Shown: piece by piece, positions 1 through 62,933 of the stretch
How positions within the stretch are numbered: the first letter of the stretch is position 1
Layout of the letters: each line of letters begins with the position of its first letter
Source: a virus
Length of the DNA: 62,933 bases
Direction: 5' to 3' (one strand)
IMG/VR virus record: IMGVR_UViG_3300014913_001316
Notes under the pieces: generated by a model
Databases searched by the model: none
The model's input: the letters and a program-made list of their open reading frames with translations, nothing else
What the model was told of the DNA's origin: nothing
Made by a program: the position numbers and the translations under genes

Positions 1-17
1 AATTTAAAGAGTATACT

Positions 18-341
18 TTGGTATATGAACGAATTGTTTATAGTGATGGTTATAAAAGTTGGGATGTCAATGAGGTTATAACAGGGTTAATGGATAAATT
101 CGGAAAGGAAAATGTTAAACTGGTAGAGGTTACACGTTACGGGGGGAGATATATCAAGATTTATGTAAAAGGCAATTTAGATAACATGATGGCTAAACAA
201 AGGGAATATTGCAGAGAGAACGGGTTGCCTTTTTTTGCCCCTTATAATGCGATATGCTGGAGTTGTGGCAGGATTATTCCTGATACTGATAGTTATCATA
301 TTACTGGTTGTCCTTATTGTCATAGGAGTTTTTGTGAGTGA
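18..341 (+). CDS. Hypothetical protein with C-terminal zinc finger
   Basis: CWSCG...CPYC motif; co-oriented with and overlapping the next gene. Confidence 0.65.
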   Translation: MVYERIVYSDGYKSWDVNEVITGLMDKFGKENVKLVEVTRYGGRYIKIYVKGNLDNMMAKQREYCRENGLPFFAPYNAICWSCGRIIPDTDSYHITGCPYCHRSFCE

Positions 342-631
342 TAAGTATGAAACCTGAAAATTGGGATAAACTGGATAAAGGCGAGAAATACAAAATAGCA
401 GTTGCATTACTTAAAAGTAAGAGGGGAGAGTATATACTTTCACAGGCACTATGTAAAGCAATAGAGGTTATGAAAAAAGAACCAGAGGGTAAGAGAGAGG
501 TTAGTAATATAGAGGATATGGAGATTTTGTTAGAAATATTTCCATTGTTTAAAATATTTGAAGAGGGGAAAAAAGTATTTGAAAAGGGGGAAAAAAATGG
601 ATTTTATTTGGAAACACAAGGAAGGGGATAA
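338..631 (+). CDS. Hypothetical protein
   Basis: 97-aa ORF, GTGA overlap with the upstream gene. Confidence 0.6.
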   Translation: MISMKPENWDKLDKGEKYKIAVALLKSKRGEYILSQALCKAIEVMKKEPEGKREVSNIEDMEILLEIFPLFKIFEEGKKVFEKGEKNGFYLETQGRG

Positions 632-1310
632 AGAAACAGAACTTTTATTCCCTATAAAGATTTATAAAGCAGTTGATAACGGTTGGCGACCTGAAACGCA
701 TCTTATTTGTAACAAATGCGATGGGAGAGTATCACAGAAATATATTTGTGAAAACTGTAAAGCAGAGTATACAATCGGTGAAATAGAAAAAAGACATGAT
801 GTTGAACATGATGTAATCTATAATATACATGACTATAAAGCATACATGGAGAGTGAGATACCAAAGAGTGTAAAGGTTGAAGAGGAGATACCTGTAACTG
901 ACATTATACCAAACATTCTTTTTATCAAAAATATACATGAGATTTACAATAATGATGATAATTATGCTGATGTTGTTTTAAAAATCTATAACTATCTAAA
1001 GAAAAAACAGATAGCCCTTGTAGTATCTTTTGGTAAAAGTCAGAAACAACGGGGGGGGATTATAGTTGCAACTGATAGGTTGGTATTGTTAGAGTTACGG
1101 GATTATCGGCTTATTAGACATGTTAAACAGAGTAATATTGTAGCAGAGGAAAATAATTCTACACAGATTTTAAAAGCAGTATCAGAAAGTCAAGAACCAC
1201 AAATATATGGAAAGTTTGTAGAAGCAGTTGTGAAGGGTGAAAAAATAGAGGTTAAAGAGAAGGTAAAGAAAGAAAAAGTAATCGTTAATGCTGACTTTTT
1301 AGAGGTATAA
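597..1310 (+). CDS. ku: Prokaryotic Ku DNA end-binding protein (Zn-binding variant)
   Basis: FPIKIYKAV...CNKCDGRVSQKYICENCKAEY..GEIEK...LVLLELRDY..IR follows the Ku core pattern (IPVKLY.A, C..RI...C, EIVK, LVL..L). Start moved to ATG 597 after an AAGGGGG SD; the ORF track starts at 558. Confidence 0.8.
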   Translation: MDFIWKHKEGDKETELLFPIKIYKAVDNGWRPETHLICNKCDGRVSQKYICENCKAEYTIGEIEKRHDVEHDVIYNIHDYKAYMESEIPKSVKVEEEIPVTDIIPNILFIKNIHEIYNNDDNYADVVLKIYNYLKKKQIALVVSFGKSQKQRGGIIVATDRLVLLELRDYRLIRHVKQSNIVAEENNSTQILKAVSESQEPQIYGKFVEAVVKGEKIEVKEKVKKEKVIVNADFLEV

Positions 1311-1312
1311 AC

Positions 1313-1438
1313 ATGATATTAACAATTGCAGAGGATATAGTAACTGATGACAACATAGAAACAAAGATGTGTAAAAACTGTTATGCAACAAATGAAGGAT
1401 ATAGATTGTTTTGTATTAATTGTGGTGAAAGACTATGA
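1313..1438 (+). CDS. Small zinc-ribbon protein (41 aa, not in ORF track)
   Basis: MILTIAEDIVTDDNIETKMCKNCYATNEGYRLFCINCGERL; starts 2 nt after the ku stop. Confidence 0.65.
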   Translation: MILTIAEDIVTDDNIETKMCKNCYATNEGYRLFCINCGERL

Positions 1439-1457
1439 AGTTTATAGGAGATAAAAA

Positions 1458-1679
1458 ATGATAGAACTTGAAGAAAAAGTTTTAAAGGTTATAGTGGAAA
1501 AACTTAAAACTGTATATACAACAGGGATTATCACAGTAAACGATACTAAATATAAGATAAAAAAAGATGGAAACATATCAATTACATTAGTGTTAGAAGA
1601 GGATAATAGTGTAAACTGGTATTTTCACCCAGTTGATAGCGATATTCTGATAGTAACGGAAAAAGCAGAGTTGATGTAA
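1458..1679 (+). CDS. Hypothetical protein
   Basis: 73-aa ORF with GGAGA SD. Confidence 0.6.
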   Translation: MIELEEKVLKVIVEKLKTVYTTGIITVNDTKYKIKKDGNISITLVLEEDNSVNWYFHPVDSDILIVTEKAELM

Positions 1680-1681
1680 AT

Positions 1682-1843
1682 ATGAGTGAACTTGAGTATT
1701 TAATGACATGCCCATATTGTAACAAAAAAACAATTGTTATGTTCTCTGGTAGTGGTGAACATGGTATCTGTATGGAATGTGGTAAACAGATACAGGGAAC
1801 ATATCGGGATTATGAAGGAAAAATAATATCATATACGGGTTAG
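1682..1843 (+). CDS. Small zinc-ribbon protein (53 aa, not in ORF track)
   Basis: CPYC...CMECG motifs; tightly packed in the operon. Confidence 0.6.
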   Translation: MSELEYLMTCPYCNKKTIVMFSGSGEHGICMECGKQIQGTYRDYEGKIISYTG

Positions 1844-1967
1844 AACATGGCATTAGGATATTGTGTTCAATGTGATGAAATATATGCCCTCTTAGAAAGA
1901 TGGAATAACTGTGAATTATCAGATAGAGAAGTAATCAATAAAATTTGGGATATTTTAGAGGAATAAA

Positions 1968-2765
1968 ATGTTTGAAGTGATGAAACCAAAAAAGATAGAT
2001 AGTATTCCTGTGAATAATGAGAGTGAGAAGTATATCTATGAGATTAAATATGATGGGGGGAGTGGTATACTTGTTAAACAGGGTGAACATGTAGATGTTT
2101 TTCATAACGGGAATAATACTCCTGTAACATATCGTTATCCTGAACTTTTACCAGAGTTGCATAATCTTAAAGATGGAGTGTATATTGCAGAGTTAATAGT
2201 GTCTACTAATGACATGGTTGGGGGGGATTTTGATTTGTTTCAGAAACGACAGGTTGAAAATCGTTTTAAAATAGAAAGACGTAAACAAATGTATCCTATT
2301 ACAGCGATAGTTTATGATATTGTTAAAAACGATGGTGAAGATATACGGGATTTAACTCTTTTTGAACGTAAAGAAATACTACATAAAAACGTATGTGATG
2401 GTGAACATATACGGGTTATTGAAAGTTTTTCTAACCCTGATAAGATACTTGAAAAACAGGATATATATGAAGGCATTGTTATCAAGGATATTAATAGTGT
2501 TTACAGGAATAGTAAACGTGATGGTTGGTTTAAATATCGTTTTAACAAGGAAGAGGTTGTCAGATTTGTAGATTTTGAGGATACTGAAACAGGTATTGTT
2601 TTACTTACAGAAGAGGGTAAACGTGTTAATCTCGCAGGTAAACGTAGTGAGATAGCAAAGGAGAAGATAAAAAATAATGGTTTTGTGGATTGCGAGATTT
2701 CTTGGAATAAAAAAACCGATAAAGGTTTTAGGTTTTGTGTAGTAAAAAGAATATTAGGGGATTAA
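1968..2765 (+). CDS. lig: Minimal ATP-dependent DNA ligase (adenylation domain plus short OB domain)
   Basis: Motif I YEIKYDG (KxDG), motif III YIAEL, motif IIIa VYDIV, motif IV EGIVIKD..S.Y, motif V WFKYR. Confidence 0.9.
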   Translation: MFEVMKPKKIDSIPVNNESEKYIYEIKYDGGSGILVKQGEHVDVFHNGNNTPVTYRYPELLPELHNLKDGVYIAELIVSTNDMVGGDFDLFQKRQVENRFKIERRKQMYPITAIVYDIVKNDGEDIRDLTLFERKEILHKNVCDGEHIRVIESFSNPDKILEKQDIYEGIVIKDINSVYRNSKRDGWFKYRFNKEEVVRFVDFEDTETGIVLLTEEGKRVNLAGKRSEIAKEKIKNNGFVDCEISWNKKTDKGFRFCVVKRILGD

Positions 2766-2767
2766 AA

Positions 2768-3004
2768 ATGGAATGTGAAACTGAAACTAAAAATAGGTTT
2801 AAAGCAGGTGTGTTTCAACTCTCTGAACATGAACTTGAGATGTTAGCACCAGAGTTTATGGAGATACATAATATTATCTCTCTTGCTAAAGTTGATACTG
2901 GTGTTAAAAATATACTCTTGACAGAGGTTTTACGGGAGTTTTGGAGTGAATTACAACAACAATTTTATGACTATTTCGGTAGTCAAGGAGTTATCAAGGA
3001 GTGA
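2768..3004 (+). CDS. Hypothetical protein
   Basis: ORF starts 2 nt after the ligase stop (track start 2735). Confidence 0.6.
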   Translation: MECETETKNRFKAGVFQLSEHELEMLAPEFMEIHNIISLAKVDTGVKNILLTEVLREFWSELQQQFYDYFGSQGVIKE

Positions 3005-3116
3005 GGAGTATGCTGACTAAAGAACAACTTGAGGCAATTGAACAGTTTGAAGCCGAGTTAGAAGTTAAAGAAAAAGAGAAAAAAGAGATTAACCATCCTT
3101 ATGGAGATGATTTAAT

Positions 3117-3812
3117 ATGAATAAAGATTTTAAAGTTAATATTGATAAAAAAGCACTTCTAAAGGTGTTAAGACGTGTAAAGCCACTTATTCCTGAAATA
3201 CGTATCTGTTTTAATGCAGATGGTATACATGTTAGAGAAGTGGATTATGGTCATGTTTGCATGTATGATGCAACTATATTTAAAAAATTTAGTTTAAATA
3301 AGGATGTCGTTTTTTGTGTTGATGTAGAAAAATTTGAAACAGTTTTATCTCTTGTTAAAAGTAACAATGTAACTCTTGAGTTTGATGGTAAACTTGTTGT
3401 TGATAAAAACTATAAAATTGGTTTACTTGAGATGCCTAAAGAGGATAAGTTGAAAATTCCTAATATTAAATTTGATGTAGAAGTTACACTTGATAGTTTA
3501 CAACGTATTAAGAGAATAGTATCTACAAATGTTAATGATTACTTGACTTTAAAGGTTGATAAAAATAAAACCTGTTGGGTTGATTTTAAAAGTGATGAAA
3601 TAGAAATACATGAACCACTTGGTAAGGCACGGATGTTATCGAAAGAAGTAAACTATCCTGTTACGGCTATGTATAGTATTGATTATTTTAAAAGCATTAT
3701 ACATGACCTTGATACTGCTATTCTCAGGTTTTCTACTGATGTTCCTATACAGGTTGTTGAAGAAGAAGATGACGAAAAGCATTTGTTTTTACTCGCACCA
3801 CGTATTGAGTGA
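3117..3812 (+). CDS. pcn: PCNA-like sliding clamp
   Basis: 231 aa; GIHVREVDYGHVCMYD, YSIDYF and C-terminal FLLAPRIE match archaeal PCNA patterns. Confidence 0.85.
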   Translation: MNKDFKVNIDKKALLKVLRRVKPLIPEIRICFNADGIHVREVDYGHVCMYDATIFKKFSLNKDVVFCVDVEKFETVLSLVKSNNVTLEFDGKLVVDKNYKIGLLEMPKEDKLKIPNIKFDVEVTLDSLQRIKRIVSTNVNDYLTLKVDKNKTCWVDFKSDEIEIHEPLGKARMLSKEVNYPVTAMYSIDYFKSIIHDLDTAILRFSTDVPIQVVEEEDDEKHLFLLAPRIE

Positions 3813-3889
3813 GGGTTTTTTATGGAAAGGAAATGTAGTGGAAAAAAAGGCAACTGGAAATTACACAGAGTAGAAGGTATGGGAAAAGT

Positions 3890-4543
3890 ATGACTTGGAC
3901 AGAGAAGTATAGACCAACATGTTTAGATGAAGTTGTTGGACAGGAAAAAGTTGTATCTTATTTCAAGAGATGTTTACAAACTGGGGATATAGACCATTGT
4001 ATTTTTACAGGTAAAAGTGGAACAGGAAAAACTACAATGGTAAAAGTAATCGCTAATGAATTCGGTAAACAAGTTATAAAGTTTAGCCCTTCTGACATTA
4101 ATAAACGTGGTAAAGATTTTGTTCACGATGATGTTATACCAGCCATGAGGCATTTATCTATTGACGGGGGTTGGAAGTTGATTTTTATAGAAGAATGTGA
4201 AACATTATCACGGCAGGCACAGGAAGAACTGCGAACTCCTCTTGAGGATTACTCCCATATTGCAAAAGTGATTTTTGCCTGTAATGATGATAGTAGCATT
4301 ATTCCAGCGATAAAAAGTCGTTGTATCCTGTTTACTTTTTTACCTATTTCTACACCTGATATGAAAAAACGGTTGCAGGTGATAATTGATAATGAAGGTA
4401 TTGTAATAGATGAAACTGATTTAGATACAATCTGTGAAAAAAGTCATGGAGATTTACGTAAAGCAATCAACTTGTTAAAAGCATATCATAACAATGCTCT
4501 TGAATTTAAAGATGAATTTAGTAAATTGTTTATGAGAGGATAA
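3890..4543 (+). CDS. rfcS: Replication factor C small-subunit-like clamp loader (AAA+ core, no C-terminal collar)
   Basis: WTEKYRP, VVGQ, Walker A GKSGTGKT, Walker B FIEE, AQ..LR..LE, SRC motif, GDLRKAIN. Confidence 0.9.
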   Translation: MTWTEKYRPTCLDEVVGQEKVVSYFKRCLQTGDIDHCIFTGKSGTGKTTMVKVIANEFGKQVIKFSPSDINKRGKDFVHDDVIPAMRHLSIDGGWKLIFIEECETLSRQAQEELRTPLEDYSHIAKVIFACNDDSSIIPAIKSRCILFTFLPISTPDMKKRLQVIIDNEGIVIDETDLDTICEKSHGDLRKAINLLKAYHNNALEFKDEFSKLFMRG

Positions 4544-4837
4544 AAAATGAAACGATATAAACTATTACCTTGGACATTAACAAATGATAAAAAACAAGCA
4601 GAAGAAATATTGAAAGCACTTAAAAAAGAAGGTTACAATGTAGAACTAAGAACCTGCTTTAAATATGGTATTTATATCAAGGAGAGATGATTTAAATGAA
4701 ATGCCCAAAATGTGGATATCAAATTGAGGAGAATAATGATAAAACTTTGATTTATTCAATAATTGCTATATCATTAGCGAGTTTTTCTCTGGGATTTCAA
4801 TTTGGTATATATTTATAAAAATATTGTGGTGAAAAAA

Positions 4838-4933
4838 ATGCCGAGAGTACATTTTGTAAAAAAAGCAAGAAAAGACTACCCAGAAGGAAGAAGAAAATGC
4901 TATCAGAATATGAAGGATATAAAAAACGTGTAA
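4838..4933 (+). pseudogene. Possible truncated gene remnant (MPRVHFVKKARKDYPEG...)
   Basis: Good GGTGA SD and a basic N-terminus, but the ORF stops after 31 codons and the downstream reading continues in another frame. Confidence 0.3.
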
Positions 4934-4967
4934 AAATAGATAAGAGATGCTGGGATGAGGAAGAAGA

Positions 4968-5228
4968 TTGTGGGGAATGAAAATGTATCTTGTGTCTAAA
5001 GAAGATTTAGAACGGCTTAAAGCAGGTGAAATAGATATAAAAGATTTAACAAAACCAGAACGAGAAGCATTGTTTACTTATACTGGTGAAGACATAAAAA
5101 TCATACTGGAGAAGAAAAAAAAGAAAAAAAACTTAGAAACAGTTGTAAAACATGTTAGAAAAGGACTTGAACACTGTGATTGCTGGGCTTGCATAGATTG
5201 TGCAATGTGGGATGTTTTAGGGGAATGA
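4968..5228 (+). CDS. Hypothetical protein with C-terminal Cys/His cluster
   Basis: HCDCWACIDC motif. Confidence 0.6.
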   Translation: MWGMKMYLVSKEDLERLKAGEIDIKDLTKPEREALFTYTGEDIKIILEKKKKKKNLETVVKHVRKGLEHCDCWACIDCAMWDVLGE

Positions 5229-5461
5229 AAATGAATTTAGAAGAATGGATTAAATATATTGAAGAGGGAATGAACAAGGGAGAAATTGAAAATAAATGTT
5301 GTTGGTGTGGTTCTCCTCTTCATGCTCAGGATTTAAAAAGGTATCCTCATGGTGATGGTTGGACAGTTGACGGTGAAGGGAAACAATGGCTGTATATCCC
5401 CTGTAGGAAATGTGGATATGAATGGGCTATCTGGAAGTTAGGAGTTGATAGAGAATGGTAG
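5180..5461 (+). CDS. Zinc-finger hypothetical protein (true start probably near 5225-5231)
   Basis: CCWCG...CRKCGYEW. Confidence 0.6.
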   Translation: MLGLHRLCNVGCFRGMKMNLEEWIKYIEEGMNKGEIENKCCWCGSPLHAQDLKRYPHGDGWTVDGEGKQWLYIPCRKCGYEWAIWKLGVDREW

Positions 5462-5586
5462 AAATCTATTTTAAAGATTTGAATAGAAAAAAACAGGAAG
5501 AACTACTTAGAATTGCAAATATAGACAAACCAGAAGATGCGAATTGGGATGTTATTCCACTGGCTATTATAGGAGTGGGTGATTAA
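5455..5586 (+). CDS. Small hypothetical protein (43 aa, not in ORF track)
   Basis: MVEIYFKDLNRKKQEELLRIANIDKPEDANWDVIPLAIIGVGD exactly fills the gap between two genes. Confidence 0.55.
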   Translation: MVEIYFKDLNRKKQEELLRIANIDKPEDANWDVIPLAIIGVGD

Positions 5587-5817
5587 ATGAAAGAAAAATA
5601 TAAAAAACTTTTAGAAAGCATTAACATACTCTTAGAGTATGAAAAAGAACATAAAATAAAATTGTTAAATAGGAGATGTAGGCAGTTGCATAAAAAAATT
5701 GAGGAAAAACTAACTGAAGAACAAAAAGTAGACCTTGAAGACCGAGTGATACGTCTTGAAAAAGAGATAAACAAACTATCACACATGCTTAAAGAGTTTA
5801 AGGTGGTGAAAGAATAA
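5587..5817 (+). CDS. Coiled-coil hypothetical protein
   Basis: Heptad-rich, TAATG coupling with the next gene. Confidence 0.6.
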   Translation: MKEKYKKLLESINILLEYEKEHKIKLLNRRCRQLHKKIEEKLTEEQKVDLEDRVIRLEKEINKLSHMLKEFKVVKE

Positions 5818-6002
5818 TGGTTTTAACTAAAAGTGAAAAAAAATACATTATTAACGAGTTTTTAGATATTCTATCCTGTAACCTTATAGGTGGTGGCGAG
5901 GTTACTCTGGATAACTACAAAAAATTTACAATAGATGATTTTACATATATTAAAACAAAAGATTTAGACCTTATTATTTCAATAATTGATAAACTGAAAT
6001 AA
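5817..6002 (+). CDS. Hypothetical protein
   Basis: 61-aa ORF, translationally coupled. Confidence 0.55.
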   Translation: MVLTKSEKKYIINEFLDILSCNLIGGGEVTLDNYKKFTIDDFTYIKTKDLDLIISIIDKLK

Positions 6003-6097
6003 ACAAATGGCGAGAGAGAAGGGGAAAATTCCAAACAATTCATCTCCTGGATTGATTTTTTTTATCCCTTCTCCGTCATAATTATTAGAGGGAAAAC

Positions 6098-7027
6098 ATG
6101 GGTGATGATGAGGAAACACTTGAAGAGTTATTTGAAAAACTGGCACGAGAGAGAGAACCACTTGATTTCCTCTCGCAGTTTATCTGCCCTACGTTAATCG
6201 GTGACATATGGGAATATATTAGGAAAGCAACTTTACTTCTTCTCGCTACACAAAACGATACAAACACAACAAGGATTAGACTACATACTCTCTTGGTTGG
6301 TTCACCAGGAACGGGTAAAACTGTGTTTCTCTCATGGGTACAGGAGAATCTTGGTGGGATTTTGATTAGTTCAGAACATACAAGTAAAACTGGATTAGTA
6401 GGAGATGCTCGTGGTCATCGTATTACTCCTGGTCTCCTCGCTGATTATGATGGTAACATCGTATTACCAGATGAGTTAGACAAGATGAGTGGATTAGACC
6501 AAAGTGGGCTTTTGCAGGCTATGGAAGAGGGTAAGTACATGATTGTTAAAGGGAAGCAACGTATGGAGTTTGATGCAGAAGTGAGAGTTATCGCTGGTGC
6601 TAATCAACTTGACAAAATTGTTAAACCTCTTCAGGATAGGTTTGATTTTATTTTTAAACTATCTGTTGTTAAACGTGAGAAACGTGCTGAGAATGTTGAT
6701 AAACTTATTAAAGCATTTTTTGGAACAAACGAGATGGAAAAAAGTCAGTTGATACTTGAGTATCTACGATGGGTAAAAGACTTTAAACCAGTTATTGAGG
6801 AACAAGATTTTGAAGCTATCTCTGAGATGATGGCTATGTATATTCGTAAGACTTCTACAAAGATTGATAATGTTAGTATTCGTAATCTTGAAATGAGTAT
6901 ACTGAGGATTGCTTATGCTATGGCTAAACTTGAAAAATCAAATATTAAACCTAAACATGTTAAAAGAGCAATTCTTTTTAAAAATGCTGTTTTGAAAAAA
7001 CTTGTTGGAGAACGAGACAATCTATAG
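6098..7027 (+). CDS. mcm: MCM-family AAA+ ATPase, catalytic core only (no N-terminal Zn/OB domain)
   Basis: LLVGSPGTGKT, GLVGDARG, DELDKM, LLQAMEEG, VIAGAN, DRFD, SIRNLE..ILRIAYAMAKL. Confidence 0.8.
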   Translation: MGDDEETLEELFEKLAREREPLDFLSQFICPTLIGDIWEYIRKATLLLLATQNDTNTTRIRLHTLLVGSPGTGKTVFLSWVQENLGGILISSEHTSKTGLVGDARGHRITPGLLADYDGNIVLPDELDKMSGLDQSGLLQAMEEGKYMIVKGKQRMEFDAEVRVIAGANQLDKIVKPLQDRFDFIFKLSVVKREKRAENVDKLIKAFFGTNEMEKSQLILEYLRWVKDFKPVIEEQDFEAISEMMAMYIRKTSTKIDNVSIRNLEMSILRIAYAMAKLEKSNIKPKHVKRAILFKNAVLKKLVGERDNL

Positions 7028-7234
7028 TTTATGTCTCCAGACTTTTGCTTCTGGAATCCATTCTTCATCTGATGATATGATGTCTTTTTTCATAAGGACA
7101 CAACAATGTGTATCGTATTCGCTTATTTTTGTACAGGATATGTTAACTGCTTCCCAGTTTTTTTTTGCATCTTCTGCCAAGTCTTCATTTAGAAACCTTG
7201 CATCTGAACAGAATACTCTATACATTCTACGCAT
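7022..7234 (-). CDS. Hypothetical protein
   Basis: Last gene of the minus-strand cluster, convergent with mcm. Confidence 0.5.
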   Translation of the reverse strand: MRRMYRVFCSDARFLNEDLAEDAKKNWEAVNISCTKISEYDTHCCVLMKKDIISSDEEWIPEAKVWRHKL

Positions 7235-7257
7235 CTTTTTAACTCCCTTTTATTCAT

Positions 7258-7506
7258 TTATCTCACTCTCCAAAAAATTGGTTCTTCAGTATAATAGGGT
7301 TTTTTACCAGCCCAGCATTCCATCTCTTTTCTGTTTTCACCAATGCATATGGTAATTGTTCCACCGAGGTCAAACCAGTCACGGGCAAGATTATAAAATT
7401 CCTTATAATCTTTTTTATCGAAATGAATGTTAGTATAAATCTCTATATGAGTAGGGTTAATGCCAACGCTTAAATCTCCCTCATCTGACATTTCAATATA
7501 GGTCAT
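7258..7506 (-). CDS. Hypothetical protein
   Basis: Tightly packed minus-strand ORF. Confidence 0.55.
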   Translation of the reverse strand: MTYIEMSDEGDLSVGINPTHIEIYTNIHFDKKDYKEFYNLARDWFDLGGTITICIGENRKEMECWAGKKPYYTEEPIFWRVR

Positions 7507-7510
7507 ATTT

Positions 7511-8068
7511 TCACCCTATTTTTTCTAATGCTTTTTTTATTTTATCCTGATAATACATCGATTCTCGTTTAAAATCAAACCATCCCTCATATGGTTCATG
7601 TTCTATACCTGTGATTATAGATGATGATTTATGACGTTCACCTATTGTTTGCGTTGTTGGATACCTAAGTTTAATGTTTGGCGATAGTTCCCATATATCT
7701 GCATGAATATCAGTATCATCAACATGCCCTACACAGTTTTTCATATACCACTCGTAGTTTTCACCTTTAGCAAAATGACCATTATGACTGGTCTGAGATT
7801 CGTTATGGCAGAACTCTACAAGTTTTTTGTTTTCCCAGAACATAGGATAATAATCATGCATCTTATTACCAGCAGTAGTTGGTTGTTTATTACCTACAAG
7901 GATGAAAGCCATGTCTTTAGCATCCTGTGGGTTGTATTTTTCTATAATGTAACAGGCTTGTTCACTTCTCCGAATGCCGTCATATTCACTGACATGATTA
8001 ATTAAGTTAGAGGGGCGTTTACTTGGTTGGCAATGAACCATATGAGCTTCAACGTATTCATCTTTCAT
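7511..8068 (-). CDS. Hypothetical protein
   Basis: 185-aa ORF in a co-oriented cluster. Confidence 0.65.
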   Translation of the reverse strand: MKDEYVEAHMVHCQPSKRPSNLINHVSEYDGIRRSEQACYIIEKYNPQDAKDMAFILVGNKQPTTAGNKMHDYYPMFWENKKLVEFCHNESQTSHNGHFAKGENYEWYMKNCVGHVDDTDIHADIWELSPNIKLRYPTTQTIGERHKSSSIITGIEHEPYEGWFDFKRESMYYQDKIKKALEKIG

Positions 8069-8417
8069 TTTTGTCTTTTAAAAATATATGGTTTGTTTGG
8101 TCTATCTCATCTAAACGGCTACGGATGAGTTTAAGCGTGTCCTCATCTGCCTTTTTAAAAAGTTCTTCTGCTTCATTTATAAGTTCATCTTGAGATATTC
8201 CCATGTCTTTTAGTTTAATAAAACTTTGAGAGTCTTCACAATCACAGAGAATGCCTATCTCTGATGCTTTAAACCAGTTGATAAGGTCACGTAATCTACT
8301 ACCGACTATCTGTTTGTTTTCTTTATAATACTCTCCAAATTCTTTGAGAAAACACAACGTACCATCTGGCTGGAGAAGCCCCATATCACAGACACATATT
8401 TTATCCTTCGTTTTCAT
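8058..8417 (-). CDS. Hypothetical protein
   Basis: 119 aa, overlaps both neighbours. Confidence 0.6.
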   Translation of the reverse strand: MKTKDKICVCDMGLLQPDGTLCFLKEFGEYYKENKQIVGSRLRDLINWFKASEIGILCDCEDSQSFIKLKDMGISQDELINEAEELFKKADEDTLKLIRSRLDEIDQTNHIFLKDKNER

Positions 8418-8775
8418 ATTTCACCCGTAGATATTTATTATACAATGCCTGGATTTTTTCATCAACATATCCTTCTCTAAGGAAACGTTTCGGGTCGAAT
8501 TTGTTCCTTGAAATACCAAGAATAACGGCGTTAGCGTTATCAACCATGTGTACTGGTAGCCATCTTCTATCTTCACTACAATGAGGGTTAGACTCTCTGA
8601 AATCACGCATAATATCAAGATTTACTCTATCCTGTAACTCTGTCACTCTGTATAATACTTCTGATTTACAACTAAGTCTTTTATCAAAGTCTTTAAAAGT
8701 ATTACAACTCTTCAGTTCTTCCTCCACATCAAATTTCGCAGAGTTTACGCCATGTTTCATAACCAACGTCTCCAC
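8401..8775 (-). CDS. Hypothetical protein
   Basis: 124 aa, overlaps both neighbours. Confidence 0.6.
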   Translation of the reverse strand: METLVMKHGVNSAKFDVEEELKSCNTFKDFDKRLSCKSEVLYRVTELQDRVNLDIMRDFRESNPHCSEDRRWLPVHMVDNANAVILGISRNKFDPKRFLREGYVDEKIQALYNKYLRVKYENEG

Positions 8776-8953
8776 CTTCTACCTGTACCAGCCATTGAGC
8801 AATACATGCAGCCATCTTTGGTTTACCTTCTTTAGCGAAAAACACTTGAGCCTTACTAAGCAACAGAGGGTTAGTAGGTGGACTTATACTCTCTCTAACA
8901 GCGTTATATATCTCATATGCCTCTTTCTTACTAATATCAATATCCATTTTCAT
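8729..8953 (-). CDS. Hypothetical protein
   Basis: 74 aa, GAGGG SD. Confidence 0.55.
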   Translation of the reverse strand: MKMDIDISKKEAYEIYNAVRESISPPTNPLLLSKAQVFFAKEGKPKMAACIAQWLVQVEGGDVGYETWRKLCEI

Positions 8954-8956
8954 CCC

Positions 8957-9310
8957 TCAATCTACATCAAATGGAAAATTATTCCATGTCCATTTAAAAA
9001 CACCATCAATATATGTTCCCTCGCCATCTAATCCCCATGAAGCACCAGGAGTAACGACTCTCCCATAAGCTCTTATGTTTATCGGGTTGCTGTTTTGATA
9101 ATAGATTTTCCAGCTATATCCTGCCCATCCAAAAGGAACATATTGTTCATAAAAATCATGAGTTATCTCAGGGCTATATGTCCATCCAATAGGGGTATTG
9201 CTTGCTAATAAAAAATATAAACCAATCAAGAGTAAAGCAAGTGGTATTAGTATATAAAGCTTTTTAATATTCATTTTTTTTTCACAACTCCTTCCAAATT
9301 GGTCTAACAA
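8957..9310 (-). CDS. Small N-terminally anchored membrane/secreted protein (likely start MNIKK near 9274)
   Basis: KKLYILIPLALLLIGLYFLLA hydrophobic segment followed by a polar aromatic domain. Confidence 0.6.
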   Translation of the reverse strand: MLDQFGRSCEKKMNIKKLYILIPLALLLIGLYFLLASNTPIGWTYSPEITHDFYEQYVPFGWAGYSWKIYYQNSNPINIRAYGRVVTPGASWGLDGEGTYIDGVFKWTWNNFPFDVD

Positions 9311-9316
9311 CTATTG

Positions 9317-9652
9317 TCAGTAGCCCTGCTCCCCATACAAGAGTTCTTTGTCTTTGTCATCAATACACTCGCTGTAGAAGTATGCAGAAGCATACCTATA
9401 TTTCATTTTCAATTCTTCTTTCTTTCTTTTATCAGTTTCATTCAAATATTTTATGCCGAGTGTAGTCATAACTCCAGATAATTTCGCACATACCATAATA
9501 TCTAATACCGCACTTTCTGCATCAAATTCTTCTGAGCCATCTTCTCTTGAATAATATTCTGCTGTTTTTAGACAGCCATCTTCTCTTGTATGCGATGCTA
9601 TTCTTTGGATGGCATATCTAAAGTTTTCATCTAACAGTGGCATATTTGTCAA
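9317..9652 (-). CDS. Hypothetical protein
   Basis: 111-aa ORF in cluster. Confidence 0.6.
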   Translation of the reverse strand: MTNMPLLDENFRYAIQRIASHTREDGCLKTAEYYSREDGSEEFDAESAVLDIMVCAKLSGVMTTLGIKYLNETDKRKKEELKMKYRYASAYFYSECIDDKDKELLYGEQGY

Positions 9653-9680
9653 CCTTATGTCTTACTCTCTAACAGTTCCC

Positions 9681-10022
9681 TCATCTTTCTATCTTACAAC
9701 TCCATATTGAACCTTTTACATCACCATTAAAAGTTATAACTCCTGTATCTGGGCGGATATTAATTATATCCCCGTTTTTACTTATTAACATAAAACTATG
9801 TTTATTTCTTTCAATGTTTTTAATGCTAAACAGGTCTACATGTGACATACCAGTAGAAACACTAACGGAAGGGGATGTTGTATCAAGTGCTAAAAGGATG
9901 GGGTTAAACTCTTTTCTAGGAATTAAACAATATCTTTTACCAAGGGATGTCGTTACTTCGCCATCCCATGCTTCACATACTTCACCAAATTCTTTTATCA
10001 ACCTATCGAGATTTTCTACCAT
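9681..10022 (-). CDS. Hypothetical protein, Cys-x3-(D/G)G...Cys family
   Basis: VCEAWDGEVTTSLGKRYCLIP motif resembles 11394, 15759 and 61156. Confidence 0.6.
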   Translation of the reverse strand: MVENLDRLIKEFGEVCEAWDGEVTTSLGKRYCLIPRKEFNPILLALDTTSPSVSVSTGMSHVDLFSIKNIERNKHSFMLISKNGDIINIRPDTGVITFNGDVKGSIWSCKIER

Positions 10023-10336
10023 TTCTCTTTCACCTTACAATGATAAACCTGTGTCCAATAATCCCCACCTCTGCTTTCGCATCTAAGTAGACCATCGACT
10101 GGTTTAATATTAATAACTCCCTTTGCTGTATCAACTTGTAAGTTACCATTGATACCAAGCACTACTCTTTGTATATCAAGGGTTTTTGTTTTATCATCAT
10201 AGATAAAACTCACATCTTTGTCTTTTATTATTATTCTTTTAACATTCATGTAAGGTGATTTGATATTATCTAATTCTTTTTCATACCATGTATGTTTTGG
10301 TGTATAACCTCTGGTTTCTCCGTTACGGTTAATCAT
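10016..10336 (-). CDS. Hypothetical beta-rich protein
   Basis: Overlaps neighbours. Confidence 0.6.
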   Translation of the reverse strand: MINRNGETRGYTPKHTWYEKELDNIKSPYMNVKRIIIKDKDVSFIYDDKTKTLDIQRVVLGINGNLQVDTAKGVINIKPVDGLLRCESRGGDYWTQVYHCKVKEKW

Positions 10337-10643
10337 TCACTTCACTTCCTATTTGACAAGTTATCTCATTCTTACCAGTCACCTTACATTTAGCAATATT
10401 CATAGATTCTATGTCTAAAATAGCAGTTACAGGTGTAGGTGGATTAAATTTTCTATAAAATCCTATCATTTCTATTAAATCTCGGTATCTAAGTTTTACA
10501 AAATCACCTGTTGTTTTAGAAGTTATTTTACATATAGGTTGTATTTCTCTGTTTCTAGTAGGGTGTATCCCTGTCTCAAGAAACTCTATTTTTTGAGCAT
10601 CATCTTCCTTTAGTCTTACCCATCTATCAGGCATCTTTACCAC
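10329..10643 (-). CDS. Hypothetical protein
   Basis: Overlaps neighbour. Confidence 0.6.
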   Translation of the reverse strand: MVKMPDRWVRLKEDDAQKIEFLETGIHPTRNREIQPICKITSKTTGDFVKLRYRDLIEMIGFYRKFNPPTPVTAILDIESMNIAKCKVTGKNEITCQIGSEVND

Positions 10644-10671
10644 AACTCTTTCAATTCACTCAGATACGTCT

Positions 10672-10992
10672 CTATTTTAAGGTTTCATATCTCACCATTT
10701 CTTCATTCCATCTTTTTTCGCATAATGCTTCTTCATCTTCTCCATAGCTCATACAAATCTCTGATATTTTTTTAAGCTCATCAAGTAACTTGCGTTTATA
10801 TCCTATATCAAGATGTAAAAATTCATTATTCGCATATTTAATAGTCTCCAAATCTCTTTTAAGACTATCATCAAGATGTTTTTCACATTCTTGAAAAACA
10901 AGACATGCTTTAGATGTTGATTTCATCCTTTTTTCAAGTTCATGCCAAAATTTAAAATCACTCATTTTTACCACAACTCTTTCATCTTTCAC
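10672..10992 (-). CDS. Hypothetical helical protein
   Basis: 106 aa. Confidence 0.6.
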   Translation of the reverse strand: MKDERVVVKMSDFKFWHELEKRMKSTSKACLVFQECEKHLDDSLKRDLETIKYANNEFLHLDIGYKRKLLDELKKISEICMSYGEDEEALCEKRWNEEMVRYETLK

Positions 10993-11326
10993 CTAATACT
11001 TCATCTCTCAAACATTTAACAAACTCTTCATCCTTAAACTCTTTACACGTATACACTGCGTCAGATACTTCTCTGAAATATTTTTTTGCTGTTTTAATAT
11101 CCCACAAAGGCTTAGCAACATCACTAAGAAAGCCTGGTCTAGTGGAAAACTCATTCTCAGATGTACGTTCAAGTATTGAAACACCATATATCGGCTCATT
11201 TTTTATTCCCGTTCCTTTACTAAGTTCAACTACGTAACCATCTATAACATCATAGTCTATTAAGTTTGGTGTTATAAAATTTGGATTACGTTCTTGCCAT
11301 CTCAGGTATTCTTCCTTAACACTCAT
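10982..11326 (-). CDS. Hypothetical protein
   Basis: 114 aa. Confidence 0.6.
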   Translation of the reverse strand: MSVKEEYLRWQERNPNFITPNLIDYDVIDGYVVELSKGTGIKNEPIYGVSILERTSENEFSTRPGFLSDVAKPLWDIKTAKKYFREVSDAVYTCKEFKDEEFVKCLRDEVLGER

Positions 11327-11393
11327 TTTATCTACCCACTCACATTCAATCTTCGCTTAATTTCTCTTCCTTTTTCTTCCCACCATTCAATAA

Positions 11394-11750
11394 TTACACC
11401 TCTACATCAATTAATTTATTTTTTTTATCATAAATGCGAATAAAAAATGGATTGCTATCTCCTTTCTCTATTGTATACATAATGTCGCCACTCGAACATC
11501 TCAGCATCAATCTATCTGTGATTTTATCTAAAGATATATCGCAATGTTCAATAGTATTACGTATATTGCCTAATGGGAAATTAACTGTTAATTTCTTTTC
11601 TATACCATAATCTAATACGATGTCTCTATAATATGAACTACAGTAAAATATTGCCTCCGCAACACCCGTCTCATTTATAGAGCTTTTTCCGCCTATTTCT
11701 CCACACCATATTGGAAAATTTCTTTTTAGCTCATCAAACTCTACACTCAT
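11394..11750 (-). CDS. Hypothetical protein, Cys-x3-GG family
   Basis: MSVEFDELKRNFPIWCGEIGGK resembles the N-terminus of 9681 (MVENLDRLIKEFGEVCEAWDGE). Confidence 0.6.
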   Translation of the reverse strand: MSVEFDELKRNFPIWCGEIGGKSSINETGVAEAIFYCSSYYRDIVLDYGIEKKLTVNFPLGNIRNTIEHCDISLDKITDRLMLRCSSGDIMYTIEKGDSNPFFIRIYDKKNKLIDVEV

Positions 11751-11806
11751 ATCACTCCCTCAGAAGAGAATGCTCATACCGCCGGGGGGCATTCTATTCA
11801 CCTATT

Positions 11807-12067
11807 TTACAGTTTTCCCATTTCATCAGGATGTAAACCGCAAAAAACTTCTACCTCTCCACCACTTCTCTCATAGAAATCACAGGTTACTGGTTTTTTG
11901 AACAAAACAAGTGTTCTACGTTCATCTGCAACTGTTTCATCCTGCAACTGTGCTATATCATTTAGCCAAAGACTATGTGTTGCACGTGGTTTTATAACAT
12001 GTTCTTTGTTGATGAAATGGATTTTATCAAGAGATATGCCTATCCTATCAACATTTTCCAGTCTCAT
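11807..12067 (-). CDS. Hypothetical protein, first gene of the minus-strand early operon
   Basis: TATA-like TTTTTATC about 24 nt upstream of the ATG (leaderless). Confidence 0.6.
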   Translation of the reverse strand: MRLENVDRIGISLDKIHFINKEHVIKPRATHSLWLNDIAQLQDETVADERRTLVLFKKPVTCDFYERSGGEVEVFCGLHPDEMGKL

Positions 12068-12090
12068 AGTTTTTAGAAATAGTTTGAATA

Positions 12091-12126
12091 GATAAAAACT
12101 TTTTTGGAAAAAAAGGGAAAAAAGGG
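12091..12126 (-). promoter_or_regulatory. Promoter with CCC-N6-CCC motif upstream of the TATA box
   Basis: + strand GGG at 12115-17 and 12124-26; TATA-like element at 12091-12100. Confidence 0.55.
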
Positions 12127-12130
12127 ATTT

Positions 12131-12304
12131 TTATGTGAATTTCTTAGAAACGAGAAGGATTACAGTTATCACCGCAACTAACATCACTGGAAGGATTATA
12201 AAAAAAGGAGGAGAGAACAAGATATTTACTACTCCGATACATCCAAAGACTATAATGGATACTGCGAGTAGGAAACCAAATTTTTCATACTCTGATTTAG
12301 GCAT
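12131..12304 (-). CDS. 57-aa two-helix hydrophobic hairpin protein (not in ORF track)
   Basis: MPKSEYEKFGFLLAVSIIVFGCIGVVNILFSPPFFIILPVMLVAVITVILLVSKKFT; overlaps the stop of the 12297 gene. Confidence 0.65.
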   Translation of the reverse strand: MPKSEYEKFGFLLAVSIIVFGCIGVVNILFSPPFFIILPVMLVAVITVILLVSKKFT

Positions 12305-13538
12305 TTAGTAGCCACCGTATGAAACCTGGTAAGAAGAAGTCTCTGGGAATTGCTCCTTTTTCTTTAGTGGTAAAATGCCAGACATCTCCTTGTGTTTTTT
12401 CTCCATGTGGGTCTTTTACGTCTATTCTCCAATAATACGTGGTTTTGTAATCTACATCTCCAACATCGTACTGCCATACTATGTCTTTAGTTACATCTTT
12501 TTCCACTAATGGTGGTGGGTTTGTTGTTCCGAAATAAACATCACATTTAAGAGATTCCTCAGGGTCATTAGGGTCACTACACTTCCACATTAAATACCCA
12601 TCTGCATCTGCATCTATTGCTCCATTCTCTGGGTAAGGGTCTGATGCTTTATTTGGTGGTTTATTATGCTCAGGGTATTTGATTACTATTTTACTTAAAA
12701 CACTTCCATCTTTCAATTCATCTGCTTCAAAGTCGGCTAAATAGCCATACATGTAGCCCCAATCCATTAATGCACCCAAGGCTCTTACTTTTATAGCTGC
12801 TTGTACTTCAATATAGTAATAATTTCCCTCTATAAGTTTCTTTTCCGCATACATTTGGTAAAAATGTTTACCAAAACGGTCTTTAAGTACCATATGAATT
12901 ATAGGAATTGATTGGTCGTAACAAATATCTTCTCGGTCAGTCATAACGCCAGAGATTATAAAAAACACTACGGATTCTACAGAAATACATGCGTCTATAC
13001 CTGTAACCGACCCGTCATACCAGCCTTCGATATCATATTCAAAATGAATATTGTATTCATCTGTATACGGGGCACAATAATATATCCCATGTGTAATCCA
13101 TACAGTCATAGAGGCTTCTCCAGCCCCTGGACCTGCTACGGCAGCAACATGAGTCCATCCTTGGTATGCATCGGCTGTTCCTTCACAACCTGCTTCTGAT
13201 ATGCCCCATTTTTCCTCTTTATATGTAATATCATGTACTCCCCATGGGGGTTCAAATATCTCTGTTGTATAATCACCTGTAGACACGGTATAAGCTGGTT
13301 TTTGAATTTCAACATGCTCTGGAGTTGCTAGGTTTGGTTTAATCTTTACTTTTTCTATATATTCTGCAACTTCTTCATCAGTCATGTCTTTACAGTTTGG
13401 GTCAAAGTTTTTAATTAATTCTTCCATTGTATAGTTTTTATAGTTTTTAGTTGGTTTAGAAAGTTTTATAGCACTTGTATTACCTGCTAATATCAAAAAA
13501 CATACTGCGATAAAAATCGCAAAAATTTTTTTGTTCAT
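12297..13538 (-). CDS. Secreted surface protein with C-terminal Ig/FN3-like domain and amphipathic tail
   Basis: Signal peptide MNKKIFAIFIAVCFLILAGNTSA (start 13538, track 13592); domain NKPPNKASDPYPENG...YFGTTNPPPLV...TTYYWRIDVKD...WHFTT; tail FFLPGFIRWLL. Confidence 0.75.
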   Translation of the reverse strand: MNKKIFAIFIAVCFLILAGNTSAIKLSKPTKNYKNYTMEELIKNFDPNCKDMTDEEVAEYIEKVKIKPNLATPEHVEIQKPAYTVSTGDYTTEIFEPPWGVHDITYKEEKWGISEAGCEGTADAYQGWTHVAAVAGPGAGEASMTVWITHGIYYCAPYTDEYNIHFEYDIEGWYDGSVTGIDACISVESVVFFIISGVMTDREDICYDQSIPIIHMVLKDRFGKHFYQMYAEKKLIEGNYYYIEVQAAIKVRALGALMDWGYMYGYLADFEADELKDGSVLSKIVIKYPEHNKPPNKASDPYPENGAIDADADGYLMWKCSDPNDPEESLKCDVYFGTTNPPPLVEKDVTKDIVWQYDVGDVDYKTTYYWRIDVKDPHGEKTQGDVWHFTTKEKGAIPRDFFLPGFIRWLLNA

Positions 13539-13654
13539 TTCCTCTTTCACCCACATTGTAATATCTTTAGCAATATATAAAATTTGTGGCATAAATGATA
13601 CATTTTTTGACCATAAATGTTTTAAGCCTGCTCAGCATATTTTTTGTGATTACT

Positions 13655-13960
13655 ATGGATGATGAGGTAGAGAAAAAGATACTTGAAAAAATCAAAGAAA
13701 AAAAGAAAGAAATAGAAAAAGAACAGGAAAAAAAGAAAGGTATCCCTCTTGCATATTCCCAGATACAGTTTTACTCTAACATGCTTACTGAGTTATGGAA
13801 TAGACTAATGAGTCTACTCGGGACTAAAAACAGGGAAAGAGAAAAGGAAGAATTGTATAAACGGGCTGAAGAGTTAAAAGAATTACTGGAGTACACTGAA
13901 CTAGGTGAAAGAGCACGTAAGACTTTTGAACTTGCAGAAAAAGTTATTAAAGAAATTTAG
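13655..13960 (+). CDS. Charged helical hypothetical protein
   Basis: Likely start MDDEVEKK at 13655. Confidence 0.55.
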   Translation: MDDEVEKKILEKIKEKKKEIEKEQEKKKGIPLAYSQIQFYSNMLTELWNRLMSLLGTKNREREKEELYKRAEELKELLEYTELGERARKTFELAEKVIKEI

Positions 13961-14199
13961 GATAGTTTTTCAGCTATACACTTGTTGAACTCGCTGATAC
14001 CCCAGACAGTGCCACCTTTGTATTTGGATGCTCCTCTGCATGCTGCAGCTGCCTCAGCAAATGCACGGTTTTTCTCAACTACTCTAGCTGGTCTAGCACC
14101 TGGGTTGTCTGTCCATGCTACTGCACTGGATGGGAAGAATTTTCCGCCTGATTCTTTCAAAACAAATTTTTGCCCTAAAATGTATCCTCTCATTGCCAT
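13957..14199 (-). CDS. 80-aa basic protein, probably highly expressed (candidate nucleoprotein)
   Basis: Own promoter and strong AGGAGGT SD; helical FAEAAAACRG...FNKCIAEKL motif. Confidence 0.65.
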   Translation of the reverse strand: MAMRGYILGQKFVLKESGGKFFPSSAVAWTDNPGARPARVVEKNRAFAEAAAACRGASKYKGGTVWGISEFNKCIAEKLS

Positions 14200-14242
14200 A
14201 TTGTTTTTTTACCTCCTTATTGTTAACAGAATATGTAACACG

Positions 14243-14280
14243 TTATAAAAAAGTTACTGGTTTTAGTGGGAAAAACGGGT
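14243..14280 (-). promoter_or_regulatory. Promoter: CCC-N7-CCC, ACCAGTAAC, TTTTTATA
   Basis: Minus strand reads cccgttttttcccactaaaaccagtaactttttataa. Confidence 0.6.
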
Positions 14281-14285
14281 AAAAC

Positions 14286-15746
14286 TCATAGTAGGTCATC
14301 GGGTAGTTTTTGTCTTTTAAAACGAGGGAGTTTGAACGAGGGTAGTTTTTGTTTTTTATATAAGATTAATAGTAGGAGAACTATCAGTAATACTGGTAAG
14401 ATGTATAACAGTATGGATAAATCAGGGGTTTGTTCTACTGGTACTACTCCTGCAATTGTTTTTTCCGATGGGAGTAAAAGAGTGGAATCTGATGGTGTAA
14501 ACGTGAAAGTATAAGTGTTTGCTGAATATTTTGGTATCCAGATTGCTGAGCCACCTGAGAGAGAGATTGTTTTTATAGGTATGCCGTTTGATTTTATTTC
14601 TATTGAATCAGATGTGGAGATGGGTTTACCCTCGTTGTCTACTACTTGTATAAGTAATGGTGTACCGGGTTGTGCTTTTGTTACGATTTCATCGTTTTCA
14701 TTTTTTACAATTATATCTGTTTTTGTTTTAGCGTTGAAAAAAGCTGTTCCTTGTTGTGTACCTGTTGTTGCTGTGACAGTGTATCTACCGCTGAAGGGGG
14801 GGTTGAAATATGCTTTGCCTTCGGTATCCGCTGTATATGTCCATGTCATCTCATCTTTTTGTATTGTTACTTTTGCATTACTCTGTGTTTGTATTGTTGT
14901 TTCTTCACCTACTATGATGTGTTCTGGGAGGACTAACGAGAGTGGTTTTGGTGTAACATTGAAACAGGTTGTTGTTATTCCATCGAATACTTTTGCTGTT
15001 ACTTGCCATGTTCCTACTTCGTCTGTAACAATCGTTGTTTTTCCTTCCATGTTTGTTGTTCTATTGTATATTTCTCCAGATGGTTTTTTAATGGTTACCT
15101 CTGCACGTACTGGGTCTCCTCCACTAAATACTTGTATGTTTTGTTTTTCACCACTCTGTACTACAAGTGAACATTCTATATACAAGTTGCCTTTGTACTT
15201 GGATTGAATGACGAAATGTCTAGTATGCCCTTTGATTATTACTGTTGCATTCCCGTATTCTTCTTCATTTAAAGTTACAAGAGCTAAACCATCTTTCATA
15301 TGGAACAGGTATACATTGTTTGTTTCATCGCATAATATATACCCTGATGTGTTTTCTTGTGAAAAAGAGAGGATAATGTTTTTTCCAGCTTGTGGATGAG
15401 ATGGTATTACTGTGATTGTTTCAACTTCTGGTTCTACTACTGAAATATTTATTGATTGATTGTTTACCCATATCTTGTCTGAGAAGGGTGTGTCTTTTAT
15501 TATTACTACTGAGGTTGTTTTTGAAGAAATAGCAGGAATAGAAAAAAAGGTTTCATAAAAAAGGATTTTAGATGAGTTTGTTGATAAAGTTATGTTAACG
15601 GTATGGTTTGATGGGTTGTATATAGTTATTTCTAATAGTTCATACCCATCAACATAGGTAGTGTATGTTTCTGGAGTGATTGTTAAAGCCGATGCTGATG
15701 TTGATAGTATTGTTAATGTTAGTAGTAAAATAAGAATTTTTTGCAC
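14286..15746 (-). CDS. Secreted multi-Ig-like surface protein with C-terminal TM anchor
   Basis: Signal peptide ending SASA, repeated beta-sandwich motifs (YTADTEGKAYFNPPFSGRYTVTA), C-terminal TM plus basic tail. Confidence 0.75.
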   Translation of the reverse strand: MQKILILLLTLTILSTSASALTITPETYTTYVDGYELLEITIYNPSNHTVNITLSTNSSKILFYETFFSIPAISSKTTSVVIIKDTPFSDKIWVNNQSINISVVEPEVETITVIPSHPQAGKNIILSFSQENTSGYILCDETNNVYLFHMKDGLALVTLNEEEYGNATVIIKGHTRHFVIQSKYKGNLYIECSLVVQSGEKQNIQVFSGGDPVRAEVTIKKPSGEIYNRTTNMEGKTTIVTDEVGTWQVTAKVFDGITTTCFNVTPKPLSLVLPEHIIVGEETTIQTQSNAKVTIQKDEMTWTYTADTEGKAYFNPPFSGRYTVTATTGTQQGTAFFNAKTKTDIIVKNENDEIVTKAQPGTPLLIQVVDNEGKPISTSDSIEIKSNGIPIKTISLSGGSAIWIPKYSANTYTFTFTPSDSTLLLPSEKTIAGVVPVEQTPDLSILLYILPVLLIVLLLLILYKKQKLPSFKLPRFKRQKLPDDLL

Positions 15747-15758
15747 GTGTTTTTTCCC

Positions 15759-15962
15759 TCACTCTAACTCACGTGATGGAACTCCACGGTGGTGATATTT
15801 TATTGCTTGTAAAACTATTGTGTCGGGGTCGTTTGGATTTGTTTTTTTACGGATGATACATTTACCGTCTTCATCCATGACTCCTTTTAACGCAGCACAT
15901 GTTTCTGCGTCTAACTTATCAGAACGAAGTATTTCTTCATCTATTCTATCTCTTCTAATCAT
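15759..15962 (-). CDS. Small protein, Cys-x3-xG...Cys family
   Basis: TCAALKGVMDEDGKCII. Confidence 0.55.
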   Translation of the reverse strand: MIRRDRIDEEILRSDKLDAETCAALKGVMDEDGKCIIRKKTNPNDPDTIVLQAIKYHHRGVPSRELE

Positions 15963-16023
15963 TCAAAACCTCCACGCCTTAATATTATTCCCATTTTTTA
16001 TACTTTTCCCTTGAAACCCATTT

Positions 16024-16377
16024 TTAGAGACTTTTGATTTTGTATATCATCAATACATCATCTATTTTATAATAAAAAAATTTTAAATGTACATCGAGAG
16101 GAGGCGGGCACATTCCTTCTATAAAACACATCTGATACGTGTTTTTAGCAGTGCCATGGTATTCATCAGCAAGGGAGACATTCCAAATAGAAACAGTTTT
16201 ATTGTTAAGGTTTAAGGTCTGGTTTGTTTCTGCTGAATATACCACCCATCCTGTAACATATTGTTCTTTTACTGGTTGTTGTAAATCATTTATGTAAACA
16301 AAAACTATAACTGCTACCGTTATAACTATTGCTATCATCAAAATTACGCCTACAATGGCTGATACTGCTCTTCGCAT
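16024..16377 (-). CDS. Archaeal type IV pilin-like protein (class III signal peptide)
   Basis: MRRA|VSAIVGVILMIAIVITVAVIVFVY matches the archaeal pilin N-terminal (DUF1628-type) consensus KKA|VSPVIGVILMVAI. Confidence 0.8.
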   Translation of the reverse strand: MRRAVSAIVGVILMIAIVITVAVIVFVYINDLQQPVKEQYVTGWVVYSAETNQTLNLNNKTVSIWNVSLADEYHGTAKNTYQMCFIEGMCPPPLDVHLKFFYYKIDDVLMIYKIKSL

Positions 16378-16400
16378 GAAATAAAAATATGTTACGTGGT

Positions 16401-16447
16401 TAATATATTTTTCCCTTTTTTCCCATTTTGTGTGAAAAAGTTTTTAG
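16401..16447. promoter_or_regulatory. Divergent promoter region with CCC-N6-CCC
   Basis: CCC at 16413-15 and 16422-24; TATA-like AAATATATTA about 24 nt before the pilin ATG. Confidence 0.55.
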
Positions 16448-16698
16448 TATCAAAATAGATTTAAAAACGGTGATAAAATCTCTATAAGTAAAAAACTTGG
16501 GTTCTATGTATCTCTTAGTTTTCTTGTTTTAATCGCTAGTGGTTCATGGTCTATAGTATTATTTAACGATGAATTTGTGTTAGATAGGTTTTTAGCTAAT
16601 GGTTTTTTTACAGTAGCTGTAATGTGGATAACTGTAGTGTTTACTAGGCATTTTACTAAAAAGAAAGAGAGATGGAATGTGCCGAAGTAAACTACCGT

Positions 16699-16833
16699 TT
16701 AACTGTTCCATGAATGACCGCAGTTGGAACAGGTGAAAGAGTAGTATGGAGTTCCGTCTGCATCTGTGTACACGTTTCCAATTACTTCTTTTCCACAGTT
16801 TTCACAAATTTCGGTATGCATGATATCTCTCAT
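16699..16833 (-). CDS. 44-aa TFS/TFIIS-type zinc ribbon (not in ORF track)
   Basis: MRDIMHTEICENCGKEVIGNVYTDADGTPYYSFTCSNCGHSWNS; ATGA overlap with the upstream gene. Confidence 0.7.
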   Translation of the reverse strand: MRDIMHTEICENCGKEVIGNVYTDADGTPYYSFTCSNCGHSWNS

Positions 16834-17543
16834 ATTGTTTCTGGGTATTTGTTAAATTGAAACCAGTCTTTTTCGACAGGTGTTAAACATTTCTTTTTAA
16901 CAAGTTGTTTAATGTATCTTTCTACTGTTTTAGGTGAACGAATCCATTTAAGGTTGGTCAGTAGGTGTTTATGTATTTCTTCTCTTGTTATTGCTGTTTT
17001 TGATTCAGCAAGTTTTAGTATTTGGTCTTCAACTGGGTCGTATCCTCTTCTTATTTTGATTGGTTGTTTTTTTGTTTTTAGTTTTACTCCGCAGTAGTAT
17101 TTCCCTGCATGTTGGTATAGTAATCCACCAAGTGAGCCGTTGTGCATTTCTTCTACATATTTTTTTGCGATTATTGTGGATGTGAGAACTCTTTTTTCTT
17201 TGGTTAAATGTCGTATGATGTCTTCCAGTGTTGCCCCGTTTGATTGTTTAACATAGTAGTATATCAGTTGTATGAACGGGTTTTCACCTATGTATAGTAC
17301 GTCTTCTTCATGCATTAATGGTATTTCTTTCTCGCCTGTAGGGGTTATAATGTATTGTGGTTTCCTATATTGCGGGTCTGGCTGTAAAGGGTACATATGG
17401 TTTGTTAATGGTGTCCAGGGTATTGGCTCGTCTTCTGTGCCATCTGATTTTATAACCCGTATGATTGAATGTATAGGTGATGGGTTTTCAACGGCTATGT
17501 GTAAATCTGAGCCTGGTCTATTTGAAAGGATGAACCGTCGCAT
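16830..17543 (-). CDS. Tandem winged-helix DNA-binding protein
   Basis: Two wHTH-like segments (GATLEDIIRHL...; AITREEIHKHL...TVERYIKQLVKKKCL). Confidence 0.6.
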   Translation of the reverse strand: MRRFILSNRPGSDLHIAVENPSPIHSIIRVIKSDGTEDEPIPWTPLTNHMYPLQPDPQYRKPQYIITPTGEKEIPLMHEEDVLYIGENPFIQLIYYYVKQSNGATLEDIIRHLTKEKRVLTSTIIAKKYVEEMHNGSLGGLLYQHAGKYYCGVKLKTKKQPIKIRRGYDPVEDQILKLAESKTAITREEIHKHLLTNLKWIRSPKTVERYIKQLVKKKCLTPVEKDWFQFNKYPETI

Positions 17544-17985
17544 TTACATATTCTCCTACGTGTTGTTCTATTCTTTGTATTTCAAAAAATGGTTTAATCT
17601 CATGGGTGGTGTATATGTTTTGTAGTTCTCCTATAAGTTGTGCCCTTAGCATGTCATATTTGGATAAGTGTTTTTTTTCTATTGTTCGTGGTTTATCCTC
17701 GCCCCATAGGTAGAATGCTTTGTTGTTGATTAGGATTACTGGTGTGAATCTTCCACCTACTCTCTGGGAATACCAGTGGAAGAATTGTTCGTCTTTACTA
17801 CCAAGTGTACCGTTTATATCTACTATTTTTAAATCAATGAGTGGTAAAGGATGCATTCCTTCTTCTTGTAGTTTACGTGAGAGGATATCTCTTCTTGCTA
17901 TCATGTTTTCAAGTATGTGTTTTTGTACATAGTTGCATACTGGGCAGTTGTGTTCAATGTATATAGTAATAGTTGCTGTTTTCAA
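17518..17985 (-). CDS. Glutaredoxin/thioredoxin-fold protein
   Basis: ITIYIEHNCPVC (CxxC after beta1) and FTPVILIN (cis-Pro motif). Confidence 0.7.
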   Translation of the reverse strand: MKTATITIYIEHNCPVCNYVQKHILENMIARRDILSRKLQEEGMHPLPLIDLKIVDINGTLGSKDEQFFHWYSQRVGGRFTPVILINNKAFYLWGEDKPRTIEKKHLSKYDMLRAQLIGELQNIYTTHEIKPFFEIQRIEQHVGEYVNATVHPFK

Positions 17986-18743
17986 AGCTGTTCCTCCTCT
18001 TCCTTCGTTGCATATTTTGCTTCTATCTGTGCCAACCTGGTGGCTAACTCGTTTTCATCTTCACCTAGTCCTTCTGCTATATCCTGTATAGATATTCCTT
18101 TTTTTGCTAAAGTATATAATTCCTCATCACTAGCTTGTATTATCACTGGTGGTGCTATTATCTTCATGATAGATGTAAATAGTTTGCTAAATGATTGAGA
18201 TAGCTCGTTTAAAACACTTTCTTTGGGAGTGGCTGTTCTAAGTTTTCCAAGTGCTGCTTCGCATGCTCCTATGTTTTGCAGTATTACTGAGTAATAATTG
18301 TAAATTGTTCCTCCTATTTTTTTCATCTCTGGCTCTAACTCCTGTATTTCATCGAAACACCCTAAGATATATGGCATGTTTTCTTTTGGGTCTTGTAAGA
18401 AGAAAAAACGTAAATCCTCTCGGAGTAGCCGTAAACGTTCTATTGGAGTATGTATAAGGTATGATGTTCTACTGATTTCACCTAGCATACTGTATAGTTT
18501 TTTTGTTTTAGTGCGACCTGGGGAGTATGTACGTAAGACATAGTCGAATTCTTCAAACAAGTTATGGATTTTTTCACAATCAACGGTACGTGTCTGGTAA
18601 TATTTCAGTAATTCTTCTTTAAGCTGATTAGCATTATATGCTATTTCTTCATAGTCTCCCTCTGAAATGTTTCTAAAAAGTTTAGCCATATACTTTCTAG
18701 CATCTTCCGAGGGGAAAAGCCTAAGGCTCACCATGTTCCTCAC
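17982..18743 (-). CDS. All-alpha protein with C-terminal HTH
   Basis: ELYTLAKKGISIQDIAEGLGEDENELATRL. Confidence 0.6.
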   Translation of the reverse strand: MRNMVSLRLFPSEDARKYMAKLFRNISEGDYEEIAYNANQLKEELLKYYQTRTVDCEKIHNLFEEFDYVLRTYSPGRTKTKKLYSMLGEISRTSYLIHTPIERLRLLREDLRFFFLQDPKENMPYILGCFDEIQELEPEMKKIGGTIYNYYSVILQNIGACEAALGKLRTATPKESVLNELSQSFSKLFTSIMKIIAPPVIIQASDEELYTLAKKGISIQDIAEGLGEDENELATRLAQIEAKYATKEEEEQL

Positions 18744-19581
18744 CAGGTGATTGTTTTTCAGCAGGTGTTAAGTTTTTTAACAGGTTTATTATTTCTTCTT
18801 TCATCTTCCGTACATCTGTTTTTGTAGCATACTCTGTAAAACTACCTGCTCCTATCTCATCTAGTTTCTTTTTAGCCTCTGCTTGTTTCGTTGCAGCTTC
18901 TACAATTACATCAGCACTGTCTTTACCAAGTAGTTCTCCTCTCTTGCTTGCTCCTTTCATTTTTTCCTCGAGATATCCTTCTTCTTCAAGGCGTTCAGTG
19001 TATCTCTCTTTCAACATGTTTTTATAGTATTCAGCACGGTTTTCAGCGAGAGAAAGCCGCATTAAAAGGTTTGATACTTTTTCACGTAAAGATTTAGCTT
19101 CGCTACCATATGCTTCTGCTTCGCTTTGATGATGTTCTCGTTTTTTAATCTCCGCCTGCAACCGGTTGTTTAAATCTCGTATAATCCTGTTTTTTTCTTT
19201 AATTTCATCAAGCCTGTCTTTGATTTCATTAACCGTATGAGGATTAAGGAAATATTGAAAGTTTTCATCATCGTCATCATCGAGACTTGAAGAAGAACGA
19301 GCTGTTACCACTATGAAATCGTTTTTCATCTGTATAATATCTTCTAATTCCCCTGTTCTCTTGTTTTTTCTATCCAAGGGTTCTTCAAATTTTTTTCCAT
19401 CAACGGTTATTCCTCTAGCCCATAACCTCATAACTCCCCATGAGTGGTCGTATTTATGTAAAACCTTAGTAATTATGCCTACAAGTTCCATTCCTCTAGC
19501 TCGTACTAAAAATAAAAAAGGTGATTCACGAAATGGTTCAAGCTGACTAGCAATAGTTGAAAGAAGTTTTTTTTCATTCAT
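18721..19581 (-). CDS. Beta-rich N-terminal domain plus long coiled coil
   Basis: Heptad pattern over about residues 115-245. Confidence 0.65.
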   Translation of the reverse strand: MNEKKLLSTIASQLEPFRESPFLFLVRARGMELVGIITKVLHKYDHSWGVMRLWARGITVDGKKFEEPLDRKNKRTGELEDIIQMKNDFIVVTARSSSSLDDDDDENFQYFLNPHTVNEIKDRLDEIKEKNRIIRDLNNRLQAEIKKREHHQSEAEAYGSEAKSLREKVSNLLMRLSLAENRAEYYKNMLKERYTERLEEEGYLEEKMKGASKRGELLGKDSADVIVEAATKQAEAKKKLDEIGAGSFTEYATKTDVRKMKEEIINLLKNLTPAEKQSPGEEHGEP

Positions 19582-19591
19582 AATTTTTTCC

Positions 19592-19807
19592 CTATCTCTC
19601 CACCATTCGGTTGAGGGAGTTAACTATTTCAATAGTAACTTTTTGAATACGTACTCCTGGTTGGTTGTCTTTAATAAACATCAAGTGGTCGTTATCTTTT
19701 ATGTTTAAAATATCCCTGACTGCTTTGGGGAAAGTTATCCGTTTTCTTGATTTAACTTGTATAATTTTTATAATGGTTTCTTTTGGCTGTTCAACCATAT
19801 AAATCAT
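19592..19807 (-). CDS. AbrB/MazE/SpoVT-family DNA-binding protein
   Basis: QVKSRKRITFPKAVRDILNIKDNDHLMF. Confidence 0.8.
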   Translation of the reverse strand: MIYMVEQPKETIIKIIQVKSRKRITFPKAVRDILNIKDNDHLMFIKDNQPGVRIQKVTIEIVNSLNRMVER

Positions 19808-19825
19808 ATCGGAATGTGTTTTTTG

Positions 19826-19873
19826 CTTTTAATATTTTTCCCATTTTTCCCATTTTTCACAATGTTTTTAAAA
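19826..19873. promoter_or_regulatory. Divergent promoter (AbrB / radical SAM) with CCC-N6-CCC
   Basis: CCC at 19840-42 and 19849-51; TATA-like boxes on both sides. Confidence 0.6.
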
Positions 19874-19902
19874 CCAAACGATATTACAAAGCTGGTGATG
19901 GT

Positions 19903-20862
19903 TTGGAGTTAAAAGAGTTAGTGATATATTTATCAAATGAATGTAATCTCAGATGTAAACACTGTTTCGTTAATCAGAGAGAAACGCAATCGTTAACATT
20001 AGATGATTTAGAATGGGTAAGGAAGACTTTTAAACCTAAAAAAACTATTCTTCTTGGCGGTGAACCTTTACTATATGAGCATCTTGAAACTGTTTTTAAA
20101 ATGTTTCCTAATATCCAGATTAGCACTAATGGTTTGTTGATTGAGAAGAATCTCAGGCTTCTGAGGAAATATAATGTTGTTTCTCAACTATCGATAGAAG
20201 GGGGTGAGAAAGAAACTGATTCTATACGAGGGTTAGGTGTTTGGGATAAAGTCATGGAGAGTGCTAAGTTACTTCAAAGATATAAACTTGAGTTTTATTT
20301 CCGTGTAGGGTATCATTTTGGTAATTTGAAAATGCTTGATGAAGTGTTTGATACTGCTAAAAAGTTTAAAGCGAGAGTTGTTTTGTTTCCACGAATTGAT
20401 TTACCGCCGTTGTCTACTCAGCTTCAGGAGGAATTATTTGAGTATGCTTTAAACATGAATAGTGTTGTTGCTCAGCCTCATTTTTTTAGATACTGTGGTA
20501 AAGAAGGGCGTTGTGGTGCTGGTAGTGAACGGCTTAACATATTTTATGATAAACGTATTACTCCTTGTAACCTTGACCTTGATTATACCATTGGTAGAAT
20601 CGGGGATGATGAGGAAAGTATAAAGCGAAATATCAAGATTTATTTGGAAGAGTATAAAGTTCCACCTGTTGAATGCACTGGGTGTAAATATAGTAGTAGT
20701 TGCAGAGGCAGTTGTTACGTTGCCAGGTCATACTTGGGGTGTCCTCTTAGGTTGAATCATAGCCTTGAGGATTATATTGTTACTAACCGTCTTGATGCTG
20801 AAAAAGTGCATAAACAGGTTGATGTTAATACTGATTTCATTAAAAGCGTCATAGTATGCTAA
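19903..20862 (+). CDS. Radical SAM enzyme with SPASM domain
   Basis: CNLRCKHC (CxxxCxxC), GGEPLL, STNG; SPASM CGAG...ITPC...CTGCKYSSSCRGSC. TTG start at 19903 after a GGTGA SD (track 19783). Confidence 0.9.
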   Translation: MELKELVIYLSNECNLRCKHCFVNQRETQSLTLDDLEWVRKTFKPKKTILLGGEPLLYEHLETVFKMFPNIQISTNGLLIEKNLRLLRKYNVVSQLSIEGGEKETDSIRGLGVWDKVMESAKLLQRYKLEFYFRVGYHFGNLKMLDEVFDTAKKFKARVVLFPRIDLPPLSTQLQEELFEYALNMNSVVAQPHFFRYCGKEGRCGAGSERLNIFYDKRITPCNLDLDYTIGRIGDDEESIKRNIKIYLEEYKVPPVECTGCKYSSSCRGSCYVARSYLGCPLRLNHSLEDYIVTNRLDAEKVHKQVDVNTDFIKSVIVC

Positions 20863-21370
20863 AGTATTTTACTCCTAAGACTAATGCACCGAGTAAACTC
20901 ATAATTCCCATAGCTTGAGTAGCTGAAATCGATATAGATAAACTAGGTGGAGTGGGTAGATTCGGTTGTACGTCTAAGGTTTCTGTATCATCTACTACGT
21001 TGTCATGTCCTACTTCTGCTTTTACTTTGAACGTAGTGGTTTGGTCTGTTACTACTGTAAAGATAAAAGTAGCTCCTTTGTTTGCAGGGAAATATAACGT
21101 TCTGTATCCTATTTCTTCTCCTGTGTCTCTGTTTATCAGACGGCAGAATAGAGTTCCTTTTTCACCATCATTCCATGTTAATACTCGTATTGTGAATTCT
21201 TCTCCTGGTGTGAACTGTTCTGGTACGCTTAACATGTTTTTTATTCTACCTATTGGTGTACCAGTAGCAGTGGTAATTATTCTATTTTCTTCCCAAACTG
21301 GTGAAAAAAAGAATACTACTCCTATTACTAGCAATACTAGCATTAAAATAAGATAGTTTTCTTTTTTCAT
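20849..21370 (-). CDS. Double-anchored membrane protein (N-TM, Ig/CARDB-like domain, C-TM)
   Basis: C-terminal PPSLSIS...LLGALVLGVKY shared with the 43821 gene. Confidence 0.7.
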   Translation of the reverse strand: MKKENYLILMLVLLVIGVVFFFSPVWEENRIITTATGTPIGRIKNMLSVPEQFTPGEEFTIRVLTWNDGEKGTLFCRLINRDTGEEIGYRTLYFPANKGATFIFTVVTDQTTTFKVKAEVGHDNVVDDTETLDVQPNLPTPPSLSISISATQAMGIMSLLGALVLGVKYFSIL

Positions 21371-21377
21371 AATTTCC

Positions 21378-21749
21378 TCAACTCATTAATGGTGAAGCAG
21401 TTATAATCATCATAAGCCCTGCTCCGAAGATGTATCCTTGTGCTGGTCCGAGTGTACGTAATACCTCCCCTAGTTTACCTGTGGCTTTACTATAGTAACT
21501 ACCGATGAAACTTAGAGTAACTAAAGATAGTCCTATTATAATATTTATAGGGTAGGAGAAGATAAAGTTTTTAAGGTCTTCAGCAAACTTTGAGAGTTTT
21601 TCATAGAACGAGGCGTTTTGTGGTTGAAAAGTTGTTTGTTTTATTGTTGTTTCATAACTAGGTGGGCTTAAAAAAGATAAAAATAAAACAAAAAAAAGAA
21701 TTAGGGATGCCCCTAACAATATTTGTATAGTTTTATCTAAACGCTGCAA
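21378..21749 (-). CDS. Multi-pass membrane protein (about 3 TM)
   Basis: Three hydrophobic segments. Confidence 0.65.
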   Translation of the reverse strand: MQRLDKTIQILLGASLILFFVLFLSFLSPPSYETTIKQTTFQPQNASFYEKLSKFAEDLKNFIFSYPINIIIGLSLVTLSFIGSYYSKATGKLGEVLRTLGPAQGYIFGAGLMMIITASPLMS

Positions 21750-21775
21750 GAAGGCTCACCTATTAGTTTTGAATT

Positions 21776-22201
21776 TTAGTCTTCAAGTATGCCTAGTTCC
21801 CATCCTGGATATTTTATCTCTGGTTTAACTGCGATGATGGTGTCTTTGTGGAATAACGATGCAAGTAGTATCAGTTGTAACGCGAAGACTATTACTCCTG
21901 CTGGTGTGAGAACAATGGACAGTATGCCTAAGACTACTCCTATCATGTTTAGAACTACTGCTACTAACCAAGCGTTTTTATCGAGATTCCAGAGATATAT
22001 CGCCAATACTAGGTAGACTATAGCCAATGCGAATAAGAAAACAGATACACCGGCTGTGAACGAAACTAAAGGAAAAATGTCTGTGATTATTCCCTGGCTT
22101 GTTAAGATACCTAGTACCCCAAAAAGGCTAGTAACTCCAGCGATGGCGAACATTATAACGTTTAATACTATGCCCCATGGTTTGTTTATATTTATCACCA
22201 A
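21776..22201 (-). CDS. Four-TM membrane protein
   Basis: KPWGIV...LWNLDKNAWLVAVVL pattern typical of small archaeal 4-TM proteins. Confidence 0.7.
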   Translation of the reverse strand: MVININKPWGIVLNVIMFAIAGVTSLFGVLGILTSQGIITDIFPLVSFTAGVSVFLFALAIVYLVLAIYLWNLDKNAWLVAVVLNMIGVVLGILSIVLTPAGVIVFALQLILLASLFHKDTIIAVKPEIKYPGWELGILED

Positions 22202-22220
22202 CTCTTAGAACCAGTTTTTT

Positions 22221-22257
22221 GGATATAAGTTTTACTGGTTTAAATGGGAAAAAAGGG
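22221..22257 (-). promoter_or_regulatory. Promoter: CCC-N6-CCC, ACCAGTAAAAC, TTATAT
   Basis: + strand GGG at 22246-48 and 22255-57, gttttactggt at 22229-39. Confidence 0.6.
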
Positions 22258-22325
22258 AAAATATCGGGAGGAAAGAAAACCTTTGGAGGCATGCTGTGTA
22301 GCAGATTCTGCCTAAGTTTTTTTCC

Positions 22326-22952
22326 TTATCCCGTGTCCCTTTCTTCTCCTTCTTCCTCTTTTTCTTTCTCTCCTTTCTCTTCTTTTTCTTCTTTTTCTTT
22401 TTCCTCTTCTTTCTTTTCTTCACGTTTCCATAAGATGAATAAGAGTAAGAAGGCTATGAAGAAACATATGAAATACATTGGGATTTTTATTCTTTCAAAA
22501 AATGATGGTCTTGGTGGGATTGATACGGCTACTGGGACTGGTAGCTCGTATACTTTTTCACCCATGATGATGTTTGCTTGGCTATATTCTTGTGAATAAA
22601 AAGATACTGCGAAAGACCATGCTCTGTAGAAATAATGTGTGTTTACAGTTGTGCTGGTATCAATACATGTTTCTCCTGTTCCATTGTATATTACTATCCC
22701 ATCATGTATGTTCTGGGGGTATGAACCTGTTTTTCTAACTATGTATGTGGTTTCAGCGTTTTCTCCTTTCTCCCATTTTAAATCTACCATTGTTGTTGAA
22801 TCGTGTCGTTTTGCGGTTAAATGTTTAGGTGCACCAAGTACGCCGATGATGATGTTCATGTTGTCATCTGCTGCTATGGTTAAGGGTGAAAATAACGTTA
22901 GAGTTAACGTTAAAAGAAATATTATTGATACCAGGGTTTTTTTATTCGCCAT
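22326..22952 (-). CDS. Secreted FN3-domain protein with C-terminal TM and E/K-rich tail
   Basis: GAPKHLTA...VDLKW...TGSYP...DG..IYNGTG...YFYRAWS; tail KREEKKEEEKEKEE. Confidence 0.75.
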   Translation of the reverse strand: MANKKTLVSIIFLLTLTLTLFSPLTIAADDNMNIIIGVLGAPKHLTAKRHDSTTMVDLKWEKGENAETTYIVRKTGSYPQNIHDGIVIYNGTGETCIDTSTTVNTHYFYRAWSFAVSFYSQEYSQANIIMGEKVYELPVPVAVSIPPRPSFFERIKIPMYFICFFIAFLLLFILWKREEKKEEEKEKEEKEEKGEKEKEEEGEERDTG

Positions 22953-23938
22953 ACCACCACGCTTATAATAAATATAATGATGATTGTTATTAAAAAATAT
23001 ATTGCTGGTAGTATCGGTATGGATAACCCTGTTGTTTCTGGTATTCCTGATACTATAGTTATTGTATCTGAGAGGTAGTTTTCACCTGTTGCTGTAAGTT
23101 CGTATTCATAGTCGAAACGTGTCTCTGGCATCCTGAAAACAACTGTTCCTTTTTCATTCAAGGGTTTTGTTTCGCCATTGAATGTTACTTCTACGTTTGT
23201 TGGTATTTTTGTCCATGACTTGTCTGGTGGTCCGTATACAACTTTTACTGTGAAGTTTGTTCCTTTTTTTACTTTATGCGGGGCTGATATGTGTAATGGA
23301 AATTTAAAATCTATAAAGAGTTTTATTATAACTCCGCCCATCATACCCATTGGTTTATCGGTGTCTTCTTGAAGTGTGCCTCGTATGTGTAACTCCCAGT
23401 GTTTATTTTCGTTTTCTTTGATATAGCTATGTGTTGCATCATAGAGTACGTCTATGGAGCATGTTCCTCTTGGCTGTATTTTTTCAACTGTTCTCCAAGT
23501 ATAGTCTCCTATTTTTTGCAGGTGAAAGTTTTTACTGCCTTTTAAAGAGATGAAACGTAGTTCATCTCGAGGTATTGGTTCGTAAAAAACTAACTGGTTT
23601 GAATGGCAGTGGGGGCATTCTCCTATGAGTGGGTCTCCATACTGGTATCCAGGTATTGCTTCATATCTCTGTCCTTTCCAACCACATGTTTTACAGGTTA
23701 CTCTGCAGTGTATCATTTCAGTTGGTACTGGTTCAAATGTTTTGTTGTTAGAATATGGTTTCATAACTGTGAAAACACCATATTTTGGTGTATCTCCCCC
23801 GTTTATAAGGGTTGCTTGTGATATTTTTATTGTTTCTTTGTTACTGGTGTAAATATCTGCTGGTCCAAAACCGATTAAACTAGCTGATGCTGAGGTGGAA
23901 AACAGGGTGAGTATTAGTAGGATACATATTTTTTTCAT
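22922..23938 (-). CDS. Secreted, C-terminally anchored protein with internal CxxC...CxxC
   Basis: Signal peptide ending ASA, CKTC...CPHC, C-terminal TM. Confidence 0.7.
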   Translation of the reverse strand: MKKICILLILTLFSTSASASLIGFGPADIYTSNKETIKISQATLINGGDTPKYGVFTVMKPYSNNKTFEPVPTEMIHCRVTCKTCGWKGQRYEAIPGYQYGDPLIGECPHCHSNQLVFYEPIPRDELRFISLKGSKNFHLQKIGDYTWRTVEKIQPRGTCSIDVLYDATHSYIKENENKHWELHIRGTLQEDTDKPMGMMGGVIIKLFIDFKFPLHISAPHKVKKGTNFTVKVVYGPPDKSWTKIPTNVEVTFNGETKPLNEKGTVVFRMPETRFDYEYELTATGENYLSDTITIVSGIPETTGLSIPILPAIYFLITIIIIFIISVVVWRIKKPWYQ

Positions 23939-23949
23939 TTTTTTTTCAC

Positions 23950-26484
23950 CTAATGTTTTGCTAATGTTGCTGTTATGGTAATAGTTTGTTGGTCTCCAGT
24001 GGTAGAGGAAGTAGGTGAGTCGAATCTTAAATCAAATGTTTGGTTTTGAGTAGGGGGGATGTTGCTTGCTATTACTGTATCGCTTGCTGTAACAATCTGA
24101 TGTTCTGTACTCCAGCTATCACTACTAGCGTTGAGACGGTAAACATCTGCCCCTGGACCGTTACCACTTGTTGCAGCACTCCAATCCGCTGCATCACTGG
24201 TAATCTGAAGACTTAAATCAGTATAGACTGTGCAGTTGTCTTTTACACAGGTGAACGTGTTTGATGAGTTGGTCCAGTAGCTTGCACCCATCTGTACTGT
24301 ACCAATGTTCCATTGCGTAGGTGTTATCTCCATCCATATGTATTCTCCTGTTGGGTAGTCTAAATAGTCGTTTGGGTCTGTATTGTTTCCTATTTCACTA
24401 TTGTCACTGTATCCATCATTATCTGTATCCGATAGGAATGGGTTGGTGTAGTATGTGAATAGTTCTTGGTAATCATTTAAACCATCACTATCTGTATCAT
24501 ATTTTTTTAATACTGTATCAGATGGTATGTTGAAAAGTACGAAGGATGTGAATGAACGGTTTGAAATTACTCGTGGGTAGCTCCCGTATGCTTTTAAACC
24601 GCATATCTCGTATACGTTGTTATCTGTAATTGTTACTGGGTTGGATAAACTAATTTTTTGACAGGATAGATTATATGTATACCCTCCATAAGATATAGAT
24701 GTCCCTGATATAGGTGAGGGAGTATAACCATCTGTTACTGTGTTGTCTAGTTTTGCTCTGCTTTTGTTCCACCCAGCACTGGTCCAAAAGGATACGTTCC
24801 ACCAGAAATGCTGGTAGATGTTTTTTAAAGTTATAGATGGTATTGATATGCTTTCATCAAACCAGTATCCAAGAAAAACACTACAATATCTTGTATGGAC
24901 TGTATCTGTCGGTGTATCTTTTAAAAGATAACCTGTGTCAGTAGTTGCCCCATCTATACCTTGGTCATGATGTAGTATATCATGTAGTTTATGGTTATCT
25001 ACTGCACTTTTGGAGTAACTTGCTTCGTAGCAGTAGAATGGTTTATAGTTAAAATTTGCACTGTTTTCTTTTCCTTTTAAATACACATATCTTCTTGTTT
25101 GTTGAGTATTTGTATCTGTTTTATTCCATGCTGTAGAGTTTTTAGCATATGAGCCGTTAACATATATATCAAAAGAGTATTTTTTATCAGATGCTACTGT
25201 TATATTACCGCTTGTGTTGAATTCATACCAGTCTTTAGTTGTATGAGTAAAATAGTATGTCCAGTTTGTCCATGTATTGTCTTCCTTCCATTGTAACCAG
25301 ATATGGTTATTTGGCAACTCTGTAACAACTCCTGTAACTGTAAGGTTTATATATATAAATGTTTCACTCTGGATGGAATCATTTGTATAGTACCCATTTA
25401 AAGCATAAGGTCCGCCTGTGGAATCATTATCTGCTGGTGGTACACAATATGGTCCTCCTAAGTCGCCTAAATTGCCAGCGAAATTGATTTGTATCTCTGG
25501 TGTCGGAGCAGAAGAAGCGTGAGAATAAGCGTACAATCCATTACCAGCAACATCTACAAAGATGTTAGTTGAATCGCCCCATAAACCTGTGTACTCTCCA
25601 CCTTGGTCATCTGTATCTAAAAGGTCAAGAGAGACTGGAATACCAGACGTATCAAGCCAATAAGCTCGTAAACCATCTGCACCACATGCTGCATAAATAT
25701 ATGTTCCATCACCCCATACGTCATGATATGTACCACCGTCATCTCTATATGTAACTCTCGTAAAACTAGGGGGAAAACCGCTTAGCTTATAACAAGAAAT
25801 CCCACTTGTACCCTGAGCTGTATAAATATATGTTCCATCGCCCCATACGCCTTCATAATATCCGCCATTATCTATCGTATCCACAACATATAACGTACCG
25901 CTGTAGAGCCGATAGGCTCGTAAACCCGCTGTACCGCAGGCTACATAGATATACGTTCCGTCATACCATACGTCTTGGTAGCTACCGCTTTGGTAATCCG
26001 AGTCTATCAAACTATAGCCAAATATTGAATACTGGTATACTCTAAGACCACTACCAGCACAGGCTACATAAAGATAACCATCTCCACCATATAAATCCAT
26101 GTATGCCCCTCCATCGTCTCTACTGGCTTTTAAAGTAAAACCAGTTGTATCACTATAACTATATCCATGGATACCATCTGTGCTATCCGCAGTATGCACC
26201 ACTTTACCATCATAGTAGACTCCTCTATGCGTATAAGAATCAGAAGTATTATATAGCCTAAACAATGATTTGTCAAACATGTAAGCATTAAGTGCTTGTT
26301 CATTCACTGTAAAAATACGGCGGTTGCCATCTATTGTTGCTACATACGAGTCGTAATAGTATCCCCCATCGTCTCTAACATCCTCTATTATCAAATAAAG
26401 AGTAGGAGTAGCAGAAACTAAAGGTACAGGTATCAAAGAGAGTAGTAGTAGAGAAAAAAATAATGTTATAGTTATCTGTTTCAT
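23950..26484 (-). CDS. Putative tip adhesin: LVIVD-type beta-propeller, Ca-binding DxDxDG repeats and C-terminal pilin-like domain
   Basis: Repeats DDGGxYxDVWxDGTYIYxACGxxGLRAY; DTDSDGLNDYQE/DTDNDGYSD; last about 130 aa homologous to the 27419 gene. Confidence 0.75.
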   Translation of the reverse strand: MKQITITLFFSLLLLSLIPVPLVSATPTLYLIIEDVRDDGGYYYDSYVATIDGNRRIFTVNEQALNAYMFDKSLFRLYNTSDSYTHRGVYYDGKVVHTADSTDGIHGYSYSDTTGFTLKASRDDGGAYMDLYGGDGYLYVACAGSGLRVYQYSIFGYSLIDSDYQSGSYQDVWYDGTYIYVACGTAGLRAYRLYSGTLYVVDTIDNGGYYEGVWGDGTYIYTAQGTSGISCYKLSGFPPSFTRVTYRDDGGTYHDVWGDGTYIYAACGADGLRAYWLDTSGIPVSLDLLDTDDQGGEYTGLWGDSTNIFVDVAGNGLYAYSHASSAPTPEIQINFAGNLGDLGGPYCVPPADNDSTGGPYALNGYYTNDSIQSETFIYINLTVTGVVTELPNNHIWLQWKEDNTWTNWTYYFTHTTKDWYEFNTSGNITVASDKKYSFDIYVNGSYAKNSTAWNKTDTNTQQTRRYVYLKGKENSANFNYKPFYCYEASYSKSAVDNHKLHDILHHDQGIDGATTDTGYLLKDTPTDTVHTRYCSVFLGYWFDESISIPSITLKNIYQHFWWNVSFWTSAGWNKSRAKLDNTVTDGYTPSPISGTSISYGGYTYNLSCQKISLSNPVTITDNNVYEICGLKAYGSYPRVISNRSFTSFVLFNIPSDTVLKKYDTDSDGLNDYQELFTYYTNPFLSDTDNDGYSDNSEIGNNTDPNDYLDYPTGEYIWMEITPTQWNIGTVQMGASYWTNSSNTFTCVKDNCTVYTDLSLQITSDAADWSAATSGNGPGADVYRLNASSDSWSTEHQIVTASDTVIASNIPPTQNQTFDLRFDSPTSSTTGDQQTITITATLAKH
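23952..24213. repeat. 262-bp direct repeat, copy 1 (copy 2 at 27421-27682)
   Basis: Near-identical DNA encoding the shared C-terminal domain. Confidence 0.9.
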
Positions 26485-27392
26485 AATTTTGAAATAGAAT
26501 ACGGGTTGATAATATTTTTCAAAGAATAAACACGAAGCCCGTTGTTGTCACATGCTGTAAAAATGTGTGAAGAATTAGAAGTAGATGCCCAGTATATGCC
26601 ACCATCATATGCTTCTGCTACAAGATGTAGTGTTTTTGTGTAAACTTTTAAACCTTTTTTCCCGCAGCTAGCGTATATATATTTCGCATCAGTGTATACG
26701 TCATGGTACACACCACCATCATATCTCTGTTTAACACCCTCTGGAGTATACATTACCAGCCCATCTGTTGAACATGCACAGTATATTCCATCATCATCTC
26801 CATATATGCCTAAATAATATCTTCCATCGTTAATGTTATACTGGAAATGCAACCGTATACCATCAAAATATAACACGTTTAATCCTTCGCTACCTGAAGC
26901 AGTGTAAACTCGTTGGTTTTTACTCCATACGTCAAGGCATCTAATAGGGTAACTATCAAGTAAGGTAAGGGTTTTTGTATAAACTTTTAAAGAATTAACA
27001 CAGGCTACATAAACATAGTTGTCATCTACAAAAACTTTGTTGTAGAAATCTGTACCGTCTTTAGATTCAGCGGCTAAATGTAACTTGTTTTCTTTAAAAG
27101 AATAAGCTCTAACTCCTTGATAACCGCATGCTGTATAAACTATATTGTTTTTATAAAAAACTCCTCTGTATAATCCTCCATCGTCTATAGTATCTAGTAA
27201 AATTAGTTTCTCTGAAAAAAGATAAACTCGTAAACCATCATCATCACATGCTGTAAAAACTATGTTGTTGTTACATGATACGTCATAGTAGTATCCACCA
27301 TGGTACGCCTCTGCATTCAACTCCAGATATGGTGTTACTGAGGAGACTGGAGTTAAAAAAAACATTATACCTATCAACAATATCTTTTTCAT
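26481..27392 (-). CDS. Secreted LVIVD-like beta-propeller protein
   Basis: Repeated DGGxYxxV..VYTACGxxGLRVY blades, paralogous to the N-terminal part of 23950. Confidence 0.75.
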   Translation of the reverse strand: MKKILLIGIMFFLTPVSSVTPYLELNAEAYHGGYYYDVSCNNNIVFTACDDDGLRVYLFSEKLILLDTIDDGGLYRGVFYKNNIVYTACGYQGVRAYSFKENKLHLAAESKDGTDFYNKVFVDDNYVYVACVNSLKVYTKTLTLLDSYPIRCLDVWSKNQRVYTASGSEGLNVLYFDGIRLHFQYNINDGRYYLGIYGDDDGIYCACSTDGLVMYTPEGVKQRYDGGVYHDVYTDAKYIYASCGKKGLKVYTKTLHLVAEAYDGGIYWASTSNSSHIFTACDNNGLRVYSLKNIINPYSISKL

Positions 27393-27418
27393 AAAACAAG
27401 TAATATTTTTATTATTTT

Positions 27419-27946
27419 TTAATGTTTTGCTAATGTTGCTGTTATGGTGATAGTTTGTTGGTCTCCAGTGCTTGTAGACGTGGGTGCATCGAAACGAGTA
27501 TCAAATGTCTGGTTGTTACCTGCTGGTATGTTGCTTGCTATTACTGTATCGCTTGCTGTAACAATCTGATGCTCTGTACTCCAGCTATCACTACTAGCGT
27601 TGAGACGGTAAACATCTGCCCCTGGACCGTTACCACTCGTAGCAGCACTCCAATCCGCTGCATCATTCGTAATCTGAAGACTAAGGTCTGTGTTTACAGA
27701 AGTATTGTCTAAATCTGCAATCCATGTAACTCCTGTTTCATTAGTCCAATGATGACTACCCATTGCTACAACTCCTAAGTTCCATGAAGTATTAGTAATG
27801 TTGATGTATAAATACTCTCCTTGTACTATTATGTCGAAAGTATCCGTAGTAGCTGCTGATACTTGAGGTGGATGAAGGGGATAAAATGTTAAACTAGTTA
27901 AAATTAGAAAGACCAATGTAATCTTTAACAGAATAGTTTTTTGCAT
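27419..27946 (-). CDS. Secreted single-domain pilin/fimbrillin-like protein (candidate fibre shaft subunit)
   Basis: Signal peptide ending VSA, 11-aa N-terminal strand ATTDTFDIIVQ, beta-sandwich ending TITITATLAKH; own promoter. Confidence 0.65.
   Translation of the reverse strand: MQKTILLKITLVFLILTSLTFYPLHPPQVSAATTDTFDIIVQGEYLYINITNTSWNLGVVAMGSHHWTNETGVTWIADLDNTSVNTDLSLQITNDAADWSAATSGNGPGADVYRLNASSDSWSTEHQIVTASDTVIASNIPAGNNQTFDTRFDAPTSTSTGDQQTITITATLAKH
27421..27682. repeat. 262-bp direct repeat, copy 2
   Basis: See 23952-24213. Confidence 0.9.
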
Positions 27947-27972
27947 TCTAAAAAACAGTATAGAAATAAAAT

Positions 27973-28008
27973 GATAAAAAAGTTACTGGTACTAATGGGA
28001 AAAATGGG
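27973..28008 (-). promoter_or_regulatory. Promoter: CCC-N6-CCC, ACCAGTAAC, TTTTTATC (leaderless)
   Basis: + strand GGG at 27997-99 and 28006-08, gttactggt at 27982-90; ATG about 27 nt downstream of the TATA box. Confidence 0.6.
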
Positions 28009-28010
28009 AA

Positions 28011-28364
28011 TTAGAATTCTATTAGCATGTAAATATCTTCATCAGTGGCATGCAATGTCTCTGCAACACTACCAACATTTAGTATTTCAAACTTCCAATA
28101 AAGTGTCTCACCAGGACTCCATTCACTACCTTTCACCGTGCTAATGTCTATCTTACTCGTATTTCCATCAGAGCCAACACTCCAGCTCTGCCAGCTGCCA
28201 CTCATATTACTCCACACACGAACATTGTTTGCAACAGTTATATCACCAATGTCTTCGAAATGCCATGTTATGTTTTTAATGTCTCTATCGTTCATGTTTT
28301 TAAAACTAACAACTGTGCTGTTCACGTTTGTACTACCTGGTGCTGCATCAACCCATTGGATACG
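28011..28364. repeat. 354-bp constant C-terminal block (copies at 37750-38103 and 39665-40018)
   Basis: High DNA identity among the three paralogues. Confidence 0.9.
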
Positions 28365-29882
28365 ATGCAAAGTAGTGTTAAGACCAGTTTCATAAACATA
28401 CTCTGGTGTTGCTATATAGTAAACATTATAGTTCCCACGAAGGTCATAACTAAATGTTACAATAATACGACCATCAACATACTCTGCATTAAGGTAGTTT
28501 ATATCCTTCCCGCTTAGTGGTGTAAAAACCGTATAATCTGTACTCCAGCTACTGCCATCATACACCCTGTATTTTAACACGTTTGAACCGTTAATATAAA
28601 ACAAGACCAAGTTGTCATTCCGTATATCATGTACAATGGCACAACCACCAGTATCAATATCCAATGCTAGCTTGCCCTGGTCAGTCCAAGTTGCTCCATC
28701 ATATGTCCACCAATGCAGGTCATCATTACCGCCATTATACCATACACAGTGTAATATGCCTTTATAAATAGCAAGAGAAGGATAAGGGTAATCAGAAACA
28801 CCACTTACGCTTTTTAACAATGTTTCTCCAGAGTATGGGGTTGAAGAAGCATATGTACTCATATATTCCTCTTTCGCAGATGTCGCATGACCTGCAGCTA
28901 TCTGCCATTTACCGTCATAGTATTTAACATCAGCACCATATGCGTAATAATGACTGTGAGTAGGGCTGTGGTAAGCATGTTGACTTATTCCTGTGCTGCC
29001 TGTATGCCAACTACTACCATCATAATAAGCATAACGGAGATAGTCATCATAGTAATAGTAAACATGAGGTGTATTATTATATACAAAACTGTTGAAAATA
29101 TAAAGACTCTCAGTTTCTACCTCTTCTGGTGATAACAAGACTGTTTTAGACAGGTCATCAGTACGTACACATTTAACCTTATGATTTGTAGAGTCACAAC
29201 TCCAAACATAGTAATCACTTGTATCATTCTTTAGAATAACAGCTCGGTTAATGGTTACAGTATCGTTCAACACAATAAGATGGGGTTGCCCCCAGACATA
29301 CTCAGTAGTAAAACTATACACGAATTCTGTATCACTGCCATCATTAGCAGTAATGTTAAACCAGTATTTAGTCCAACTACCAGTCCAACTACTAACGAGG
29401 AAACTACTCGTGTTATGATAACTAACGCCACCTAAAGCACCACTGCTATAAATTGAAGACCAGCTACCAGATGCGTTAGTATAAATATCTACACTCTGTA
29501 GATTTCCATCACTATCGCTAACGTTCACCGTGAGATACACACCCTCACCAGGTATAACATCTACAAACTGTTCACCATCAGTAATACTACTATACGCTAC
29601 AACCGGAGAAGCAGCTCTACTTACGGGTGTTATAAACGTTAAAACACTAAACAACAACAACACAGTTATAGCAACAGGAACTGCTTTCTTCAACACAGAA
29701 GGAAAGTTGAAAGTAAACTGTGGTTTTATTTTTGATTTAAGTTGTTTAACTTCTTGTTCTTTTTCTTTTAACAGTTTGGTAAGTCTTTCTATTTCTTGTT
29801 TTTCTTCTACTTGTTTACGTAACAGTTCTGCTTCTTCATCCAGTTTCTGGATTTTTTTCCTAAGTTTCTCTACCTCATCCAT
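28011..29882 (-). CDS. Adhesin paralogue A: coiled-coil leader, TM/signal, Ig-like domain, lectin-like beta-propeller, conserved C-terminal domain
   Basis: Start MDEVEK at 29882 (track 29936); YDGSSW/YDGATW blades; C-terminus EDIYMLIEF identical to B and C. Confidence 0.8.
   Translation of the reverse strand: MDEVEKLRKKIQKLDEEAELLRKQVEEKQEIERLTKLLKEKEQEVKQLKSKIKPQFTFNFPSVLKKAVPVAITVLLLFSVLTFITPVSRAASPVVAYSSITDGEQFVDVIPGEGVYLTVNVSDSDGNLQSVDIYTNASGSWSSIYSSGALGGVSYHNTSSFLVSSWTGSWTKYWFNITANDGSDTEFVYSFTTEYVWGQPHLIVLNDTVTINRAVILKNDTSDYYVWSCDSTNHKVKCVRTDDLSKTVLLSPEEVETESLYIFNSFVYNNTPHVYYYYDDYLRYAYYDGSSWHTGSTGISQHAYHSPTHSHYYAYGADVKYYDGKWQIAAGHATSAKEEYMSTYASSTPYSGETLLKSVSGVSDYPYPSLAIYKGILHCVWYNGGNDDLHWWTYDGATWTDQGKLALDIDTGGCAIVHDIRNDNLVLFYINGSNVLKYRVYDGSSWSTDYTVFTPLSGKDINYLNAEYVDGRIIVTFSYDLRGNYNVYYIATPEYVYETGLNTTLHRIQWVDAAPGSTNVNSTVVSFKNMNDRDIKNITWHFEDIGDITVANNVRVWSNMSGSWQSWSVGSDGNTSKIDISTVKGSEWSPGETLYWKFEILNVGSVAETLHATDEDIYMLIEF
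29296..29720. repeat. 425-bp constant N-terminal block (copies at 39095-39519 and 40968-41392)
   Basis: High DNA identity with patchwork polymorphisms. Confidence 0.9.
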
Positions 29883-29883
29883 A

Positions 29884-31497
29884 TTACCACCATAGTTCTT
29901 TTTTTTCAACAATTCTATGGTGAAGATATATGCCAACTACAAATAAGATGATTATTATAATGATAATTGGTATTATTAAAAGTATTGCTAGTTTCCATGC
30001 GAAGATTTCATCTACCTTGTCAAACTGTACAATCCCTGCTCCCCATGCGTTCTGGTCTCCTTTTTTATAACATCCTTCTTCTAGTGCTGACTCGAAAGCA
30101 TCAGATATTACTCCTTTGTTCCAGAAATAAATTATTTTCAATATGTCAATAACTGGTTTATGGTTTGCAATTATAAGAGCACTTCCTCCTGCTATAAGGG
30201 GTGTGCTAAGAGATGTACCGCTTGCTACTCTTTCTTCATTCAACCATGGTCCACGTATGCTTTCTCCTGGTGCTGTTACATCTGGTTTTGGTTCATTTAC
30301 TGGTACTGGTCCACGGCTACTCCAGGTGCAGATAGTATCATCTGTTAAATCTGTAATAGTACGTTGTGGGTCTGATGCTCCAACTGCTACTGCATCTTTT
30401 GAAACTGCTGGTGAAAGGATTGTACTAGGGTTTGGTCCAAGGTTGCCAGCTGCACAGCTTATAACGATTATGCCTTCTCTCCGTAGTTGTTTTATTTTTT
30501 GAGAGTAAACATCATCTGGGTTGCCTATTGCTCCTGCTGAGATACTGATTATATCTGGTTTTAGTTGTTTAGCAATGTCAAGGGCTTGTAGGAAAATAGC
30601 GGGTGTTGTTTTTCCGTCTTTGTCAAATGTTTTAATGCTGATTTGTACTGCGTTTGGTATTTTGTTTTGTAGCATAAATGCTATCTCATAGTTTATAAAC
30701 GTGCCATGTCCATAATTATCTGTTCCTGTTGAAAACGCTGATGTTGTCATCATCCGTATTTTGGATAAATCTATACCGTTGTATGTTCTTGGCATTACTC
30801 CTGAGTCTATTGTTACTATTGTTATTTTGTTAGTCGTATCTGGCAGGTTTAATGCTTTGAGTAGAGTATACATTTCTTCAACAGTGTATCCTTCTGGGTA
30901 TGTTGGTGGTTTAACTGGTGGAATCTGTGGGTTTTTTATTTCAACTTTGATGGTTTTACGGGCTGTATCTGTCAATGAACCGCTGTATATTTTTAGTTTC
31001 ACTGTATATGTTCCTTCTTCATCATATACGTGTGTCTGGTGTTTACCGAGTGCTGTGCTTCCGTCTCCGAAGTTCCATTCCCATGTGTCTATGTCCCCTG
31101 TGGAGAGGTCTACAAATGTTATTTTTTCACCTGGTGAAGGGTGTTCTGGGTAGTATGTAAATCTTGCTACAAGCTCTGCACCTATTGATATGTTTACCCA
31201 TTGTGTTGTTTTTGTTGCATCTGCGGTTGTAGTGTTAGACCCTGTTAAACCATTATGTTCCGCTGTTACTGTTATTATATCTCCTGTGTCTCCTGGAACG
31301 CTTGTAGCGTATAATCCTTGATTGTTGGTTGTTGCAGTGTTTGTTTCGCTGTTGTCAAGGTTTGTTACTGTTACTGTTGCACCTGCTACTGGGTTATCTG
31401 ATGAATCTTTTACGTATCCTGATACTCCCAGTGGGTGTTCTTCTGCAAGAGTAAAATTTGAGAGTAGTGCGATTAAGAGTAGGATGATTAATACCAT
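29884..31497 (-). CDS. Membrane-anchored S8 subtilase with carboxypeptidase-regulatory-like and PKD domains
   Basis: Catalytic D (TIDSG), H (GHGT), N (AAGN), S (SGTSLSTP); PKD motif WEWNFGDG; C-terminal TM. Confidence 0.9.
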   Translation of the reverse strand: MVLIILLLIALLSNFTLAEEHPLGVSGYVKDSSDNPVAGATVTVTNLDNSETNTATTNNQGLYATSVPGDTGDIITVTAEHNGLTGSNTTTADATKTTQWVNISIGAELVARFTYYPEHPSPGEKITFVDLSTGDIDTWEWNFGDGSTALGKHQTHVYDEEGTYTVKLKIYSGSLTDTARKTIKVEIKNPQIPPVKPPTYPEGYTVEEMYTLLKALNLPDTTNKITIVTIDSGVMPRTYNGIDLSKIRMMTTSAFSTGTDNYGHGTFINYEIAFMLQNKIPNAVQISIKTFDKDGKTTPAIFLQALDIAKQLKPDIISISAGAIGNPDDVYSQKIKQLRREGIIVISCAAGNLGPNPSTILSPAVSKDAVAVGASDPQRTITDLTDDTICTWSSRGPVPVNEPKPDVTAPGESIRGPWLNEERVASGTSLSTPLIAGGSALIIANHKPVIDILKIIYFWNKGVISDAFESALEEGCYKKGDQNAWGAGIVQFDKVDEIFAWKLAILLIIPIIIIIIILFVVGIYLHHRIVEKKELWW

Positions 31498-32552
31498 GTT
31501 TTTTGTTTTTGTAATTTTATCACCCCTATTGTTATTAGTATACTTATTATTGTTATTGGTATTAAAACTATTAACCAGTTTATTCCTTCTTGTTTAGGTA
31601 TTGGCTGGTTTGATAGTGTGAACACTACTCTGCCGTTGTTTACAAAGCTGAGATGTTTTGTTTCTTCTCCTGTTTTGATGGTGTAATCCCCAGGTGGTGT
31701 TATATAGACTGCTACTCCTGTTTCGTTTGTGTATACTGTTGTTGTCTGGTTGTTTCTTTGGATGGTTACTGCTGTGTTTGGTAACGGGTTGCCTTGCTCG
31801 TCTTGTACTATTATGGAAAGGGTAATGTTGTTTATTGTATTGTTTGTAGTGTTTTGTTGAGGTGGGGGTTGTGTAGTGTTTACTGGGTATACTTGTATGG
31901 TTCTGGTTTTACTGTTGTAGTTTTGCTGTTGGTCTTCAACTTCTAAACGGATTTGGTAAACTCCAGGGTTTGTAAAAATGTATTCAACTGTTTCTCCATA
32001 TAATACTTCATCGTTTATAGTCCAGATGTATGTGGTTATGTCGTTGTCTTCATCTGTTGAAGTGCTGTGGAATGTTACTGTGTTGTTTATATTTGGGTTT
32101 GTTGGTGTGTATACAAAGTTTGCAGTTGGAACATGATTATTTGAAGGGGGAGGAGAGGGAGGCGGTGAAGGTTGGTTTTCATCATTGTTGTTGCTCTCCT
32201 CCTCTGAGGGTATGGTTATTGAAAGGTTAAGCCAGTTTGTTTTAAGAGAAGTATCTATTGTTGCTGTGTTTGAGTAGATTATGCCATTGTAGTTGCATGT
32301 TACTTCTACTATGTCTCCGTTTTTTGCTTCGAGTGCTACGGCGTAGTATCCTCCGTTTGCTGTTACATATGTTGTTTGAAGGTTTGTGTTTTTGTTGGTT
32401 ACTGTTACTGTTAAACCATCTGTTGGTATGTTGTTTACTGTTACGATTCCTCCTATTCCTACTGGTATGCCTATGCCAGTTGTTAACCTACTATACAGTA
32501 TTAATAATGTAAGTAATACGAATGTTGTTGTTTTATTGTTTTTTCTTCTCAT
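31488..32552 (-). CDS. Surface protein: carboxypeptidase-regulatory-like domain, Pro linker, PKD, second beta domain, C-TM
   Basis: IPVGIGGIV...GYYAV; PTANFVYTP...STDED..ITTYIW. Confidence 0.8.
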   Translation of the reverse strand: MRRKNNKTTTFVLLTLLILYSRLTTGIGIPVGIGGIVTVNNIPTDGLTVTVTNKNTNLQTTYVTANGGYYAVALEAKNGDIVEVTCNYNGIIYSNTATIDTSLKTNWLNLSITIPSEEESNNNDENQPSPPPSPPPSNNHVPTANFVYTPTNPNINNTVTFHSTSTDEDNDITTYIWTINDEVLYGETVEYIFTNPGVYQIRLEVEDQQQNYNSKTRTIQVYPVNTTQPPPQQNTTNNTINNITLSIIVQDEQGNPLPNTAVTIQRNNQTTTVYTNETGVAVYITPPGDYTIKTGEETKHLSFVNNGRVVFTLSNQPIPKQEGINWLIVLIPITIISILITIGVIKLQKQKTWY

Positions 32553-33021
32553 ATATTATTCCTACTAGCATTGATAGTATTGCTGGTATGAAAAGCCAGC
32601 TTATTGCAAACTGATGAGATGGTTGTTCTTGTGTAACTCCTAATGTTAGATTTGCCCATTGTGTTTTCTGTGTTATGTCTACTATAATGATTTTACTTGC
32701 CTGCATCCCGTTATGGTAGCATTGTATTTTTATTCTGTCTCCGTTGTATGCTGGTAAACCTATAGCGTAGTAGCCATGTTGTGTTTTGAAAGAGTTGTTT
32801 GCATCTGATTCAAGGTTTCGTGCTGTTACTGTTACTCCATCTGGTACGTATGTGCCGTTTTGGTATTTTACTGTGCCTCCTATACCTACAGGTAAGGGTG
32901 GTACTGTTTCTGATATAGCAACTGGTGTTTGGTTTAACAATATCGTATGTATTATTGCTCCTATGAAAAGGAGTGTTCCTGCTAGTAGGAAGATTTTTCC
33001 TATTTTGTTTTTCATCTTCAT
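32533..33021 (-). CDS. Double-anchored protein with carboxypeptidase-regulatory-like domain
   Basis: LPVGIGGTV...GYYAIGL...TQWANLTL, paralogous to the domains in 29884 and 31488. Confidence 0.75.
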   Translation of the reverse strand: MKMKNKIGKIFLLAGTLLFIGAIIHTILLNQTPVAISETVPPLPVGIGGTVKYQNGTYVPDGVTVTARNLESDANNSFKTQHGYYAIGLPAYNGDRIKIQCYHNGMQASKIIIVDITQKTQWANLTLGVTQEQPSHQFAISWLFIPAILSMLVGIIYEKKKQ

Positions 33022-33022
33022 A

Positions 33023-36000
33023 TTATATCCATCCTATTTTTATTCTAGTTCCAGCATCTACATGTATCACTATTACGTCATATCCTGAAATTGTTACGTC
33101 ATCTCCAACGTATCCTATCCAGTAGCTATTCCATCTTCCGTTAACTGTATCGTATTTGAAAACCCAGTCTCCTGTTTGTAAACCTATTTTTGTAAGGTTT
33201 GCCATTGTTGTTGAGGTCAGGTTGCTATAGCCTATGTAGTATCTCCCAGTTGTAGTGGTTATGAAATCCTGTGATGCTGTTACGTTTTCTGAGATGTTGA
33301 TACGTGTTGTTTTGTTTTCATCTCCTGTTACTGCTACTGTATCCCATGTGGATAGGTTGAAGTTTGTACCCACTGGGTTTGATACTGTTGGGTATAGGAA
33401 TAGGCTCTCCCATTTACCAGATGTAGGGTTGTATTTATGTATCCACCATCCTTTTGAAAGGTTGAAGGTTGTTGCAAAAGTTGAAGCGTTTGTATCGTTT
33501 TTGAGATGATAAGTGATATAGTTTACACCTGCCCCTGTGCCTGTTTTGTTGAATGTAACGTTTCTATCAACGTACATGTATCCTGGACTGCCTGGTGTTT
33601 CTGCATGCATCTCTGTTGATACGTTTGCTGATGCATTATAAATGTATAATGTTATATTGTAAATGTTACTAATGTTGAATTTACGTGATAGGTTAAACGG
33701 TGTATGAATGCCAGAGTTGTATCTCTTTGAAGCGATTTGTACACCGTTTATCTTCCAAACTACTTGTGTAGCATTTATTGATTTATCTATAAGAGTGATT
33801 GTGTCATCAGTGGTTGGATGGTATGGTGTCCAGTTGAAATCAGCCCAGAAATAAAATTGTGTTGTAAAGTTCATATAGTAATCTACTGAGTCATACCCAT
33901 CTGATAAATGTACACGCCAGTGATAGTTTTGCTGTGTCTGGTTAAATAGTAGTTCGTCTTGGATATATGGATTGTTGTGATATGTATCATAGGTATCCTC
34001 TGCATGGCTTAACCTGAGTATCCAGTCGTTCCAGTTTGGCTGAGATGGGTCATCAATGTATATTTGTATTGATACATTGTCTTGTTCGTAATCTGATACA
34101 TTGGCTATGAGTTTTACAAACATACGCCATACTCCTGTTACTGATTTACGTTGTACTGCTGCATAGTTTTCTCCATCTTCTGGATTTGCTATGAGTGAAG
34201 GTGCATGGTTCTGTGGAGTATAAGACCATACTGGGCTTTGTCTCTGGTTAGAACTATCATTTGCTATAACGTACCATTGAATTGTTGTACCGTTTGACAT
34301 AGCTGGTAAACTGGTTGTTTCTGCTCTACTGCCACTTGGTACGTTATGTACTGTAGCCCATGCTGTATCATTGGATGCATAGTAGAATGTAACGTTCATC
34401 GGGTCGTTATCAGTGTCTTCTACGTAGCATGAAAAATTATGTACTTTGTGTACTCCAAATGTTGTTCCATCTTCTGGATACGGATTCGATGGTTGTTTTA
34501 CTAATCCTACTTCTACCGTTGCACCCATAGTGTAATAAATATCACTTGGTTGCTCACCACTATATACTGGTTTAACATAGATTGCACCACTCATAGTGTT
34601 GTAAAGCAGTAGTGGTTCTGTATCTGTATATGGTTGTGTTGTGAAATGATAAATGTCTTCTTTATAGTATCCAAGTGTACTGTTTTCAGCTGTTATCTTC
34701 CACCAGTATTTAGTGTTGTATTGTAACCCATCCATGTAGCTGTTAGCTGTAGCGTTTGGTTGAAGTTGCGTGATTGTGTTATGGAGACTCCATGTCTCAT
34801 TCACTGTGTCGTTTGAATAAAATTTTATATCATAATGGTTTTTATCTCCTGATTTATTTACCCAGCAGTATAAATGTACGTTGATTGGCTGGTTAGTGCT
34901 ACCATTAACTGGGTGTACATTGAGGAAATAAACGTCATAGTATACTGAAATCTGAGCCCCCATAGTGTAATAGATATCATCTGGTTGCTCCCCAGTGTAT
35001 ACTGGTTTAACATAGATTGCACCACTCATGGTATCATAGATTATAGGGGGTTCTCCTTCTACTGTTTTTGTTATAAAGTTGTATATATCGCTGTAAACGG
35101 TTGAGTTGAACAGATTGTTAAACGCTTGTACATACCACCAGTATTTAGTATTGTATTGTCTACCATCATAGTATACTGCTACTGGTGTATACCGTTCTAT
35201 GTAGAGGGATAGGTTTTGAAGCACTGGTGTTTTTGTTTTATCTGATGTGGAAAAGTTTTGTCTAAACTTGATTCTATAACTATCCATATATGTTAAATTA
35301 GATATGCCGTTGATGCTACCACCGTTTGAAGCGGTTTGCCAGCTTCCCCATGTGCTACCGTTATCTGTTGAGAGAGAATAGTATATATCCAAGCTTGTGC
35401 CAGATGGTTCTGTTGAACTCCAAGAAATTGTACCAGAATCATATGCAAGACCTGAAAGGTTGTAAACTGGGGAGATACGGTAGCCATTGTATGAGTAATC
35501 ATATGCTGTGATTACTACGTTGTCTAAATAAGTGAAATCCGTGCAATCGTTTGTACCGTTGTTGAAGATTCTGAGTTGGAAGGAACTGCTCATGTAAGAG
35601 GTTATGTCTTCTGAGAAAAACTGCAACTGGTTGTTGTTATGTATTTTTTCTAGTTCAACCCATTTAGAGCCATCATAGATTTCAAGGATTGAGTCTTCAC
35701 CTGTTTCTAATCCTCTACTCCCCATGTAGAATTCTAGTTTCGCTTCAACATATCCAGACAAGTCTACTGTTGAAGAATTATGTACATCATCACCAATTGC
35801 TCGGAGATAATATGAACCTATAGGGTTTATCACTCCATCGGTGGTGTTTACTCCACTTTCTGGGCAACTACTGTTCTGTATAGTCCATCCCTGTGCTTGT
35901 CCATCTTCAAAGTTTTCATTCATAAGAACATGGCTATTCTTTTTTAAACGGAGATAATTGTTCTCGTTTACTTCTACATCTGATAATGTACCAGTTGAAA

Positions 36001-37741
36001 AATTACTATCATATATTGTAAGGTTGTTTGCTCCTGTTCCTAGTTGTAAAGGTTTAGTATCCTGTATCTGAACCCATGTCTCGTTTACTGTATCGTTCCC
36101 ATGAAAACTTGCATTCCATGTTATAATGTCTCCAGATTTATAAGTATAAATTTTAAGCTGTGGATGTAGACTTATGTTTGTACTCTGATTTGTAGGGTGT
36201 TCTTCTACAAAAAAAGGTTTTGCAAATACTCGAACCTGAGCACCCATTGTGTAATAGATACTACTCGGTTGCTCCCCCGTGTATACTGGTTTAACATAAA
36301 TACTACCACTCATGGTATCATAAACACTTGTTGGCTCTGTATCATTGTAGTATGTATTGATAACCCATACGCTGCTATTATCACTCCAGTATTCATCATC
36401 TTTTGCTTTTGCATACCAATAATACCTAGTGCCGTTGTAATACAAGTAGTATGAAGTGTTACAGTTTACAATCTGCCCATTTGTCCAACCCGTAGTTGTA
36501 TAGTTGTACCCTATAAGCCTACCAGAAGGGTATTCGTAGAATGAAACATTGTATATTTTACCAAGATATGTAGTTGAGGATTGAGACCCTGTTGCCCATC
36601 CTGTTCCATCCTCAAGAGTTCCATCGTTACTCCCCCAGCTATCATATGTTGTAGTTCCAGTGTTTTCATCAAACTTCCACCAGGATACAAGACCACGTTT
36701 TGCACCATTATCGTTTTTACCATAAAAATTTGCTTTTACTTCACCCTCTGTCAAAGCAACATTGTAAACTTTTATATAATCTATTTTTCCATCAAATGTT
36801 TTATCATTCCCAACATAGGAACATTCTCCGATTACGCAATCAGCAGTATTCGGACTTGGAGTATTGGGTTCATAGTATGAATAAACAAGAGAGCCGTTTT
36901 TATAAACATACATTGTATGTGTATCATTATCGAACACAACAGTAAGATAAACCCATGTTTGCAATGGTAATGCTGCTTCTCCAACTGATTGGTTATGTCC
37001 ATCAACACATACATGGAGCTCCCATGTTGTTCCATTACCATACAATGCGATACCCCATCCAGTGTTTGCATCTGTCATTTTTGATATTATAGTATCAAGT
37101 TTACCATCAGCAGGGTTATCTTCCACCCACAACGCCATATCTACTGAAAAAGATGAGGTAAAATTCAACGAGTTGTCATCAGGAACTCTAACATCATCAT
37201 TTGCACCATCTAAATCTACTGCTGTCCATCCAAATGTATAATCAGGGTGATACACAACTGCTGACAAGTCAACATTACCTTTTTCTTTGTAACTATTATT
37301 ATCTGGATAAACAGGTGAAACAACTGGTTTTCTATCTGTTGTAAAACTATATGTCTGGTTATTCCAAGTATTATCTGTACCGTCTTTCACACGTAAACGC
37401 CATTGATACGTTGTATTGGTTGTGTTGAAACTTGTTTCATCTTGATACCATGAACCATTACCTACATCAATCTGATGCTGCCTGTTAACCCATGCTGTAC
37501 CGTTCCAGATATCCATAAAAAATTCCATATCATCCCCGCCTGTCGTGTCATTGATTTGCCAGGAGAGGTGTGTATAGCCTCCTGGGTCAGGTGGGTTGTT
37601 CACTATTTCTACATGTTGAGCAGAATCAGATGGAGAAATGTTTGAAATGTTTATAGTTGCAGAAGCAAAAGAGGATAAAAATATAATACACAGTAATACA
37701 ATTGCAGGAATAGTTTTTGAATGTTTAAATGATGAAATCAT
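33023..37741 (-). CDS. Giant secreted modular protein (1572 aa): Ig-like repeats, LamG/concanavalin-like domain, three novel 40-aa repeats, PKD-like domain, two C-terminal repeats
   Basis: LamG: VDLDGANDDV...TWVYLTVVFD...YKNG...FDGKIDYIKVYNVALT...WWKFDE; repeated TxYxWxxxAxD...YxFTT domains; many NxS/T sequons. Confidence 0.85.
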   Translation of the reverse strand: MISSFKHSKTIPAIVLLCIIFLSSFASATINISNISPSDSAQHVEIVNNPPDPGGYTHLSWQINDTTGGDDMEFFMDIWNGTAWVNRQHQIDVGNGSWYQDETSFNTTNTTYQWRLRVKDGTDNTWNNQTYSFTTDRKPVVSPVYPDNNSYKEKGNVDLSAVVYHPDYTFGWTAVDLDGANDDVRVPDDNSLNFTSSFSVDMALWVEDNPADGKLDTIISKMTDANTGWGIALYGNGTTWELHVCVDGHNQSVGEAALPLQTWVYLTVVFDNDTHTMYVYKNGSLVYSYYEPNTPSPNTADCVIGECSYVGNDKTFDGKIDYIKVYNVALTEGEVKANFYGKNDNGAKRGLVSWWKFDENTGTTTYDSWGSNDGTLEDGTGWATGSQSSTTYLGKIYNVSFYEYPSGRLIGYNYTTTGWTNGQIVNCNTSYYLYYNGTRYYWYAKAKDDEYWSDNSSVWVINTYYNDTEPTSVYDTMSGSIYVKPVYTGEQPSSIYYTMGAQVRVFAKPFFVEEHPTNQSTNISLHPQLKIYTYKSGDIITWNASFHGNDTVNETWVQIQDTKPLQLGTGANNLTIYDSNFSTGTLSDVEVNENNYLRLKKNSHVLMNENFEDGQAQGWTIQNSSCPESGVNTTDGVINPIGSYYLRAIGDDVHNSSTVDLSGYVEAKLEFYMGSRGLETGEDSILEIYDGSKWVELEKIHNNNQLQFFSEDITSYMSSSFQLRIFNNGTNDCTDFTYLDNVVITAYDYSYNGYRISPVYNLSGLAYDSGTISWSSTEPSGTSLDIYYSLSTDNGSTWGSWQTASNGGSINGISNLTYMDSYRIKFRQNFSTSDKTKTPVLQNLSLYIERYTPVAVYYDGRQYNTKYWWYVQAFNNLFNSTVYSDIYNFITKTVEGEPPIIYDTMSGAIYVKPVYTGEQPDDIYYTMGAQISVYYDVYFLNVHPVNGSTNQPINVHLYCWVNKSGDKNHYDIKFYSNDTVNETWSLHNTITQLQPNATANSYMDGLQYNTKYWWKITAENSTLGYYKEDIYHFTTQPYTDTEPLLLYNTMSGAIYVKPVYSGEQPSDIYYTMGATVEVGLVKQPSNPYPEDGTTFGVHKVHNFSCYVEDTDNDPMNVTFYYASNDTAWATVHNVPSGSRAETTSLPAMSNGTTIQWYVIANDSSNQRQSPVWSYTPQNHAPSLIANPEDGENYAAVQRKSVTGVWRMFVKLIANVSDYEQDNVSIQIYIDDPSQPNWNDWILRLSHAEDTYDTYHNNPYIQDELLFNQTQQNYHWRVHLSDGYDSVDYYMNFTTQFYFWADFNWTPYHPTTDDTITLIDKSINATQVVWKINGVQIASKRYNSGIHTPFNLSRKFNISNIYNITLYIYNASANVSTEMHAETPGSPGYMYVDRNVTFNKTGTGAGVNYITYHLKNDTNASTFATTFNLSKGWWIHKYNPTSGKWESLFLYPTVSNPVGTNFNLSTWDTVAVTGDENKTTRINISENVTASQDFITTTTGRYYIGYSNLTSTTMANLTKIGLQTGDWVFKYDTVNGRWNSYWIGYVGDDVTISGYDVIVIHVDAGTRIKIGWI
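34510..34625 (-). repeat. Intragenic 40-aa repeat, copy 3 (DTEPLLLYNTMSGAIYVKPVYSGEQPSDIYYTMGATVEV)
   Basis: Read directly; coordinates approximate. Confidence 0.9.
34945..35060 (-). repeat. Intragenic 40-aa repeat, copy 2 (GEPPIIYDTMSGAIYVKPVYTGEQPDDIYYTMGAQISV)
   Basis: Read directly; coordinates approximate. Confidence 0.9.
36230..36345 (-). repeat. Intragenic 40-aa repeat, copy 1 (DTEPTSVYDTMSGSIYVKPVYTGEQPSSIYYTMGAQVRV)
   Basis: Read directly; coordinates approximate. Confidence 0.9.
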
Positions 37742-37749
37742 TATCCTTT

Positions 37750-39645
37750 TTAGAATTCTATCAACATGTAAATATCTTCATCAGTGGCATGTAAATCCTC
37801 TACTACATTGCCCACGTTTAGTATTTCAAACTTCCAATAAAGTGTCTCGCCTGGTTGCCATTCACTACCCTTCACCGTGCTAATGTCTATCTTACTCGTA
37901 TTCCCATCAGAGCCAACACTCCAGCTCTGCCAGCTCCCACTCATATTACTCCACACCCGAATATTGTTCGCAACAGATATATCACCAATGTCCTCGAAAT
38001 GCCATGTAACGTTCTTGATATCCCTATCGTTCATGTTTTTGAAACTAACAACTGTGCTGTTCACATTGTTAGCATTTGGTGCTGCATCAACCCACTGTAT
38101 GCGGTTGTATGTTGTATTGAAACCAGAAACTGATTCAACATAATCTGGTGCAGAAATCATATAAATATTGTAATTCCCACGTAGGTTGTATGAACACACT
38201 ATCACAATACGATGGTCTATATATGCTATATATGGGTGTTTTATTGTTTTTCCACTGGCTGGTGTGAACAAAAGATGGGGGCTACTCCACGAACCTGTTG
38301 GGTCTGTTAATATACGATAATACATATTACCCGAAGAATTAACATATACTAATACTATCTGATTATTAACTGGGTCTTTCACAATGCTACATCCATACTC
38401 TCCGATGTCTAATTCTATATCCCCCTTGTCATTCCAGCTAACACCATCATAAACCTGCCAGTGTAAATCATCCCCTGTGTCATGATATACTAAAATAAGT
38501 TTACCGTTGAGAATTTGTGTAGATGGAAAATAATCATGGTCATATGACGATATAGACTCTATATTTGAACTATAGCTGGTAGCAAAAGGATATGTCCCAT
38601 AATACCATGTAAGAGCATTCCACCAGTTAGAAGCATAACTATAAGTATGCGAAAGAAAGGTATTCCATTTTCCATCAAAATATATAATTGATATTCCTGT
38701 TCCTTCTAAAATATCTGCATTCATATGTGTAATTGTTGTTTTTGTTTTATCAACCCATGCGTTTCCGTTCCATCGTATTGTATAATAATATGCCCAATCA
38801 CTATTACTATAGTCGTCAGCATATGCAATGTGTGGAGAATTGTTATAAATATATAAGTATGCATCTCTCGTCATTACCTTGTATCCACTACCCCATACAT
38901 TTCTCACATCTGGGTCGGCAGTGAGTTTGTTTTTAATAGCAAAAGCAGTCCCAGCAGTATCATGTATTGTATATAACGCATAGCTATCGTAATCAAGCCA
39001 TGCAATCCAATAATCGTTGGTGCTGTTTTTTAGAATAGAAGGATAATAATAATTATATGAGTCGTTTACAGCAACTGCATGCTCTTTACCAAATACATAC
39101 TCAGTAGTAAAACTATACACGAACTCTGTATCACTACCATCATTAGCAGTAATATTAAACCAGTATTTAGTCCAACTACCAGTCCAACTACTAACGAGGA
39201 AACTACTCGTATTATGATAACTAACGCCACCAAGAGAACCACTACTATAAATTGAAGACCAGCTACCAGATGCGTTAGTATAAATATCCACACTCTGCAG
39301 ATTTCCATCGCTATCGCTGACATTAACCGTGAGATACACACCCTCACCAGGAATAACATCTACAAACTGCTCACCATTACTAATACTACTATACGCTACA
39401 ACCGGAGAAGCAGCTCTACTTACGGGTGTTATAAACGTTAAAACACTAAACAACAACAATATAGAAACAGCCACAGGAACTGCTTTCTTCAACACAGAAG
39501 GAAACCTGAAAGTAAACTGTTTTTTAATGGGTTTCTTCTTTGAAGGTGCTGGGCTGTTTGCTGCCCGCATCAACTCCATAAACTGCTCTTTATCAATATA
39601 CCCTTCTCTAAGGAGAGCTATATACTCTCTTTTTTCTTCATCCAT
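37750..39645 (-). CDS. Adhesin paralogue B (SHOCT-like leader; most divergent central propeller)
   Basis: LLREGYIDKEQF leader; constant N and C blocks shared with A and C. Confidence 0.8.
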   Translation of the reverse strand: MDEEKREYIALLREGYIDKEQFMELMRAANSPAPSKKKPIKKQFTFRFPSVLKKAVPVAVSILLLFSVLTFITPVSRAASPVVAYSSISNGEQFVDVIPGEGVYLTVNVSDSDGNLQSVDIYTNASGSWSSIYSSGSLGGVSYHNTSSFLVSSWTGSWTKYWFNITANDGSDTEFVYSFTTEYVFGKEHAVAVNDSYNYYYPSILKNSTNDYWIAWLDYDSYALYTIHDTAGTAFAIKNKLTADPDVRNVWGSGYKVMTRDAYLYIYNNSPHIAYADDYSNSDWAYYYTIRWNGNAWVDKTKTTITHMNADILEGTGISIIYFDGKWNTFLSHTYSYASNWWNALTWYYGTYPFATSYSSNIESISSYDHDYFPSTQILNGKLILVYHDTGDDLHWQVYDGVSWNDKGDIELDIGEYGCSIVKDPVNNQIVLVYVNSSGNMYYRILTDPTGSWSSPHLLFTPASGKTIKHPYIAYIDHRIVIVCSYNLRGNYNIYMISAPDYVESVSGFNTTYNRIQWVDAAPNANNVNSTVVSFKNMNDRDIKNVTWHFEDIGDISVANNIRVWSNMSGSWQSWSVGSDGNTSKIDISTVKGSEWQPGETLYWKFEILNVGNVVEDLHATDEDIYMLIEF

Positions 39646-39664
39646 TTTTTATTTTGCCTCCTTT

Positions 39665-41551
39665 TTAGAATTCTATTAGCATGTAAATGTCTTCATCAGT
39701 AGCATGTAGTGTCTCTGCAACGCTACCCACGTTTAGTATTTCAAACTTCCAATAAAGTGTCTCACCAGGACTCCATTCACTGCCTTTAACCGCACTAATA
39801 TCTATCTTACTCGTATTCCCATCAGAGCCAACACTCCAGCTCTGCCAGCTACCACTCATATTACTCCACACACGAACATTGTTCGCAACAGTTATATCAC
39901 CAATGTCCTCGAAATGCCATGTAACGTTCTTGATATCCCTATCGTTCATGTTTTTAAAACTAACAACTGTGCTGTTCACATTGTTAGCATTTGGTGCTGC
40001 ATCAACCCACTGGATACGATGCAACGTAGTGTTAAAACCACTCTCATAGACATACTCTGGAGAAGCAATATAATAGACATTCCAGTTTCCACGAAGGTTA
40101 TAACTAAAGGTTACAATAACACGACCATCAACATACTCTGCATTGAGATACTGTATATCTTTACCATTCATTGGTGTGAAAACCGTGTAGTTTGTACTCC
40201 AGCTACTGCCATCATACACCCTGTATCTTAACACGTTTGAACCATTAATGTAGAACAAGACTAGGTTGTCATTCCGTATATCATGCACAACTGCACAACC
40301 ACCAGTATCAATATCCAATGCTAGCTTGCCCTGGTCAGTCCAACTTGCTCCATCATATGTCCACCAATGCAGGTCATCATCACCTTGGTCACCATTATAA
40401 TATGCATACTTATGCCATACACAGTGCAGTAATCCTTTATAGATAGCAAGAGAAGGATAAGGGTAAGCAGAAAAACCTGCTCCTGCTGTTGAATATATTT
40501 TTTCGCTTTTTAGTAATGTGCCAGCAGTATGCGGCGAAGAAGAAGAATATGTAGACATATATGCGGCATAACCAGAAATTACTGCCCCTGTGGCTATTTG
40601 CCATTTACCATCGTAGTATTTAACGTCAGCGCCATAAGCATAAATAGTACGACCACTGTATTTTTGCCGTATTCCCGTGCTACCTGTATGCCAACTACTG
40701 CCATCATAATAAGCATAGCGGAGATAGTTATCATAGTAATAGTAAACATGAGGCATGTTGTTGTAAACGAAACTGTTATAAACAGGTCCACCGCTTGTAA
40801 CACTTTCTGGTGATAACAAGACTGTTTTAGAAAGGTCATCAGACCGTGTACATTTAACACCATTTATATCACTCCAGATGTAGTAATCATTTGTATCATT
40901 CTTTAGAATAACAGCTCGGTTAATGGTTACAGTATCGTTCAACATTATAAGACGGGGTTGCCCCCATACATATTCGGTAGTAAAACTATACACGAACTCT
41001 GTATCACTACCATCATTAGCAGTAATATTAAACCAGTATTTAGTCCAACTACCAGTCCACTCGCTAACAAGGAAACTACTCGTGTTATGATAACTAACGC
41101 CACCTAAAGCACCACTGCTATAAATTGAAGACCAGCTACCAGATGCGTTAGTATAAATATCTACACTCTGTAGATTTCCATCGCTATCGCTAACATTAAC
41201 CGTGAGATACACACCCTCACCAGGTATAACATCTACAAACTGTTCACCATCAGTAATACTACTATACGCCACTACTGGGGATGCAGCTCTGCTTATGGGT
41301 GTTATAAACGTTAAAACACTAAACAACAACAACACAACAACAGCCACAGGAACTGCTTTCTTCAACACAGAAGGAAACCTGAAAGTAAACTGTTTTTGTT
41401 TTTTAGGTTGTTTGGGAACAGTTTGAGCTGATGTGTTCAACTGTTCCATGAGACGCATAAATTCTTCTTTAGTGATGTAGCCTTCTTTAAGAAGAGAAAT
41501 GTATTTGTCTTCTCTCCTCTCAATTATTTCTTCTTTCATATCTTCCTCCAA
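39665..41551 (-). CDS. Adhesin paralogue C (SHOCT-like leader; propeller similar to A with different loops)
   Basis: LLKEGYITKEEF leader; constant blocks shared with A and B. Confidence 0.8.
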   Translation of the reverse strand: MEEDMKEEIIERREDKYISLLKEGYITKEEFMRLMEQLNTSAQTVPKQPKKQKQFTFRFPSVLKKAVPVAVVVLLLFSVLTFITPISRAASPVVAYSSITDGEQFVDVIPGEGVYLTVNVSDSDGNLQSVDIYTNASGSWSSIYSSGALGGVSYHNTSSFLVSEWTGSWTKYWFNITANDGSDTEFVYSFTTEYVWGQPRLIMLNDTVTINRAVILKNDTNDYYIWSDINGVKCTRSDDLSKTVLLSPESVTSGGPVYNSFVYNNMPHVYYYYDNYLRYAYYDGSSWHTGSTGIRQKYSGRTIYAYGADVKYYDGKWQIATGAVISGYAAYMSTYSSSSPHTAGTLLKSEKIYSTAGAGFSAYPYPSLAIYKGLLHCVWHKYAYYNGDQGDDDLHWWTYDGASWTDQGKLALDIDTGGCAVVHDIRNDNLVLFYINGSNVLRYRVYDGSSWSTNYTVFTPMNGKDIQYLNAEYVDGRVIVTFSYNLRGNWNVYYIASPEYVYESGFNTTLHRIQWVDAAPNANNVNSTVVSFKNMNDRDIKNVTWHFEDIGDITVANNVRVWSNMSGSWQSWSVGSDGNTSKIDISAVKGSEWSPGETLYWKFEILNVGSVAETLHATDEDIYMLIEF

Positions 41552-41575
41552 ACCTTAATAGGTTTTATTGTTTTT

Positions 41576-42034
41576 TTATGTTACTATATTTGTGAAACTC
41601 TCTGTAACCCATCTCCCTAAAGGGTTACGAGGGGCTATTCCTATCACTACACCTACAACTTGTTGTTTTGATACAAGGGTGTCAAACCCTGTGTTGTAGT
41701 CTCCTTTTACAAGGTATTCATTGTTTCTGATAGATATAATTCTATGTCCTATGAGTGTATCATCTTTGGAGTAGATTAGTATGTCTCCCACTCGTGGGTT
41801 GAAACATGGGCTGTTTTTTGATAGTATAACGAGGATGTCGCCGTTTTGTATAGTAGGTTGCATACTATAGCCTATTGCTTTACTTGTGAAGACATAGTTT
41901 TTATTTTCATTTATTAAATATAGTAATGGGAAATCTACAGAGAATATTAAAATAGTACATAAGAGGATTATTATGGTTGTGATGATGATTTTGTTATCCT
42001 CTATAATGTTCACCTCAGCTCGTTTTTCAGACAA
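41576..42034 (-). CDS. Signal peptidase I, ER/archaeal Sec11/SipW type (S26B)
   Basis: N-terminal TM, GYSMQPTIQNGDIL (Ser), GDILIY, GHRI (His), KGDYN (Asp). Confidence 0.9.
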   Translation of the reverse strand: MSEKRAEVNIIEDNKIIITTIIILLCTILIFSVDFPLLYLINENKNYVFTSKAIGYSMQPTIQNGDILVILSKNSPCFNPRVGDILIYSKDDTLIGHRIISIRNNEYLVKGDYNTGFDTLVSKQQVVGVVIGIAPRNPLGRWVTESFTNIVT

Positions 42035-42381
42035 TTAAAAACTGTTGAGTAGAAAGAAAGTATTACTATAACTTGTAGGATTGTTACAACAAAATCATAT
42101 ACTGTTATGTTGGAGATGAATATGTAAACTATGAAAATTATTACTCCGAGTAGTAAAGGTTTTGTATCTGTTTTGTCAAACTCTTGTTTTATAATTGTTT
42201 TAGCTATGATACGGATGAATAATACTGCTACGGCGTAGAGTATTGTGTAGTTTACAAACCAGGGGTAAAAGTTTTCTGGTTTTTCTATAACGAGTAAACA
42301 TAACAGTGCTATGAGACCTGGCAGGAGAGCTTCTGCTGTTTTTGAAAAGTCTTTTTCATACATTAGAACTCCAACCCCCAT
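42010..42381 (-). CDS. Four-TM membrane protein
   Basis: Four hydrophobic segments. Confidence 0.65.
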   Translation of the reverse strand: MGVGVLMYEKDFSKTAEALLPGLIALLCLLVIEKPENFYPWFVNYTILYAVAVLFIRIIAKTIIKQEFDKTDTKPLLLGVIIFIVYIFISNITVYDFVVTILQVIVILSFYSTVFNCLKNELR

Positions 42382-43796
42382 TCTTCTTTTTTTCTGAATA
42401 CTACTCCTACTCCTATCATTCCTGCTCCTGATGAGAGTAGTATTATATCTGGTCTACTCTGCGGTGGTGGTGTCCAGTTGTCATATTGGTTGTATAGTTC
42501 TACTGCATCTATTACTCCGTAGCCGAATTCTACATCAAACCCTTGTTTCCCTCTATCCTCTGAGTAACTATGTATTGCTCCTACCATCCGTATTGTTTCT
42601 GCTTTTTTATCAGAGAGTATGTCTGCACATACTCCTGCTAAGAATGGGCATGAACCTGATGTACCCAGTGATGCACCCCATGGGCTTTTAAGGTATATGA
42701 AATGTGTCGGTGCTGATATATCTGGTTCATCAAAACCTCCTACTCCATGTCCTATAGAGGAGTAACTAAGGATTTTGTTGTTATAAGCGTTGCATCCTGC
42801 TACTGAAAGTATGCTATTGAATGTTGCTGGATACCCTATTTCCTCGTTTTTTTCAAACCATCCGTTTCGCATGTCGTAGCCTACATCTAGTGTCCATGAA
42901 GGATTGTGTTCACCTGGGTGGGCAAAGTTTCCTGCTGCGAAACAGACTATTATGTCGTTATCCGCTACTTCTAATATTTTCCTATTAACTATGTCATCTG
43001 GTACGAAATACGTTGTTCCGAAAAACATGTACGAGTTGCTTGAAACTATCTGATATCCTGGGTATTTCTGTTTAAGTGAGAGTATCTCGTCAAAGGCTTC
43101 TACAGGGTTTTTGTTATAGTTTATAAGGTATAGTTTTGCATCTGGTGCAACCTCTGATGCTATACATGCGGTCATGATACCATGTTGTGCATTTGCATTT
43201 GTTTCTTCTGGGTAGTGTAGTATTCTATCTTGCCATGGGAAATATTGTAAAAAAACATCTTCTGGTGGGAAATCATCTATGATTGCGATGATTGTGTTGT
43301 TACCAGTAAGTCCCATGTTGAAGAGTTGTGTTACTCCTGTGGATTCAAGTGCTGTTTGCATGTTGCCATAGTCTTCTTGTATTCCTGTGGTTAGTGGTAT
43401 GTTCATATATTTTACATCTGGTATTTCCCATATACCTACTACATTTTTATCATAGGATAGTTGTGATAGTTGTGCTGGTGAGAGTTCTGCCCTGTAAACA
43501 TATGATTTATGGTATTGTGTACCTGTTTTGTAGGTTACTGTTGTTATGTCGCCTATTGGTTGACTTATAGTTAGCATTTGTGGAGTAACCTTTGCTGTTT
43601 CAACATAGAATTCTTTTGTTTCTGTTGGTTCAAAATCTGAAAGTGTAAGCATCTGCTGAGTAGACATTATTTTACTAGCAGAGTATGGGTTAGTAAAAGA
43701 CCCTGGTATGCCAGGGAATGGAAAAAAATAGATAGCAGATGCTATAAGGATGAAACCTGAAACAGCAAGTATTGTACCTATTGTTTTTGTTTTCAT
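42363..43796 (-). CDS. Double-anchored S8 subtilase
   Basis: IAIIDD (Asp), QHGIMTA (His), AAGN, LGTSGSCP (Ser), FGYGVIDA; N- and C-terminal TMs. Confidence 0.85.
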   Translation of the reverse strand: MKTKTIGTILAVSGFILIASAIYFFPFPGIPGSFTNPYSASKIMSTQQMLTLSDFEPTETKEFYVETAKVTPQMLTISQPIGDITTVTYKTGTQYHKSYVYRAELSPAQLSQLSYDKNVVGIWEIPDVKYMNIPLTTGIQEDYGNMQTALESTGVTQLFNMGLTGNNTIIAIIDDFPPEDVFLQYFPWQDRILHYPEETNANAQHGIMTACIASEVAPDAKLYLINYNKNPVEAFDEILSLKQKYPGYQIVSSNSYMFFGTTYFVPDDIVNRKILEVADNDIIVCFAAGNFAHPGEHNPSWTLDVGYDMRNGWFEKNEEIGYPATFNSILSVAGCNAYNNKILSYSSIGHGVGGFDEPDISAPTHFIYLKSPWGASLGTSGSCPFLAGVCADILSDKKAETIRMVGAIHSYSEDRGKQGFDVEFGYGVIDAVELYNQYDNWTPPPQSRPDIILLSSGAGMIGVGVVFRKKEEWGLEF

Positions 43797-43820
43797 GCAT
43801 TTATAGTCTCCTTTAATCTT

Positions 43821-44645
43821 TTATAGCATCCCTATTAGTATTCCATATCGTATTCCAGCAAGGATTGCTCCTAAAAGAGTTAACGTACCTACTGCAAGAC
43901 TACCTGCATTCATGGAGATGCTGATGCTGGGTGGTTGAACAGCTGCTTCTTGTGTGTATACGTAGAATGTTCCATCCCAGTCTGCATAATCACTTGGGTA
44001 ATCCCATTTGCTCCCATCGCTGGATTTTTGAATGATTCTACCATCAGGGTAAGGGTTTTGTGTAGATATAGCCCACATCCAGTAGTTGTTTGCATCATAA
44101 GGTGCACCTGTAGCGACCATTAATACTAGTTTCTCTCCTTTGTTTACAACCCATGGCGTACCGAATATGTATTCGCACCAGTATACTGTATTTTCTTCTG
44201 GAACATCATCAAATGTGATATATTTTTTCTTATGAAATATAGGGTATTTGTTATCTCCTATTCCGATTGCTATGTAGTCACTAGGTGTCCCTTTTCTTGC
44301 TATACCTATTCCTATTCCTGTAACATGTTTTGTTTCATCAAAAACAAGTGTCTGCCCCCATGCACGGTATTCTGCACACACGGTTAATCCTGCATCGTAT
44401 TTGTTTTGTATTACTTCTAAACCTGAACCATCAGGTGGCGATAGTAGTTTTGGTGAATCTGATAATATACCTGGGTTGAGAGTTATTTTTTCAACACCTG
44501 TTTTTGTTACCGTTATGGGTTGTTGTTTTATCGTTTTAATACTATCAGAAACAGGTGAAAAAACACTATATGTAAAGAAACAAATGCTTACTATGAGTAA
44601 TACAATACTCAGATATTTCCAATTTTTTTCTTTCATTTTAACCAC
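43821..44645 (-). CDS. Double-anchored membrane protein with beta-sandwich ectodomain
   Basis: C-terminal PPSISIS...LLGAILAGIRY, as in 20849. Confidence 0.7.
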   Translation of the reverse strand: MVKMKEKNWKYLSIVLLIVSICFFTYSVFSPVSDSIKTIKQQPITVTKTGVEKITLNPGILSDSPKLLSPPDGSGLEVIQNKYDAGLTVCAEYRAWGQTLVFDETKHVTGIGIGIARKGTPSDYIAIGIGDNKYPIFHKKKYITFDDVPEENTVYWCEYIFGTPWVVNKGEKLVLMVATGAPYDANNYWMWAISTQNPYPDGRIIQKSSDGSKWDYPSDYADWDGTFYVYTQEAAVQPPSISISMNAGSLAVGTLTLLGAILAGIRYGILIGML

Positions 44646-44829
44646 CTTTGCTGAATATGCTTTTGAATGCTATAACTGCTGCTATGAAATCATCAAACCA
44701 GCCTAGTATTGGTATGAAATCTGGTATGAAATCTATAGGAGATATGATATATAGTATCGCTAAGAATGCTATTATGTAGTTCCAGTATTTACTAATCTGT
44801 ATTTCGCCAACTATTGGTATATGTACCAT
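44638..44829 (-). CDS. DUF1232/YkvA-family small membrane protein
   Basis: YIISPIDFIPDFIPILGWFDD signature. Confidence 0.85.
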   Translation of the reverse strand: MVHIPIVGEIQISKYWNYIIAFLAILYIISPIDFIPDFIPILGWFDDFIAAVIAFKSIFSKGG

Positions 44830-44833
44830 TTTT

Positions 44834-44956
44834 TCACCTTCTTTTTTTTATTTCAGGATGACGGCAACGAGTGGTGCGGTTTCTCCCACGCCCACCACGT
44901 TTCCAGCCATACTGGCTACCGTCTTTTCTACCGAATCTGTTGTTTCTCCTATCCAT
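44834..44956 (-). CDS. 40-aa Arg/Gly-rich basic peptide (not in ORF track)
   Basis: MDRRNNRFGRKDGSQYGWKRGGRGRNRTTRCRHPEIKKRR; GAGGG SD; fills the gap in the operon. Confidence 0.7.
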   Translation of the reverse strand: MDRRNNRFGRKDGSQYGWKRGGRGRNRTTRCRHPEIKKRR

Positions 44957-44968
44957 CTTAACCCTCTT

Positions 44969-46618
44969 TTAAATAAATTTTCTACCAAATGTTACAACGC
45001 CTAAACATCCTACAACCATAACTGCACCTGTTACATATGTAACTATGTCTATACCAACTTCTGGTGGAGAAGGTTCTGAATCACAGGCATCTCCTATTCC
45101 ATCACCATCACTATCTGCTTGGTCGGGGTTATAAGTATATGGGCAGTTATCCTGGTTATCTGGTATACCATCGTTATCACTATCTTGACCAGGTGTAGAT
45201 ATAGTAACCTGTGCAGAATCAGTACCTGTTTGACCTGCATCGTCTGTAACTGTCAATGTTGCTGTGTATGAACCTGTAGAAGAAAATGATTTAGAAACAC
45301 TCTGACCATATTTTGTATCTCCATCGCTGAATGTCCATTTCCACTGGGTATATGGCGGTGTACCGCCTGTTGCTGAACCAGAGAATGTGATACTCTCACC
45401 TGGTGTACCACTGTATGGTCCACCTGCTTCAACGGTTGGACCAGATGGTGGTTGCCCGCTTTCTACCGTAAAAGATGCTGTTTTTGTAACAAGTGGGTCG
45501 CCTGGTCCTGATTCAAATGGGTTAGTTTGGAAGTTTGCATCATATGCTCCAACCCAGATTAAGTGTTTTCCTTCACAGTAGCAGTAAATCCTGCCTTTTA
45601 TTGTAGAACTACTTCCTTTACCTATCTCTGCATATGCTGTTACTTGTTCTTTTAAAGCAACTGCTCCTGACTGGTACTCCCAGCTCGTCTGGTCATGTGG
45701 TGAAGTATATCCCTCTGGAGTGTTAGAAAATGTTTTACCTGCATCGTTTTTCCAAGTTGTGATAGAGTTTGCATGGAATATAGGAAGTAATGCTACTCCC
45801 ATTGGATATGTTGTTCCAAAACCTGATAGTTGATACATGGGTTGCCCTGATGATGAGTCGTAGACTAAATTGCTACGCCAGTTGCTATTCTCTGTTACTA
45901 CTTTGTAATATTGTGTATCCCATAATGCATCTCCTGTGGTTATCGACCCGCTGTTGTCTACATCTACAAAAACTGCAATCTTTACATATGGTTTACTCCA
46001 TGCTCCTCCTCCTGTACCAACATGGAATGTTATTTCAAAGTTTAAATAATCTCCTACATGTGGATTGGATGAAAAAAACGGAAACTTGACAGATGCTTCT
46101 TGGATAGATGGGTCTATCTGTATCGGTGAGCATTCCCCGCAAGTATTCAATGTTAAAAACTGTTGAGCAAGAGTGTTATCAACTGTTACCCCGCCTGTTT
46201 CTAGTTGCAATACGGTATCTTGAAAAGCTACACCAGCTGGCACTGAACGATACATTGGTACTGCTGAGAACATTAATGTAAATGCTAACAATATAAGTAT
46301 TGCAAAAGAGACGATGCCTGTATATGGGTGTGGTTTTTCAATAAACCGTATGACTTCTTCTATATGTGATAGAGAGAGTAGTAAAACAACAAGAGATGTT
46401 AACACTGAGCCTACTGCCATTATAGGGTTTATTGTTGTACCGCCTGTGAGGAAAATCCATGCTACTCCAAACCATAACCCTGTAGTCGCCCCTATCAAAC
46501 CACATAGTATTGTGAATACTGGTCTTTCACGGTCTTGAGAAAGCACAAGCGATGCAACTACTCCTGTCATTACGCCAAAAATGCTACATAATATTATTTG
46601 TGCTGATAATATTCCCAT
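44969..46618 (-). CDS. Polytopic membrane protein with large ectodomain, PKD, thrombospondin type 3 repeat and C-TM
   Basis: About 4 N-terminal TMs; [11 protein letters not shown]; [35 protein letters not shown]. Confidence 0.8.
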
Positions 46619-46625
46619 TTTTTTA

Positions 46626-46844
46626 TCACCTCTTAATTATTCCACTTAATCCTTTTTTAAGCAATAGAACGCCTGCACCTGTTGCTAAAATCCCTACTCC
46701 TATTATTGCTATAGCCGTAGCGATTTTTGTGATACTCATTATGATGAACACGCCGAAAAGCAGAAACGCTATAACGATTATGATTCCACCGATTAACAGA
46801 GCCAGTGCATCATCAGCATCTTTATTAAATAATTTTTTTAACAT
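46626..46844 (-). CDS. 72-aa hydrophobic helical hairpin (candidate spindle-type capsid or envelope protein)
   Basis: Two hydrophobic helices joined by a short polar turn, basic ends. Confidence 0.6.
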
Positions 46845-46845
46845 T

Positions 46846-47490
46846 TTATTTTTTCACCTCTTTAATTTTTTTTGATTTCAATATAGATATAGATGTAATT
46901 AAACCTATTTTCCAAATATTTAAAACAATTATTGCAACAGCTACAAGCCATAATGGTATGGTTAAAATCAACAAACATGGGAGTTCCATGTTCATTTCCC
47001 CAATCCCTAGTATCCCATCTGCATGGATATAAATAGGGGCTTGAAGGTTTTCCATGAGAGAGCTTTCTCCTACATTGTATCTGTAGATGTGTTTTTCAAG
47101 GTAGTTTTCGATAATCCATATTTTGTTGTAAAACGTTAACTCCAGTCTCCATTGACCCTGTGTGGGGAATGCTGGTACACGTAAAAGTGGGTCTTCAATT
47201 GTTACCAGCCAATAGTCTCCTTTGTCTACTATTTTTTTTGTTGTTGTATCAATAACATATGCTTTACTGCCATCTGGTTTTATCAGTTCAAAACGTATTC
47301 TATCTGGATATTTCAAAGGTTTTTTACCAATACTATATGTGCTATAGATAGGCATTACGCTGTTTGCTGTAAGCGTCTGGCTTGTTGATGTTTGTTCTTC
47401 TTGGAGAGGAGTTATTTCTTGAGAATAAACAGGTGAAATAGTAAAAAGAAAGAAAAAGAGTACGATAGAGATTTTTAGGGTCTTGCCCAT
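46846..47490 (-). CDS. Secreted, C-anchored beta-sandwich protein (paralogue of 47475)
   Basis: Start MGKTLK at 47490 (track 47622); VPAF...G.W motif. Confidence 0.7.
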   Translation of the reverse strand: MGKTLKISIVLFFFLFTISPVYSQEITPLQEEQTSTSQTLTANSVMPIYSTYSIGKKPLKYPDRIRFELIKPDGSKAYVIDTTTKKIVDKGDYWLVTIEDPLLRVPAFPTQGQWRLELTFYNKIWIIENYLEKHIYRYNVGESSLMENLQAPIYIHADGILGIGEMNMELPCLLILTIPLWLVAVAIIVLNIWKIGLITSISILKSKKIKEVKK

Positions 47491-48179
47491 TCCTTCTTTG
47501 CCTCCCTCGTTGCACGTGCTATTCCTTTGAATAAGTCGACTGCTCCAGATATTGAACGGGTGTATATTATTGCAACTAATACTATCAAAGCTGGTATCCA
47601 TAGGAGGCTTAGTGGAAACCAAAACAATGCTGGAAATTTTATACCGAAGAAATAATTCGGTGCAATGAAAATGTTGTCGATTACTGAACCGCTAAGTGTA
47701 ACAGGTAATGCGAGATATTTTGCTTCTGGATTGTCTGCTGAAACGCCTTCTACAACCGTGCCATCTGCTAAGACAAACTCTGGTTTAGCAAGCCAGTTTC
47801 CTTTTTTAGCAAAAGCTGGAACTGTAAAAGATGTTGAATCAGCAAAAGCCCATTTCCCAGCATATTCTCCCTGTGTTATTTTCTTCTTAAAAGCAGGGGG
47901 GTGTTCAAAAGTGTATATTAAGTGAAAAGTTGGGTCATAAATCTTCCACCTGGCAACATTTGGTTCTACAGAAGAAATCCATGCATATCCTGTCTCCAGT
48001 GGACACTGAAGAGGTATATCGCTACCTGGTCCAAATGCCATATCAGAAGAAGTAAAACCTACATCTTGAAGTTCTACTGATTGAAGACTCTGAGTCTGAG
48101 CAGAAACAACTATAGCACCAGCTATTGTAAAGAAAAAAAGAAAGATAGTTGCAAGTAATACATTCCTTCTCGCATTCAT
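47475..48179 (-). CDS. Secreted, C-anchored beta-sandwich protein (paralogue of 46846)
   Basis: FTVPAFAKKGNW; SVIDNIFIAP. Confidence 0.7.
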   Translation of the reverse strand: MNARRNVLLATIFLFFFTIAGAIVVSAQTQSLQSVELQDVGFTSSDMAFGPGSDIPLQCPLETGYAWISSVEPNVARWKIYDPTFHLIYTFEHPPAFKKKITQGEYAGKWAFADSTSFTVPAFAKKGNWLAKPEFVLADGTVVEGVSADNPEAKYLALPVTLSGSVIDNIFIAPNYFFGIKFPALFWFPLSLLWIPALIVLVAIIYTRSISGAVDLFKGIARATREAKKEWARP

Positions 48180-48197
48180 CTGTGTACCTCCCTGGTT

Positions 48198-49304
48198 TTA
48201 CTTTTTAATACTGTATAGCAAGACTATCAAAGCAATTACTGCTACTATGATTAACAGTATCAACCAGTCTGGTAATATAGCTGCTGGTGCTGGCGGTGTT
48301 GGTGCTACTGCCTCTGTCCATGTGAAAACAAACTTGTTCTGACTGTATGATTCTTTGATTGTAAGGTCTTCCATGACTATGCTACCTTGTTCCCATTCCT
48401 GTTCAACGCCGTTTAACTCTACTGTAAGTGTATCGTAGTTGAGTGTGTCGAATACGCCGTTGTATACATCATCAGTTGGTGTTACTGTCCAATCTACAAC
48501 ATTCGTGAGCAGCTCATCTGATTTAATGTAGATTGTTACTTCATGGGTTGTGCCTGATACGTCTTCATCTACATCATAAACGTATGGACCACGTTTTTGA
48601 TAGTTTACATATCTTGTTTTTTCAGCGTTGTTAGCTATACCTCCAACGTTGAAATAACTCGTTGGTTCTGATACTGCATGTGATGGGTATGTTACCGTGA
48701 TGTTTACATCATCGAGTTGATACCCGATTGTGTTGTTGATTGTGATGCTGTTGTTTACAGTCCAATACGAGGATGCAGAGGAAGTACCAACAGTTGGAGT
48801 TGTTACGTCTTTTTCTTTTGTAACTATGTTGTTCGAAAGCCATGTCGAAGTAATAGCCACATCTGTACCATAGACTCTTATTTTGATTATGTTGTTGCTC
48901 TTGTTTACATCAAAAGTAAAGTTTAGATATGTCTTACTCTGGCTGACTCCGCCACTTATTATATTAGATAATGTAGTATTACTCCAGTTGCCATCTGAAA
49001 CAGTTTCAGTTGATTTTATAGCAGTGCCGTCTACTGTTAAATTGTATGATATGTTTGCTCCATTTGCTTTGATTGCAAACATTGTAACTGTACGGTTTAA
49101 CTGACCTAGTTGACACGGTAGTGAAATGTTACGATAGGTTTGAGTTGTTGTAGAGTTATGCCAATATGTTACATCTATATCACATGTACCACTTGAGGGG
49201 GTAATGTCTTCTCTGTATGTTTTCCACGTTGCAGCGTTTACACTGATAGCACCAAATAGCAAGAAGGTTGCAAGTAGTATTGCGGGTAGTATGTAGCGTT
49301 TCAC
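48198..49304 (-). CDS. Secreted S-layer-like glycoprotein with Pro linker and C-terminal TM
   Basis: Signal peptide ending VNA, many sequons, PTPPAPAA-TM-KK. Confidence 0.75.
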   Translation of the reverse strand: MKRYILPAILLATFLLFGAISVNAATWKTYREDITPSSGTCDIDVTYWHNSTTTQTYRNISLPCQLGQLNRTVTMFAIKANGANISYNLTVDGTAIKSTETVSDGNWSNTTLSNIISGGVSQSKTYLNFTFDVNKSNNIIKIRVYGTDVAITSTWLSNNIVTKEKDVTTPTVGTSSASSYWTVNNSITINNTIGYQLDDVNITVTYPSHAVSEPTSYFNVGGIANNAEKTRYVNYQKRGPYVYDVDEDVSGTTHEVTIYIKSDELLTNVVDWTVTPTDDVYNGVFDTLNYDTLTVELNGVEQEWEQGSIVMEDLTIKESYSQNKFVFTWTEAVAPTPPAPAAILPDWLILLIIVAVIALIVLLYSIKK

Positions 49305-49320
49305 GGTGATTACCTCCTAA

Positions 49321-49346
49321 AACAAAAAAGGGAAAGAGTTAATCCC
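49321..49346 (-). terminator. Hairpin plus U-tract after the 49354 gene
   Basis: Minus strand GGGA-ttaactctt-TCCC-TTTTTTG. Confidence 0.45.
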
Positions 49347-49353
49347 TACTTGT

Positions 49354-49959
49354 TTAGGTGCTCACCGTGAAGCTAACTGGTATTGCATAATTAGCGTCTG
49401 GCTGATATAGATATAAGTTACAATCGTATGTTTGTCCGTCTTGGAATGTACCATCAACTGCTTCTTCAAGGGTGAACGTTATCGTATAGGATGCTTCATC
49501 CCCTGGTGCAAGGTCTCCAATAACTGCTCCGCTAGTGTAGTCTCCATCATGGAAGAGTTTCTTGGTTACTCCCTGGATGGTTACACTAACCTCGGTTGCA
49601 GATGTTTCCAGGTTATCTGGGAGACCATCTGTTCCTGTTACTGGGTTGTACAGTAACAATACACAATCGTTCGCAGTTCGTGTTTCATCATCGTTAGATA
49701 TTGTCAATGTATCTGTTTTATCTGTCTCTGTATCTACCCCACCATCTGAATCAACCGTGGCACTATGGTTGAACGTTCCAGATGTAAGCGACATTGACAC
49801 ACTAGCTGGTGTTACCGCTGTTGGGGTTAGTGACTGTTGATACTGCATACCTTCTTGGAATGCTTCATTCACTTGTATGTCCATATAATAATAGACACCA
49901 CCTGCTGCAAAAATAGCTCCTATTAAGAGCCCGACTACCAATATTCCCATTTTGTTCAA
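49354..49959 (-). CDS. Candidate major structural protein: N-terminal TM/signal, Thr/Pro linker, TasA/CalY-like beta-sandwich
   Basis: Own TATA promoter, AGGAGG SD and terminator; LTSGTFNHS, TLTISND, GDLAPGDEASYTITF...TFQDG motifs. Confidence 0.6.
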   Translation of the reverse strand: MNKMGILVVGLLIGAIFAAGGVYYYMDIQVNEAFQEGMQYQQSLTPTAVTPASVSMSLTSGTFNHSATVDSDGGVDTETDKTDTLTISNDDETRTANDCVLLLYNPVTGTDGLPDNLETSATEVSVTIQGVTKKLFHDGDYTSGAVIGDLAPGDEASYTITFTLEEAVDGTFQDGQTYDCNLYLYQPDANYAIPVSFTVST

Positions 49960-50005
49960 CTTTTTTTCCTCCTTTTTCGTTCTAACACACCCGTAAAACT
50001 TCTAC

Positions 50006-50015
50006 TATATAAATA
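50006..50015 (-). promoter_or_regulatory. TATA box for the 49354 gene
   Basis: Minus strand TATTTATATA. Confidence 0.55.
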
Positions 50016-50068
50016 TTTGGATTACCTGAACTTTGTTTCTCCCTAAAAAAAGCTGTTGCTTGAACTAT

Positions 50069-50569
50069 TCAGCGATGCATTTTACATTCAAGTATATAAA
50101 TAAAACCTGTGAAAAACCAGTTTAAACTGAGTAAGTAAACCAATATAGGTAATGTTGAAATATGAGGTTCTACACTGTTGTGTGGTGCTACCTGCCCCAT
50201 ATAAATTACATTACAAATCCATTCGGGAGATGCGAAGAGGTCTATAACTATACAGGATACAATGAAAAATACAGATAAACCTATCCCTATTTTTAGAGAG
50301 AGGGGTAATTCTGGTGGGTAATAATACCTATGCGACCGTGTTTTTTTAGTTGAAATCTTTCTTTTTTTAACAAGTTCATCCAGATAGTTCACAATTGTGC
50401 CAGGTGCGAGGCTGTATGGTGGTTTTTCAAAAACATTACGGATGTCCTGTAAAGTAGTGTCTTTATCTTTCATCCACCGGTCTTCTACGAATTTCACCAT
50501 GAGTTTTTTGATTCTTTCTCGGTTCTCTGTTTCAGGTATTAAAACAAGTTTATGTTTAACTCCTTTCAT
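50069..50569 (-). CDS. Winged-helix domain fused to two C-terminal TMs
   Basis: TTLQDIRNVF...LAPGTIVNYLDELVKKRKI...RYYY followed by two hydrophobic helices. Confidence 0.7.
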   Translation of the reverse strand: MKGVKHKLVLIPETENRERIKKLMVKFVEDRWMKDKDTTLQDIRNVFEKPPYSLAPGTIVNYLDELVKKRKISTKKTRSHRYYYPPELPLSLKIGIGLSVFFIVSCIVIDLFASPEWICNVIYMGQVAPHNSVEPHISTLPILVYLLSLNWFFTGFIYILECKMHR

Positions 50570-50908
50570 CTATATCAACCCACTAAGCAAACTAAGCGGG
50601 TGTAGTTGTAATGCATCTAATACTACTGCAAAAAATACTCCTATAAGCAGCCATATTACAAAAGTCATAATTTTTTTTAAAAATATTAGACCAGATATTA
50701 ATAGTATAATTAATGAAATAACTCCTACAACTGTTCCTGTGCTTATAAACTGGATAATCGATGGGATGAAAGATGGTGTATCTGGTATTCCGTTTTGAAA
50801 AAAAGATGTGATGTGTTTCATAACTGGTTGTGCAAAGAAGAAACCTATTAGGAAACCACCTGCTCCTTTAACAAAACTCCACCAATCTATAATGGTTTTA
50901 CTACCCAT
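50570..50908 (-). CDS. Highly hydrophobic 112-aa membrane protein (candidate capsid or matrix protein)
   Basis: About 3 hydrophobic helices; TATA TTTATAAATA about 25 nt upstream (leaderless). Confidence 0.65.
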   Translation of the reverse strand: MGSKTIIDWWSFVKGAGGFLIGFFFAQPVMKHITSFFQNGIPDTPSFIPSIIQFISTGTVVGVISLIILLISGLIFLKKIMTFVIWLLIGVFFAVVLDALQLHPLSLLSGLI

Positions 50909-51027
50909 TAGTAAATATAAAACGTTATTTATTTATAAAGTTTTGGAAGAAAGAAAGAAAAGGGGAATGGGGGGAGGAGAAAATGGAAAAAAACTAGGTC
51001 CGGGAAGGCTTATCCCCTAACCTATAT

Positions 51028-51336
51028 CTATATTTCTATATTTCTTTTTTTTGCTTCTTTAGACATGCAATTAAGGTAAGGTATTAATCTGTTGCCTTTT
51101 GGATAGATTGATACTAATGCGGAGCAGTATTCTGCCATTTCTGAGAATTGTTTCCATCGTTCTCTTGTTTTTTCACTGACTTCTCCTTTTATTATGCGTG
51201 GGTTGCAGAACATTTTTTCTTGTTCATCTGTGAGTGTTCCTATGCATGCGTGTGACCAGCAGATGTATTTGCCATCGTATTCGTAGCAGGTGCAGGGTGA
51301 TGTTTTTGCTATTTCTTCATCTAATACGAAAGCCAT
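51028..51336 (-). CDS. Cys-rich hypothetical protein
   Basis: CTC...CWSHAC...C and helical FSEMAEYCS...YLNCMSKEA. Confidence 0.6.
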   Translation of the reverse strand: MAFVLDEEIAKTSPCTCYEYDGKYICWSHACIGTLTDEQEKMFCNPRIIKGEVSEKTRERWKQFSEMAEYCSALVSIYPKGNRLIPYLNCMSKEAKKRNIEI

Positions 51337-51358
51337 TAATATTCAATAGTAGTAAATA

Positions 51359-52432
51359 CTATTTAAATCCTTCTTTTCCTGTTAATGCTATGTACAACCC
51401 TGCTCTTCCTTTATACCCATGTGCCATACCTATATCGTCATAGACTGTTTTGAACTGTGTAGCAACATGGTATGCATCTCGTAAATACCATCGTGGTGAA
51501 AGAGTTGCTTCTGCTTTCCCAATGAGTCTGCCTTTATCCAAGTCTGTAAATTCTATAACTGCTGTTCTACTGGTTTCTTCTACGAGTGGCTCTGGTTTTG
51601 CACCAGTTGCTCCTTTGAAATCTGGTCTCTGTACGTCTTTGTTTATAGCTGCTGTAAACAGTGAATGGTATTCTTCATCGAATAAACCCAGCCAAGTGTC
51701 AAGCACGTTTAAAATTAAACCTGATACTGCTCTGAAACGGTCTATAATGTTTTCATCAGTAGGGTAGACGAAATCATGTCCTCTCAGCTCTAGGTTTCTA
51801 TCGTTGAGATGCTTTGGTGTTTCACCGATACTGGTGATGATTGTATCAAGTGATAAACCCCATAATCGTAGAGTAGAATAATAGGCGGTAACACGTCTAT
51901 CTATCCTAACCCGTAGTGGTGTATCCCTTGTTATCCCGTATTTTCTAACTATGTTTCGTGGTATCTCTGCCCTATATGCTTCAATAGTTGAAGGATATCG
52001 TGGTATACCTGGTGTTAACGTTGGTTTCTCTGGAATGTCTATCCATCTGCCGTTTTTGTAAATTTTTAAAAGTGTTACCGAAACGGGTACTCCACGTTTT
52101 TTTATCCAGTTAGCCCCAGCACGTATAGCTATACGTGGTAGTTTTTCACCAGCAGCAGTGGTATAATATGTCCATCTGAATACATAGATTTGGTTGATTC
52201 TATCTCCCATTACCTCTGACTCTGATGGTATAGTAAGATATACTGGTGTTGTTCTCTCAACTATTTCTGCTGTAACAGGATGAAACACGCCGTCTCTATA
52301 CGTGAGTTGGTTTGTCTCCTGCATCATGCTGATGAATAAATCTAAATCCTCTGATGTTGGAAAAAAATGAGAAAGTCTATCATAGAGTTCGTCACGGGTA
52401 TAATCTCTTGGGTAGATAATTATCTCTATCAT
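51359..52432 (-). CDS. Hypothetical protein with internal AbrB-like segment
   Basis: YRAEIPRNIVRKYGITRDTPLRVRI. Confidence 0.65.
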   Translation of the reverse strand: MIEIIIYPRDYTRDELYDRLSHFFPTSEDLDLFISMMQETNQLTYRDGVFHPVTAEIVERTTPVYLTIPSESEVMGDRINQIYVFRWTYYTTAAGEKLPRIAIRAGANWIKKRGVPVSVTLLKIYKNGRWIDIPEKPTLTPGIPRYPSTIEAYRAEIPRNIVRKYGITRDTPLRVRIDRRVTAYYSTLRLWGLSLDTIITSIGETPKHLNDRNLELRGHDFVYPTDENIIDRFRAVSGLILNVLDTWLGLFDEEYHSLFTAAINKDVQRPDFKGATGAKPEPLVEETSRTAVIEFTDLDKGRLIGKAEATLSPRWYLRDAYHVATQFKTVYDDIGMAHGYKGRAGLYIALTGKEGFK

Positions 52433-53061
52433 GTTATCGTTTCAATATGTTGTTTCGCTGATTGCATATAGTTCACTGATAATTTTAAGTAGTCTGCATC
52501 AGCATACCTTGCACCAAGTTTACCATAATACCCAGCCCATTTAAAGTCTTCTAACGCTTGTTTAAACTCATACTTCATTGTTTGAGCCTCTGAAGACAAC
52601 AAGTAAAAGTCATTTATTTGTGACAAGAATTCTTCGCTGTCATCCTCTAGTTTTTCACACCAATACTCTAGTTCATCTAAAGAGGATGTCGATGCAGATT
52701 CAGAGATTTTCTCCATGTCATAATATAGAGATATACTAACGGATGTTATCCAATCTTTTAGTTCTTCATCTTGCGTAGGCGTTACATCTGGTGTTGAAGG
52801 TTCTGAAGAAGGGGTTGGTGTTTCAAAGGTTTCAGATGTTGGTGCTTCTGGCATTGTTTGAGAGATGAGATATGCAAGAGAGACTATACATACAAGAGTT
52901 ATAACTGCTAAAATTACAACTGCTATCTGTAGTTTTTTATTATTTTTTTTCTCTTCTAACTTATACCCACAGTTTGAACAAAACTTACCAGTTGCTTCTG
53001 AGCCACAGTTTGGGCATTTCTTTATTTCTTTTTCTTCTATTTCTTCCAACATATCTATCAC
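52429..53061 (-). CDS. Zinc ribbon, TM and extracellular helical domain
   Basis: CPNCG...FCSNCG, TM, P/S/T linker. Confidence 0.75.
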   Translation of the reverse strand: MIDMLEEIEEKEIKKCPNCGSEATGKFCSNCGYKLEEKKNNKKLQIAVVILAVITLVCIVSLAYLISQTMPEAPTSETFETPTPSSEPSTPDVTPTQDEELKDWITSVSISLYYDMEKISESASTSSLDELEYWCEKLEDDSEEFLSQINDFYLLSSEAQTMKYEFKQALEDFKWAGYYGKLGARYADADYLKLSVNYMQSAKQHIETIT

Positions 53062-53063
53062 AT

Positions 53064-53228
53064 CTACAACAACACTTCCTGTATGCCTGTTCCTTTACAG
53101 GCAGGACAAGTCTCATGTGGAAAACTATCACCCGTTACTGGGTTGTAGAAAGCCATTGCTCCACTATATTTTATTGGTACTCTGCCTTTCCCTTTACACA
53201 CAGGACAAGTTATTTTTATCTTTATCAT
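53064..53228 (-). CDS. 54-aa DnaJ-type zinc finger protein (not in ORF track)
   Basis: CPVCKGKG...CPACKGTG (two CxxCxGxG). Confidence 0.75.
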   Translation of the reverse strand: MIKIKITCPVCKGKGRVPIKYSGAMAFYNPVTGDSFPHETCPACKGTGIQEVLL

Positions 53229-53244
53229 ATCATACCTCCAAACA

Positions 53245-53433
53245 TCACCTTAATTCTAAAACCCATTCAAGAGCATCACTATACCCTCGCAAGTATCCTT
53301 CTATCTCTTTAGATGCATGACAGTTTACACTCATCGAATTAACCTCATGAAATCTTTTTTTAATATCAAACTCATTCTTCATACTATCACGTTTTAACTT
53401 TTTTAATTGTTTTAAACATTTTATAATCCTCAA
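53245..53433 (-). CDS. Hypothetical protein (true start probably MKNEF)
   Basis: Ends GYSDALEWVL. Confidence 0.5.
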   Translation of the reverse strand: MRIIKCLKQLKKLKRDSMKNEFDIKKRFHEVNSMSVNCHASKEIEGYLRGYSDALEWVLELR

Positions 53434-53638
53434 GGATGTCTCCTAAAGCCCATGTAAGCTCCCAAGTATACTCGTAGTAGTAGATTTTACGCCATGGAAA
53501 CTGTTGATATTTACTCCAATCCACGCCTTCTTTTATAATAACATACATGGGTTGGTTTTCCTTCTCAGCTATACGTAGCAACTGCACGTATTTCTCCTGA
53601 TGAGAGATTTCTTCTGTAATATGAGCAATCGTAAGCAT
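53387..53638 (-). CDS. Hypothetical protein
   Basis: GAGGA SD. Confidence 0.55.
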   Translation of the reverse strand: MLTIAHITEEISHQEKYVQLLRIAEKENQPMYVIIKEGVDWSKYQQFPWRKIYYYEYTWELTWALGDILEDYKMFKTIKKVKT

Positions 53639-53651
53639 GTTGTCCTCTATG

Positions 53652-53710
53652 GTTGGGAGAAGGAAAAAAGAGTAGGTGAAAGGAGAGACTAACTATTCCC
53701 TTCTCCCAAC
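53652..53710. repeat. 12-bp perfect inverted repeat with 35-nt spacer, intergenic
   Basis: gttgggagaagg (53652-63) / ccttctcccaac (53699-710). Confidence 0.8.
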
Positions 53711-53734
53711 TATTTCTAAGAATTATTTCATTGA

Positions 53735-53986
53735 TTAAATATTTTCTGTCTTTCCCTCTAGTTTTGTTTGCTTGGATTGAACTCCAAACTCTAACAAAAC
53801 AGTATCTTTCACCTGCTCTGGTAAATTCAAAAGTTTTACTGCCTCTGCTGATTTCACATGTAATACTACATCATCTGTATACAAAGGGTCTGCTGGTGTG
53901 AACTTGTACGTTGTTCTATCTTTTTCAGGGTCTTCAGCTTGTTTTTCTACTATTTCTCTCAATACAAAATTTAGTTGTTTTCCCAT
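53735..53986 (-). CDS. Hypothetical (possible small OB-fold/SSB-like) protein
   Basis: 83 aa, beta-rich. Confidence 0.55.
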   Translation of the reverse strand: MGKQLNFVLREIVEKQAEDPEKDRTTYKFTPADPLYTDDVVLHVKSAEAVKLLNLPEQVKDTVLLEFGVQSKQTKLEGKTENI

Positions 53987-53996
53987 TTTTATATCA

Positions 53997-54518
53997 CTAC
54001 TCCTTTTTACTAAATATAGATATTAATGTCAAAAAAGAAAGAAACAACATCGCTATTGTTACCATGTACAATCCCATATGGTATTGTTGTATTCCACTTC
54101 TAACAAACCATCCATTTGATACCTGCATATCTATTCCTGCTGACTGGGCAATCATAGCTGATGCACCTATGTCTATCGCCCAGAGTCCTGCTACTGTGAG
54201 AAAAACACATAGTAGAGCAAGGGCTGTTATGGCGAGTTGTTTTTCATTTTTTGTAATTTTTAGTTTAGAATTATTTTTAACATGTATCTGTGTTTTAAAA
54301 ACATTATACGTAGCGTAGATGCCGAAGGCTAAAGCTACAGGTGTTATTACCATTTCAATCCACATCTCCCCGTAATGGTTTATCACGATAAGGACTTCTC
54401 CTCCTGAAAAAAACGCTTTTAAAAACGTGGCATACATTAACATACTATATGATAACAGGCAGGATATACCAAACAGTGTAGCAAACAACCTAACGTTGAT
54501 TTTTTTCATGCTTATCAC
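53997..54518 (-). CDS. Four-TM membrane protein
   Basis: Four hydrophobic segments. Confidence 0.7.
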   Translation of the reverse strand: MISMKKINVRLFATLFGISCLLSYSMLMYATFLKAFFSGGEVLIVINHYGEMWIEMVITPVALAFGIYATYNVFKTQIHVKNNSKLKITKNEKQLAITALALLCVFLTVAGLWAIDIGASAMIAQSAGIDMQVSNGWFVRSGIQQYHMGLYMVTIAMLFLSFLTLISIFSKKE

Positions 54519-54637
54519 TCAAACAGTACAGAAAAACTTTTTTTTTCTTTACACACCATTACTCGTTCTCCATCTATCTCAACGTCTTCACACTCGCCTT
54601 CCACCATCTCCTCTAACAGTTTTTCAACATCCGGCAT
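54515..54637 (-). CDS. 40-aa acidic peptide (not in ORF track)
   Basis: MPDVEKLLEEMVEGECEDVEIDGERVMVCKEKKSFSVLFE; GTGA overlap with the next gene. Confidence 0.55.
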   Translation of the reverse strand: MPDVEKLLEEMVEGECEDVEIDGERVMVCKEKKSFSVLFE

Positions 54638-54645
54638 AATTTTCT

Positions 54646-54699
54646 TTATTTTTTCTTTTTCCATATTTCCCACCATTTCTTTTTTGGTTTTCCAATCAT
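54646..54699 (-). CDS. 17-aa cationic Trp-rich micropeptide
   Basis: MIGKPKKKWWEIWKKKK; GTGA SD; fills the gap between the MTase and the 40-aa ORF. Confidence 0.45.
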   Translation of the reverse strand: MIGKPKKKWWEIWKKKK

Positions 54700-54711
54700 C
54701 TTATCACATCT

Positions 54712-55320
54712 TTAATCTGAGTTTGTTTTAAAAGCACAATCAAAAACATGTTTACCAAGTTGAGGATAAACGCAATTACGTAGAATTTGACGTTTATTTT
54801 TTATTTCATACTTTGATAAATCAAAACCATGCTTATTTTGCAATTCAGGTATCTGAATAATTCTAATATTGTCATTATCAAACTTTTTATCAATAATTTC
54901 AAAATTAGCCCAAAACATGTGACGTTGTAAGACTATTCCGTCAATTAATGGCTTATAATAAGGTTTAACATTTTCAACAACCCAATAACATTCTGCATGA
55001 TATTTTAAAAACAATATCTCTTGCCAAAGAGACATATCTGGATAAACTGGTTTTGTTCCACCATACCTTACACAAATATTTTTTCGAAAACTACTATGGC
55101 TTTGACAAGGTGGACTGCTCCATATAAAATCCCAACCATCATCATAATGTTCAAGGAGATATTGATGGGCGTCACCGATTACAACAGTGTCATCAGGAAA
55201 AAAATCCTGATAAATTTTAGCTATCTTCGGATTTATTTCAACTGCTGTAACATCCACATCTGCCCATAGTTTACGGTTACCACCAATACCCGCATACAAA
55301 TTTAGAACATTTTTTTTCAT
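54712..55320 (-). CDS. C5-cytosine DNA methyltransferase (short phage type)
   Basis: Motif I LNLYAGIGG, motif IV WSSPPCQSHS, motif VI VVENV, motif VIII RH.FWAN. Confidence 0.85.
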   Translation of the reverse strand: MKKNVLNLYAGIGGNRKLWADVDVTAVEINPKIAKIYQDFFPDDTVVIGDAHQYLLEHYDDGWDFIWSSPPCQSHSSFRKNICVRYGGTKPVYPDMSLWQEILFLKYHAECYWVVENVKPYYKPLIDGIVLQRHMFWANFEIIDKKFDNDNIRIIQIPELQNKHGFDLSKYEIKNKRQILRNCVYPQLGKHVFDCAFKTNSD

Positions 55321-55335
55321 AATTACTCCTTTAGT

Positions 55336-55659
55336 TTATCCAATGAGTTTATCCAATAATTTTTTTTTCAACTCTTCATCCTCAACTATTTTCGCAACTA
55401 TTGCATCAATAAGTACAGATAAAGGTATGTCAACTTCAAGGGATAATTGTGCAATTAGGTCATACTTGCTTGTAACTATTGCATCGATGCATACTCCAAA
55501 GTCATTATCGAAATATACTTCATTTATTTGGAGTTCTGCCCTTGGTCTAACAGGGTCGTATTCTTCAATGAATTTAGTATCATAGTCTTCTTTTGCCTCT
55601 TTTCTGCCTTCTGATTCATATTTTTTAAATTTCTTCATGTATACTTCAAATAATGTCAT
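55336..55659 (-). CDS. Hypothetical protein
   Basis: 107 aa, ATGA coupling. Confidence 0.6.
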   Translation of the reverse strand: MTLFEVYMKKFKKYESEGRKEAKEDYDTKFIEEYDPVRPRAELQINEVYFDNDFGVCIDAIVTSKYDLIAQLSLEVDIPLSVLIDAIVAKIVEDEELKKKLLDKLIG

Positions 55660-56267
55660 TTTACTACTTCCTCAAGGTATTGTTTTATTGTTTTTCCTTC
55701 TTTTTCTGCTTTTTCTTTTAAACACTCATAGGTTTCCATAGTGAGAGCCAGGTATTTTTCTGTTTTTGAAGTTGACGGGAATGTTATAGAGATTCCTGCA
55801 TCACGGAACATGTGTGTAAAAATCCGTTTAAGAGTTGGTGGGAGATGTTTTGGTAGTTTTTTTTTCACCCATTTCCCGAAATCAACAGAGTCTATGTAGA
55901 ATAGTTTTGAGTTTAAATATGGTGAGAAAGGGGTTTTTTTATTTTTTGACTGTATAATCTTGTATTGTACTTGGTTTTCTATTATGAGTTTTTTTAACCT
56001 TTTTGACAAAAAAGCCGTGTTGGAATACCCTAAGTCTTCTGCTAGTTCTGTCATCGTTGCTACTTTTCTTTTTTTTATTGCGTCTATGATTTCTTTATCT
56101 GTTTTGAAACGTGGCATTGTGTATACTGATTTAACGCCTTGTTTTTTACACCAATCCAATACCGTTGTTATCGGTATGTTGAATTTCTCAGAAACAGATT
56201 TGTAAGAGTATCCTTTTTTTACCTCTTCCACTACTTTTTGTTTAAACTCTGGAGAATAACTCTTCAT
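55656..56267 (-). CDS. Multi-domain transcription regulator (HTH, wHTH, C-terminal RHH-like)
   Basis: YSPEFKQKVV...VSEKFNIPITTV; ATMTELAEDLG; LALTMETYECLKEKAEKEGKTIKQYL. Confidence 0.7.
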   Translation of the reverse strand: MKSYSPEFKQKVVEEVKKGYSYKSVSEKFNIPITTVLDWCKKQGVKSVYTMPRFKTDKEIIDAIKKRKVATMTELAEDLGYSNTAFLSKRLKKLIIENQVQYKIIQSKNKKTPFSPYLNSKLFYIDSVDFGKWVKKKLPKHLPPTLKRIFTHMFRDAGISITFPSTSKTEKYLALTMETYECLKEKAEKEGKTIKQYLEEVVK

Positions 56268-56358
56268 TATTTTTGTAATATTAATCTTACTATTTAAAAG
56301 TTGCTCTTTTCGAAAGTTTTTTATGTGAAAAACTGATTATGGTAAAACTGGTGATGTT

Positions 56359-56640
56359 TTGCAAATCTTGGAAGAAGATATTGAATGTCTTAAAAAAATT
56401 GTGAAAGAGACCCACAATAGTCTATCTGAGCTAGTTGTAACTATTCTAGAACGAGAAAACGAAAATGTGAAAGACCCGAATTATCCTGTTTTCATAGCAG
56501 AAAAACTTGTGAATCTTTTCATGCTTTATCTGCTGGGAGCAGTTTATGAAGGTAATGCACGATATGCATTTCAGGTTATTCTTGTTGATGAGATTAGTAG
56601 ATTAGCGAGTTTTGATAAAAAAGTTAAAGTTGGTGGGTAG
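56359..56640 (+). CDS. Hypothetical helical protein
   Basis: GGTGA SD, TTG start. Confidence 0.55.
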   Translation: MQILEEDIECLKKIVKETHNSLSELVVTILERENENVKDPNYPVFIAEKLVNLFMLYLLGAVYEGNARYAFQVILVDEISRLASFDKKVKVGG

Positions 56641-56641
56641 T

Positions 56642-56782
56642 TTGAAATGTCCTAGATGTGGTAGCACTGCGGTGTATGTGGCTTCAAATTCTGACTGTAA
56701 ATATCATACATATTTGTGTGAACATTGTAACTATGTTTGGGATAATCGTTGCACTGAGCTTTATAAAAACAAAAAAAGGTGA
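56642..56782 (+). CDS. 46-aa TFS-type zinc ribbon (not in ORF track)
   Basis: MKCPRCGSTAVYVASNSDCKYHTYLCEHCNYVWDN... Confidence 0.6.
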   Translation: MKCPRCGSTAVYVASNSDCKYHTYLCEHCNYVWDNRCTELYKNKKR

Positions 56783-57057
56783 TAAACTTGAATACGATTA
56801 AGTTTAGTCATTATTATAGAAAATTTAATGGTTTGAGGATAGATAAAATGAACACAGACAAGATAAGGAAAGAATTTGATAAGATTAATACTGATGATTT
56901 TTGTGCTTGGCTACTACATTATCATATAGACTTGTTTAAAAAATTACATAGAGAGTACCTCAGAGATGCTTGTTTACCTCCTGATGAAAGAAAAGAGTTT
57001 AAAGTTGATTTCGACATGATTAAAAAAGAGTTAAATAAAATTAAGGATGTGATATAA
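56779..57057 (+). CDS. Hypothetical protein
   Basis: Coupled ORF. Confidence 0.55.
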   Translation: MINLNTIKFSHYYRKFNGLRIDKMNTDKIRKEFDKINTDDFCAWLLHYHIDLFKKLHREYLRDACLPPDERKEFKVDFDMIKKELNKIKDVI

Positions 57058-57058
57058 A

Positions 57059-57247
57059 ATGAAGTTTAAATTAGAGAATTTTAGAACTAAATTTGATAAA
57101 TGTCCTATTTGTGGATGTGATTCACTTTATATAGATAGTGCCTTACTCACATTTGATGGGTGTTTACATATTGACTGGTTACAATGTAATAATCCTGACT
57201 GTCATGCTAAATTTGAGTTTCGCAGTGGATGGTTAATACTGAAATAA
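57059..57247 (+). CDS. Zinc-ribbon protein
   Basis: CPICG...CNNPDC. Confidence 0.65.
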   Translation: MKFKLENFRTKFDKCPICGCDSLYIDSALLTFDGCLHIDWLQCNNPDCHAKFEFRSGWLILK

Positions 57248-57364
57248 AAGCAGGATAGGATGAAACATGAAATGTTTATGATTTTGCACCTGCTTTCGTT
57301 TTTTGTTTCATCCCCTGAAACCAACAAAAAAAGGTGAAATTGGAAAGATTAAAGGAGGTATATT

Positions 57365-58003
57365 ATGAAAGAAAGTATTAAAACACCAGTAGAAATTATG
57401 AATCCTGAATTAGAAGAATTGCCTGTGTCTGTGAGAAACGAGTTGAAGGATATTTTCAGAAATTATGCTATATCTGGTAACTGTAGAGCTTGTAAGTTTT
57501 TTATTCGTGTTAAACGGAGTTATCGTAATATTATGAATCAGGTTGGTTTCTGTAGACTAGGAAGGTTAGAGGGCGATTATTCTCTTTATTACTCATGGAG
57601 TGGAGATAAGACCTGTCGTGGTTTTGTCGAGGATAACTATAACAAAGAAACTTATCTTGTTGAATGTTTTCTTCATATGAAACATAATAAGTTTAAAACT
57701 GCTCTCTGGGATAAACGTACAAAAATGTACAAGATTCTAAAGAAACATTTCCTTGACAATTCAGATATTCTTAATATTCTTGGTTCTAATGATGCATGGG
57801 TTGCTTATGCTATTAATCAAGAGTTTAGGAAAGCTCTTTATGAGTTGTTTATAGAGTTGCATAAGAAGGAGTTTGATTGGCTTTGGAATCGTAGGATGCT
57901 TTCTGAGAAAGATTATCATCAGTTTTTGAATAAGATTCAGACTGAGTTGGATAAGGTTGTTTGCACTAATGGTGTTAGTGAGGTTGTAGGGGTGTTTGAA
58001 TAA
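57365..58003 (+). CDS. Hypothetical protein with Cys-rich N-terminal domain
   Basis: CRACKFF...FCRLG...TCRGF; AGGAGGT SD. Confidence 0.65.
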   Translation: MKESIKTPVEIMNPELEELPVSVRNELKDIFRNYAISGNCRACKFFIRVKRSYRNIMNQVGFCRLGRLEGDYSLYYSWSGDKTCRGFVEDNYNKETYLVECFLHMKHNKFKTALWDKRTKMYKILKKHFLDNSDILNILGSNDAWVAYAINQEFRKALYELFIELHKKEFDWLWNRRMLSEKDYHQFLNKIQTELDKVVCTNGVSEVVGVFE

Positions 58004-58202
58004 AATGATGTTTAGGCGTTGTAGGATTTGTGGTAAATTAATAACAGAATATTCTCTCATAACTGGAATTGGTTATCCCATGAAACTTTTGGACTTTGTT
58101 ATAAAATGCCCAAAATGTGGTTACAAATACAACATTAGAAGACATAATGGTTGCCCTATATGTGGTTTTGGAAAAAGAAAACGCATGTGGAGATGGGGAT
58201 AA
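57996..58202 (+). CDS. Zinc-finger protein
   Basis: CRICG, CPKCG, CPICG. Confidence 0.65.
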   Translation: MNKMMFRRCRICGKLITEYSLITGIGYPMKLLDFVIKCPKCGYKYNIRRHNGCPICGFGKRKRMWRWG

Positions 58203-58203
58203 A

Positions 58204-58617
58204 ATGACTTTTGAACCTTTGAAAAACAAAATTAAATCATATCCTAGATGGATAGAAAAACAAATAGAAGAAAAAAATCTTATTAAATTTGAAAAAATAA
58301 ACCTCGATAATCCCCCGTTGTTAAAAGAAACCGTTTATATAACAGAGATGAAACTAAAAACTAATTGTTTGTTTTATCATCATGATGGAATGTGTTTGTA
58401 TACTGGGAAGGATTTTGATTGTGAAAACTGCGAGTTTTATGCATTAAACCCAGCTGTGGTTAAACAAAAAATTGAGGGATTAAAGAAAGAAATTCTTAAT
58501 GATATGAATGATGAGAATGATATTGCTGATTTGAGTATGTACAAGATAATAGAGAATGATATTAGAAAAGATATTCTTAAGATTATTAACAAATGGTTTG
58601 AGGATGTGATAGAATGA
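58204..58617 (+). CDS. Hypothetical protein with Cys cluster
   Basis: Start MTFEP at 58204; C...C...CENCEFY. Confidence 0.6.
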   Translation: MTFEPLKNKIKSYPRWIEKQIEEKNLIKFEKINLDNPPLLKETVYITEMKLKTNCLFYHHDGMCLYTGKDFDCENCEFYALNPAVVKQKIEGLKKEILNDMNDENDIADLSMYKIIENDIRKDILKIINKWFEDVIE

Positions 58618-58681
58618 AAATAATCGATGTATCTGATTATAAAACAAAGCCTAAAAGAATTAAAAAGAAGGTGAAACAAGG

Positions 58682-59251
58682 TTGAAGATATATATGGTGC
58701 AATGTAGTTTGAGTTATTATGAATTACAAACAGCTATGGAAAGTGGAGAGTGCATTGAATTTGAAAGAATGAAAAATGATTCCGTAAATTCAAGAGCATG
58801 TTTTCTTAGGTCAGGTGGAATTACATTTTGCTATGGATTTTCCTGTAAATATAGATGCAGGAGACCATTCGAGTTTGATGTTATGAAAATTCCATTTAGG
58901 CTAAGTTTTTCAGAAAACGAAAAGGAATATATCAAAAAACATGATTACGATTTCCTCCTTGATAACAGATGGATTGATGAACATAGTTTTTATCCTTCTG
59001 ATATTTGCGTAGGATACTACCATATCGGGAGAGAGTACAAACCATCTGCGTTACCTTTTAAACATCCCAATGAGATTGAAGATGGTGATATTCTCATATT
59101 TTTTGATTATGATGAATGGGAGAATGAAAAAGGAGAGTTTGAGACAAATAGATTTGTAGAGTTTGATAAGTCGATACATGGAATGTCAACTCTGTTGCTG
59201 CATGCTGTTGTTGTGAAAAATCCAAAAAACATTAGGAAACAAAATATATGA
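58682..59251 (+). CDS. Hypothetical protein
   Basis: 189 aa, GGTGA SD. Confidence 0.6.
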   Translation: MKIYMVQCSLSYYELQTAMESGECIEFERMKNDSVNSRACFLRSGGITFCYGFSCKYRCRRPFEFDVMKIPFRLSFSENEKEYIKKHDYDFLLDNRWIDEHSFYPSDICVGYYHIGREYKPSALPFKHPNEIEDGDILIFFDYDEWENEKGEFETNRFVEFDKSIHGMSTLLLHAVVVKNPKNIRKQNI

Positions 59252-59385
59252 AAAATATTAGTTTTGATGAATTCCGTGAATTGTGGAAAGAGTTTAAAAG
59301 GATGTGATAAAGTGAATCGTGATGAAAGTTTGTGTTTGAAATGCTATTCAAAGTCGCTTGTTTATAAAAAATTGGAGGATAATAG

Positions 59386-59682
59386 ATGATAGTTGGTTTA
59401 GACTGGGATGGTATATCTCTTGAGGATGCAAAGAGACGACAGGAGAAAATTGAACAGGCTGAGAATGTTCAAACTATTCTTTTTGAGACGAAACATGGTT
59501 TCCATCTGGAACTTATATATCCTACTCCTGTGTCTGTGGAGGAGGGTTTTAAAATTCGAGAAAAATATGATGACTGCAAGACACGTATGGTGATTGGGAG
59601 AAAACGGTTTAACGTAACTGGTACTGGTCACGATATTTTGTTTACTATGAAGAATGGTTTTATTAGAAAACGGGTGTGGTAG
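59386..59682 (+). CDS. Minimal AEP/primase-like domain protein
   Basis: GLDWD (DxD), ETKHGFHL (motif II-like), DDCKTR. Confidence 0.5.
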   Translation: MIVGLDWDGISLEDAKRRQEKIEQAENVQTILFETKHGFHLELIYPTPVSVEEGFKIREKYDDCKTRMVIGRKRFNVTGTGHDILFTMKNGFIRKRVW

Positions 59683-59686
59683 TTAA

Positions 59687-60262
59687 ATGATTGAAATATA
59701 TTTTGATGGAGCTTGCGAGCCGACTAACCCTAAAGGAATTGCTACATATGGATTTGTGATTTACAAAAATGGAAAAAAGATAAAACAAGATAAAGGGTTG
59801 GCATGTGAACCTTTTAGCGGTAAATCTTCAAACAATGTTGCTGAGTATACTGGTCTTATAAAAGCACTTGAATTTGTAAAGAATAAAAAATTAGCGAATA
59901 AAGTAATTGTTAAAGGTGATAGTCAATTAGCGATTAGGCAGATGCAAGGTATTTACTCTGTTAGAGCTACTAGAATTATCCCCTTATATGATAAAGCTAA
60001 AAAGCTGACTAAGGGTTTGAATGTAAAGTTTGAATGGATACCTCGAGAGAAAAACGAGGATGCAGATTATCTAAGCCATAAGGCATATGAAGAATATATC
60101 GACAAGCACCCTGAGGCAAGGAAAATAGTAGAAAGATACTGTGCAACAGAAAGACAGAAAGAATTTATGAGCAAACTAAAAATAAAATACGATAGATATA
60201 TATCAAAAAGAGAAGCATCACGGTTGATAAACAGAAAAATAACGCAAAAAAGGGTGTGGTAG
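59687..60262 (+). CDS. rnhA: Ribonuclease HI with C-terminal extension
   Basis: YFDGAC, NNVAEY.GL, GDSQL, WIPREKNEDAD (DEDD set); C-terminal ATERQ...SKREASRLI. Confidence 0.9.
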   Translation: MIEIYFDGACEPTNPKGIATYGFVIYKNGKKIKQDKGLACEPFSGKSSNNVAEYTGLIKALEFVKNKKLANKVIVKGDSQLAIRQMQGIYSVRATRIIPLYDKAKKLTKGLNVKFEWIPREKNEDADYLSHKAYEEYIDKHPEARKIVERYCATERQKEFMSKLKIKYDRYISKREASRLINRKITQKRVW

Positions 60263-60403
60263 TGTTGAAAAAAATTTTTTTGCCTCCCTCATCGGATTGT
60301 AAATACCGAAAGGGAAGTAAATGTGGTAAAACAGGGAAAACCATCCCGTTGGATGTGAGAGATGAAGAAGTTAAATGTTGGAATAGACTATGGTGTGGTT
60401 TTT

Positions 60404-61159
60404 ATGAAAAAAAAGTATGAGAGTTTTGAAGACTGGAAGGAATACTATGAACGTAAAGATGTACAGTACAAGATTAGTTTTCACACACGGTATCGTGAAG
60501 TGATTTTTATCAAACATTTAAAAGATAAAAAAATAGTAATACGCCCTATAAAAATTTTTAAACCACATCATTTCAAATACTGGTATAACCGTCTTGGTCT
60601 TGATAAACTTTTTTTCGACATGTATATTTCTAATGCCTCTGTTAAACTCCCGCTTCTTACTTCTAAACTGGATGAAATGAAAAACTATAGAGAGTATCTT
60701 GATAAACACTGGGAAGAACTACTCACGGGTTATGATTTCTTTGTAGATATTGATGCTGATGAAAAAGATGAACAGAAAGCTATCAACTGGGCTAAAATAA
60801 TTAGGGAAGACCTCCTGTCTGATGGGTATGGTAAAACAACTCCTGTAACTATTTGGACTACAGGCTCTGGCGGTGTACATGTTGTGTTAAAAGGTAGGTT
60901 TAACCCGTTTTTTGTAAAAGAAAAAGTAATGAACATCTGCTGTAAACATAGTATCCCTATGAGTAACCCTGTTAAAATAGTAAATGAAAAAAAGTTTATA
61001 CCTGTTGAAGGAGAATGGAAACCGTTAGAACCAGGTGAAAAAATACCAGCACCTGTTAAACCCTATGTAGATGTCTCAGTCTATGACATCCGTAGAATTA
61101 GAAGAGTGCCATATTGTTTACATAGTAAAACTGGTAAACCCATGCTACCTGTTTTCTAA
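60404..61159 (+). CDS. priS: Archaeo-eukaryotic primase catalytic subunit (PriS-like)
   Basis: FFVDIDAD, TTGSGGVHV, VDVSVYDIRRIRRVPYCLHSKTG; likely start 60404 (track 60362). Confidence 0.85.
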   Translation: MKKKYESFEDWKEYYERKDVQYKISFHTRYREVIFIKHLKDKKIVIRPIKIFKPHHFKYWYNRLGLDKLFFDMYISNASVKLPLLTSKLDEMKNYREYLDKHWEELLTGYDFFVDIDADEKDEQKAINWAKIIREDLLSDGYGKTTPVTIWTTGSGGVHVVLKGRFNPFFVKEKVMNICCKHSIPMSNPVKIVNEKKFIPVEGEWKPLEPGEKIPAPVKPYVDVSVYDIRRIRRVPYCLHSKTGKPMLPVF

Positions 61160-61548
61160 TAACGGATAATAGTAGGAATGCTCTCGCTAAGATATTTTTC
61201 ATCTTCCTCTGTTAAATCATATTTCCCAGCTTCTATCCGTGGTAGCTTTTCTGTTCTAAACAACTCCGTATTTTTAACTGGGAAAAACTCTGCATAGTCA
61301 ACGCTTTCAACACCGAATTTAATGAAATCCTGCAAGGGGTCTTTTTTAATCTTCTCATATCCTTCTTTATTTGTATCTATTATAAGGTTTTCAAAGCCTT
61401 TCCTACCATACCAAGTATGGACTGTAACGAACCCATGCAAGAGATATCTCTCATTGAGAGATAAATCATCAAAAACATCTTTTGGAATGACACACCCCTC
61501 TGCTGTGAATTTGCCACCGATTTTTTTACATTTTTCTTTTAAATCCAT
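61156..61548 (-). CDS. Hypothetical protein, Cys-x3-GG...Cys family
   Basis: KCKKIGGKFTAEGCVIP. Confidence 0.6.
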   Translation of the reverse strand: MDLKEKCKKIGGKFTAEGCVIPKDVFDDLSLNERYLLHGFVTVHTWYGRKGFENLIIDTNKEGYEKIKKDPLQDFIKFGVESVDYAEFFPVKNTELFRTEKLPRIEAGKYDLTEEDEKYLSESIPTIIRY

Positions 61549-61595
61549 CCTTCAATTAATAAGAGTATGCCTATAAAAAAATTGTGGAAGAAAAA

Positions 61596-61607
61596 CCCAA
61601 AAAACCC
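61596..61607. promoter_or_regulatory. CCC-N6-CCC motif in a divergent intergenic region
   Basis: cccaaaaaaccc. Confidence 0.45.
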
Positions 61608-61703
61608 ATTTTCTCACATTTTTTACCATAAATGACTAACACTCTATTAAATATTTCCGAAAAAATATTTAAAGTTATAGTGATAAATATATTACTGATA
61701 AAT

Positions 61704-61859
61704 ATGGGAGCTATAGATTGTATAAAAAGAGGAAGTAAATTAGGAGCAGGTGCTGCAGCTGGTATGGTTGTAGGAGAAATCATAGGTGGACCAATAGGCG
61801 GTATAGCTGGCACGGCTTGTGGGATGATAATAACCGACCAACTGACTAAAAACGACTAA
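61704..61859 (+). CDS. 51-aa glycine-zipper peptide
   Basis: MGAIDCIKRGSKLGAGAAAGMVVGEIIGGPIGGIAGTACG...; TATA about 25 nt upstream. Confidence 0.7.
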   Translation: MGAIDCIKRGSKLGAGAAAGMVVGEIIGGPIGGIAGTACGMIITDQLTKND

Positions 61860-61880
61860 CCTGCTCCTCTCTTTTTTCTT

Positions 61881-62192
61881 TTAGTCTGATTGTTTAGGTA
61901 GAGGGTTTTCTCTCCATGGCGGGGTGTAATACTCGTCTAAATGTCTTACTTCTCTATAAAACTTTACAGTACCTACTCCTTTTTTACTCAATACATATTT
62001 TTTATGGTCATCCTCCATCACAGGGTCTATCATACTCCAACTCAACAAGTTACGCAATGCTGTAATAATATCCTTCATAGGTATACCTGTCCATTCCTGG
62101 AGTTCCTTAGCCCCCACTGGTCTTTGAGCCTCTTCAAGTACACAGAGGACAGCATATCTATTTATTTTTGCTCTAGTTATTTTTTTACTCAC
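61881..62192 (-). CDS. Winged-helix transcription regulator
   Basis: PVGAKELQEWTGIPMKDIITALRNL...YVLSKKG. Confidence 0.7.
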   Translation of the reverse strand: MSKKITRAKINRYAVLCVLEEAQRPVGAKELQEWTGIPMKDIITALRNLLSWSMIDPVMEDDHKKYVLSKKGVGTVKFYREVRHLDEYYTPPWRENPLPKQSD

Positions 62193-62557
62193 TTTAACTC
62201 CTCCAACAATCTATCAAATTTTTCTAAAGGCTTTTCATGAAAAACAGCTTCAACACTCACAATTTTATTCCCCATGTGGACATGAGGTCTACAAACCTGA
62301 GAACACTCACCATCTAAAGTCTCGCAACAATAATCCAGATACAATTCTTTGAAATCGTCTACTTTAGAACGTATTGTTGTTTCTATAGTGTTTCTCTTTT
62401 TGTTATACAACACTGCTGATAAAAAATATGCTACAGGCGGTCTAACTTTTACTCTGGGATGGTAAAAATCAATCATACATACTTCTGGTGTCTCTCTGCT
62501 ATCCCATATCTTGTATCCATGAAAAGCTATTTTGTCTTCTACTGCTGAACAATCCAT
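62189..62557 (-). CDS. Hypothetical protein
   Basis: 122 aa, CCETLDGECSQVCRPHVH. Confidence 0.6.
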   Translation of the reverse strand: MDCSAVEDKIAFHGYKIWDSRETPEVCMIDFYHPRVKVRPPVAYFLSAVLYNKKRNTIETTIRSKVDDFKELYLDYCCETLDGECSQVCRPHVHMGNKIVSVEAVFHEKPLEKFDRLLEELK

Positions 62558-62609
62558 CCATTAAATGTAATGTTGTTGCTTTACTAAATATTTTTTGTTA
62601 AATTGGTTT

Positions 62610-62744
62610 CTAAAAAATATATATATAGCAATATACAGAAAGATATACAAAATATACAAAAATATATATGTATGGGTAGTACAAAAATATATATGTATGG
62701 ATAGTGTAAAATATACATTCCGTACGGAAAGTGGGTTTTGTGGG
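62610..62744. repeat. AT-rich region with 25-bp tandem repeat, 12-bp palindrome and GGG-N6-GGG (candidate origin or control region)
   Basis: tacaaaaatatatatgtatgg(g/a)tag at 62655 and 62680; ttccgtacggaa at 62718-29; GGG at 62733-35 and 62742-44. Confidence 0.6.
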
Positions 62745-62796
62745 TATTCAGGGACTTTAGAGTTTGAGGAAAAATTGTAAAAAAAATAAGGTTTTT

Positions 62797-62933
62797 TTAT
62801 TTGTTTTTTAAAAATTCGTAGTCTTTTTTGCAGAAGTCTATGAGTGATTTTACTTGTTCTTTTATAAGGTTGGTGTATTGTTCGTCTATATCGTCATGTA
62901 CGATTGTTTTGTTGTTTATTATAAGTTTTATTC
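62797..62933 (-). CDS. Partial hypothetical CDS running off the right edge
   Basis: ...IKLIINNKTIVHDDIDEQYTNLIKEQVKSLIDFCKKDYEFLKNK*; no start within the window. Confidence 0.55.
   Translation of the reverse strand, partial: IKLIINNKTIVHDDIDEQYTNLIKEQVKSLIDFCKKDYEFLKNK

Follow-up and report, generated by a model that had tools for sequence, protein, structure and literature searches.

The stretch of DNA considered here, 62,933 nucleotides in all (the window), raises the question of what kind of element would carry a long block of membrane and secreted proteins, and by what means it might spread. The block spans positions 12131-53061 and was counted as 42 tiling open reading frames (ORFs) of at least 44 aa, 40 of them on the minus strand and two, 13595-13960 and a radical SAM gene at 19783-20862, on the plus strand. 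Of the 38 ORFs of at least 80 aa, 28 have an N-terminal signal or anchor, or transmembrane (TM) segments, in a Kyte-Doolittle scan; counting a 63-aa DUF1232 ORF and other small ORFs, about 32 of the 42 have a signal peptide or TM segment, which bears out the co-oriented block of membrane and secreted genes described in an earlier, sequence-only reading. A C-terminal TM anchor is also found in many of these proteins. Such hydrophobic segments occur in just 6 of 43 ORFs in the flanks (block versus flanks, Fisher p = 8e-8), and by hydropathy every window protein longer than 400 aa has a signal peptide or TM segment. The G+C content of the window is low (~35%).

Domains were assigned by Pfam and NCBIfam profile searches. 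Among the domain types previously proposed for the block, PKD (44969-46618, 31488-32552 and 29884-31497), TSP3 (44969-46618 and 23950-26484) and LamG (Laminin_G_3; 33023-37741), all on the minus strand, are recovered by Pfam, as are Ig-like domains (CarboxypepD_reg/Big_1-like, in four proteins). FN3 has zero Pfam matches in the block proteins, and the proposed propeller, the basis of which is a set of 123-129-nt (~41-aa) repeats in 25660-27259 with a sub-threshold WD40 match and nothing else, is unconfirmed by Pfam. The same searches identify Peptidase_S8 (subtilase) in two proteins and the Pilin_N domain of an archaeal pilin at 16024-16377 (minus strand).

The block contains a newly recognised conserved core of about 12 genes at 41.6-50.9 kb. 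Metagenomes from several samples yield more than 60 loci with the same gene order, carried on contigs of 45-119 kb and often adjacent to the same divergent primase, and the synteny is common to relatives L014-L020; most core gene clusters are found in 14-25 of 25 relative loci, with DUF1232 and a 234-aa paralogue in 9-10. The core genes, all on the minus strand, begin with an element-encoded archaeal signal peptidase I (41576-42034; TIGR02228, 61.6 bits against a cut-off of 51.85; Pfam Peptidase_S24) present in 14 of the 25 loci, a 123-aa protein with four TM segments by hydropathy (42010-42381; 15 of 25) and a membrane-anchored subtilase of the S8 family (42363-43796; Pfam 9e-17; 23 of 25). 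There follow a 274-aa bitopic protein (43821-44645), which strain comparison reveals to be hypervariable, with 56% identity in strain L023 against 95-98% for its neighbours there, and the 63-aa DUF1232 membrane protein (44638-44829; Pfam 2.8e-12; 9 relative loci). The 549-aa protein encoded at 44969-46618 has a conserved N-terminal part of ~400 aa, found in 24 of 25 loci and comprised of four TM segments and an ectodomain (Pfam, hydropathy), onto which PKD, TSP3 and a C-terminal TM segment are fused in this element. Two paralogous type-I membrane proteins are recognised by hydropathy and conservation at 46846-48179, one of 234 aa (47475-48179) and one of ~214 aa, the ORF of which (46846-47622) probably starts near 47490. 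The opposite end of the core (50069-50908; Pfam, hydropathy) encodes a 166-aa membrane-tethered winged-helix protein bearing a Penicillinase_R-like wHTH (Pfam; 20 of 25 loci) and a very hydrophobic protein of 112 aa.

Between these lies the gene for the 368-aa hallmark protein (48198-49304, minus strand), which has a signal peptide, three β-sandwich domains, the first of them a jelly-roll, and a C-terminal TM anchor; its family numbers 63 homologues and 53 JGI loci. The AlphaFold model (pLDDT 89.9) presents an all-β ectodomain anchored at the C-terminus, and a fold search with it returned generic folds only (Z of at most 8.2) and no specific fold relative. The neighbouring 201-aa protein (49354-49959, minus strand) is the most conserved of the module, with 52-60% identity to distant relatives across the family, 97.5-98% identity between strains and 94 representative clusters. 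An N-terminal signal-anchor helix of 20-22 residues leads through a Q/A/Y-rich linker of 20-35 residues to a β domain of ~150 aa. It has no match in Pfam, the PDB or PHROGs, and its nearest ESM Atlas clusters, with scores below 0.9, are labelled Bathyarchaeota and Aenigmatarchaeota.

Adjoining the core is a variable, fast-evolving adhesin region of ~19 kb (22326-41551, minus strand), delineated by repeat families D1-D8 and Pfam. This region encodes a 1572-aa LamG giant (33023-37741), a PKD-subtilase (29884-31497) along with other PKD/Ig proteins, proteins of 208 and 338 aa, repeat proteins of 844 and 303 aa, and a 175-aa protein that has its C-terminal domain in common with the 844-aa repeat protein. 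Three adhesin paralogues of 628-641 aa (28011-29936, 37750-39645 and 39665-41551) have a common signal peptide ending ...SRA|AS, preceded by variable cytoplasmic heads, and are 54-84% identical in a strain with a 97% identical core. A slow core accompanied by diverging exposed proteins is the pattern to expect where a structural core is combined with receptor binders that can change. A third sub-module (12297-22201, minus strand; Pfam, NCBIfam, hydropathy) includes surface proteins of 431 and 486 aa, the archaeal pilin (16024-16377), cytoplasmic proteins of 237 aa (wHTH), 155 aa (thioredoxin-like), 253 aa and 286 aa, and small membrane proteins of 173, 123 and 141 aa, together with the radical SAM/SPASM gene on the plus strand (19783-20862); the set of 237-, 155-, 253-, 286- and 486-aa proteins and radical SAM is kept in relatives L052, L054 and L061. 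Outside the block, thirteen small family-less ORFs of 82-185 aa (7258-12067, minus strand; no Pfam hits) include some that are lost or swapped among strain variants, with deletions in variant L010, and gene cassettes are gained and lost between strain variants.

The flanks hold minimal replication and repair genes only, and many window ORFs are without a family match. A replication and repair arm (558-7027, plus strand; Pfam) encodes Ku (558-1310), a minimal ATP-dependent ligase (1968-2765), a PCNA-like protein (3117-3812), a short RFC (3890-4543) and a short MCM composed of the AAA+ and lid domains only (6098-7027); the same short MCM occurs in relatives, in some with inteins. A second replication and regulation arm (54712-61159, mixed strands; Pfam) comprises the N-terminal part of a C5-methylase (54712-55320) and an HTH protein (55656-56267) on the minus strand, and a mini-AEP (59386-59682), RNase H (59687-60262) and a divergent AEP primase (60362-61159) on the plus strand, with primase, mini-AEP and HTH common to relatives L012, L015 and L018. 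At the edge of the block are genes for proteins of 102, 357 and 210 aa (the last with a zinc ribbon and TM segment; 51028-53061, minus strand). Because relatives carry the 357-aa gene together with primase genes, it is assigned to the early/replication set and not to a coat; confidence in its AlphaFold model is limited to residues 1-190, and no fold match was found.

The proposal that RFC and MCM are the sole P-loop NTPases agrees with a Walker-A scan of window ORFs of at least 60 aa, which detects only these two; a third match is spurious and sits in the probable upstream extension of ORF 46846-47622. In 25 relatives, no Walker-A protein family is encoded less than 10 kb from the hallmark gene. 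The absence of capsid, portal, terminase and packaging ATPase, also claimed previously, is upheld by the lack of any Pfam or PHROGs match among the 80 window ORFs scanned, and neither a packaging or budding ATPase nor a transfer ATPase of the VirB4, TraG or HerA type was found in the window. The small hydrophobic ORFs, put forward earlier for comparison with known structural proteins of spindle-shaped and pleomorphic viruses, gave no match by PHROGs or tblastn, and no window protein resembles archaeal virus structural proteins by PHROGs, tblastn or fold search.

The 63-kb contig is very probably the nearly complete genome of an archaeal extrachromosomal element whose family is undescribed. No tRNA, rRNA, Rfam RNA or housekeeping gene occurs across the 63 kb and, since these are lacking and the replication genes are minimal, it is read as a mobile element and not a chromosome. 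Copies that are identical or 94-99% identical occur in at least six samples, and relatives, which come from marine vent sediments, assemble to ~45-119 kb. Both contig ends are open, so hallmark genes could sit in the missing piece. The sequence-only reading held that capsid, terminase or housekeeping genes in the flanks would speak against it; as far as the flanks were followed, through a variant that extends the window 1.5 kb further left and through the flanks of relatives, neither capsid or terminase genes nor host genes appear. Positions 62560-62800 form an intergenic, AT-rich stretch that contains a 25-bp tandem repeat (62655-62705), and independent assemblies end within it or within ~0.9 kb of it, the nearby break of JGI contig Ga0190348_1000086 having been positioned indirectly. 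No terminal inverted repeats were seen, and pervasive perfect tandem repeats are also absent.

No relatives were found in GTDB species genomes, IMG/VR, INPHARED or PLSDB, nor the module in 185,579 species genomes, and such absence is weak because each of these scans used one or two peptide patterns. With the family unrecovered from any virus, plasmid or genome collection that was searched, the term undescribed family is therefore fair; the designation of a virus family is supported in that half only, and a plasmid-like element with a cell-surface module explains the same data. Four NCBI bins with homologues are labelled Thermococci, Thaumarchaeota, Deltaproteobacteria and Thermoplasmatota, which looks like mis-binned mobile DNA, and the Thermoplasmatota host suggested earlier is unsupported, the homologue-holding bins being spread over all four labels.

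Gene content, membrane topology signals, conservation, synteny and the lack of known hallmarks are matters of direct observation, and the best overall explanation, at a probability of about 0.45, is an element of a new family with the membrane-protein module as its hallmark and a membrane-bound particle. Spread in such a particle, be it an enveloped virus or a plasmid vesicle, is preferred at somewhat less than even odds because the shared core consists of membrane-anchored and secreted proteins with no known capsid or packaging machinery. The earlier proposal of an enveloped or spindle-shaped virus or vesicle-borne element is thus sustained as to the missing capsid and packaging genes; virus, spindle and envelope are not. 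From these features we infer the assembly of a coat and any particle. About 30 element proteins would be driven via the host Sec pathway and trimmed by the element's own signal peptidase and subtilases, building a membrane-embedded protein coat with adhesins facing outward. The coated membrane might then be released with the DNA, either as an enveloped particle or as a vesicle, the least certain step; adhesins would select the recipient cell, Ku and ligase would reseal the incoming linear DNA, and replication would proceed by the element's PCNA, RFC, MCM, primase and RNase H plus a host polymerase.

Nearly as likely as the membrane-bound particle is a particle-free, plasmid-like element, with the core module and adhesins remodelling the host surface by way of a filament, a matrix or an adhesive layer, to the benefit of biofilm formation, partner-cell attachment or cell-cell contact for element transfer. 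The AbpA/AbpB bundling-pilus operon and TasA-TapA-SipW come closest as analogues. The core matches the layout of the Pyrobaculum ABP operon (PMC9245690) and contains a dedicated signal peptidase of the SipW type, the element encodes a true archaeal pilin, a packaging ATPase is absent and the whole family is missing from IMG/VR. However, the 201-aa family has no similarity to the TasA, AbpA and CanA chains of the PDB, even at E = 10, no match to Pfam Peptidase_M73, and a signal-anchor and linker instead of a cleavable signal peptide beside a donor strand. The missing transfer ATPase also weighs against such an element, and absence from the 185,579 species genomes, in a pattern-limited search, would be surprising if the appendage were of use to the cell.

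A tailed or icosahedral virus is unlikely, even one with capsid, portal and terminase unassembled or too divergent and the block serving as an oversized host-recognition or accessory set. Some archaeal head-tailed viruses, the magroviruses, encode PCNA, RFC and ligase, the window MCM is weakly similar (24-27%) to those of archaeal tailed viruses and TPV1, and the open ends and leftward extension of the variant are in keeping with such a virus, but Pfam and PHROGs detect no capsid, portal or terminase gene in the 63 kb or the further 1.5 kb, where a third P-loop NTPase is likewise lacking, and every protein above 400 aa is exported or membrane-bound by its predicted signals. Nor is one found in the 20-31 kb around the hallmark gene in relatives, including the 10-kb left arm of a 62.4-kb contig; little room is left in relatives' contigs of 55-71 kb, and IMG/VR, built on such hallmarks, is without a relative. 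Less likely again is a surface-protein-rich chromosome piece of an uncultivated, DPANN-like archaeon with a small genome. Giant LamG/PKD surface proteins are common in DPANN-like archaea, and the low G+C and the Bathyarchaeota/Aenigmatarchaeota clusters nearest the 201-aa protein (scores below 0.9) fit such an origin, whereas 63 kb free of housekeeping, tRNA and rRNA genes, truncated replication proteins of mobile-element type, homologues in bins of four unrelated phyla, cassette gain and loss between strain variants and the pattern-limited absence from species genomes all oppose it.

Among known systems, Borgs and other giant archaeal extrachromosomal elements share with this one a low G+C content, long co-oriented gene runs and an abundance of membrane or extracellular proteins (PEGA, TSP3-type); the present element is ten times smaller, without pervasive perfect tandem repeats or visible terminal inverted repeats, and its relatives occur in marine vent sediments. 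The Pleolipoviridae and Thalassapleoviridae are capsid-less, enveloped, pleomorphic viruses with genomes of 7-17 kb and virion membrane proteins that include a type-I spike, the topology of which (signal peptide, C-terminal anchor) matches the 368-, 234- and 214-aa proteins; their conserved NTPase, however, has no counterpart here, no sequence or fold match was found, and this element has proteases of its own and ~30 proteins that are secreted or membrane-bound. The ~50-kb Halorubrum lacusprofundi plasmid pR1SE, which Erdmann et al. are said to have described in 2017, reportedly encodes membrane proteins of capsid-free vesicles by which the plasmid reaches new cells; to our knowledge it has, in its haloarchaeal host, no comparable adhesin arsenal or signal peptidase, and it has no known homology to the present element. 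Large spindle-shaped archaeal viruses of the same vent sediments (Gulf of California) have structural and enzymatic arms and genomes of 40-76 kb (PMC9894754), and lectin-like adhesins are conserved in spindle-shaped viruses of Thermococcales (PMC12934983). The large spindle-shaped viruses, namely the Itzamnaviridae and Tepeuviridae of ANME-1, PAV1/TPV1-like viruses of Thermococcales and the Bicaudaviridae, resemble this element in a two-arm genome, conserved yet variable lectin/LamG-type adhesins (PMC12934983) and the lack of an HK97 capsid or terminase. Their small, highly hydrophobic α-helical major capsid protein is unrecognised here by PHROGs and tblastn, the window proteins have no INPHARED match to any of them save the weak MCM hit, and the conserved core is instead one of β-sandwich membrane proteins and proteases. 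The Pyrobaculum ABP operon encodes a 204-aa subunit, directly downstream a 410-aa protein of three β domains, several 4-TM proteins and a wHTH regulator (PMC9245690), and a SipW-type signal peptidase is present here as in Bacillus TasA-TapA-SipW. No sequence relationship to either system was detected, the 201-aa protein is seemingly signal-anchored and not cleaved, and the module is carried by a mobile element, while a pattern-limited search of cellular genomes did not recover it. Its layout of wHTH, ~200-aa, ~400-aa three-β-domain and 4-TM proteins is like that of the AbpA/AbpB operon, which in Pyrobaculum encodes cellular bundling pili (PMC9245690), and fits a surface-filament module equally well.

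The membrane and secreted protein block that had been described between 12.1 and 53.1 kb is borne out by annotation. Within these limits 40 of the 42 ORFs lie on the minus strand, and a hydropathy scan places N-terminal signal/anchor or TM segments in 28 of the 38 block ORFs of at least 80 aa, many of them also C-terminally anchored, compared to 6 of 43 ORFs in the flanks (Fisher p = 8e-8). By hydropathy, all window proteins above 400 aa carry a signal peptide or TM segment. The domain inventory of the sequence-only reading stands in part, as Pfam and NCBIfam models identify PKD domains in three block proteins, TSP3 in two, Laminin_G_3 in the 1572-aa giant, and CarboxypepD_reg or Big-like Ig domains; FN3 was not found, and the proposed propeller corresponds only to ~41-aa repeats. 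The same models recognize two S8 subtilases, a radical SAM/SPASM enzyme, a DUF1232 protein, an archaeal signal peptidase I (TIGR02228, 61.6 bits, above cut-off) and an archaeal pilin with a class III signal peptide (16024-16377; Pilin_N, E = 1.5e-7, above cut-off). No Pfam match to a PilB/FlaI assembly ATPase, platform protein or prepilin peptidase, and no further Walker-A protein, was found in the window, and a pilin lacking its own assembly genes would require host machinery. The three adhesin paralogues, surface proteins of 628-641 aa encoded in the variable region at 22.3-41.6 kb, bear a classical ...SRA|AS site behind variable cytoplasmic heads. A GGGAAAAA(A/T)GGGA-type motif occurs beside TATA-like boxes, in both orientations, 5' of several block genes (12091-12127, 14225-14279, 16386-16446, 19813-19856, 22222-22258 and 27973-28009; repeat families D12, D14, D17 and I2) and, judged from its sequence context, looks like a candidate binding site of a single regulator.

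The block contains a core module of approximately 12 genes (41.6-50.9 kb), the hallmark of which is a 368-aa protein (48198-49304) with 63 homologues at 24-98% identity, all metagenomic and on contigs of up to 119 kb; a JGI scan for this family returned 53 loci. A syntenic core was defined from the gene contexts and all-against-all clustering of 25 relative loci. The 368-aa gene is present in all 25, a ~400-aa protein with four TM segments and an ectodomain in 24, the S8 subtilase in 23, the 201-aa protein (49354-49959) in 22, the 166-aa wHTH-TM protein and a ~212-aa protein in 20 each, a 123-aa 4-TM protein in 15, signal peptidase I in 14, a 234-aa protein in 10 (with a 595-aa alternative in 15), DUF1232 in nine and a 274-aa protein in five. 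A divergent primase, a mini-AEP and a 357-aa protein (51359-52432 in the window) are often found near the core in relatives, and a second set, comprised of 237-, 155-, 253- and 286-aa cytoplasmic proteins, an rSAM/SPASM enzyme and a 486-aa surface protein, is confined to some of them. Within 10 kb of the hallmark gene, no relative encodes a Walker-A protein family, the few scattered motif matches appearing spurious. The gene at 50069-50569, which heads the core in 20 of the 25 relatives, fuses a winged-helix DNA-binding domain to two C-terminal TM segments, and its product is a predicted membrane-tethered regulator.

Comparison of near-identical strains gave 95-98% identity for the 201-, 368-, 234- and 123-aa proteins and for the proteases, and 54-84% for the adhesins. 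The 274-aa bitopic core protein (43821-44645) is 56% identical in one such strain, where its neighbouring genes retain 95-98% identity; either the cassette has been swapped or strong diversifying pressure acts on it. In a 62.4-kb relative, the left arm contains nothing beyond small ORFs, an inserted IS200/IS605 element and homologues of the HTH and 357-aa genes. The element pairs a TnpA Y1 with a TnpB/Cas12f-like gene, and to its left two assemblies differ (metagenomic loci L075, 5957-7686, and L076, 1265-5946), one displaying small ORFs and the other Fer4, CCG-domain and FAD-oxidoreductase genes that adjoin homologues of the window small ORFs at 8401-8775 and 10982-11326.

That the family is undescribed, as had been suggested from the sequence, is consistent with scans of reference collections by one or two peptide patterns each or by tblastn. 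For the 357-aa, 368-aa and primase families IMG/VR gave no relatives, and for the 368-aa and 201-aa families none came from the 185,579 GTDB species genomes; INPHARED gave no match to the primase or to the 368-, 201- and 112-aa proteins, with chance matches only to the 123-aa protein, and PLSDB none to the 201-aa protein and primase. Since these scans are pattern-limited, the absence of the family from the collections is suggestive rather than proven. An earlier description was not found in the literature, coverage of which was incomplete. The few NCBI bins that contain 368-aa homologues are labelled Thermococci, Thaumarchaeota, Deltaproteobacteria and Thermoplasmatota, and with four different labels the Thermoplasmatota host proposed previously is left unsupported.

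The window has a G+C content of ~35% and, over its whole 62,933 bases, zero tRNA genes and Rfam families. It is matched at 100% identity by ENA contig ERZ27227317 (62,729 bp). Partial copies occur in SRR6478754, JGI 3300021495, ERZ27227322 and ERZ27247988, and a variant at 94-99% identity on a 26.4-kb scaffold from Guaymas Basin sample SAMN06251742. Neither the window nor its long ENA copy is closed, ORFs crossing both ends, and the check for circularity or terminal repeats revealed no direct or inverted repeat joining the window ends. The Guaymas Basin variant (L010) reaches 1,495 bp further left and adds three small genes with no family matches; no repeat is shared between this 1.5-kb extension and the right window end, and no Borg-like tandem repeats were found in the window. 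Within an AT-rich intergenic stretch (62560-62800) lie GGG-rich boxes and, at 62655-62705, a 25-bp tandem repeat that looks perfect. ENA contig ERZ27227317, the identical copy, stops inside this stretch at 62702, the window stops 231 bp further on, and JGI contig Ga0190348_1000086 (97% identical) starts near 62055, a position worked out by arithmetic. The stretch could be an origin, a terminus or an assembly-breaking repeat.

The two arms flanking the block carry mobile-element versions of the archaeal replication toolkit, namely Ku, a minimal ATP-dependent ligase, a PCNA-like protein, a short RFC and a short MCM on the left, and the N-terminal part of a C5 methylase, an HTH protein, a mini-AEP, an RNase H and a divergent AEP primase on the right, with a DNA polymerase absent from both. 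The MCM shares 24-27% identity with MCMs of archaeal tailed viruses and TPV1, and 50-61% with closer relatives (protein homologues P0167-P0175), whose length of 684-819 aa is explained by inteins (LAGLIDADG and intein-splicing domains) and whose intein-bearing copies are located on contigs of the same family; one of these shares a 12.1-kb contig with a homologue of the 368-aa hallmark. As the longer homologues are intein-bearing copies within the same family and have no taxonomic labels, the MCM relatives were discarded as a guide to the host. The C5 cytosine methylase ORF (54712-55320; 202 aa) covers positions 3-80 of a 324-position Pfam profile and may be truncated or split. In relatives the gene of the 357-aa protein adjoins those of the primase and mini-AEP, so the protein may initiate replication or bind the origin; its model displays a confident, beta-rich N-terminal half (residues 1-190) and a poor C-terminal half, with no fold match, and an ESM Atlas feature search gave nothing usable. 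Ku and the adenylation-domain-only ligase lie in a single co-oriented run (558-2765). Archaea and mobile elements seldom encode such a pair for end joining, and its presence hints at a linear stage of the element.

We take the window to derive from an archaeal element that is extrachromosomal and belongs to an undescribed family, with a probability of roughly 0.85. A chromosomal island is a highly improbable account. A tailed or icosahedral virus, whose hallmark genes would reside in the missing piece of the genome, is an unlikely one. As the sequence-only reading had held, no capsid, portal, terminase or packaging ATPase was matched in Pfam or PHROGs, and a Walker-A search agrees that RFC and MCM are the only P-loop NTPases of the window, leaving no VirB4/TraG/HerA-type transfer ATPase of conjugative plasmids or integrative conjugative elements either; integrase and recombinase families had no match in any scanned ORF. 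For the HK97-fold major capsid protein, the absence of a Pfam or PHROGs match applies to 80 ORFs of an assembly open at both ends, with fold models of the 357- and 368-aa proteins, and for the terminase large subunit and portal to 62.9 kb plus the 1.5-kb extension; the 357-aa protein, which gave no fold match, is the only cytoplasmic protein of capsid size. Hydropathy alone nominates three spindle-virus-type capsid candidates, of 112 aa (50570-50908), 123 aa (42010-42381) and 141 aa (21776-22201). For these candidates, neither PHROGs nor archaeal virus records yielded a match of the kind raised previously for small hydrophobic ORFs, and PHROGs returned nothing specific for 20 block proteins. 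Compared with the pleolipovirus core of spike, internal membrane protein and NTPase, the element has type-I membrane proteins that show no sequence or fold similarity, and no NTPase beyond RFC and MCM.

The hallmark protein itself was modelled by AlphaFold (35 sequences, pLDDT 89.9) with a signal peptide, three beta-sandwich domains and a C-terminal TM helix. Fold searches with Foldseek against the PDB and BFVD, with VIA (wide, second look) and in the ESM Atlas matched residues 43-147 to generic jelly-roll, GOLD, macroglobulin and single-jelly-roll capsid sandwiches at Z <=8.2 and TM <=0.3, a level at which matches of the predicted fold are uninformative. In the 201-aa family (94 representative clusters), a short, charged N-terminus precedes a hydrophobic helix (20-22 residues), which a linker rich in Q, A and Y (20-35 residues) joins to a beta domain of ~150 aa. 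The helix is far from any Ala-X-Ala site, which argues against signal peptidase I cleavage, and the N-terminus looks like an uncleaved anchor and linker. The family has no relative in Pfam, PHROGs or the PDB, its profiles did not find TasA, AbpA or camelysin in the PDB and Pfam, and hhalign detected no relationship to the 368-aa family; an ESM Atlas feature search gave only leads below 0.9 (DUF1102, CARDB and camelysin at 0.80-0.81). These comparisons do not bear out a TasA/SipW-leader reading of the 201-aa gene. A type IV pilin was considered and rejected, since no consistent class III cleavage motif runs through the homologues; the weak N-helix match to an archaeal pilin, 8fk7 (PDB profile, E = 0.01), is compositional.

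As to what the core builds, we lean, at somewhat less than even odds, towards a membrane-bound particle, be it an enveloped pleomorphic/spindle-type virus or a plasmid vesicle. The stable membrane core, changeable outward adhesins, dedicated secretory proteases, Ku-ligase pair and lack of a capsid or transfer ATPase all fit such a particle. A bolder and more tentative reading is that these elements form a novel, widely distributed lineage of archaeal viruses or 'plasmidions' that lack a capsid. Their particle would then be a membrane taken from the host, in which beta-sandwich, glycoprotein-like proteins encoded by the element are embedded; maturation of these proteins would fall to its own signal peptidase and subtilase, and the adhesins could be exchanged. 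Such a lineage would be unrelated to pleolipoviruses and spindle viruses and would deserve the rank of a new family or higher. The main rival, held to be somewhat less likely than the membrane-bound particle, is a plasmid-like element whose core assembles a cell-surface filament or layer; the layout is close to that which PMC9245690 describes for the bundling-pilus operon of Pyrobaculum, and the core includes a SipW-type peptidase, although a sequence link to the bundling-pilus proteins was not found and the 201-aa N-terminus is unlike that of a cleaved donor-strand subunit.

Detection of archaeal mobile elements depends mostly on searches with a small number of known capsid and packaging genes. 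This family, which occurs in dozens of anoxic-sediment and hydrothermal metagenomes on contigs of 45-119 kb, escapes such searches. Should the module build a transmissible particle, it would represent a new route of DNA transfer between archaea, and elements of this kind could be sought with the 201-aa and 368-aa proteins as a new set of hallmarks; should it build a cell-surface structure, this would be a rare mobile element with a complete surface-remodelling kit and its own signal peptidase. Under either reading, the two families can serve as probes. The core signal peptidase matches the SipW model at E = 3e-7, below the SipW cut-off. The TasA/AbpA donor-strand systems encode a dedicated SipW-type signal peptidase in their operon, and the element likewise carries an archaeal signal peptidase I gene in its core.

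Follow-up and report, generated by a model that had tools for sequence, protein, structure and literature searches.

A four-gene cassette on a contig suggestive of an archaeal mobile element may encode a cell-surface pilus that assembles through donor-strand exchange

The locus and its genes

The locus studied here lies on the minus strand of the window, the whole 62,933-nt stretch of DNA that was analysed (IMG/VR record IMGVR_UViG_3300014913_001316). Four genes make up a cassette, encoding a small pilin, a large tip adhesin candidate, a membrane-bound chaperone-like protein and a membrane anchor. The two open reading frames of the preliminary description, 23950-26484 and 27419-27946, were both recovered as described, with products of 844 and 175 aa. 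The features of the locus are as follows.

27419..27946, minus strand: pilin (putative shaft subunit), 175 aa, open reading frame
27854-27946, minus strand: Sec signal peptide of the pilin, residues 1-31
27821-27853, minus strand: putative donor strand of the pilin, ATTDTFDIIVQ, residues 32-42
27422-27820, minus strand: acceptor domain of the pilin, an incomplete beta-sandwich, residues 43-175
26481..27392, minus strand: secreted 303-aa protein with propeller-type repeats
23950..26484, minus strand: tip adhesin candidate, 844 aa, open reading frame
Tip residues about 26-330: about seven propeller-type repeats, after the signal peptide
Tip residues 331-about 680: middle domain, fold without assignment
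Tip residues 686-706: TSP3 calcium-binding repeats (PF18884)
23953-24348, minus strand: C-terminal acceptor domain of the tip without a donor strand, residues 713-844
22922..23938, minus strand: chaperone-like, membrane-anchored protein, 338 aa
Chaperone-like protein, residues about 20-213: PapD-like Ig N-domain, after the signal peptide
Chaperone-like protein, C82, C85, C108 and C111: four-Cys insertion in the N-domain
Chaperone-like protein, residues 213-299: second Ig-like domain
Chaperone-like protein, residues about 302-335: C-terminal transmembrane (TM) helix
22326..22952, minus strand: anchor and terminator candidate, 208 aa
22839-22871, minus strand: donor-strand motif ADDNMNIIIGV at the mature N-terminus of the anchor, residues 28-38
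22422-22493, minus strand: TM helix of the anchor, residues 154-177
23938..24237, no strand: DNA repeat copy 1, covering the 3' end of the tip gene and the 12 nt past its stop codon
27407..27706, no strand: DNA repeat copy 2, covering the 3' end of the pilin gene and the 12 nt past its stop codon
21776..22201, minus strand: conserved neighbour, 141 aa, with three hydrophobic segments
19783..20862, plus strand: conserved neighbour, a radical SAM enzyme, Cys-rich at its C-terminus (PF04055 match)

The content of the contig suggests an archaeal, mobile-element-like origin. Its replication genes encode an MCM-like AAA+ protein, a ligase, a weak PCNA-like match and a primase-like protein, and the window also holds a 40-kb block of secreted proteins. 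Homologues of the 141-aa neighbour follow the anchor gene in three related loci (L001, L005 and L010), and a radical SAM gene, whose product may be a maturase, adjoins the module in L001, L005, L010, L018 and L019.

A pilin and a tip adhesin candidate with a shared domain

The C-terminus of the 844-aa protein is homologous to the mature small protein. BLASTP aligned tip residues 713-844 with pilin residues 43-175 at 101 of 133 identical positions (76%, E 1e-63), with the homology beginning exactly at GEY. The identical run of 47 residues reported earlier, from DAADWS to ASNIP, was confirmed, and both proteins end in TITITATLAKH. As had also been described, ATTDTFDIIVQ is confined to the small protein, where it links GEY to a Sec-type leader whose last residues are VSA; the TSP3-type repeats precede the shared domain in the 844-aa protein. 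Each copy of the corresponding DNA repeat begins 12 nt 3' of the stop codon of its gene; identity between the two is 84% across 300 nt and 87% in the last 262 nt. The repeat is a mosaic: its core, ~170 nt long, is ~97% identical, its last 50 nt are 98% identical and the flanks are much more diverged, a pattern that fits gene conversion between the tip and pilin copies. The 64-nt spacer upstream of the pilin gene is A/T-rich with TATA-like runs, and the promoter of its own that was claimed for this gene is only plausible from these letters.

Such a recent conversion mosaic, together with the lack of a match to any known family, would also fit a generic Ig-like domain duplicated by recombination, the small protein being a decayed or truncated copy that assembles nothing. 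The wider family makes this explanation highly improbable. A profile of the domain gave 274 matches among 1.84 billion proteins, most of them free-standing, secreted and 155-190 aa long; these pilins, of ~170 aa, share a conserved DTFDITVTGEY N-terminus. The free-standing form makes up the majority of a large conserved family, its signal peptide is intact and its N-terminal motif hardly varies, and the small gene is kept beside its partners across loci that are only 40-60% identical.

The same search returned more than 20 large proteins (342-3435 aa) with the acceptor domain at the extreme C-terminus, behind unrelated heads. In many fused forms a donor-like stretch (e.g. TSDTFHFTT) comes before the acceptor domain but looks like the closing strand of an FN3-like domain ahead of it, which makes similarity to the motif weak evidence when taken by itself. 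The fused form of locus L015 combines a head, a donor strand and the domain. In the tip, the pilin domain lies furthest towards the C-terminus and stands behind a variable head that differs between loci; homologues of the head of the 844-aa protein belong to LVIVD or lactonase propeller Pfam families. The proposal that this protein is a tip adhesin, with an acceptor domain and no donor strand, is supported on the available in silico tests.

The 303-aa propeller fared differently. It had been listed as an accessory part of the fibre, and it proved to be a paralogue of the tip's head with neither donor motif nor acceptor domain, absent from most related loci, which leaves its assignment to the fibre unsupported. 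L003/L004 alone have its gene, located between those for the pilin and the tip. In L001, L005, L010 and L011, a large protein with a C-terminal acceptor domain is encoded directly after the pilin, and L019 has a different order.

Structure prediction gave a consistent picture of the pilin. An N-terminal strand bound in cis, named beforehand as an outcome that would speak against polymerisation, was not seen in the AF2 monomer (mean pLDDT 69), in which the extension was unplaced and mature residues 1-13 had pLDDT <50. In the three-copy model (pLDDT 91), the strand lies in the groove of the neighbour, antiparallel to its C-terminal strand: residues 1-14 of one copy touch the following one at residues 15-31 and 119-143, with the pairs 4-139, 7-136 and 11-133 defining an antiparallel register. 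The ipSAE was 0.69, 0.68 and 0.70 in three runs versus 0.00 in the best of three controls. In the calibration of the tool, 20 of 30 proteins solved as pairs reached this mark, as did one of 23 solved as single chains; that calibration relied on two copies and on alignments of its own, and is only roughly applicable to a three-copy model. The complex predictor may be inclined towards strand-swapped arrangements that it learned from pili of known structure.

The closest solved folds to the pilin model are donor-strand fibres, with the Hyper2 tube first (9bac, Z 8.4, 120 residues, 3.3 A), followed by the CanX cannula (9h8b, Z 7.4), TasA (7.1), AbpA (6.5), Tafi (6.5) and FimG/FimA (6.4-6.5), although these are middling matches: models that lack a clear match typically reach a best Z of 7-8, and the Ig-like sandwich is a common fold. 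The Foldseek list consisted mostly of Fim, Pap, Cup and Csu pilins, matched weakly (E 0.014 or higher), and the pilin profile matched CsuA/B marginally (E 0.05). A profile search against PDB sequences with the pilin family matched no CanX, AbpA or other TasA-superfamily protein. Among the window proteins and 139 family members, there was no match to Peptidase_M73, nor to WxL (Pfam) at E <=0.01, and no part of the system was matched by sequence to Pfam/NCBIfam, including WxL, DUF916/WxLIP, PapD_N and Peptidase_M73. The earlier reading of the small protein as a shaft subunit that polymerises via its N-terminal donor strand was supported in every in silico test available.

WxL clusters were viewed before 2026 as short surface display complexes, and the present genes could likewise form a stalk, with one anchor, one or few pilins and one large adhesin, instead of a fibre. 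The logic of strand docking is equally valid for such a 1:1:1 complex, and gene conversion between the tip and pilin domains would keep docking surfaces matched. Nevertheless, donor strand and acceptor groove are both present in the pilin, whose predicted head-to-tail self-binding is an open-ended geometry, whereas a pure adaptor needs no self-compatibility. We therefore regard a short stalk as unlikely.

The chaperone-like protein, the anchor and the exchange of the cassette

The part list of the preliminary description held up for the shaft and the tip, and lacked two components, namely the chaperone-like gene (22922-23938) and the donor-bearing anchor (22326-22952). The AF2 model of the 338-aa protein (pLDDT 85) has an N-domain that folds like the PapD, FimC and WxLIP chaperones, and a C-terminal TM helix is present. 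VIA-align ranked YadV (Z 10.7), FimC (10.0), SafB (9.8) and WxLIP 9i1y (9.7) for this domain, with chaperone-usher chaperones spanning Z 9.4-10.7; Foldseek matched the protein to FimC, Caf1M and PapD at E about 1e-6, and an Atlas search placed it with a PapD_N cluster (TM 0.44). By sequence, it has no DUF916/WxLIP match, and no Usher or PapD Pfam match was found in the ~40 window ORFs scanned, which included all those >350 aa. The gene always adjoins the pilin and tip genes. On the strength of the predicted fold, the 338-aa protein is a candidate chaperone that may hold open-groove subunits until exchange. The four-Cys insertion of its N-domain is not known in PapD-like chaperones, and the protein could simply be an Ig-domain surface protein.

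The 208-aa protein consists of a signal peptide, a donor motif, an FN3-like domain, a TM helix and a K/E-rich tail, and has no acceptor domain. The motif D[TNDS][FM][DNST][IV][TIVL][VI] occurs 28 times in 707 ORFs (113,049 residues), against a chance expectation of ~0.2 roughly estimated from typical residue frequencies. With one exception, it was located only at the mature N-terminus of pilins and of the TM-anchored proteins, and it is common to the pilin and the anchor in every locus. Moreover, the motifs of pilin and anchor agree at 51 of 100 positions within loci, compared with 42.3 for shuffled pairings (P about 8e-5). All 11 anchor homologues have a C-terminal TM helix, and LPxTG was not seen in their C-terminal 60 residues; attachment is by the TM helix and the charged tail. 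Judged from its sequence, the 208-aa protein is likely to be both terminator and anchor.

About 10 distinct loci, some of them on Thermoplasmatota MAG contigs, have the pilin, tip, chaperone-like and anchor genes together. When the window is compared with L005, the proteins of the flanking genes are 84-98% identical, whereas within the cassette the pilin is 66%, the chaperone-like protein 51% and the anchor 43% identical and the tip heads are unrelated. This contrast indicates that the genes move as one unit, the cassette being swapped between near-identical elements.

These observations bear on a rival explanation, in which the pilin builds a matrix or thread fibre of the TasA/CanX/AbpA type by donor-strand complementation and without a chaperone, and the 338-aa and 208-aa proteins are unrelated surface proteins that are only coincidentally linked. 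The best pilin folds, those of Hyper2, CanX cannulae and TasA, belong to proteins that polymerise without a chaperone (PMC12518558), and an S24/S26-type signal peptidase is encoded in the window (41576-42034), as beside many TasA-like genes (PMC12518558). Such a fibre would leave unexplained the exact donor motif at the mature N-terminus of the TM-anchored protein in every locus, the co-variation of that motif with the pilin motif, the PapD-like fold and TM helix of the 338-aa protein and the unit swapping of all four genes; nor was Peptidase_M73 matched. We consider this explanation improbable.

A proposed pilus and its relation to known systems

Taken together, the genes from 27419 to 22326 probably constitute a single cassette whose products form a pilus on the cell surface through donor-strand exchange. 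All the support for this reading is in silico: homology, fold class, strand complementation between pilins, motif sharing, gene linkage and cassette swapping. In the proposed mechanism, the pilin would be secreted and its leader cut after VSA, while the membrane-anchored 338-aa protein would hold subunits with an open groove until exchange. Repeated donor-strand exchange between pilins would then build a linear shaft. The tip lacks a donor strand and could therefore only accept one, which would place it at the distal end with its propeller-containing head displayed. Finally, the 208-aa anchor, through its donor motif, would fill the groove of the last pilin, end elongation and hold the fibre at the membrane. 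We infer tip capping, chaperone activity and termination by the anchor in this scheme, together with fibre length and a place on the cell instead of the virion.

The fibre had been placed on either the virion or the infected cell. Of these alternatives, the cell is favoured, since the module includes a membrane-anchored base and chaperone-like parts and occurs in chromosomal-looking Thermoplasmatota MAG contigs, beside archaellum and housekeeping-type genes; a location on the virion appears unlikely. The window does combine mobile-element replication genes with its secreted block, and the cassette is hypervariable between near-identical elements, as receptor-binding viral genes often are, so that the element might be an enveloped archaeal virus with a receptor-binding appendage whose TM-anchored base sits in the viral membrane. 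Against this, no viral hallmark gene came to light, neither PHROGs (10 window proteins) nor Pfam (~40 window ORFs) detected a capsid, portal, terminase or other structural family, the IMG/VR collection held no relative of the pilin, and the chromosomal setting of the module speaks for a cellular structure. The enveloped-virus explanation is therefore very unlikely.

None of the papers searched described a chaperone-containing donor-strand system for archaea. We tentatively suggest, at somewhat less than even confidence, that the cassette represents the first chaperone-guided donor-strand-exchange pilus of Archaea, a Thermoplasmatota mobile-element cassette with tip, shaft, anchor and a membrane-tethered PapD-like chaperone, either convergent with the bacterial chaperone-usher and Elr/WxL systems or very distantly related to them. 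If so, the cell or surface to which the carrier binds may be determined by the variable tip adhesin.

The preliminary description cited chaperone-usher pili, TasA fibres and archaeal bundling pili or threads as established donor-strand systems, and the rival of a chaperone-free fibre follows its framing; Elr/WxL and chaperone-usher pili are closer to the cassette than the chaperone-free fibres are. TasA-superfamily archaeal fibres (CanX, CanA, Hyper2, AbpA, AbpX and Saci_0406 threads; also Tafi) share secretion, archaeal hosts and an N-terminal donor strand with the present system and match the pilin model best in structure. However, they have been described as homopolymers that form without a chaperone and have neither a dedicated tip adhesin nor a membrane-anchored terminator, the known families are reported mainly in Thermoproteota or haloarchaea (PMC12518558, PMC9245690, PMC12337348), and no sequence match to them, Peptidase_M73 included, was found.

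Chaperone-usher pili (Fim, Pap, Csu, Caf) likewise use donor-strand exchange via an N-terminal extension, their tip adhesins have a pilin domain without that extension, and the candidate chaperone is PapD-like in fold. They differ in that the present system has no usher and no outer membrane, its chaperone-like protein is membrane-tethered, its putative terminator is a membrane anchor instead of a PapH-like pilin, and the two share no sequence relationship.

The Elr/WxL pilus of Enterococcus faecalis and other Bacillota comprises the pilin ElrD, the tip ElrA, the DUF916/DUF3324 membrane chaperone ElrE and the terminator ElrB; this four-part logic was shown experimentally in Enterococcus, in a preprint of October 2026 that found the system only in Bacillota (bioRxiv 10.64898/2026.10.17.759780). 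No sequence homology is detectable, with WxL, DUF916/WxLIP and DUF3324 all unmatched. Whereas Elr/WxL relies on LPxTG and sortase, the base here has a TM helix, a charged tail and FN3 or PKD domains; the chaperone-like protein carries a four-Cys insertion, and the module resides in archaea, namely Thermoplasmatota MAGs and an element whose replication genes are archaeal. The likenesses lie in the architecture: a small secreted pilin that has a donor strand of about 14 residues at the N-terminus as well as an incomplete Ig-like domain, a donor strand antiparallel to the acceptor's C-terminal strand (here in silico only), large adhesins with variable heads and an extreme C-terminal pilin domain that lacks the donor strand, and a base subunit with a donor strand and no acceptor domain. 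The L015 fused form recalls an E. faecium adhesin able to sit inside the fibre. By this comparison, the closest analogue of the cassette is the chaperone-guided Elr/WxL pilus, together with chaperone-usher pili, rather than the chaperone-free TasA or thread fibres.

The pilin and the tip protein

The putative fibre genes of this element lie in a block of minus-strand genes.

22326-22952, minus strand: anchor, 208 aa
22922-23938, minus strand: chaperone-like protein, 338 aa
23950-26484, minus strand: tip protein, 844 aa
26481-27392, minus strand: propeller protein, 303 aa
27419-27946, minus strand: pilin, 175 aa

The preliminary description proposed a donor-strand fibre in which a pilin-like shaft subunit shares its domain with a propeller tip adhesin. 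Both reading frames were recovered with the lengths listed, and BLASTP aligned tip residues 713-844 with pilin residues 43-175 at 76% identity (E 1e-63), starting exactly at GEY and including the 47-residue identical run and the common TITITATLAKH end. The Sec-type leader ending in VSA and the following ATTDTFDIIVQ belong to the pilin only and have no counterpart in the tip, in which TSP3-type calcium-binding repeats directly precede the C-terminal domain. The reported DNA repeat is also present (23938-24237 and 27407-27706) and starts 12 nt past the stop codons of both genes. It is a mosaic: identity is ~97% in a core of ~170 nt and 98% in the last 50 nt, but the parts between and before them are much more diverged, a pattern that fits gene conversion between two neighbouring paralogues. 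The pilin body and the tip C-domain are often homogenised within a locus, being ~92% identical in the related locus L005 and 76% in the window; identity is lower, 51-66%, in L001, L011 and L019.

Two other claims fared less well. The propeller nature of the tip head is backed by about seven repeats of ~42 aa and by the LVIVD/lactonase annotations of its homologues, but not by any direct Pfam match, and an Atlas feature search with the head gave no usable match. The 303-aa propeller protein, proposed as an accessory fibre part, lacks both the N-terminal motif and the domain and is missing from most loci, and is therefore not counted as part of the fibre. The middle region of the tip (residues 331-712) recurs in 20 other large secreted proteins at 37-68% identity, with differing N- and C-terminal partners, and could be assigned to no family.

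In the AF2 monomer of the mature pilin (mean pLDDT 69), residues 1-13 have pLDDT below 50, so the N-terminal extension is not bound in cis in this model. Exhaustive structural comparison of this model placed donor-strand fibres closest, with the Hyper2 tube 9bac on top (Z 8.4, 120 residues aligned, 3.3 A), followed by the Pyrodictium cannula 9h8b (Z 7.4), the TasA fibre (Z 7.1), AbpA, the Tafi pilus and FimG (Z 6.5 each) and FimA (Z 6.4), with EcpA, Csu and others lower. Foldseek likewise returned mostly Fim, Pap, Cup and Csu pilins, AbpA, TasA and Saci_0406, at weak E-values (0.014 or higher). Given middling Z-scores and the frequent occurrence of Ig-like folds, these matches give the fold class and are no proof of relationship.

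Self-complementation was predicted when three copies of the mature pilin were modelled with a 139-row alignment: ipSAE was 0.69, 0.68 and 0.70, compared with 0.00 for the best of three controls, pLDDT was 91 and all contacts agreed between runs. Calibration of the method gave this ipSAE mark for 20 of 30 proteins solved as pairs and for 1 of 23 solved as single chains; made with two copies and the method's own alignments, it is only a rough guide for the three-copy pilin. Residues 1-14 contact residues 15-31 and 119-143 of the neighbour, the closest pairs being 4 with 139, 7 with 136 and 11 with 133. The modelled donor strand thus has an antiparallel orientation relative to the acceptor's C-terminal strand, which is the geometry of chaperone-usher and Elr donor-strand exchange.

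A word-indexed search yielded 29 close pilin relatives of 157-175 aa, all of which carry a signal peptide and, immediately after it, a nearly invariant motif (consensus DQTSDTFDITVTGEY). When 1.84 billion proteins were searched exhaustively with the profile, 274 matched at E 0.001 or lower; most of these are secreted, free-standing and 155-190 aa long. More than 20 large proteins (342-3435 aa) have the domain too, invariably at the extreme C-terminus; in such fused forms it starts at the strand equivalent to YLYINITN, after TSP3 repeats or the last strand of an FN3-like domain. The small free-standing protein is the common form of a large unannotated family. Pfam and NCBIfam models matched none of 139 family members, and neither the pilin, the tip C-domain, the chaperone-like protein nor the anchor has a significant Pfam, NCBIfam or PHROGs family. 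The NCBIfam 'cell motility protein' NOV3845Y, which matched the tip at E 0.008 and one family member at E 0.0005, was rejected as below cut-off, as were the weak choice-of-anchor D and T matches. Against PDB sequences the family profile gave marginal matches alone (auracyanin, E 0.015; CsuA/B, E 0.05), and a scan of IMG/VR found no pilin relatives.

More than 100 distant members (P0175-P0295; L030:3387-3947; E 1e-15 to 1e-5) are small and secreted, with N-termini such as ADTATITVTVT. The two contexts inspected, those of the family proteins P0175 and P0322, look bacterial and often contain runs of two or three paralogues; their gene contexts are different and lack chaperone-like and anchor genes, so we do not extend the pilus model to them. 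The distant members may represent a wider superfamily of strand-donating subunits.

The anchor and the chaperone-like protein

Two parts of the module, the anchor and the chaperone-like protein, were absent from the preliminary description. The anchor has 208 aa in the window and 326-519 aa elsewhere, where its homologues contain FN3-like or PKD domains. The motif of the pilin extension recurs in it, directly after the signal peptide.

Donor motifs of pilin and anchor in the window and three related loci
Locus; pilin; anchor
Window; ATTDTFDIIVQ; ADDNMNIIIGV
L001; SDTFDITVTG; NDTFDITVSA
L018; TDTFDITVTG; NDDFDITVTG
L026; NDTFLVTMSG; SDNFQVSMNV

Written as a seven-residue pattern, the motif was counted 28 times in 707 ORFs (113,049 residues), compared with ~0.2 expected by chance, a rough estimate from typical residue frequencies. 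It is confined to the mature N-termini of pilins and anchors, with one exception, a fused form in locus L015. Within a locus, the motifs of pilin and anchor share 51 of 100 positions, versus 42.3 after shuffling (P ~8e-5, 10 loci). This agreement fits two strands suited to one groove; gene conversion could also be its source. A TM helix and then a charged tail close the sequence of all 11 anchors, and the acceptor domain was found in none of them. Able, on this reading, to donate a strand but not to accept one, and fixed in the membrane, the anchor looks as expected for a terminator that also anchors the fibre.

Locus L015 encodes a 388-aa protein (1498-2664, plus strand) with an N-terminal head, a linker, the full donor motif TSDTFDITVTG and an acceptor domain. 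A subunit of this build could act as donor and acceptor at once and so be placed within a fibre. An E. faecium WxL adhesin is likewise predicted inside the fibre (bioRxiv 10.64898/2026.10.17.759780), although its domain order is reversed relative to that of the L015 protein.

In the window the chaperone-like gene and the anchor gene share 31 nt. The chaperone-like family (~340 aa) is marked by an invariant GFGP motif and four invariant cysteines, with a TM helix at the C-terminus. In the AF2 model (pLDDT 85), the best structural matches of the N-domain (residues ~20-213) are pilus chaperones: YadV (Z 10.7), FimC (10.0), SafB (9.8), WxLIP 9i1y (9.7), CupB2 (9.6), EcpB (9.4), FaeE (9.2), PapD (8.7) and CsuC (8.5). 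However, non-chaperone Ig-like domains fall in the same range (PorA N-domain, 9.9; MSP domains, 9.1-9.3). Foldseek returned many tandem-Ig proteins, FimC, Caf1M and PapD among them at E ~1e-6, and the Atlas search returned a PapD_N chaperone cluster (TM 0.44) over residues 1-212. The family profile gave nothing useful against PDB sequences, and no PF06030 (WxLIP/DUF916) match was above cut-off in four Thermoplasmatota MAGs. The predicted likeness to PapD-like chaperones is one of fold only. Residues 79-118 form an insertion in the extracellular Ig-like domain with the four invariant cysteines (CxxC...CxxC); it may represent a zinc ribbon or a disulfide knot, and PapD-like folds do not usually have such a feature.

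Cassette exchange, carriers and probable location of the fibre

The window has a single pilin, tip, anchor and chaperone-like gene with these features. Comparison of 26 related loci revealed a recurrent module of a pilin, a large C-domain protein, a ~340-aa protein and a TM-anchored protein, with gene order and spacing varying between loci. It is seen in the window, L001/L009, L003/L004, L005, L010, L018, L019 and L023-L026, and L011 and L015 show it in part; in all, ~10 distinct loci have three or more of the four parts. A 141-aa membrane protein is a conserved neighbour.

The window and L005 (Ga0190348_1000030) are near-identical elements whose flanking proteins are 84-98% identical on both sides. 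Inside the cassette, in contrast, identity drops to 66% for the pilin, 51% for the chaperone-like protein and 43% for the anchor, and the L005 tip (926 aa) has a head unrelated to that of the window; exactly these genes have therefore been swapped jointly. L005 also has an additional 411-aa ORF on the opposite strand (6361-7596).

Two enzyme genes of the window are conserved as well. A radical SAM enzyme with a Cys-rich C-terminus (19783-20862, plus strand) adjoins the module on the opposite strand; it is also found in L001, L005, L010, L018 and L019, as the immediate neighbour of the pilin gene in the loci L010 and L019, and could act as a maturase on one of the secreted proteins. The block of secreted-protein genes also keeps a 152-aa S24/S26-type signal peptidase (41576-42034, minus strand; PF00717, E 2.6e-5; also L001:156-614 and L002:4404-4862), which may process the many leaders found here, by analogy with SipW and TasA.

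The window carries genes of mobile-element type, namely an MCM-like AAA+ protein, a minimal ATP-dependent ligase and weak PCNA-like and primase-like matches, together with a methylase fragment and HTH/transposase-like genes. Genes are on the plus strand at both ends (1-7400 and 57000-62933) and on the minus strand in the centre; the ends show strong GC skew and hold the ligase, PCNA-like, MCM-like and primase-like genes. No tRNA or rRNA was found in the window, no viral hallmark genes among the window proteins scanned, and no direct or inverted terminal repeats at the window ends. The window also encodes an archaeal type IV pilin of 117 aa (16024-16377, minus strand; N-terminal domain PF07790, E 1.5e-7), with no assembly ATPase for it among the ORFs scanned.

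All four matches in the genome collection are contigs of Thermoplasmatota or Thermoplasmata MAGs. The module adjoins archaellum genes (FlaI-type ATPase, KaiC-like FlaH and archaellin) in L024, and a histidine kinase and a sugar epimerase in L025. Of 401 sampled Thermoplasmatota genomes, only three, already known as module carriers, had the chaperone-like N-domain; the system is thus rare and patchily distributed, which is what mobile cargo should show. The preliminary description placed the fibre on either the virion or the infected cell. An enveloped virion is the less likely location; the cell surface is favoured by the cellular contexts and by the base and the chaperone-like protein, both of which are membrane-anchored.

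Comparison with known systems

Donor-strand exchange with a dedicated chaperone has so far been a bacterial speciality, that of chaperone-usher pili and, according to an October 2026 preprint, of the WxL/Elr pilus. If our reading is true, the whole design of tip, shaft, anchor and PapD-like protein exists in, or arose again in, archaea, and four families with no Pfam or NCBIfam annotation can be named. The system is directly testable, with four small genes and a clear peptide-groove prediction. Moreover, replacement of the cassette between near-identical elements suggests that adhesion specificity is traded among archaeal mobile elements, like phage tail fibres. Within the model, capping by the tip, termination of the fibre, the activity of the chaperone-like protein and the length of the fibre are what we infer.

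Cannulae, ABP, threads and Tafi share the fold class of the pilin. However, they are chaperone-free homopolymers without tip or anchor subunits as described (PMC12518558, PMC9245690, PMC12337348), whereas the present module adds tip, anchor and chaperone-like parts. The Pam pilus, described as exclusive to CPR bacteria and as having its own operon and chaperones (PMC13278184), was set aside as a match.

The nearest counterpart of the module is the Elr/WxL pilus, found in Bacillota only according to an October 2026 preprint (bioRxiv 10.64898/2026.10.17.759780). There, ElrD polymerises via a 15-residue N-terminal donor strand that is oriented antiparallel to the strand at the acceptor's C-terminus, ElrA is a tip adhesin that carries a WxL domain at its C-terminus and lacks a donor strand, and ElrB has a donor strand and an LPxTG anchor without an acceptor domain (bioRxiv 10.64898/2026.10.17.759780). 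Each of these roles is reproduced in the present module, as read from sequence and models. In contrast, sequence homology between the two is undetectable, a TM helix takes the place of LPxTG in the present anchor, the chaperone-like protein contains an insertion with four Cys and the setting is archaeal. Taken together, because the roles match while sequence homology is undetectable, we propose that the module works like an Elr or chaperone-usher pilus and stands outside the WxL, chaperone-usher and TasA sequence families.

Follow-up and report, generated by a model that had tools for sequence, protein, structure and literature searches.

Evidence for cassette shuffling between constant flanks in propeller-protein paralogues of a Thermoplasmata-associated mobile element

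Results

Three Paralogues with Constant Ends and Variable Middles

The window (the whole 62,933-nucleotide stretch of DNA that was analyzed) contains three paralogous genes, A, B, and C, in which a variable propeller-encoding middle lies between constant ends. The comparison of these sequences lends good support to diversification by homologous recombination between the constant flanks. On balance, we favor a reading in which a Thermoplasmata-associated element encodes A, B, and C as exported surface proteins, recombination shuffles their propeller cassettes, and the variable loops are the predicted binding surface. The element, a mobile element that could be a virus or a plasmid, carries a replication module; no capsid or packaging gene was recognized in it. 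The word "host" in the initial annotation presumes a virus, and the adhesin role and the targeting of host glycans proposed there are putative, as no relative of known function emerged at the sequence level.

The three genes are intact ORFs (Table 1), each with a ribosome-binding site of its own. For gene C, the ATG, which has GGAGG 5 nt upstream, is a more likely start than the TTG. Gene A is located immediately after the second of two S8 subtilase genes of the cluster, and gene B starts 19 nt after gene C and ends 8 nt before a giant LamG gene. All three proteins have the same layout: a gene-specific leader, a hydrophobic helix, a constant beta-sandwich, a variable six-bladed propeller of the sialidase fold, and a constant C-terminal beta-sandwich. 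The A leader is 94-98% identical to the leaders of A-position genes on related contigs, compared to 24-29% for the leaders of B and C. Signs of export are the one hydrophobic helix and N-glycosylation sequons at twice the expected number.

Table 1. Features of the three paralogues and of two neighboring genes in the window.
Feature	Position	Strand	Remarks
Paralogue A	28011..29882	-	623 aa; ATG at 29882 preceded by GGTGG
A leader	29721..29882	-	charged, helical, specific to position A
A constant N block	29286..29720	-	hydrophobic helix, conserved RAA site, first beta-sandwich
A variable middle	28365..29285	-	six-bladed propeller, common type
A constant C block	28011..28364	-	C-terminal beta-sandwich and stop codon
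Paralogue B	37750..39645	-	631 aa; AGGAGG upstream of start
B constant N block	39088..39519	-	defined by alignment
B variable middle	38104..39087	-	propeller of another deep type
B constant C block	37750..38103	-	defined by alignment
Paralogue C	39665..41551	-	628 aa from TTG at 41551; 624 aa from ATG at 41539
C constant N block	40958..41392	-	defined by alignment
C variable middle	40019..40957	-	propeller, common type
C constant C block	39665..40018	-	defined by alignment
Signal peptidase I	41576..42034	-	archaeal type; directly upstream of C; syntenic with the propeller gene across the family
Giant secreted LamG protein	33023..37741	-	directly downstream of B; syntenic across the family

Searches with A, B, and C returned no Pfam family at E <= 0.01 and no PHROGs or NCBIfam family; the sole sub-threshold family matches, to "choice-of-anchor T", covered the hydrophobic helix and the first part of the N block. 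When PDB sequences were searched with a profile, only T4 gp53 came up, at E 0.02, a match we regard as due to chance. The IMG/VR search found no relative, and the fold matches in BFVD were to generic propellers. The proteins thus had no relative at the sequence level in these searches, though their fold is common to sialidases and lectins. The family itself comprises about 20 full-length representative clusters among 1.84 billion representative proteins.

Mosaic Structure of the Constant Blocks

The initial annotation had described three paralogues in which a 425-bp N block and a 354-bp C block enclose swapped middles. This description holds, with the N block measured at about 432-435 bp and the C block, stop codon included, at 354 bp. 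In a codon alignment of A, B, and C, the N block (nt 181-600) has pairwise DNA identities of 0.87-1.00, and the C block (about nt 1680-2007) has identities of 0.82-0.98. Between the blocks, the identity of A and C to B drops to 0.27-0.62, bearing out the very divergent middle reported for B, while A and C are 0.57-0.95 identical to one another. The block edges are sharp (homology begins at CAGTTTACTTTC, and B departs at GAGTATGT) and fall at the borders between domains. In HMM comparisons, there is a weak match between the N and C sandwiches (i-E 0.006-0.036). A row of ten small ORFs at 8058-11750 showed no paralogy.

Within the blocks, the informative sites join different pairs of genes: 15 sites group A with B, 17 A with C, and 12 B with C in the N block, and the corresponding numbers for the C block are 9, 25, and 20. 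These sites are clustered into 14 runs in the N block and 20 runs in the C block; for either block, a number of runs as low as this did not occur in 20,000 shuffles. All four DNA strings that had been quoted as examples of partner switching were found exactly, and solely in the pairs given for them. The leader sequences form three clades according to gene position, with 100/100 support; the phylogenies of the blocks and of the middles do not agree with gene position.

The N block has a dS of 0.23 and the C block a dS of 0.44-0.60; dS exceeds 3 for the middles of A and C compared to B and is saturated in the leader. The low block values, set against the saturated leader and B middle, argue that the ends are kept alike by recombination and not by purifying selection alone. 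Exact runs common to paralogues reach 79-113 nt. Since the window is a metagenome assembly, single conversion tracts could be assembly switches; the overall mosaic pattern does not depend on them.

No dedicated enzyme for this variation was detected in the ORFs scanned, in line with the earlier suggestion that neither a reverse transcriptase nor an invertase is needed. These ORFs contained no reverse transcriptase family (an RVT_3 match at 59687-60262 is an RNase H domain) and no recombinase or invertase family. The combination that marks a diversity-generating retroelement, a reverse transcriptase with a template repeat showing adenine-specific differences, was absent from the ORFs scanned. 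An invertase shufflon or an invertible tail-fibre cassette of the phiCh1 type does not fit either, as all three copies are direct repeats on the minus strand. The only other repeats around the genes lie inside the giant gene.

Differing Middles among Related Contigs

We compared the window to nine closely related, syntenic contigs from metagenomes and to a single protein encoded on a further contig. In this set, flanks of 90-94% identity enclose at least four types of middle, several of them old and very different from one another, and the same gene position harbors differing types (three at position B, two at position C). In one contig (L005), a single gene takes the place of B and C, with the junction located inside the C block. 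In another (L008), the two C blocks are 99.6% identical. In the more distant tandem pairs of contigs L014 and L015, about 150 identical C-terminal residues accompany middles that are only roughly 50% identical. The dS contrast, the trees incongruent with gene position, the number of middle types, and the L005 junction all support the recombination between constant flanks that had been proposed.

The identity of the blocks is 0.88-0.92 both within and between contigs, which is below the value of roughly 0.95 for neighboring genes. Homogenization of the blocks only within one genome was rejected because N-block identity within contigs equals that between contigs. As a refinement, the block alleles form one population-wide pool. 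The B middle shares 35-36% identity with the A and C middles in one alignment and 41-43% in another, compared to 52-57% with distant family members (P0053, P0052, and P0048). The B middle is thus nearest to distant lineages, while the B flanks are local. Many related strains are present in the same sample series.

Fold of the Middle and Location of the Variable Loops

The middle had been called propeller-like from sequence. The AlphaFold2 model (pLDDT 88) matches six-bladed propellers of the sialidase fold with Z 24-26 over about 280 residues. In VIA-align, Z was 26.2 to 5hx0 and 25 to 8t1z and 1eut, with 275-288 residues aligned at an rmsd of 3.0-3.4 Å. At the level of fold, the predicted model thus superposes on solved members of the six-bladed sialidase/neuraminidase propellers. 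The repeated turn is YDGxxW, unlike the canonical Asp box (SxDxGxTW). The C block folded alone gives a beta-sandwich (pLDDT 90) whose best PDB match, at Z 6.3, is below the noise guide of 8, so no structural relative can be named. Cannulae and chaperone-usher pilins appeared as weak matches to the C block and were not relied on; its ESM Atlas matches, at a score of 0.82, are at noise level.

Indels in Tyr/His-rich loops distinguish A from C as described before. The hypervariable loops of C comprise residues 229-231, 253-256, 274-275, 296-302, 327-328, 355-362, and 382-392. Within one middle type, the variation falls mainly on alternate propeller loops of blades 1-4. The pN/pS of these alternating loops is about 0.9-1.5, compared to 0-0.3 in most other elements, although values near 1 in such short loops are no proof of positive selection. 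The same alternation is found across 51 family members, with a majority-residue fraction of 0.36 versus 0.57 and 87 versus 12 insertion columns. When placed by strand order, the family-invariant residues sit in tight YDGxxW-type turns and in strands. Under the standard propeller topology, the strand order would assign the variable loops to one face of the propeller; the proposal that variability lies on exposed alternating loops is supported to this extent.

Gene Neighborhood

The order archaeal signal peptidase I, propeller gene(s), and giant LamG gene is conserved in more than 25 loci. The signal peptidase gene matches TIGR02228 with 61.6 bits (cutoff 51.85). In the giant LamG protein, conservation over the N-terminal 400-580 aa is 55-78%. 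In searches with HMMs of the N block, the middle, and the C block, none of the remaining ORFs of the window gave a match, so sequence lends no support to a docking domain in common with the giant protein. The propeller genes belong to an otherwise opaque 40-kb block of secreted proteins. A fibre-like cassette downstream (23950-27946) has 64-80% DNA identity between related contigs, versus about 95% for its neighbors.

Discussion

A Model for Cassette Exchange

Under our preferred reading, the constant blocks would serve as homology arms, and ordinary homologous recombination, requiring no dedicated enzyme, would swap the propeller cassettes and patch the blocks. Exchange could follow two routes, gene conversion between paralogues and exchange between co-occurring elements, and unequal crossover would change the copy number. 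The face of the propeller with the variable loops would be the putative binding surface. The constant sandwiches may fasten the protein to a shared partner, for which the syntenic giant LamG protein or the envelope would be the simplest candidate; given that no domain is shared with the giant protein or another ORF of the window, this partner is a guess. The neighboring signal peptidase is predicted to remove the leader. It is equally possible that, instead of cleavage at RAA, the N-terminus is retained as an uncleaved anchor.

Recombination-driven variation of a probable binding surface is well known in bacteria and phages, and it is undescribed for this protein family. What is gained here is a new system and not a new principle, as the evolutionary mechanism is already familiar: a clean case, supported at the population level, in which an uncultivated mobile element of archaea shuffles the cassettes of a surface protein. 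It pinpoints the fastest-diversifying part of the large block of secreted proteins, and this location makes one face of propeller blades 1-4 the likely recognition surface. If a ligand is found, it would offer a way to study the targets to which these elements attach, and whether they act as viruses, as conjugative elements, or as providers of host adhesion structures.

A more specific reading, which we regard as unlikely, is that the paralogues are the target-recognition parts of an unrecognized kind of Thermoplasmata virus or transfer apparatus, in which a conserved 20-25 kb module of secreted and membrane proteins replaces the known capsid and tail toolkits. This module would have its own signal peptidase, subtilases, giant LamG protein, and fibre cassette, and cassette exchange between co-occurring elements would set which cells are reachable.

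Alternative Explanations

The proteins could instead be exposed antigens or receptors targeted by viruses, episymbionts, or competing elements, so that shuffling would serve escape or exclusion and not the choice of ligand. Variable exposed loops, cassette replacement, and copy-number change fit this explanation equally well, and the divergent fibre-like cassette suggests a general diversifying pressure on surface parts. Nothing separates it from the binding model; however, three intact copies in one operon, presumed to be co-expressed, fit a repertoire better than antigenic variation one copy at a time. We consider this explanation improbable, if worth keeping in mind.

We give somewhat less credence to the propellers being enzymes (sialidase-like or other glycoside hydrolases, or receptor-destroying enzymes) that, together with the subtilases of the same cluster, degrade extracellular polymers, the middles representing substrate specificities. 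The best structural matches are indeed sialidases, GH93 arabinanases, and related hydrolases. The layout of a six-bladed propeller flanked by beta-sandwich modules is also that of large bacterial sialidases (8t1z, 1eut; P. gingivalis PG_0352 and the 68-kDa form from M. viridifaciens; Z 25, rmsd 3.2-3.4 Å, 276-283 residues). However, the identity to these sialidases is about 11%, none of the BNR/sialidase models of Pfam that characterize GH33 matched, and no hydrolase family was matched by sequence in Pfam, NCBIfam, or the PDB. When residues are placed by strand order, no conserved catalytic set (in sialidases, an Arg triad, a nucleophilic Tyr/Glu pair, and an acid/base Asp on the top face) stands out. 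The invariant residues fall in turns and strands, whereas variability and indels across the 51 members peak in the set of loops containing the usual active-site face, which is hard to fit with a conserved catalytic constellation.

Very improbable is a history without biological recombination, with ends held by purifying selection alone and a mosaic created by assembly switching between paralogues or co-sampled strains; the long exact runs would suit it, but the synonymous sites are homogenized too (dS 0.23-0.60 versus saturation elsewhere), the sharp edges coincide with domain borders, the architecture recurs with other middles in independent contigs of different samples, and a distant lineage has the same constant ends.

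Comparison to Known Systems

The closest analogue in logic is the bab system of Helicobacter. In H. pylori, up to three full-length surface paralogues (babA, babB, and babC, at loci A, B, and C) are homologous at both ends and diverge in the middle; no locus is tied to one type, gene conversion creates chimeras, and strains differ in how many of the loci are occupied (PMC4552749). The present genes have the same features: intact paralogues with homologous 5' and 3' parts around a divergent middle, mosaic tracts with phylogenetic incongruence, and type swaps with copy-number change; here, the locus can be told from the leader and the type from the middle. However, family and fold are unrelated, a secreted propeller taking the place of an outer-membrane adhesin. 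The genes described here are also archaeal and located on a mobile element, two of the copies form a tandem within one operon, and slipped-strand phase variation was not observed.

In the modular receptor-binding proteins of phages, a conserved attachment module carries an exchangeable distal module, and recombination between related elements replaces the variable part. Here too, the conserved parts would presumably be anchored to a constant structure. The present element is likewise mobile, with the genes located within its block of secreted proteins. In contrast to the phage proteins, both ends are constant and not the N-terminus alone, and we recognized no virion, tail, or capsid gene and obtained no IMG/VR or PHROGs match. 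In silent-cassette antigenic variation (Neisseria pilE/pilS, Borrelia vlsE, Anaplasma msp2), gene conversion changes a central region between constant flanks. A central variable region between constant regions is found here too; however, there are no silent or truncated donor cassettes, and all three copies are intact.

None of the cluster proteins tested had a match to the TasA family, and the propeller proteins have no counterpart in tasA operons or in the loci of archaeal TasA-like bundling pili (ABP). The ABP study found no dedicated peptidase in the archaeal ABP loci that it covered (PMC9245690); in operons of the tapA-sipW-tasA type, a dedicated signal peptidase I is encoded beside secreted structural or adhesive proteins that it may process (PMC9245690). 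As in the SipW-type operons, the signal peptidase I gene here adjoins, and is syntenic with, its presumed secreted substrates, whose cleavage is predicted.

Gene layout and constant blocks

The initial annotation described A, B and C as paralogues with constant ends and exchanged middles, and this observation is confirmed. In the codon alignment, DNA identity is high in all three pairs for both the N block (0.87-1.00) and the C block (0.82-0.98). The middle of B had been called very divergent; its DNA identity to the middles of A and C is 0.27-0.62, and that between A and C is 0.57-0.95. The block edges are sharp: A, B and C are unalignable upstream of CAGTTTACTTTC, and B departs from the common sequence immediately past GAGTATGT. 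In the protein alignment, which resolves five parts, the loop indels between A and C are as first described.

A Shine-Dalgarno-like motif precedes each gene. The preferred start of C is the ATG at 41539, preceded at 5 nt by GGAGG, rather than the TTG at 41551. The gaps are 24 nt from the signal peptidase gene to C, 19 nt from C to B, and 8 nt from B to the gene for the 1572-aa protein, and A begins directly after the stop of the subtilase gene; therefore, all lie in one long co-oriented gene run.

Coordinates of the features discussed (window nucleotides unless stated otherwise)
Feature	Position	Strand	Remark
A	28011-29882	minus	intact gene
B	37750-39645	minus	intact gene
C	39665-41551	minus	intact gene
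Part 1, charged leader	~45-55 residues		differs among A, B and C (protein alignment)
Part 2, single hydrophobic helix			followed by conserved SRAAS (protein alignment)
Part 3, constant stretch	ends at EYV(W/F)G		protein alignment
Part 4, variable middle			protein alignment
Part 5, constant C-terminal stretch	RIQWVD to end		protein alignment
First beta-sandwich	residues 89-188		AlphaFold2 model
Propeller	residues ~190-500		AlphaFold2 model
Second beta-sandwich	residues 505-624		AlphaFold2 model
Variable loops (C numbering)	229-231, 253-256, 274-275, 296-302, 327-328, 355-362, 382-392		pN/pS ~0.9-1.5
Conserved cluster	29884-49959		~20 kb
Giant LamG protein	33023-37741	minus	1572 aa
Replication and repair set	558-7027 and 54712-61159		
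Ten co-oriented ORFs	8058-11750		104-124 aa
Cassette downstream of A	23054-27402		L009 12473-16232
Insertion in L009	L009 8382-9617		1.6 kb

Predicted fold and location of the variation

No sequence-level relative of A, B or C was found in Pfam, PHROGs, NCBIfam or PDB, and no domain is common to these and other window proteins. The AlphaFold2 model from 51 family members (pLDDT 88, pTM 0.79) contains, from N to C terminus, two leader helices, a membrane helix, and three domains. The hydrophobic helix at the N-terminus is the sole strongly hydrophobic stretch. The middle had been described as propeller-like, and in the model it aligns to six-bladed structures of the sialidase fold (Z 24-26). 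These matches, with 275-290 residues aligned, rmsd 3.0-3.8 A and ~11% identity, speak for a rival but unlikely reading in which the propeller proteins are enzymes. The match to the P. gingivalis sialidase extends over the preceding sandwich too; the C block folded alone gives a beta-sandwich with no clear relative (top match Z 6.3). There are 13-14 N-glycosylation sequons, where 6-8 would be expected, and most are in the two sandwiches. An SGSW motif is present in both sandwiches, and the C-block HMM gives weak matches on N-block residues (i-E 0.006-0.036); the pair could be remote duplicates of each other.

Among ten copies of the common type (A/C-like middle), amino-acid change and indels cluster in every second loop of blades 1-4. 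The tight turns in between, including the YDGxxW turns, are invariant, and blades 5-6 vary hardly more than the blocks. In the full set of 51 family members, the same alternate loops show the contrast in majority-residue fraction (0.36 versus 0.57), gaps (18% versus 1%) and insertion columns (87 versus 12). Alternate loops of a propeller share one face; by strand order rather than coordinates, a single exposed half-face would thus hold the variable loops. That this face is a binding surface, with the constant sandwiches holding the protein to a shared partner, is about as likely as not. The same variable face would also fit a less likely reading, in which the propeller proteins are targets needing to escape recognition.

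Probable exchange of middles between constant blocks

Partner switching along the blocks was borne out. The four diagnostic strings match exactly and occur only in the claimed pairs; sites at which two copies agree against the third are near-evenly divided over the three pairings and occur in runs. The N block has 14 runs among 44 informative sites, the C block 20 among 54, and so few runs occurred in none of 20,000 shuffles. The N block has a synonymous divergence of 0.23-0.24 and the C block one of 0.44-0.60, compared with >3 for the A/C versus B middle and saturation in the leader; thus, silent sites are homogenised inside the blocks only.

A search of 5.8 billion proteins returned 55 relatives, all from metagenomes or MAGs, and among 1.84 billion representative proteins there were ~20 full-length clusters. 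Scans of contig collections gave 55 metagenome loci and 4 contigs from Thermoplasmata or Thermoplasmatales MAGs; a scan of IMG/VR gave no relative. Synteny with the window extends over nine of the loci (L005-L013), whose neighbouring genes show ~95% DNA identity. In these loci and the window, the leader marks the gene position: leaders at the same position are 94-100% identical between contigs, those of different positions 22-51%, and in the leader tree the positions form three fully supported clades. Neither the blocks nor the middle sort by gene position.

Among related contigs, the middles differ at positions B and C. At position B, the window carries a unique middle (41-43% identical to A and C), L007 another type (47-49% identical to A, B and C), and L008 and L006 the common one. 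At position C, the flanks of P0014, a protein encoded on a 48-kb contig, reach 94% and ~90% identity to those of the window, against only 20-27% for its middle, which nevertheless matches the family propeller profile (E 1.7e-67). The window's B middle is nearest to propellers of distant lineages (52-57% to proteins P0053, P0052 and P0048), whose flanks are only 37-50% identical to those of B. L005 has one gene at the site of C and B, with the junction within the C block, and the two C blocks of L008 are 99.6% identical. In the tandem pairs of L014 and L015, a lineage only 45-50% identical to the window genes, ~150 C-terminal residues are identical and the middles are ~50% identical.

Block identity (0.91 for the N block, 0.88-0.92 for the C block) is equal within and between contigs and below that of neighbouring genes, so the blocks behave as one mixed allele pool spanning paralogues and strains. 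Recombination between the constant blocks is well supported and very probable, with metagenome assembly as the caveat. Synonymous divergence and population evidence thus uphold this part of the initial annotation's interpretation; as a whole, it is partly supported. An artefact of assembly or selection is a very unlikely alternative; homogenisation of silent sites goes beyond what purifying selection on the protein can explain. In one Thermoplasmatales MAG, three family members are full-length or nearly so, and two of them are truncated by contig ends, as would be expected if constant blocks break assemblies.

Proposed mechanism and known systems

In the most likely mechanism, the homology arms would be the two blocks, whose limits fall at domain borders. 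Whole propeller cassettes would be swapped by ordinary homologous recombination, either among paralogues or with co-occurring elements, short conversion tracts would patch the blocks, and unequal crossover would alter copy number. The Helicobacter bab paralogues, with any type at any of three loci, gene-conversion chimeras and homologous termini (PMC4552749), follow the same logic. Modular exchange is also shared with phage receptor-binding proteins. Silent-cassette antigenic variation is unlike this system, because every copy here is intact and translatable. So are systems based on a retroelement or an invertase; the parts that define these were absent from the ORFs scanned, in keeping with the earlier claim that neither a reverse transcriptase nor an invertase is needed. 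The diversification system is of known kind; the protein family and the archaeal element that carries it are undescribed.

Conserved gene cluster and carrier element

The gene upstream of C encodes an archaeal-type signal peptidase I (TIGR02228, 61.6 bits, above cutoff). A dedicated signal peptidase next to secreted structural proteins recalls tapA-sipW-tasA; the archaeal bundling pili (ABP) loci examined in one study had none (PMC9245690). We used translated searches of all window proteins against the fetched loci to follow synteny. Gene order is kept in more than 25 loci, MAG contigs included, down to 26-40% identity. Listed by window start coordinate, the cluster comprises the genes at 49354, 48198 and 47475, a PKD protein, an S8 subtilase, a small membrane protein, the signal peptidase, the propeller gene(s), the giant LamG protein, a CarboxypepD_reg protein, a second PKD protein, and a second S8 subtilase. 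A single propeller gene is found in most distant lineages, and a tandem pair in addition to A in that of the window. Loci with the cluster include L003, L004, L017, L022, L027, L030-L032, L043, L045, L050, L053 and L056. Many of its members have a signal peptide and a C-terminal membrane anchor with a basic tail. Conservation is far higher in the N-terminal 400-580 residues of the giant protein, LamG domain included (55-78% identity between lineages), than elsewhere in the cluster, propeller proteins included.

The window encodes Ku, an ATP-dependent ligase, an RFC-like clamp-loader ATPase, an MCM ATPase, RNase H (RVT_3/RNase_H) and a C5 cytosine methylase, with weak matches to a PCNA-like protein and the primase small subunit. 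It has no tRNA gene, and most of its ORFs are without a match; the ten co-oriented ORFs have no detectable mutual similarity. A MAG contig with the cluster likewise carries methylases, a radical SAM gene and unmatched ORFs. Full-length family members occur in only 4 of 197 Thermoplasmata-class genomes. From this distribution and the gene content, we conclude that the genes are carried by a sporadic mobile element, which may be a virus or a plasmid. The N-block module alone, inside very large ORFs, occurs in ~10 further genomes of the class (519 to >4000 aa); sites of the family or module include MAG contigs G002:C123, C6, C104 and C5, and G001:C26.

In L009, an insertion separates the subtilase gene from gene A; its product is an IS605-family OrfB/TnpB with Cas12f1-like TNB, HTH_OrfB_IS605 and OrfB_IS605 domains. 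The cassette downstream of A is 64-80% identical in DNA between the window and L009, compared to ~95% for other genes, and appears to be a second hotspot of surface-protein divergence.
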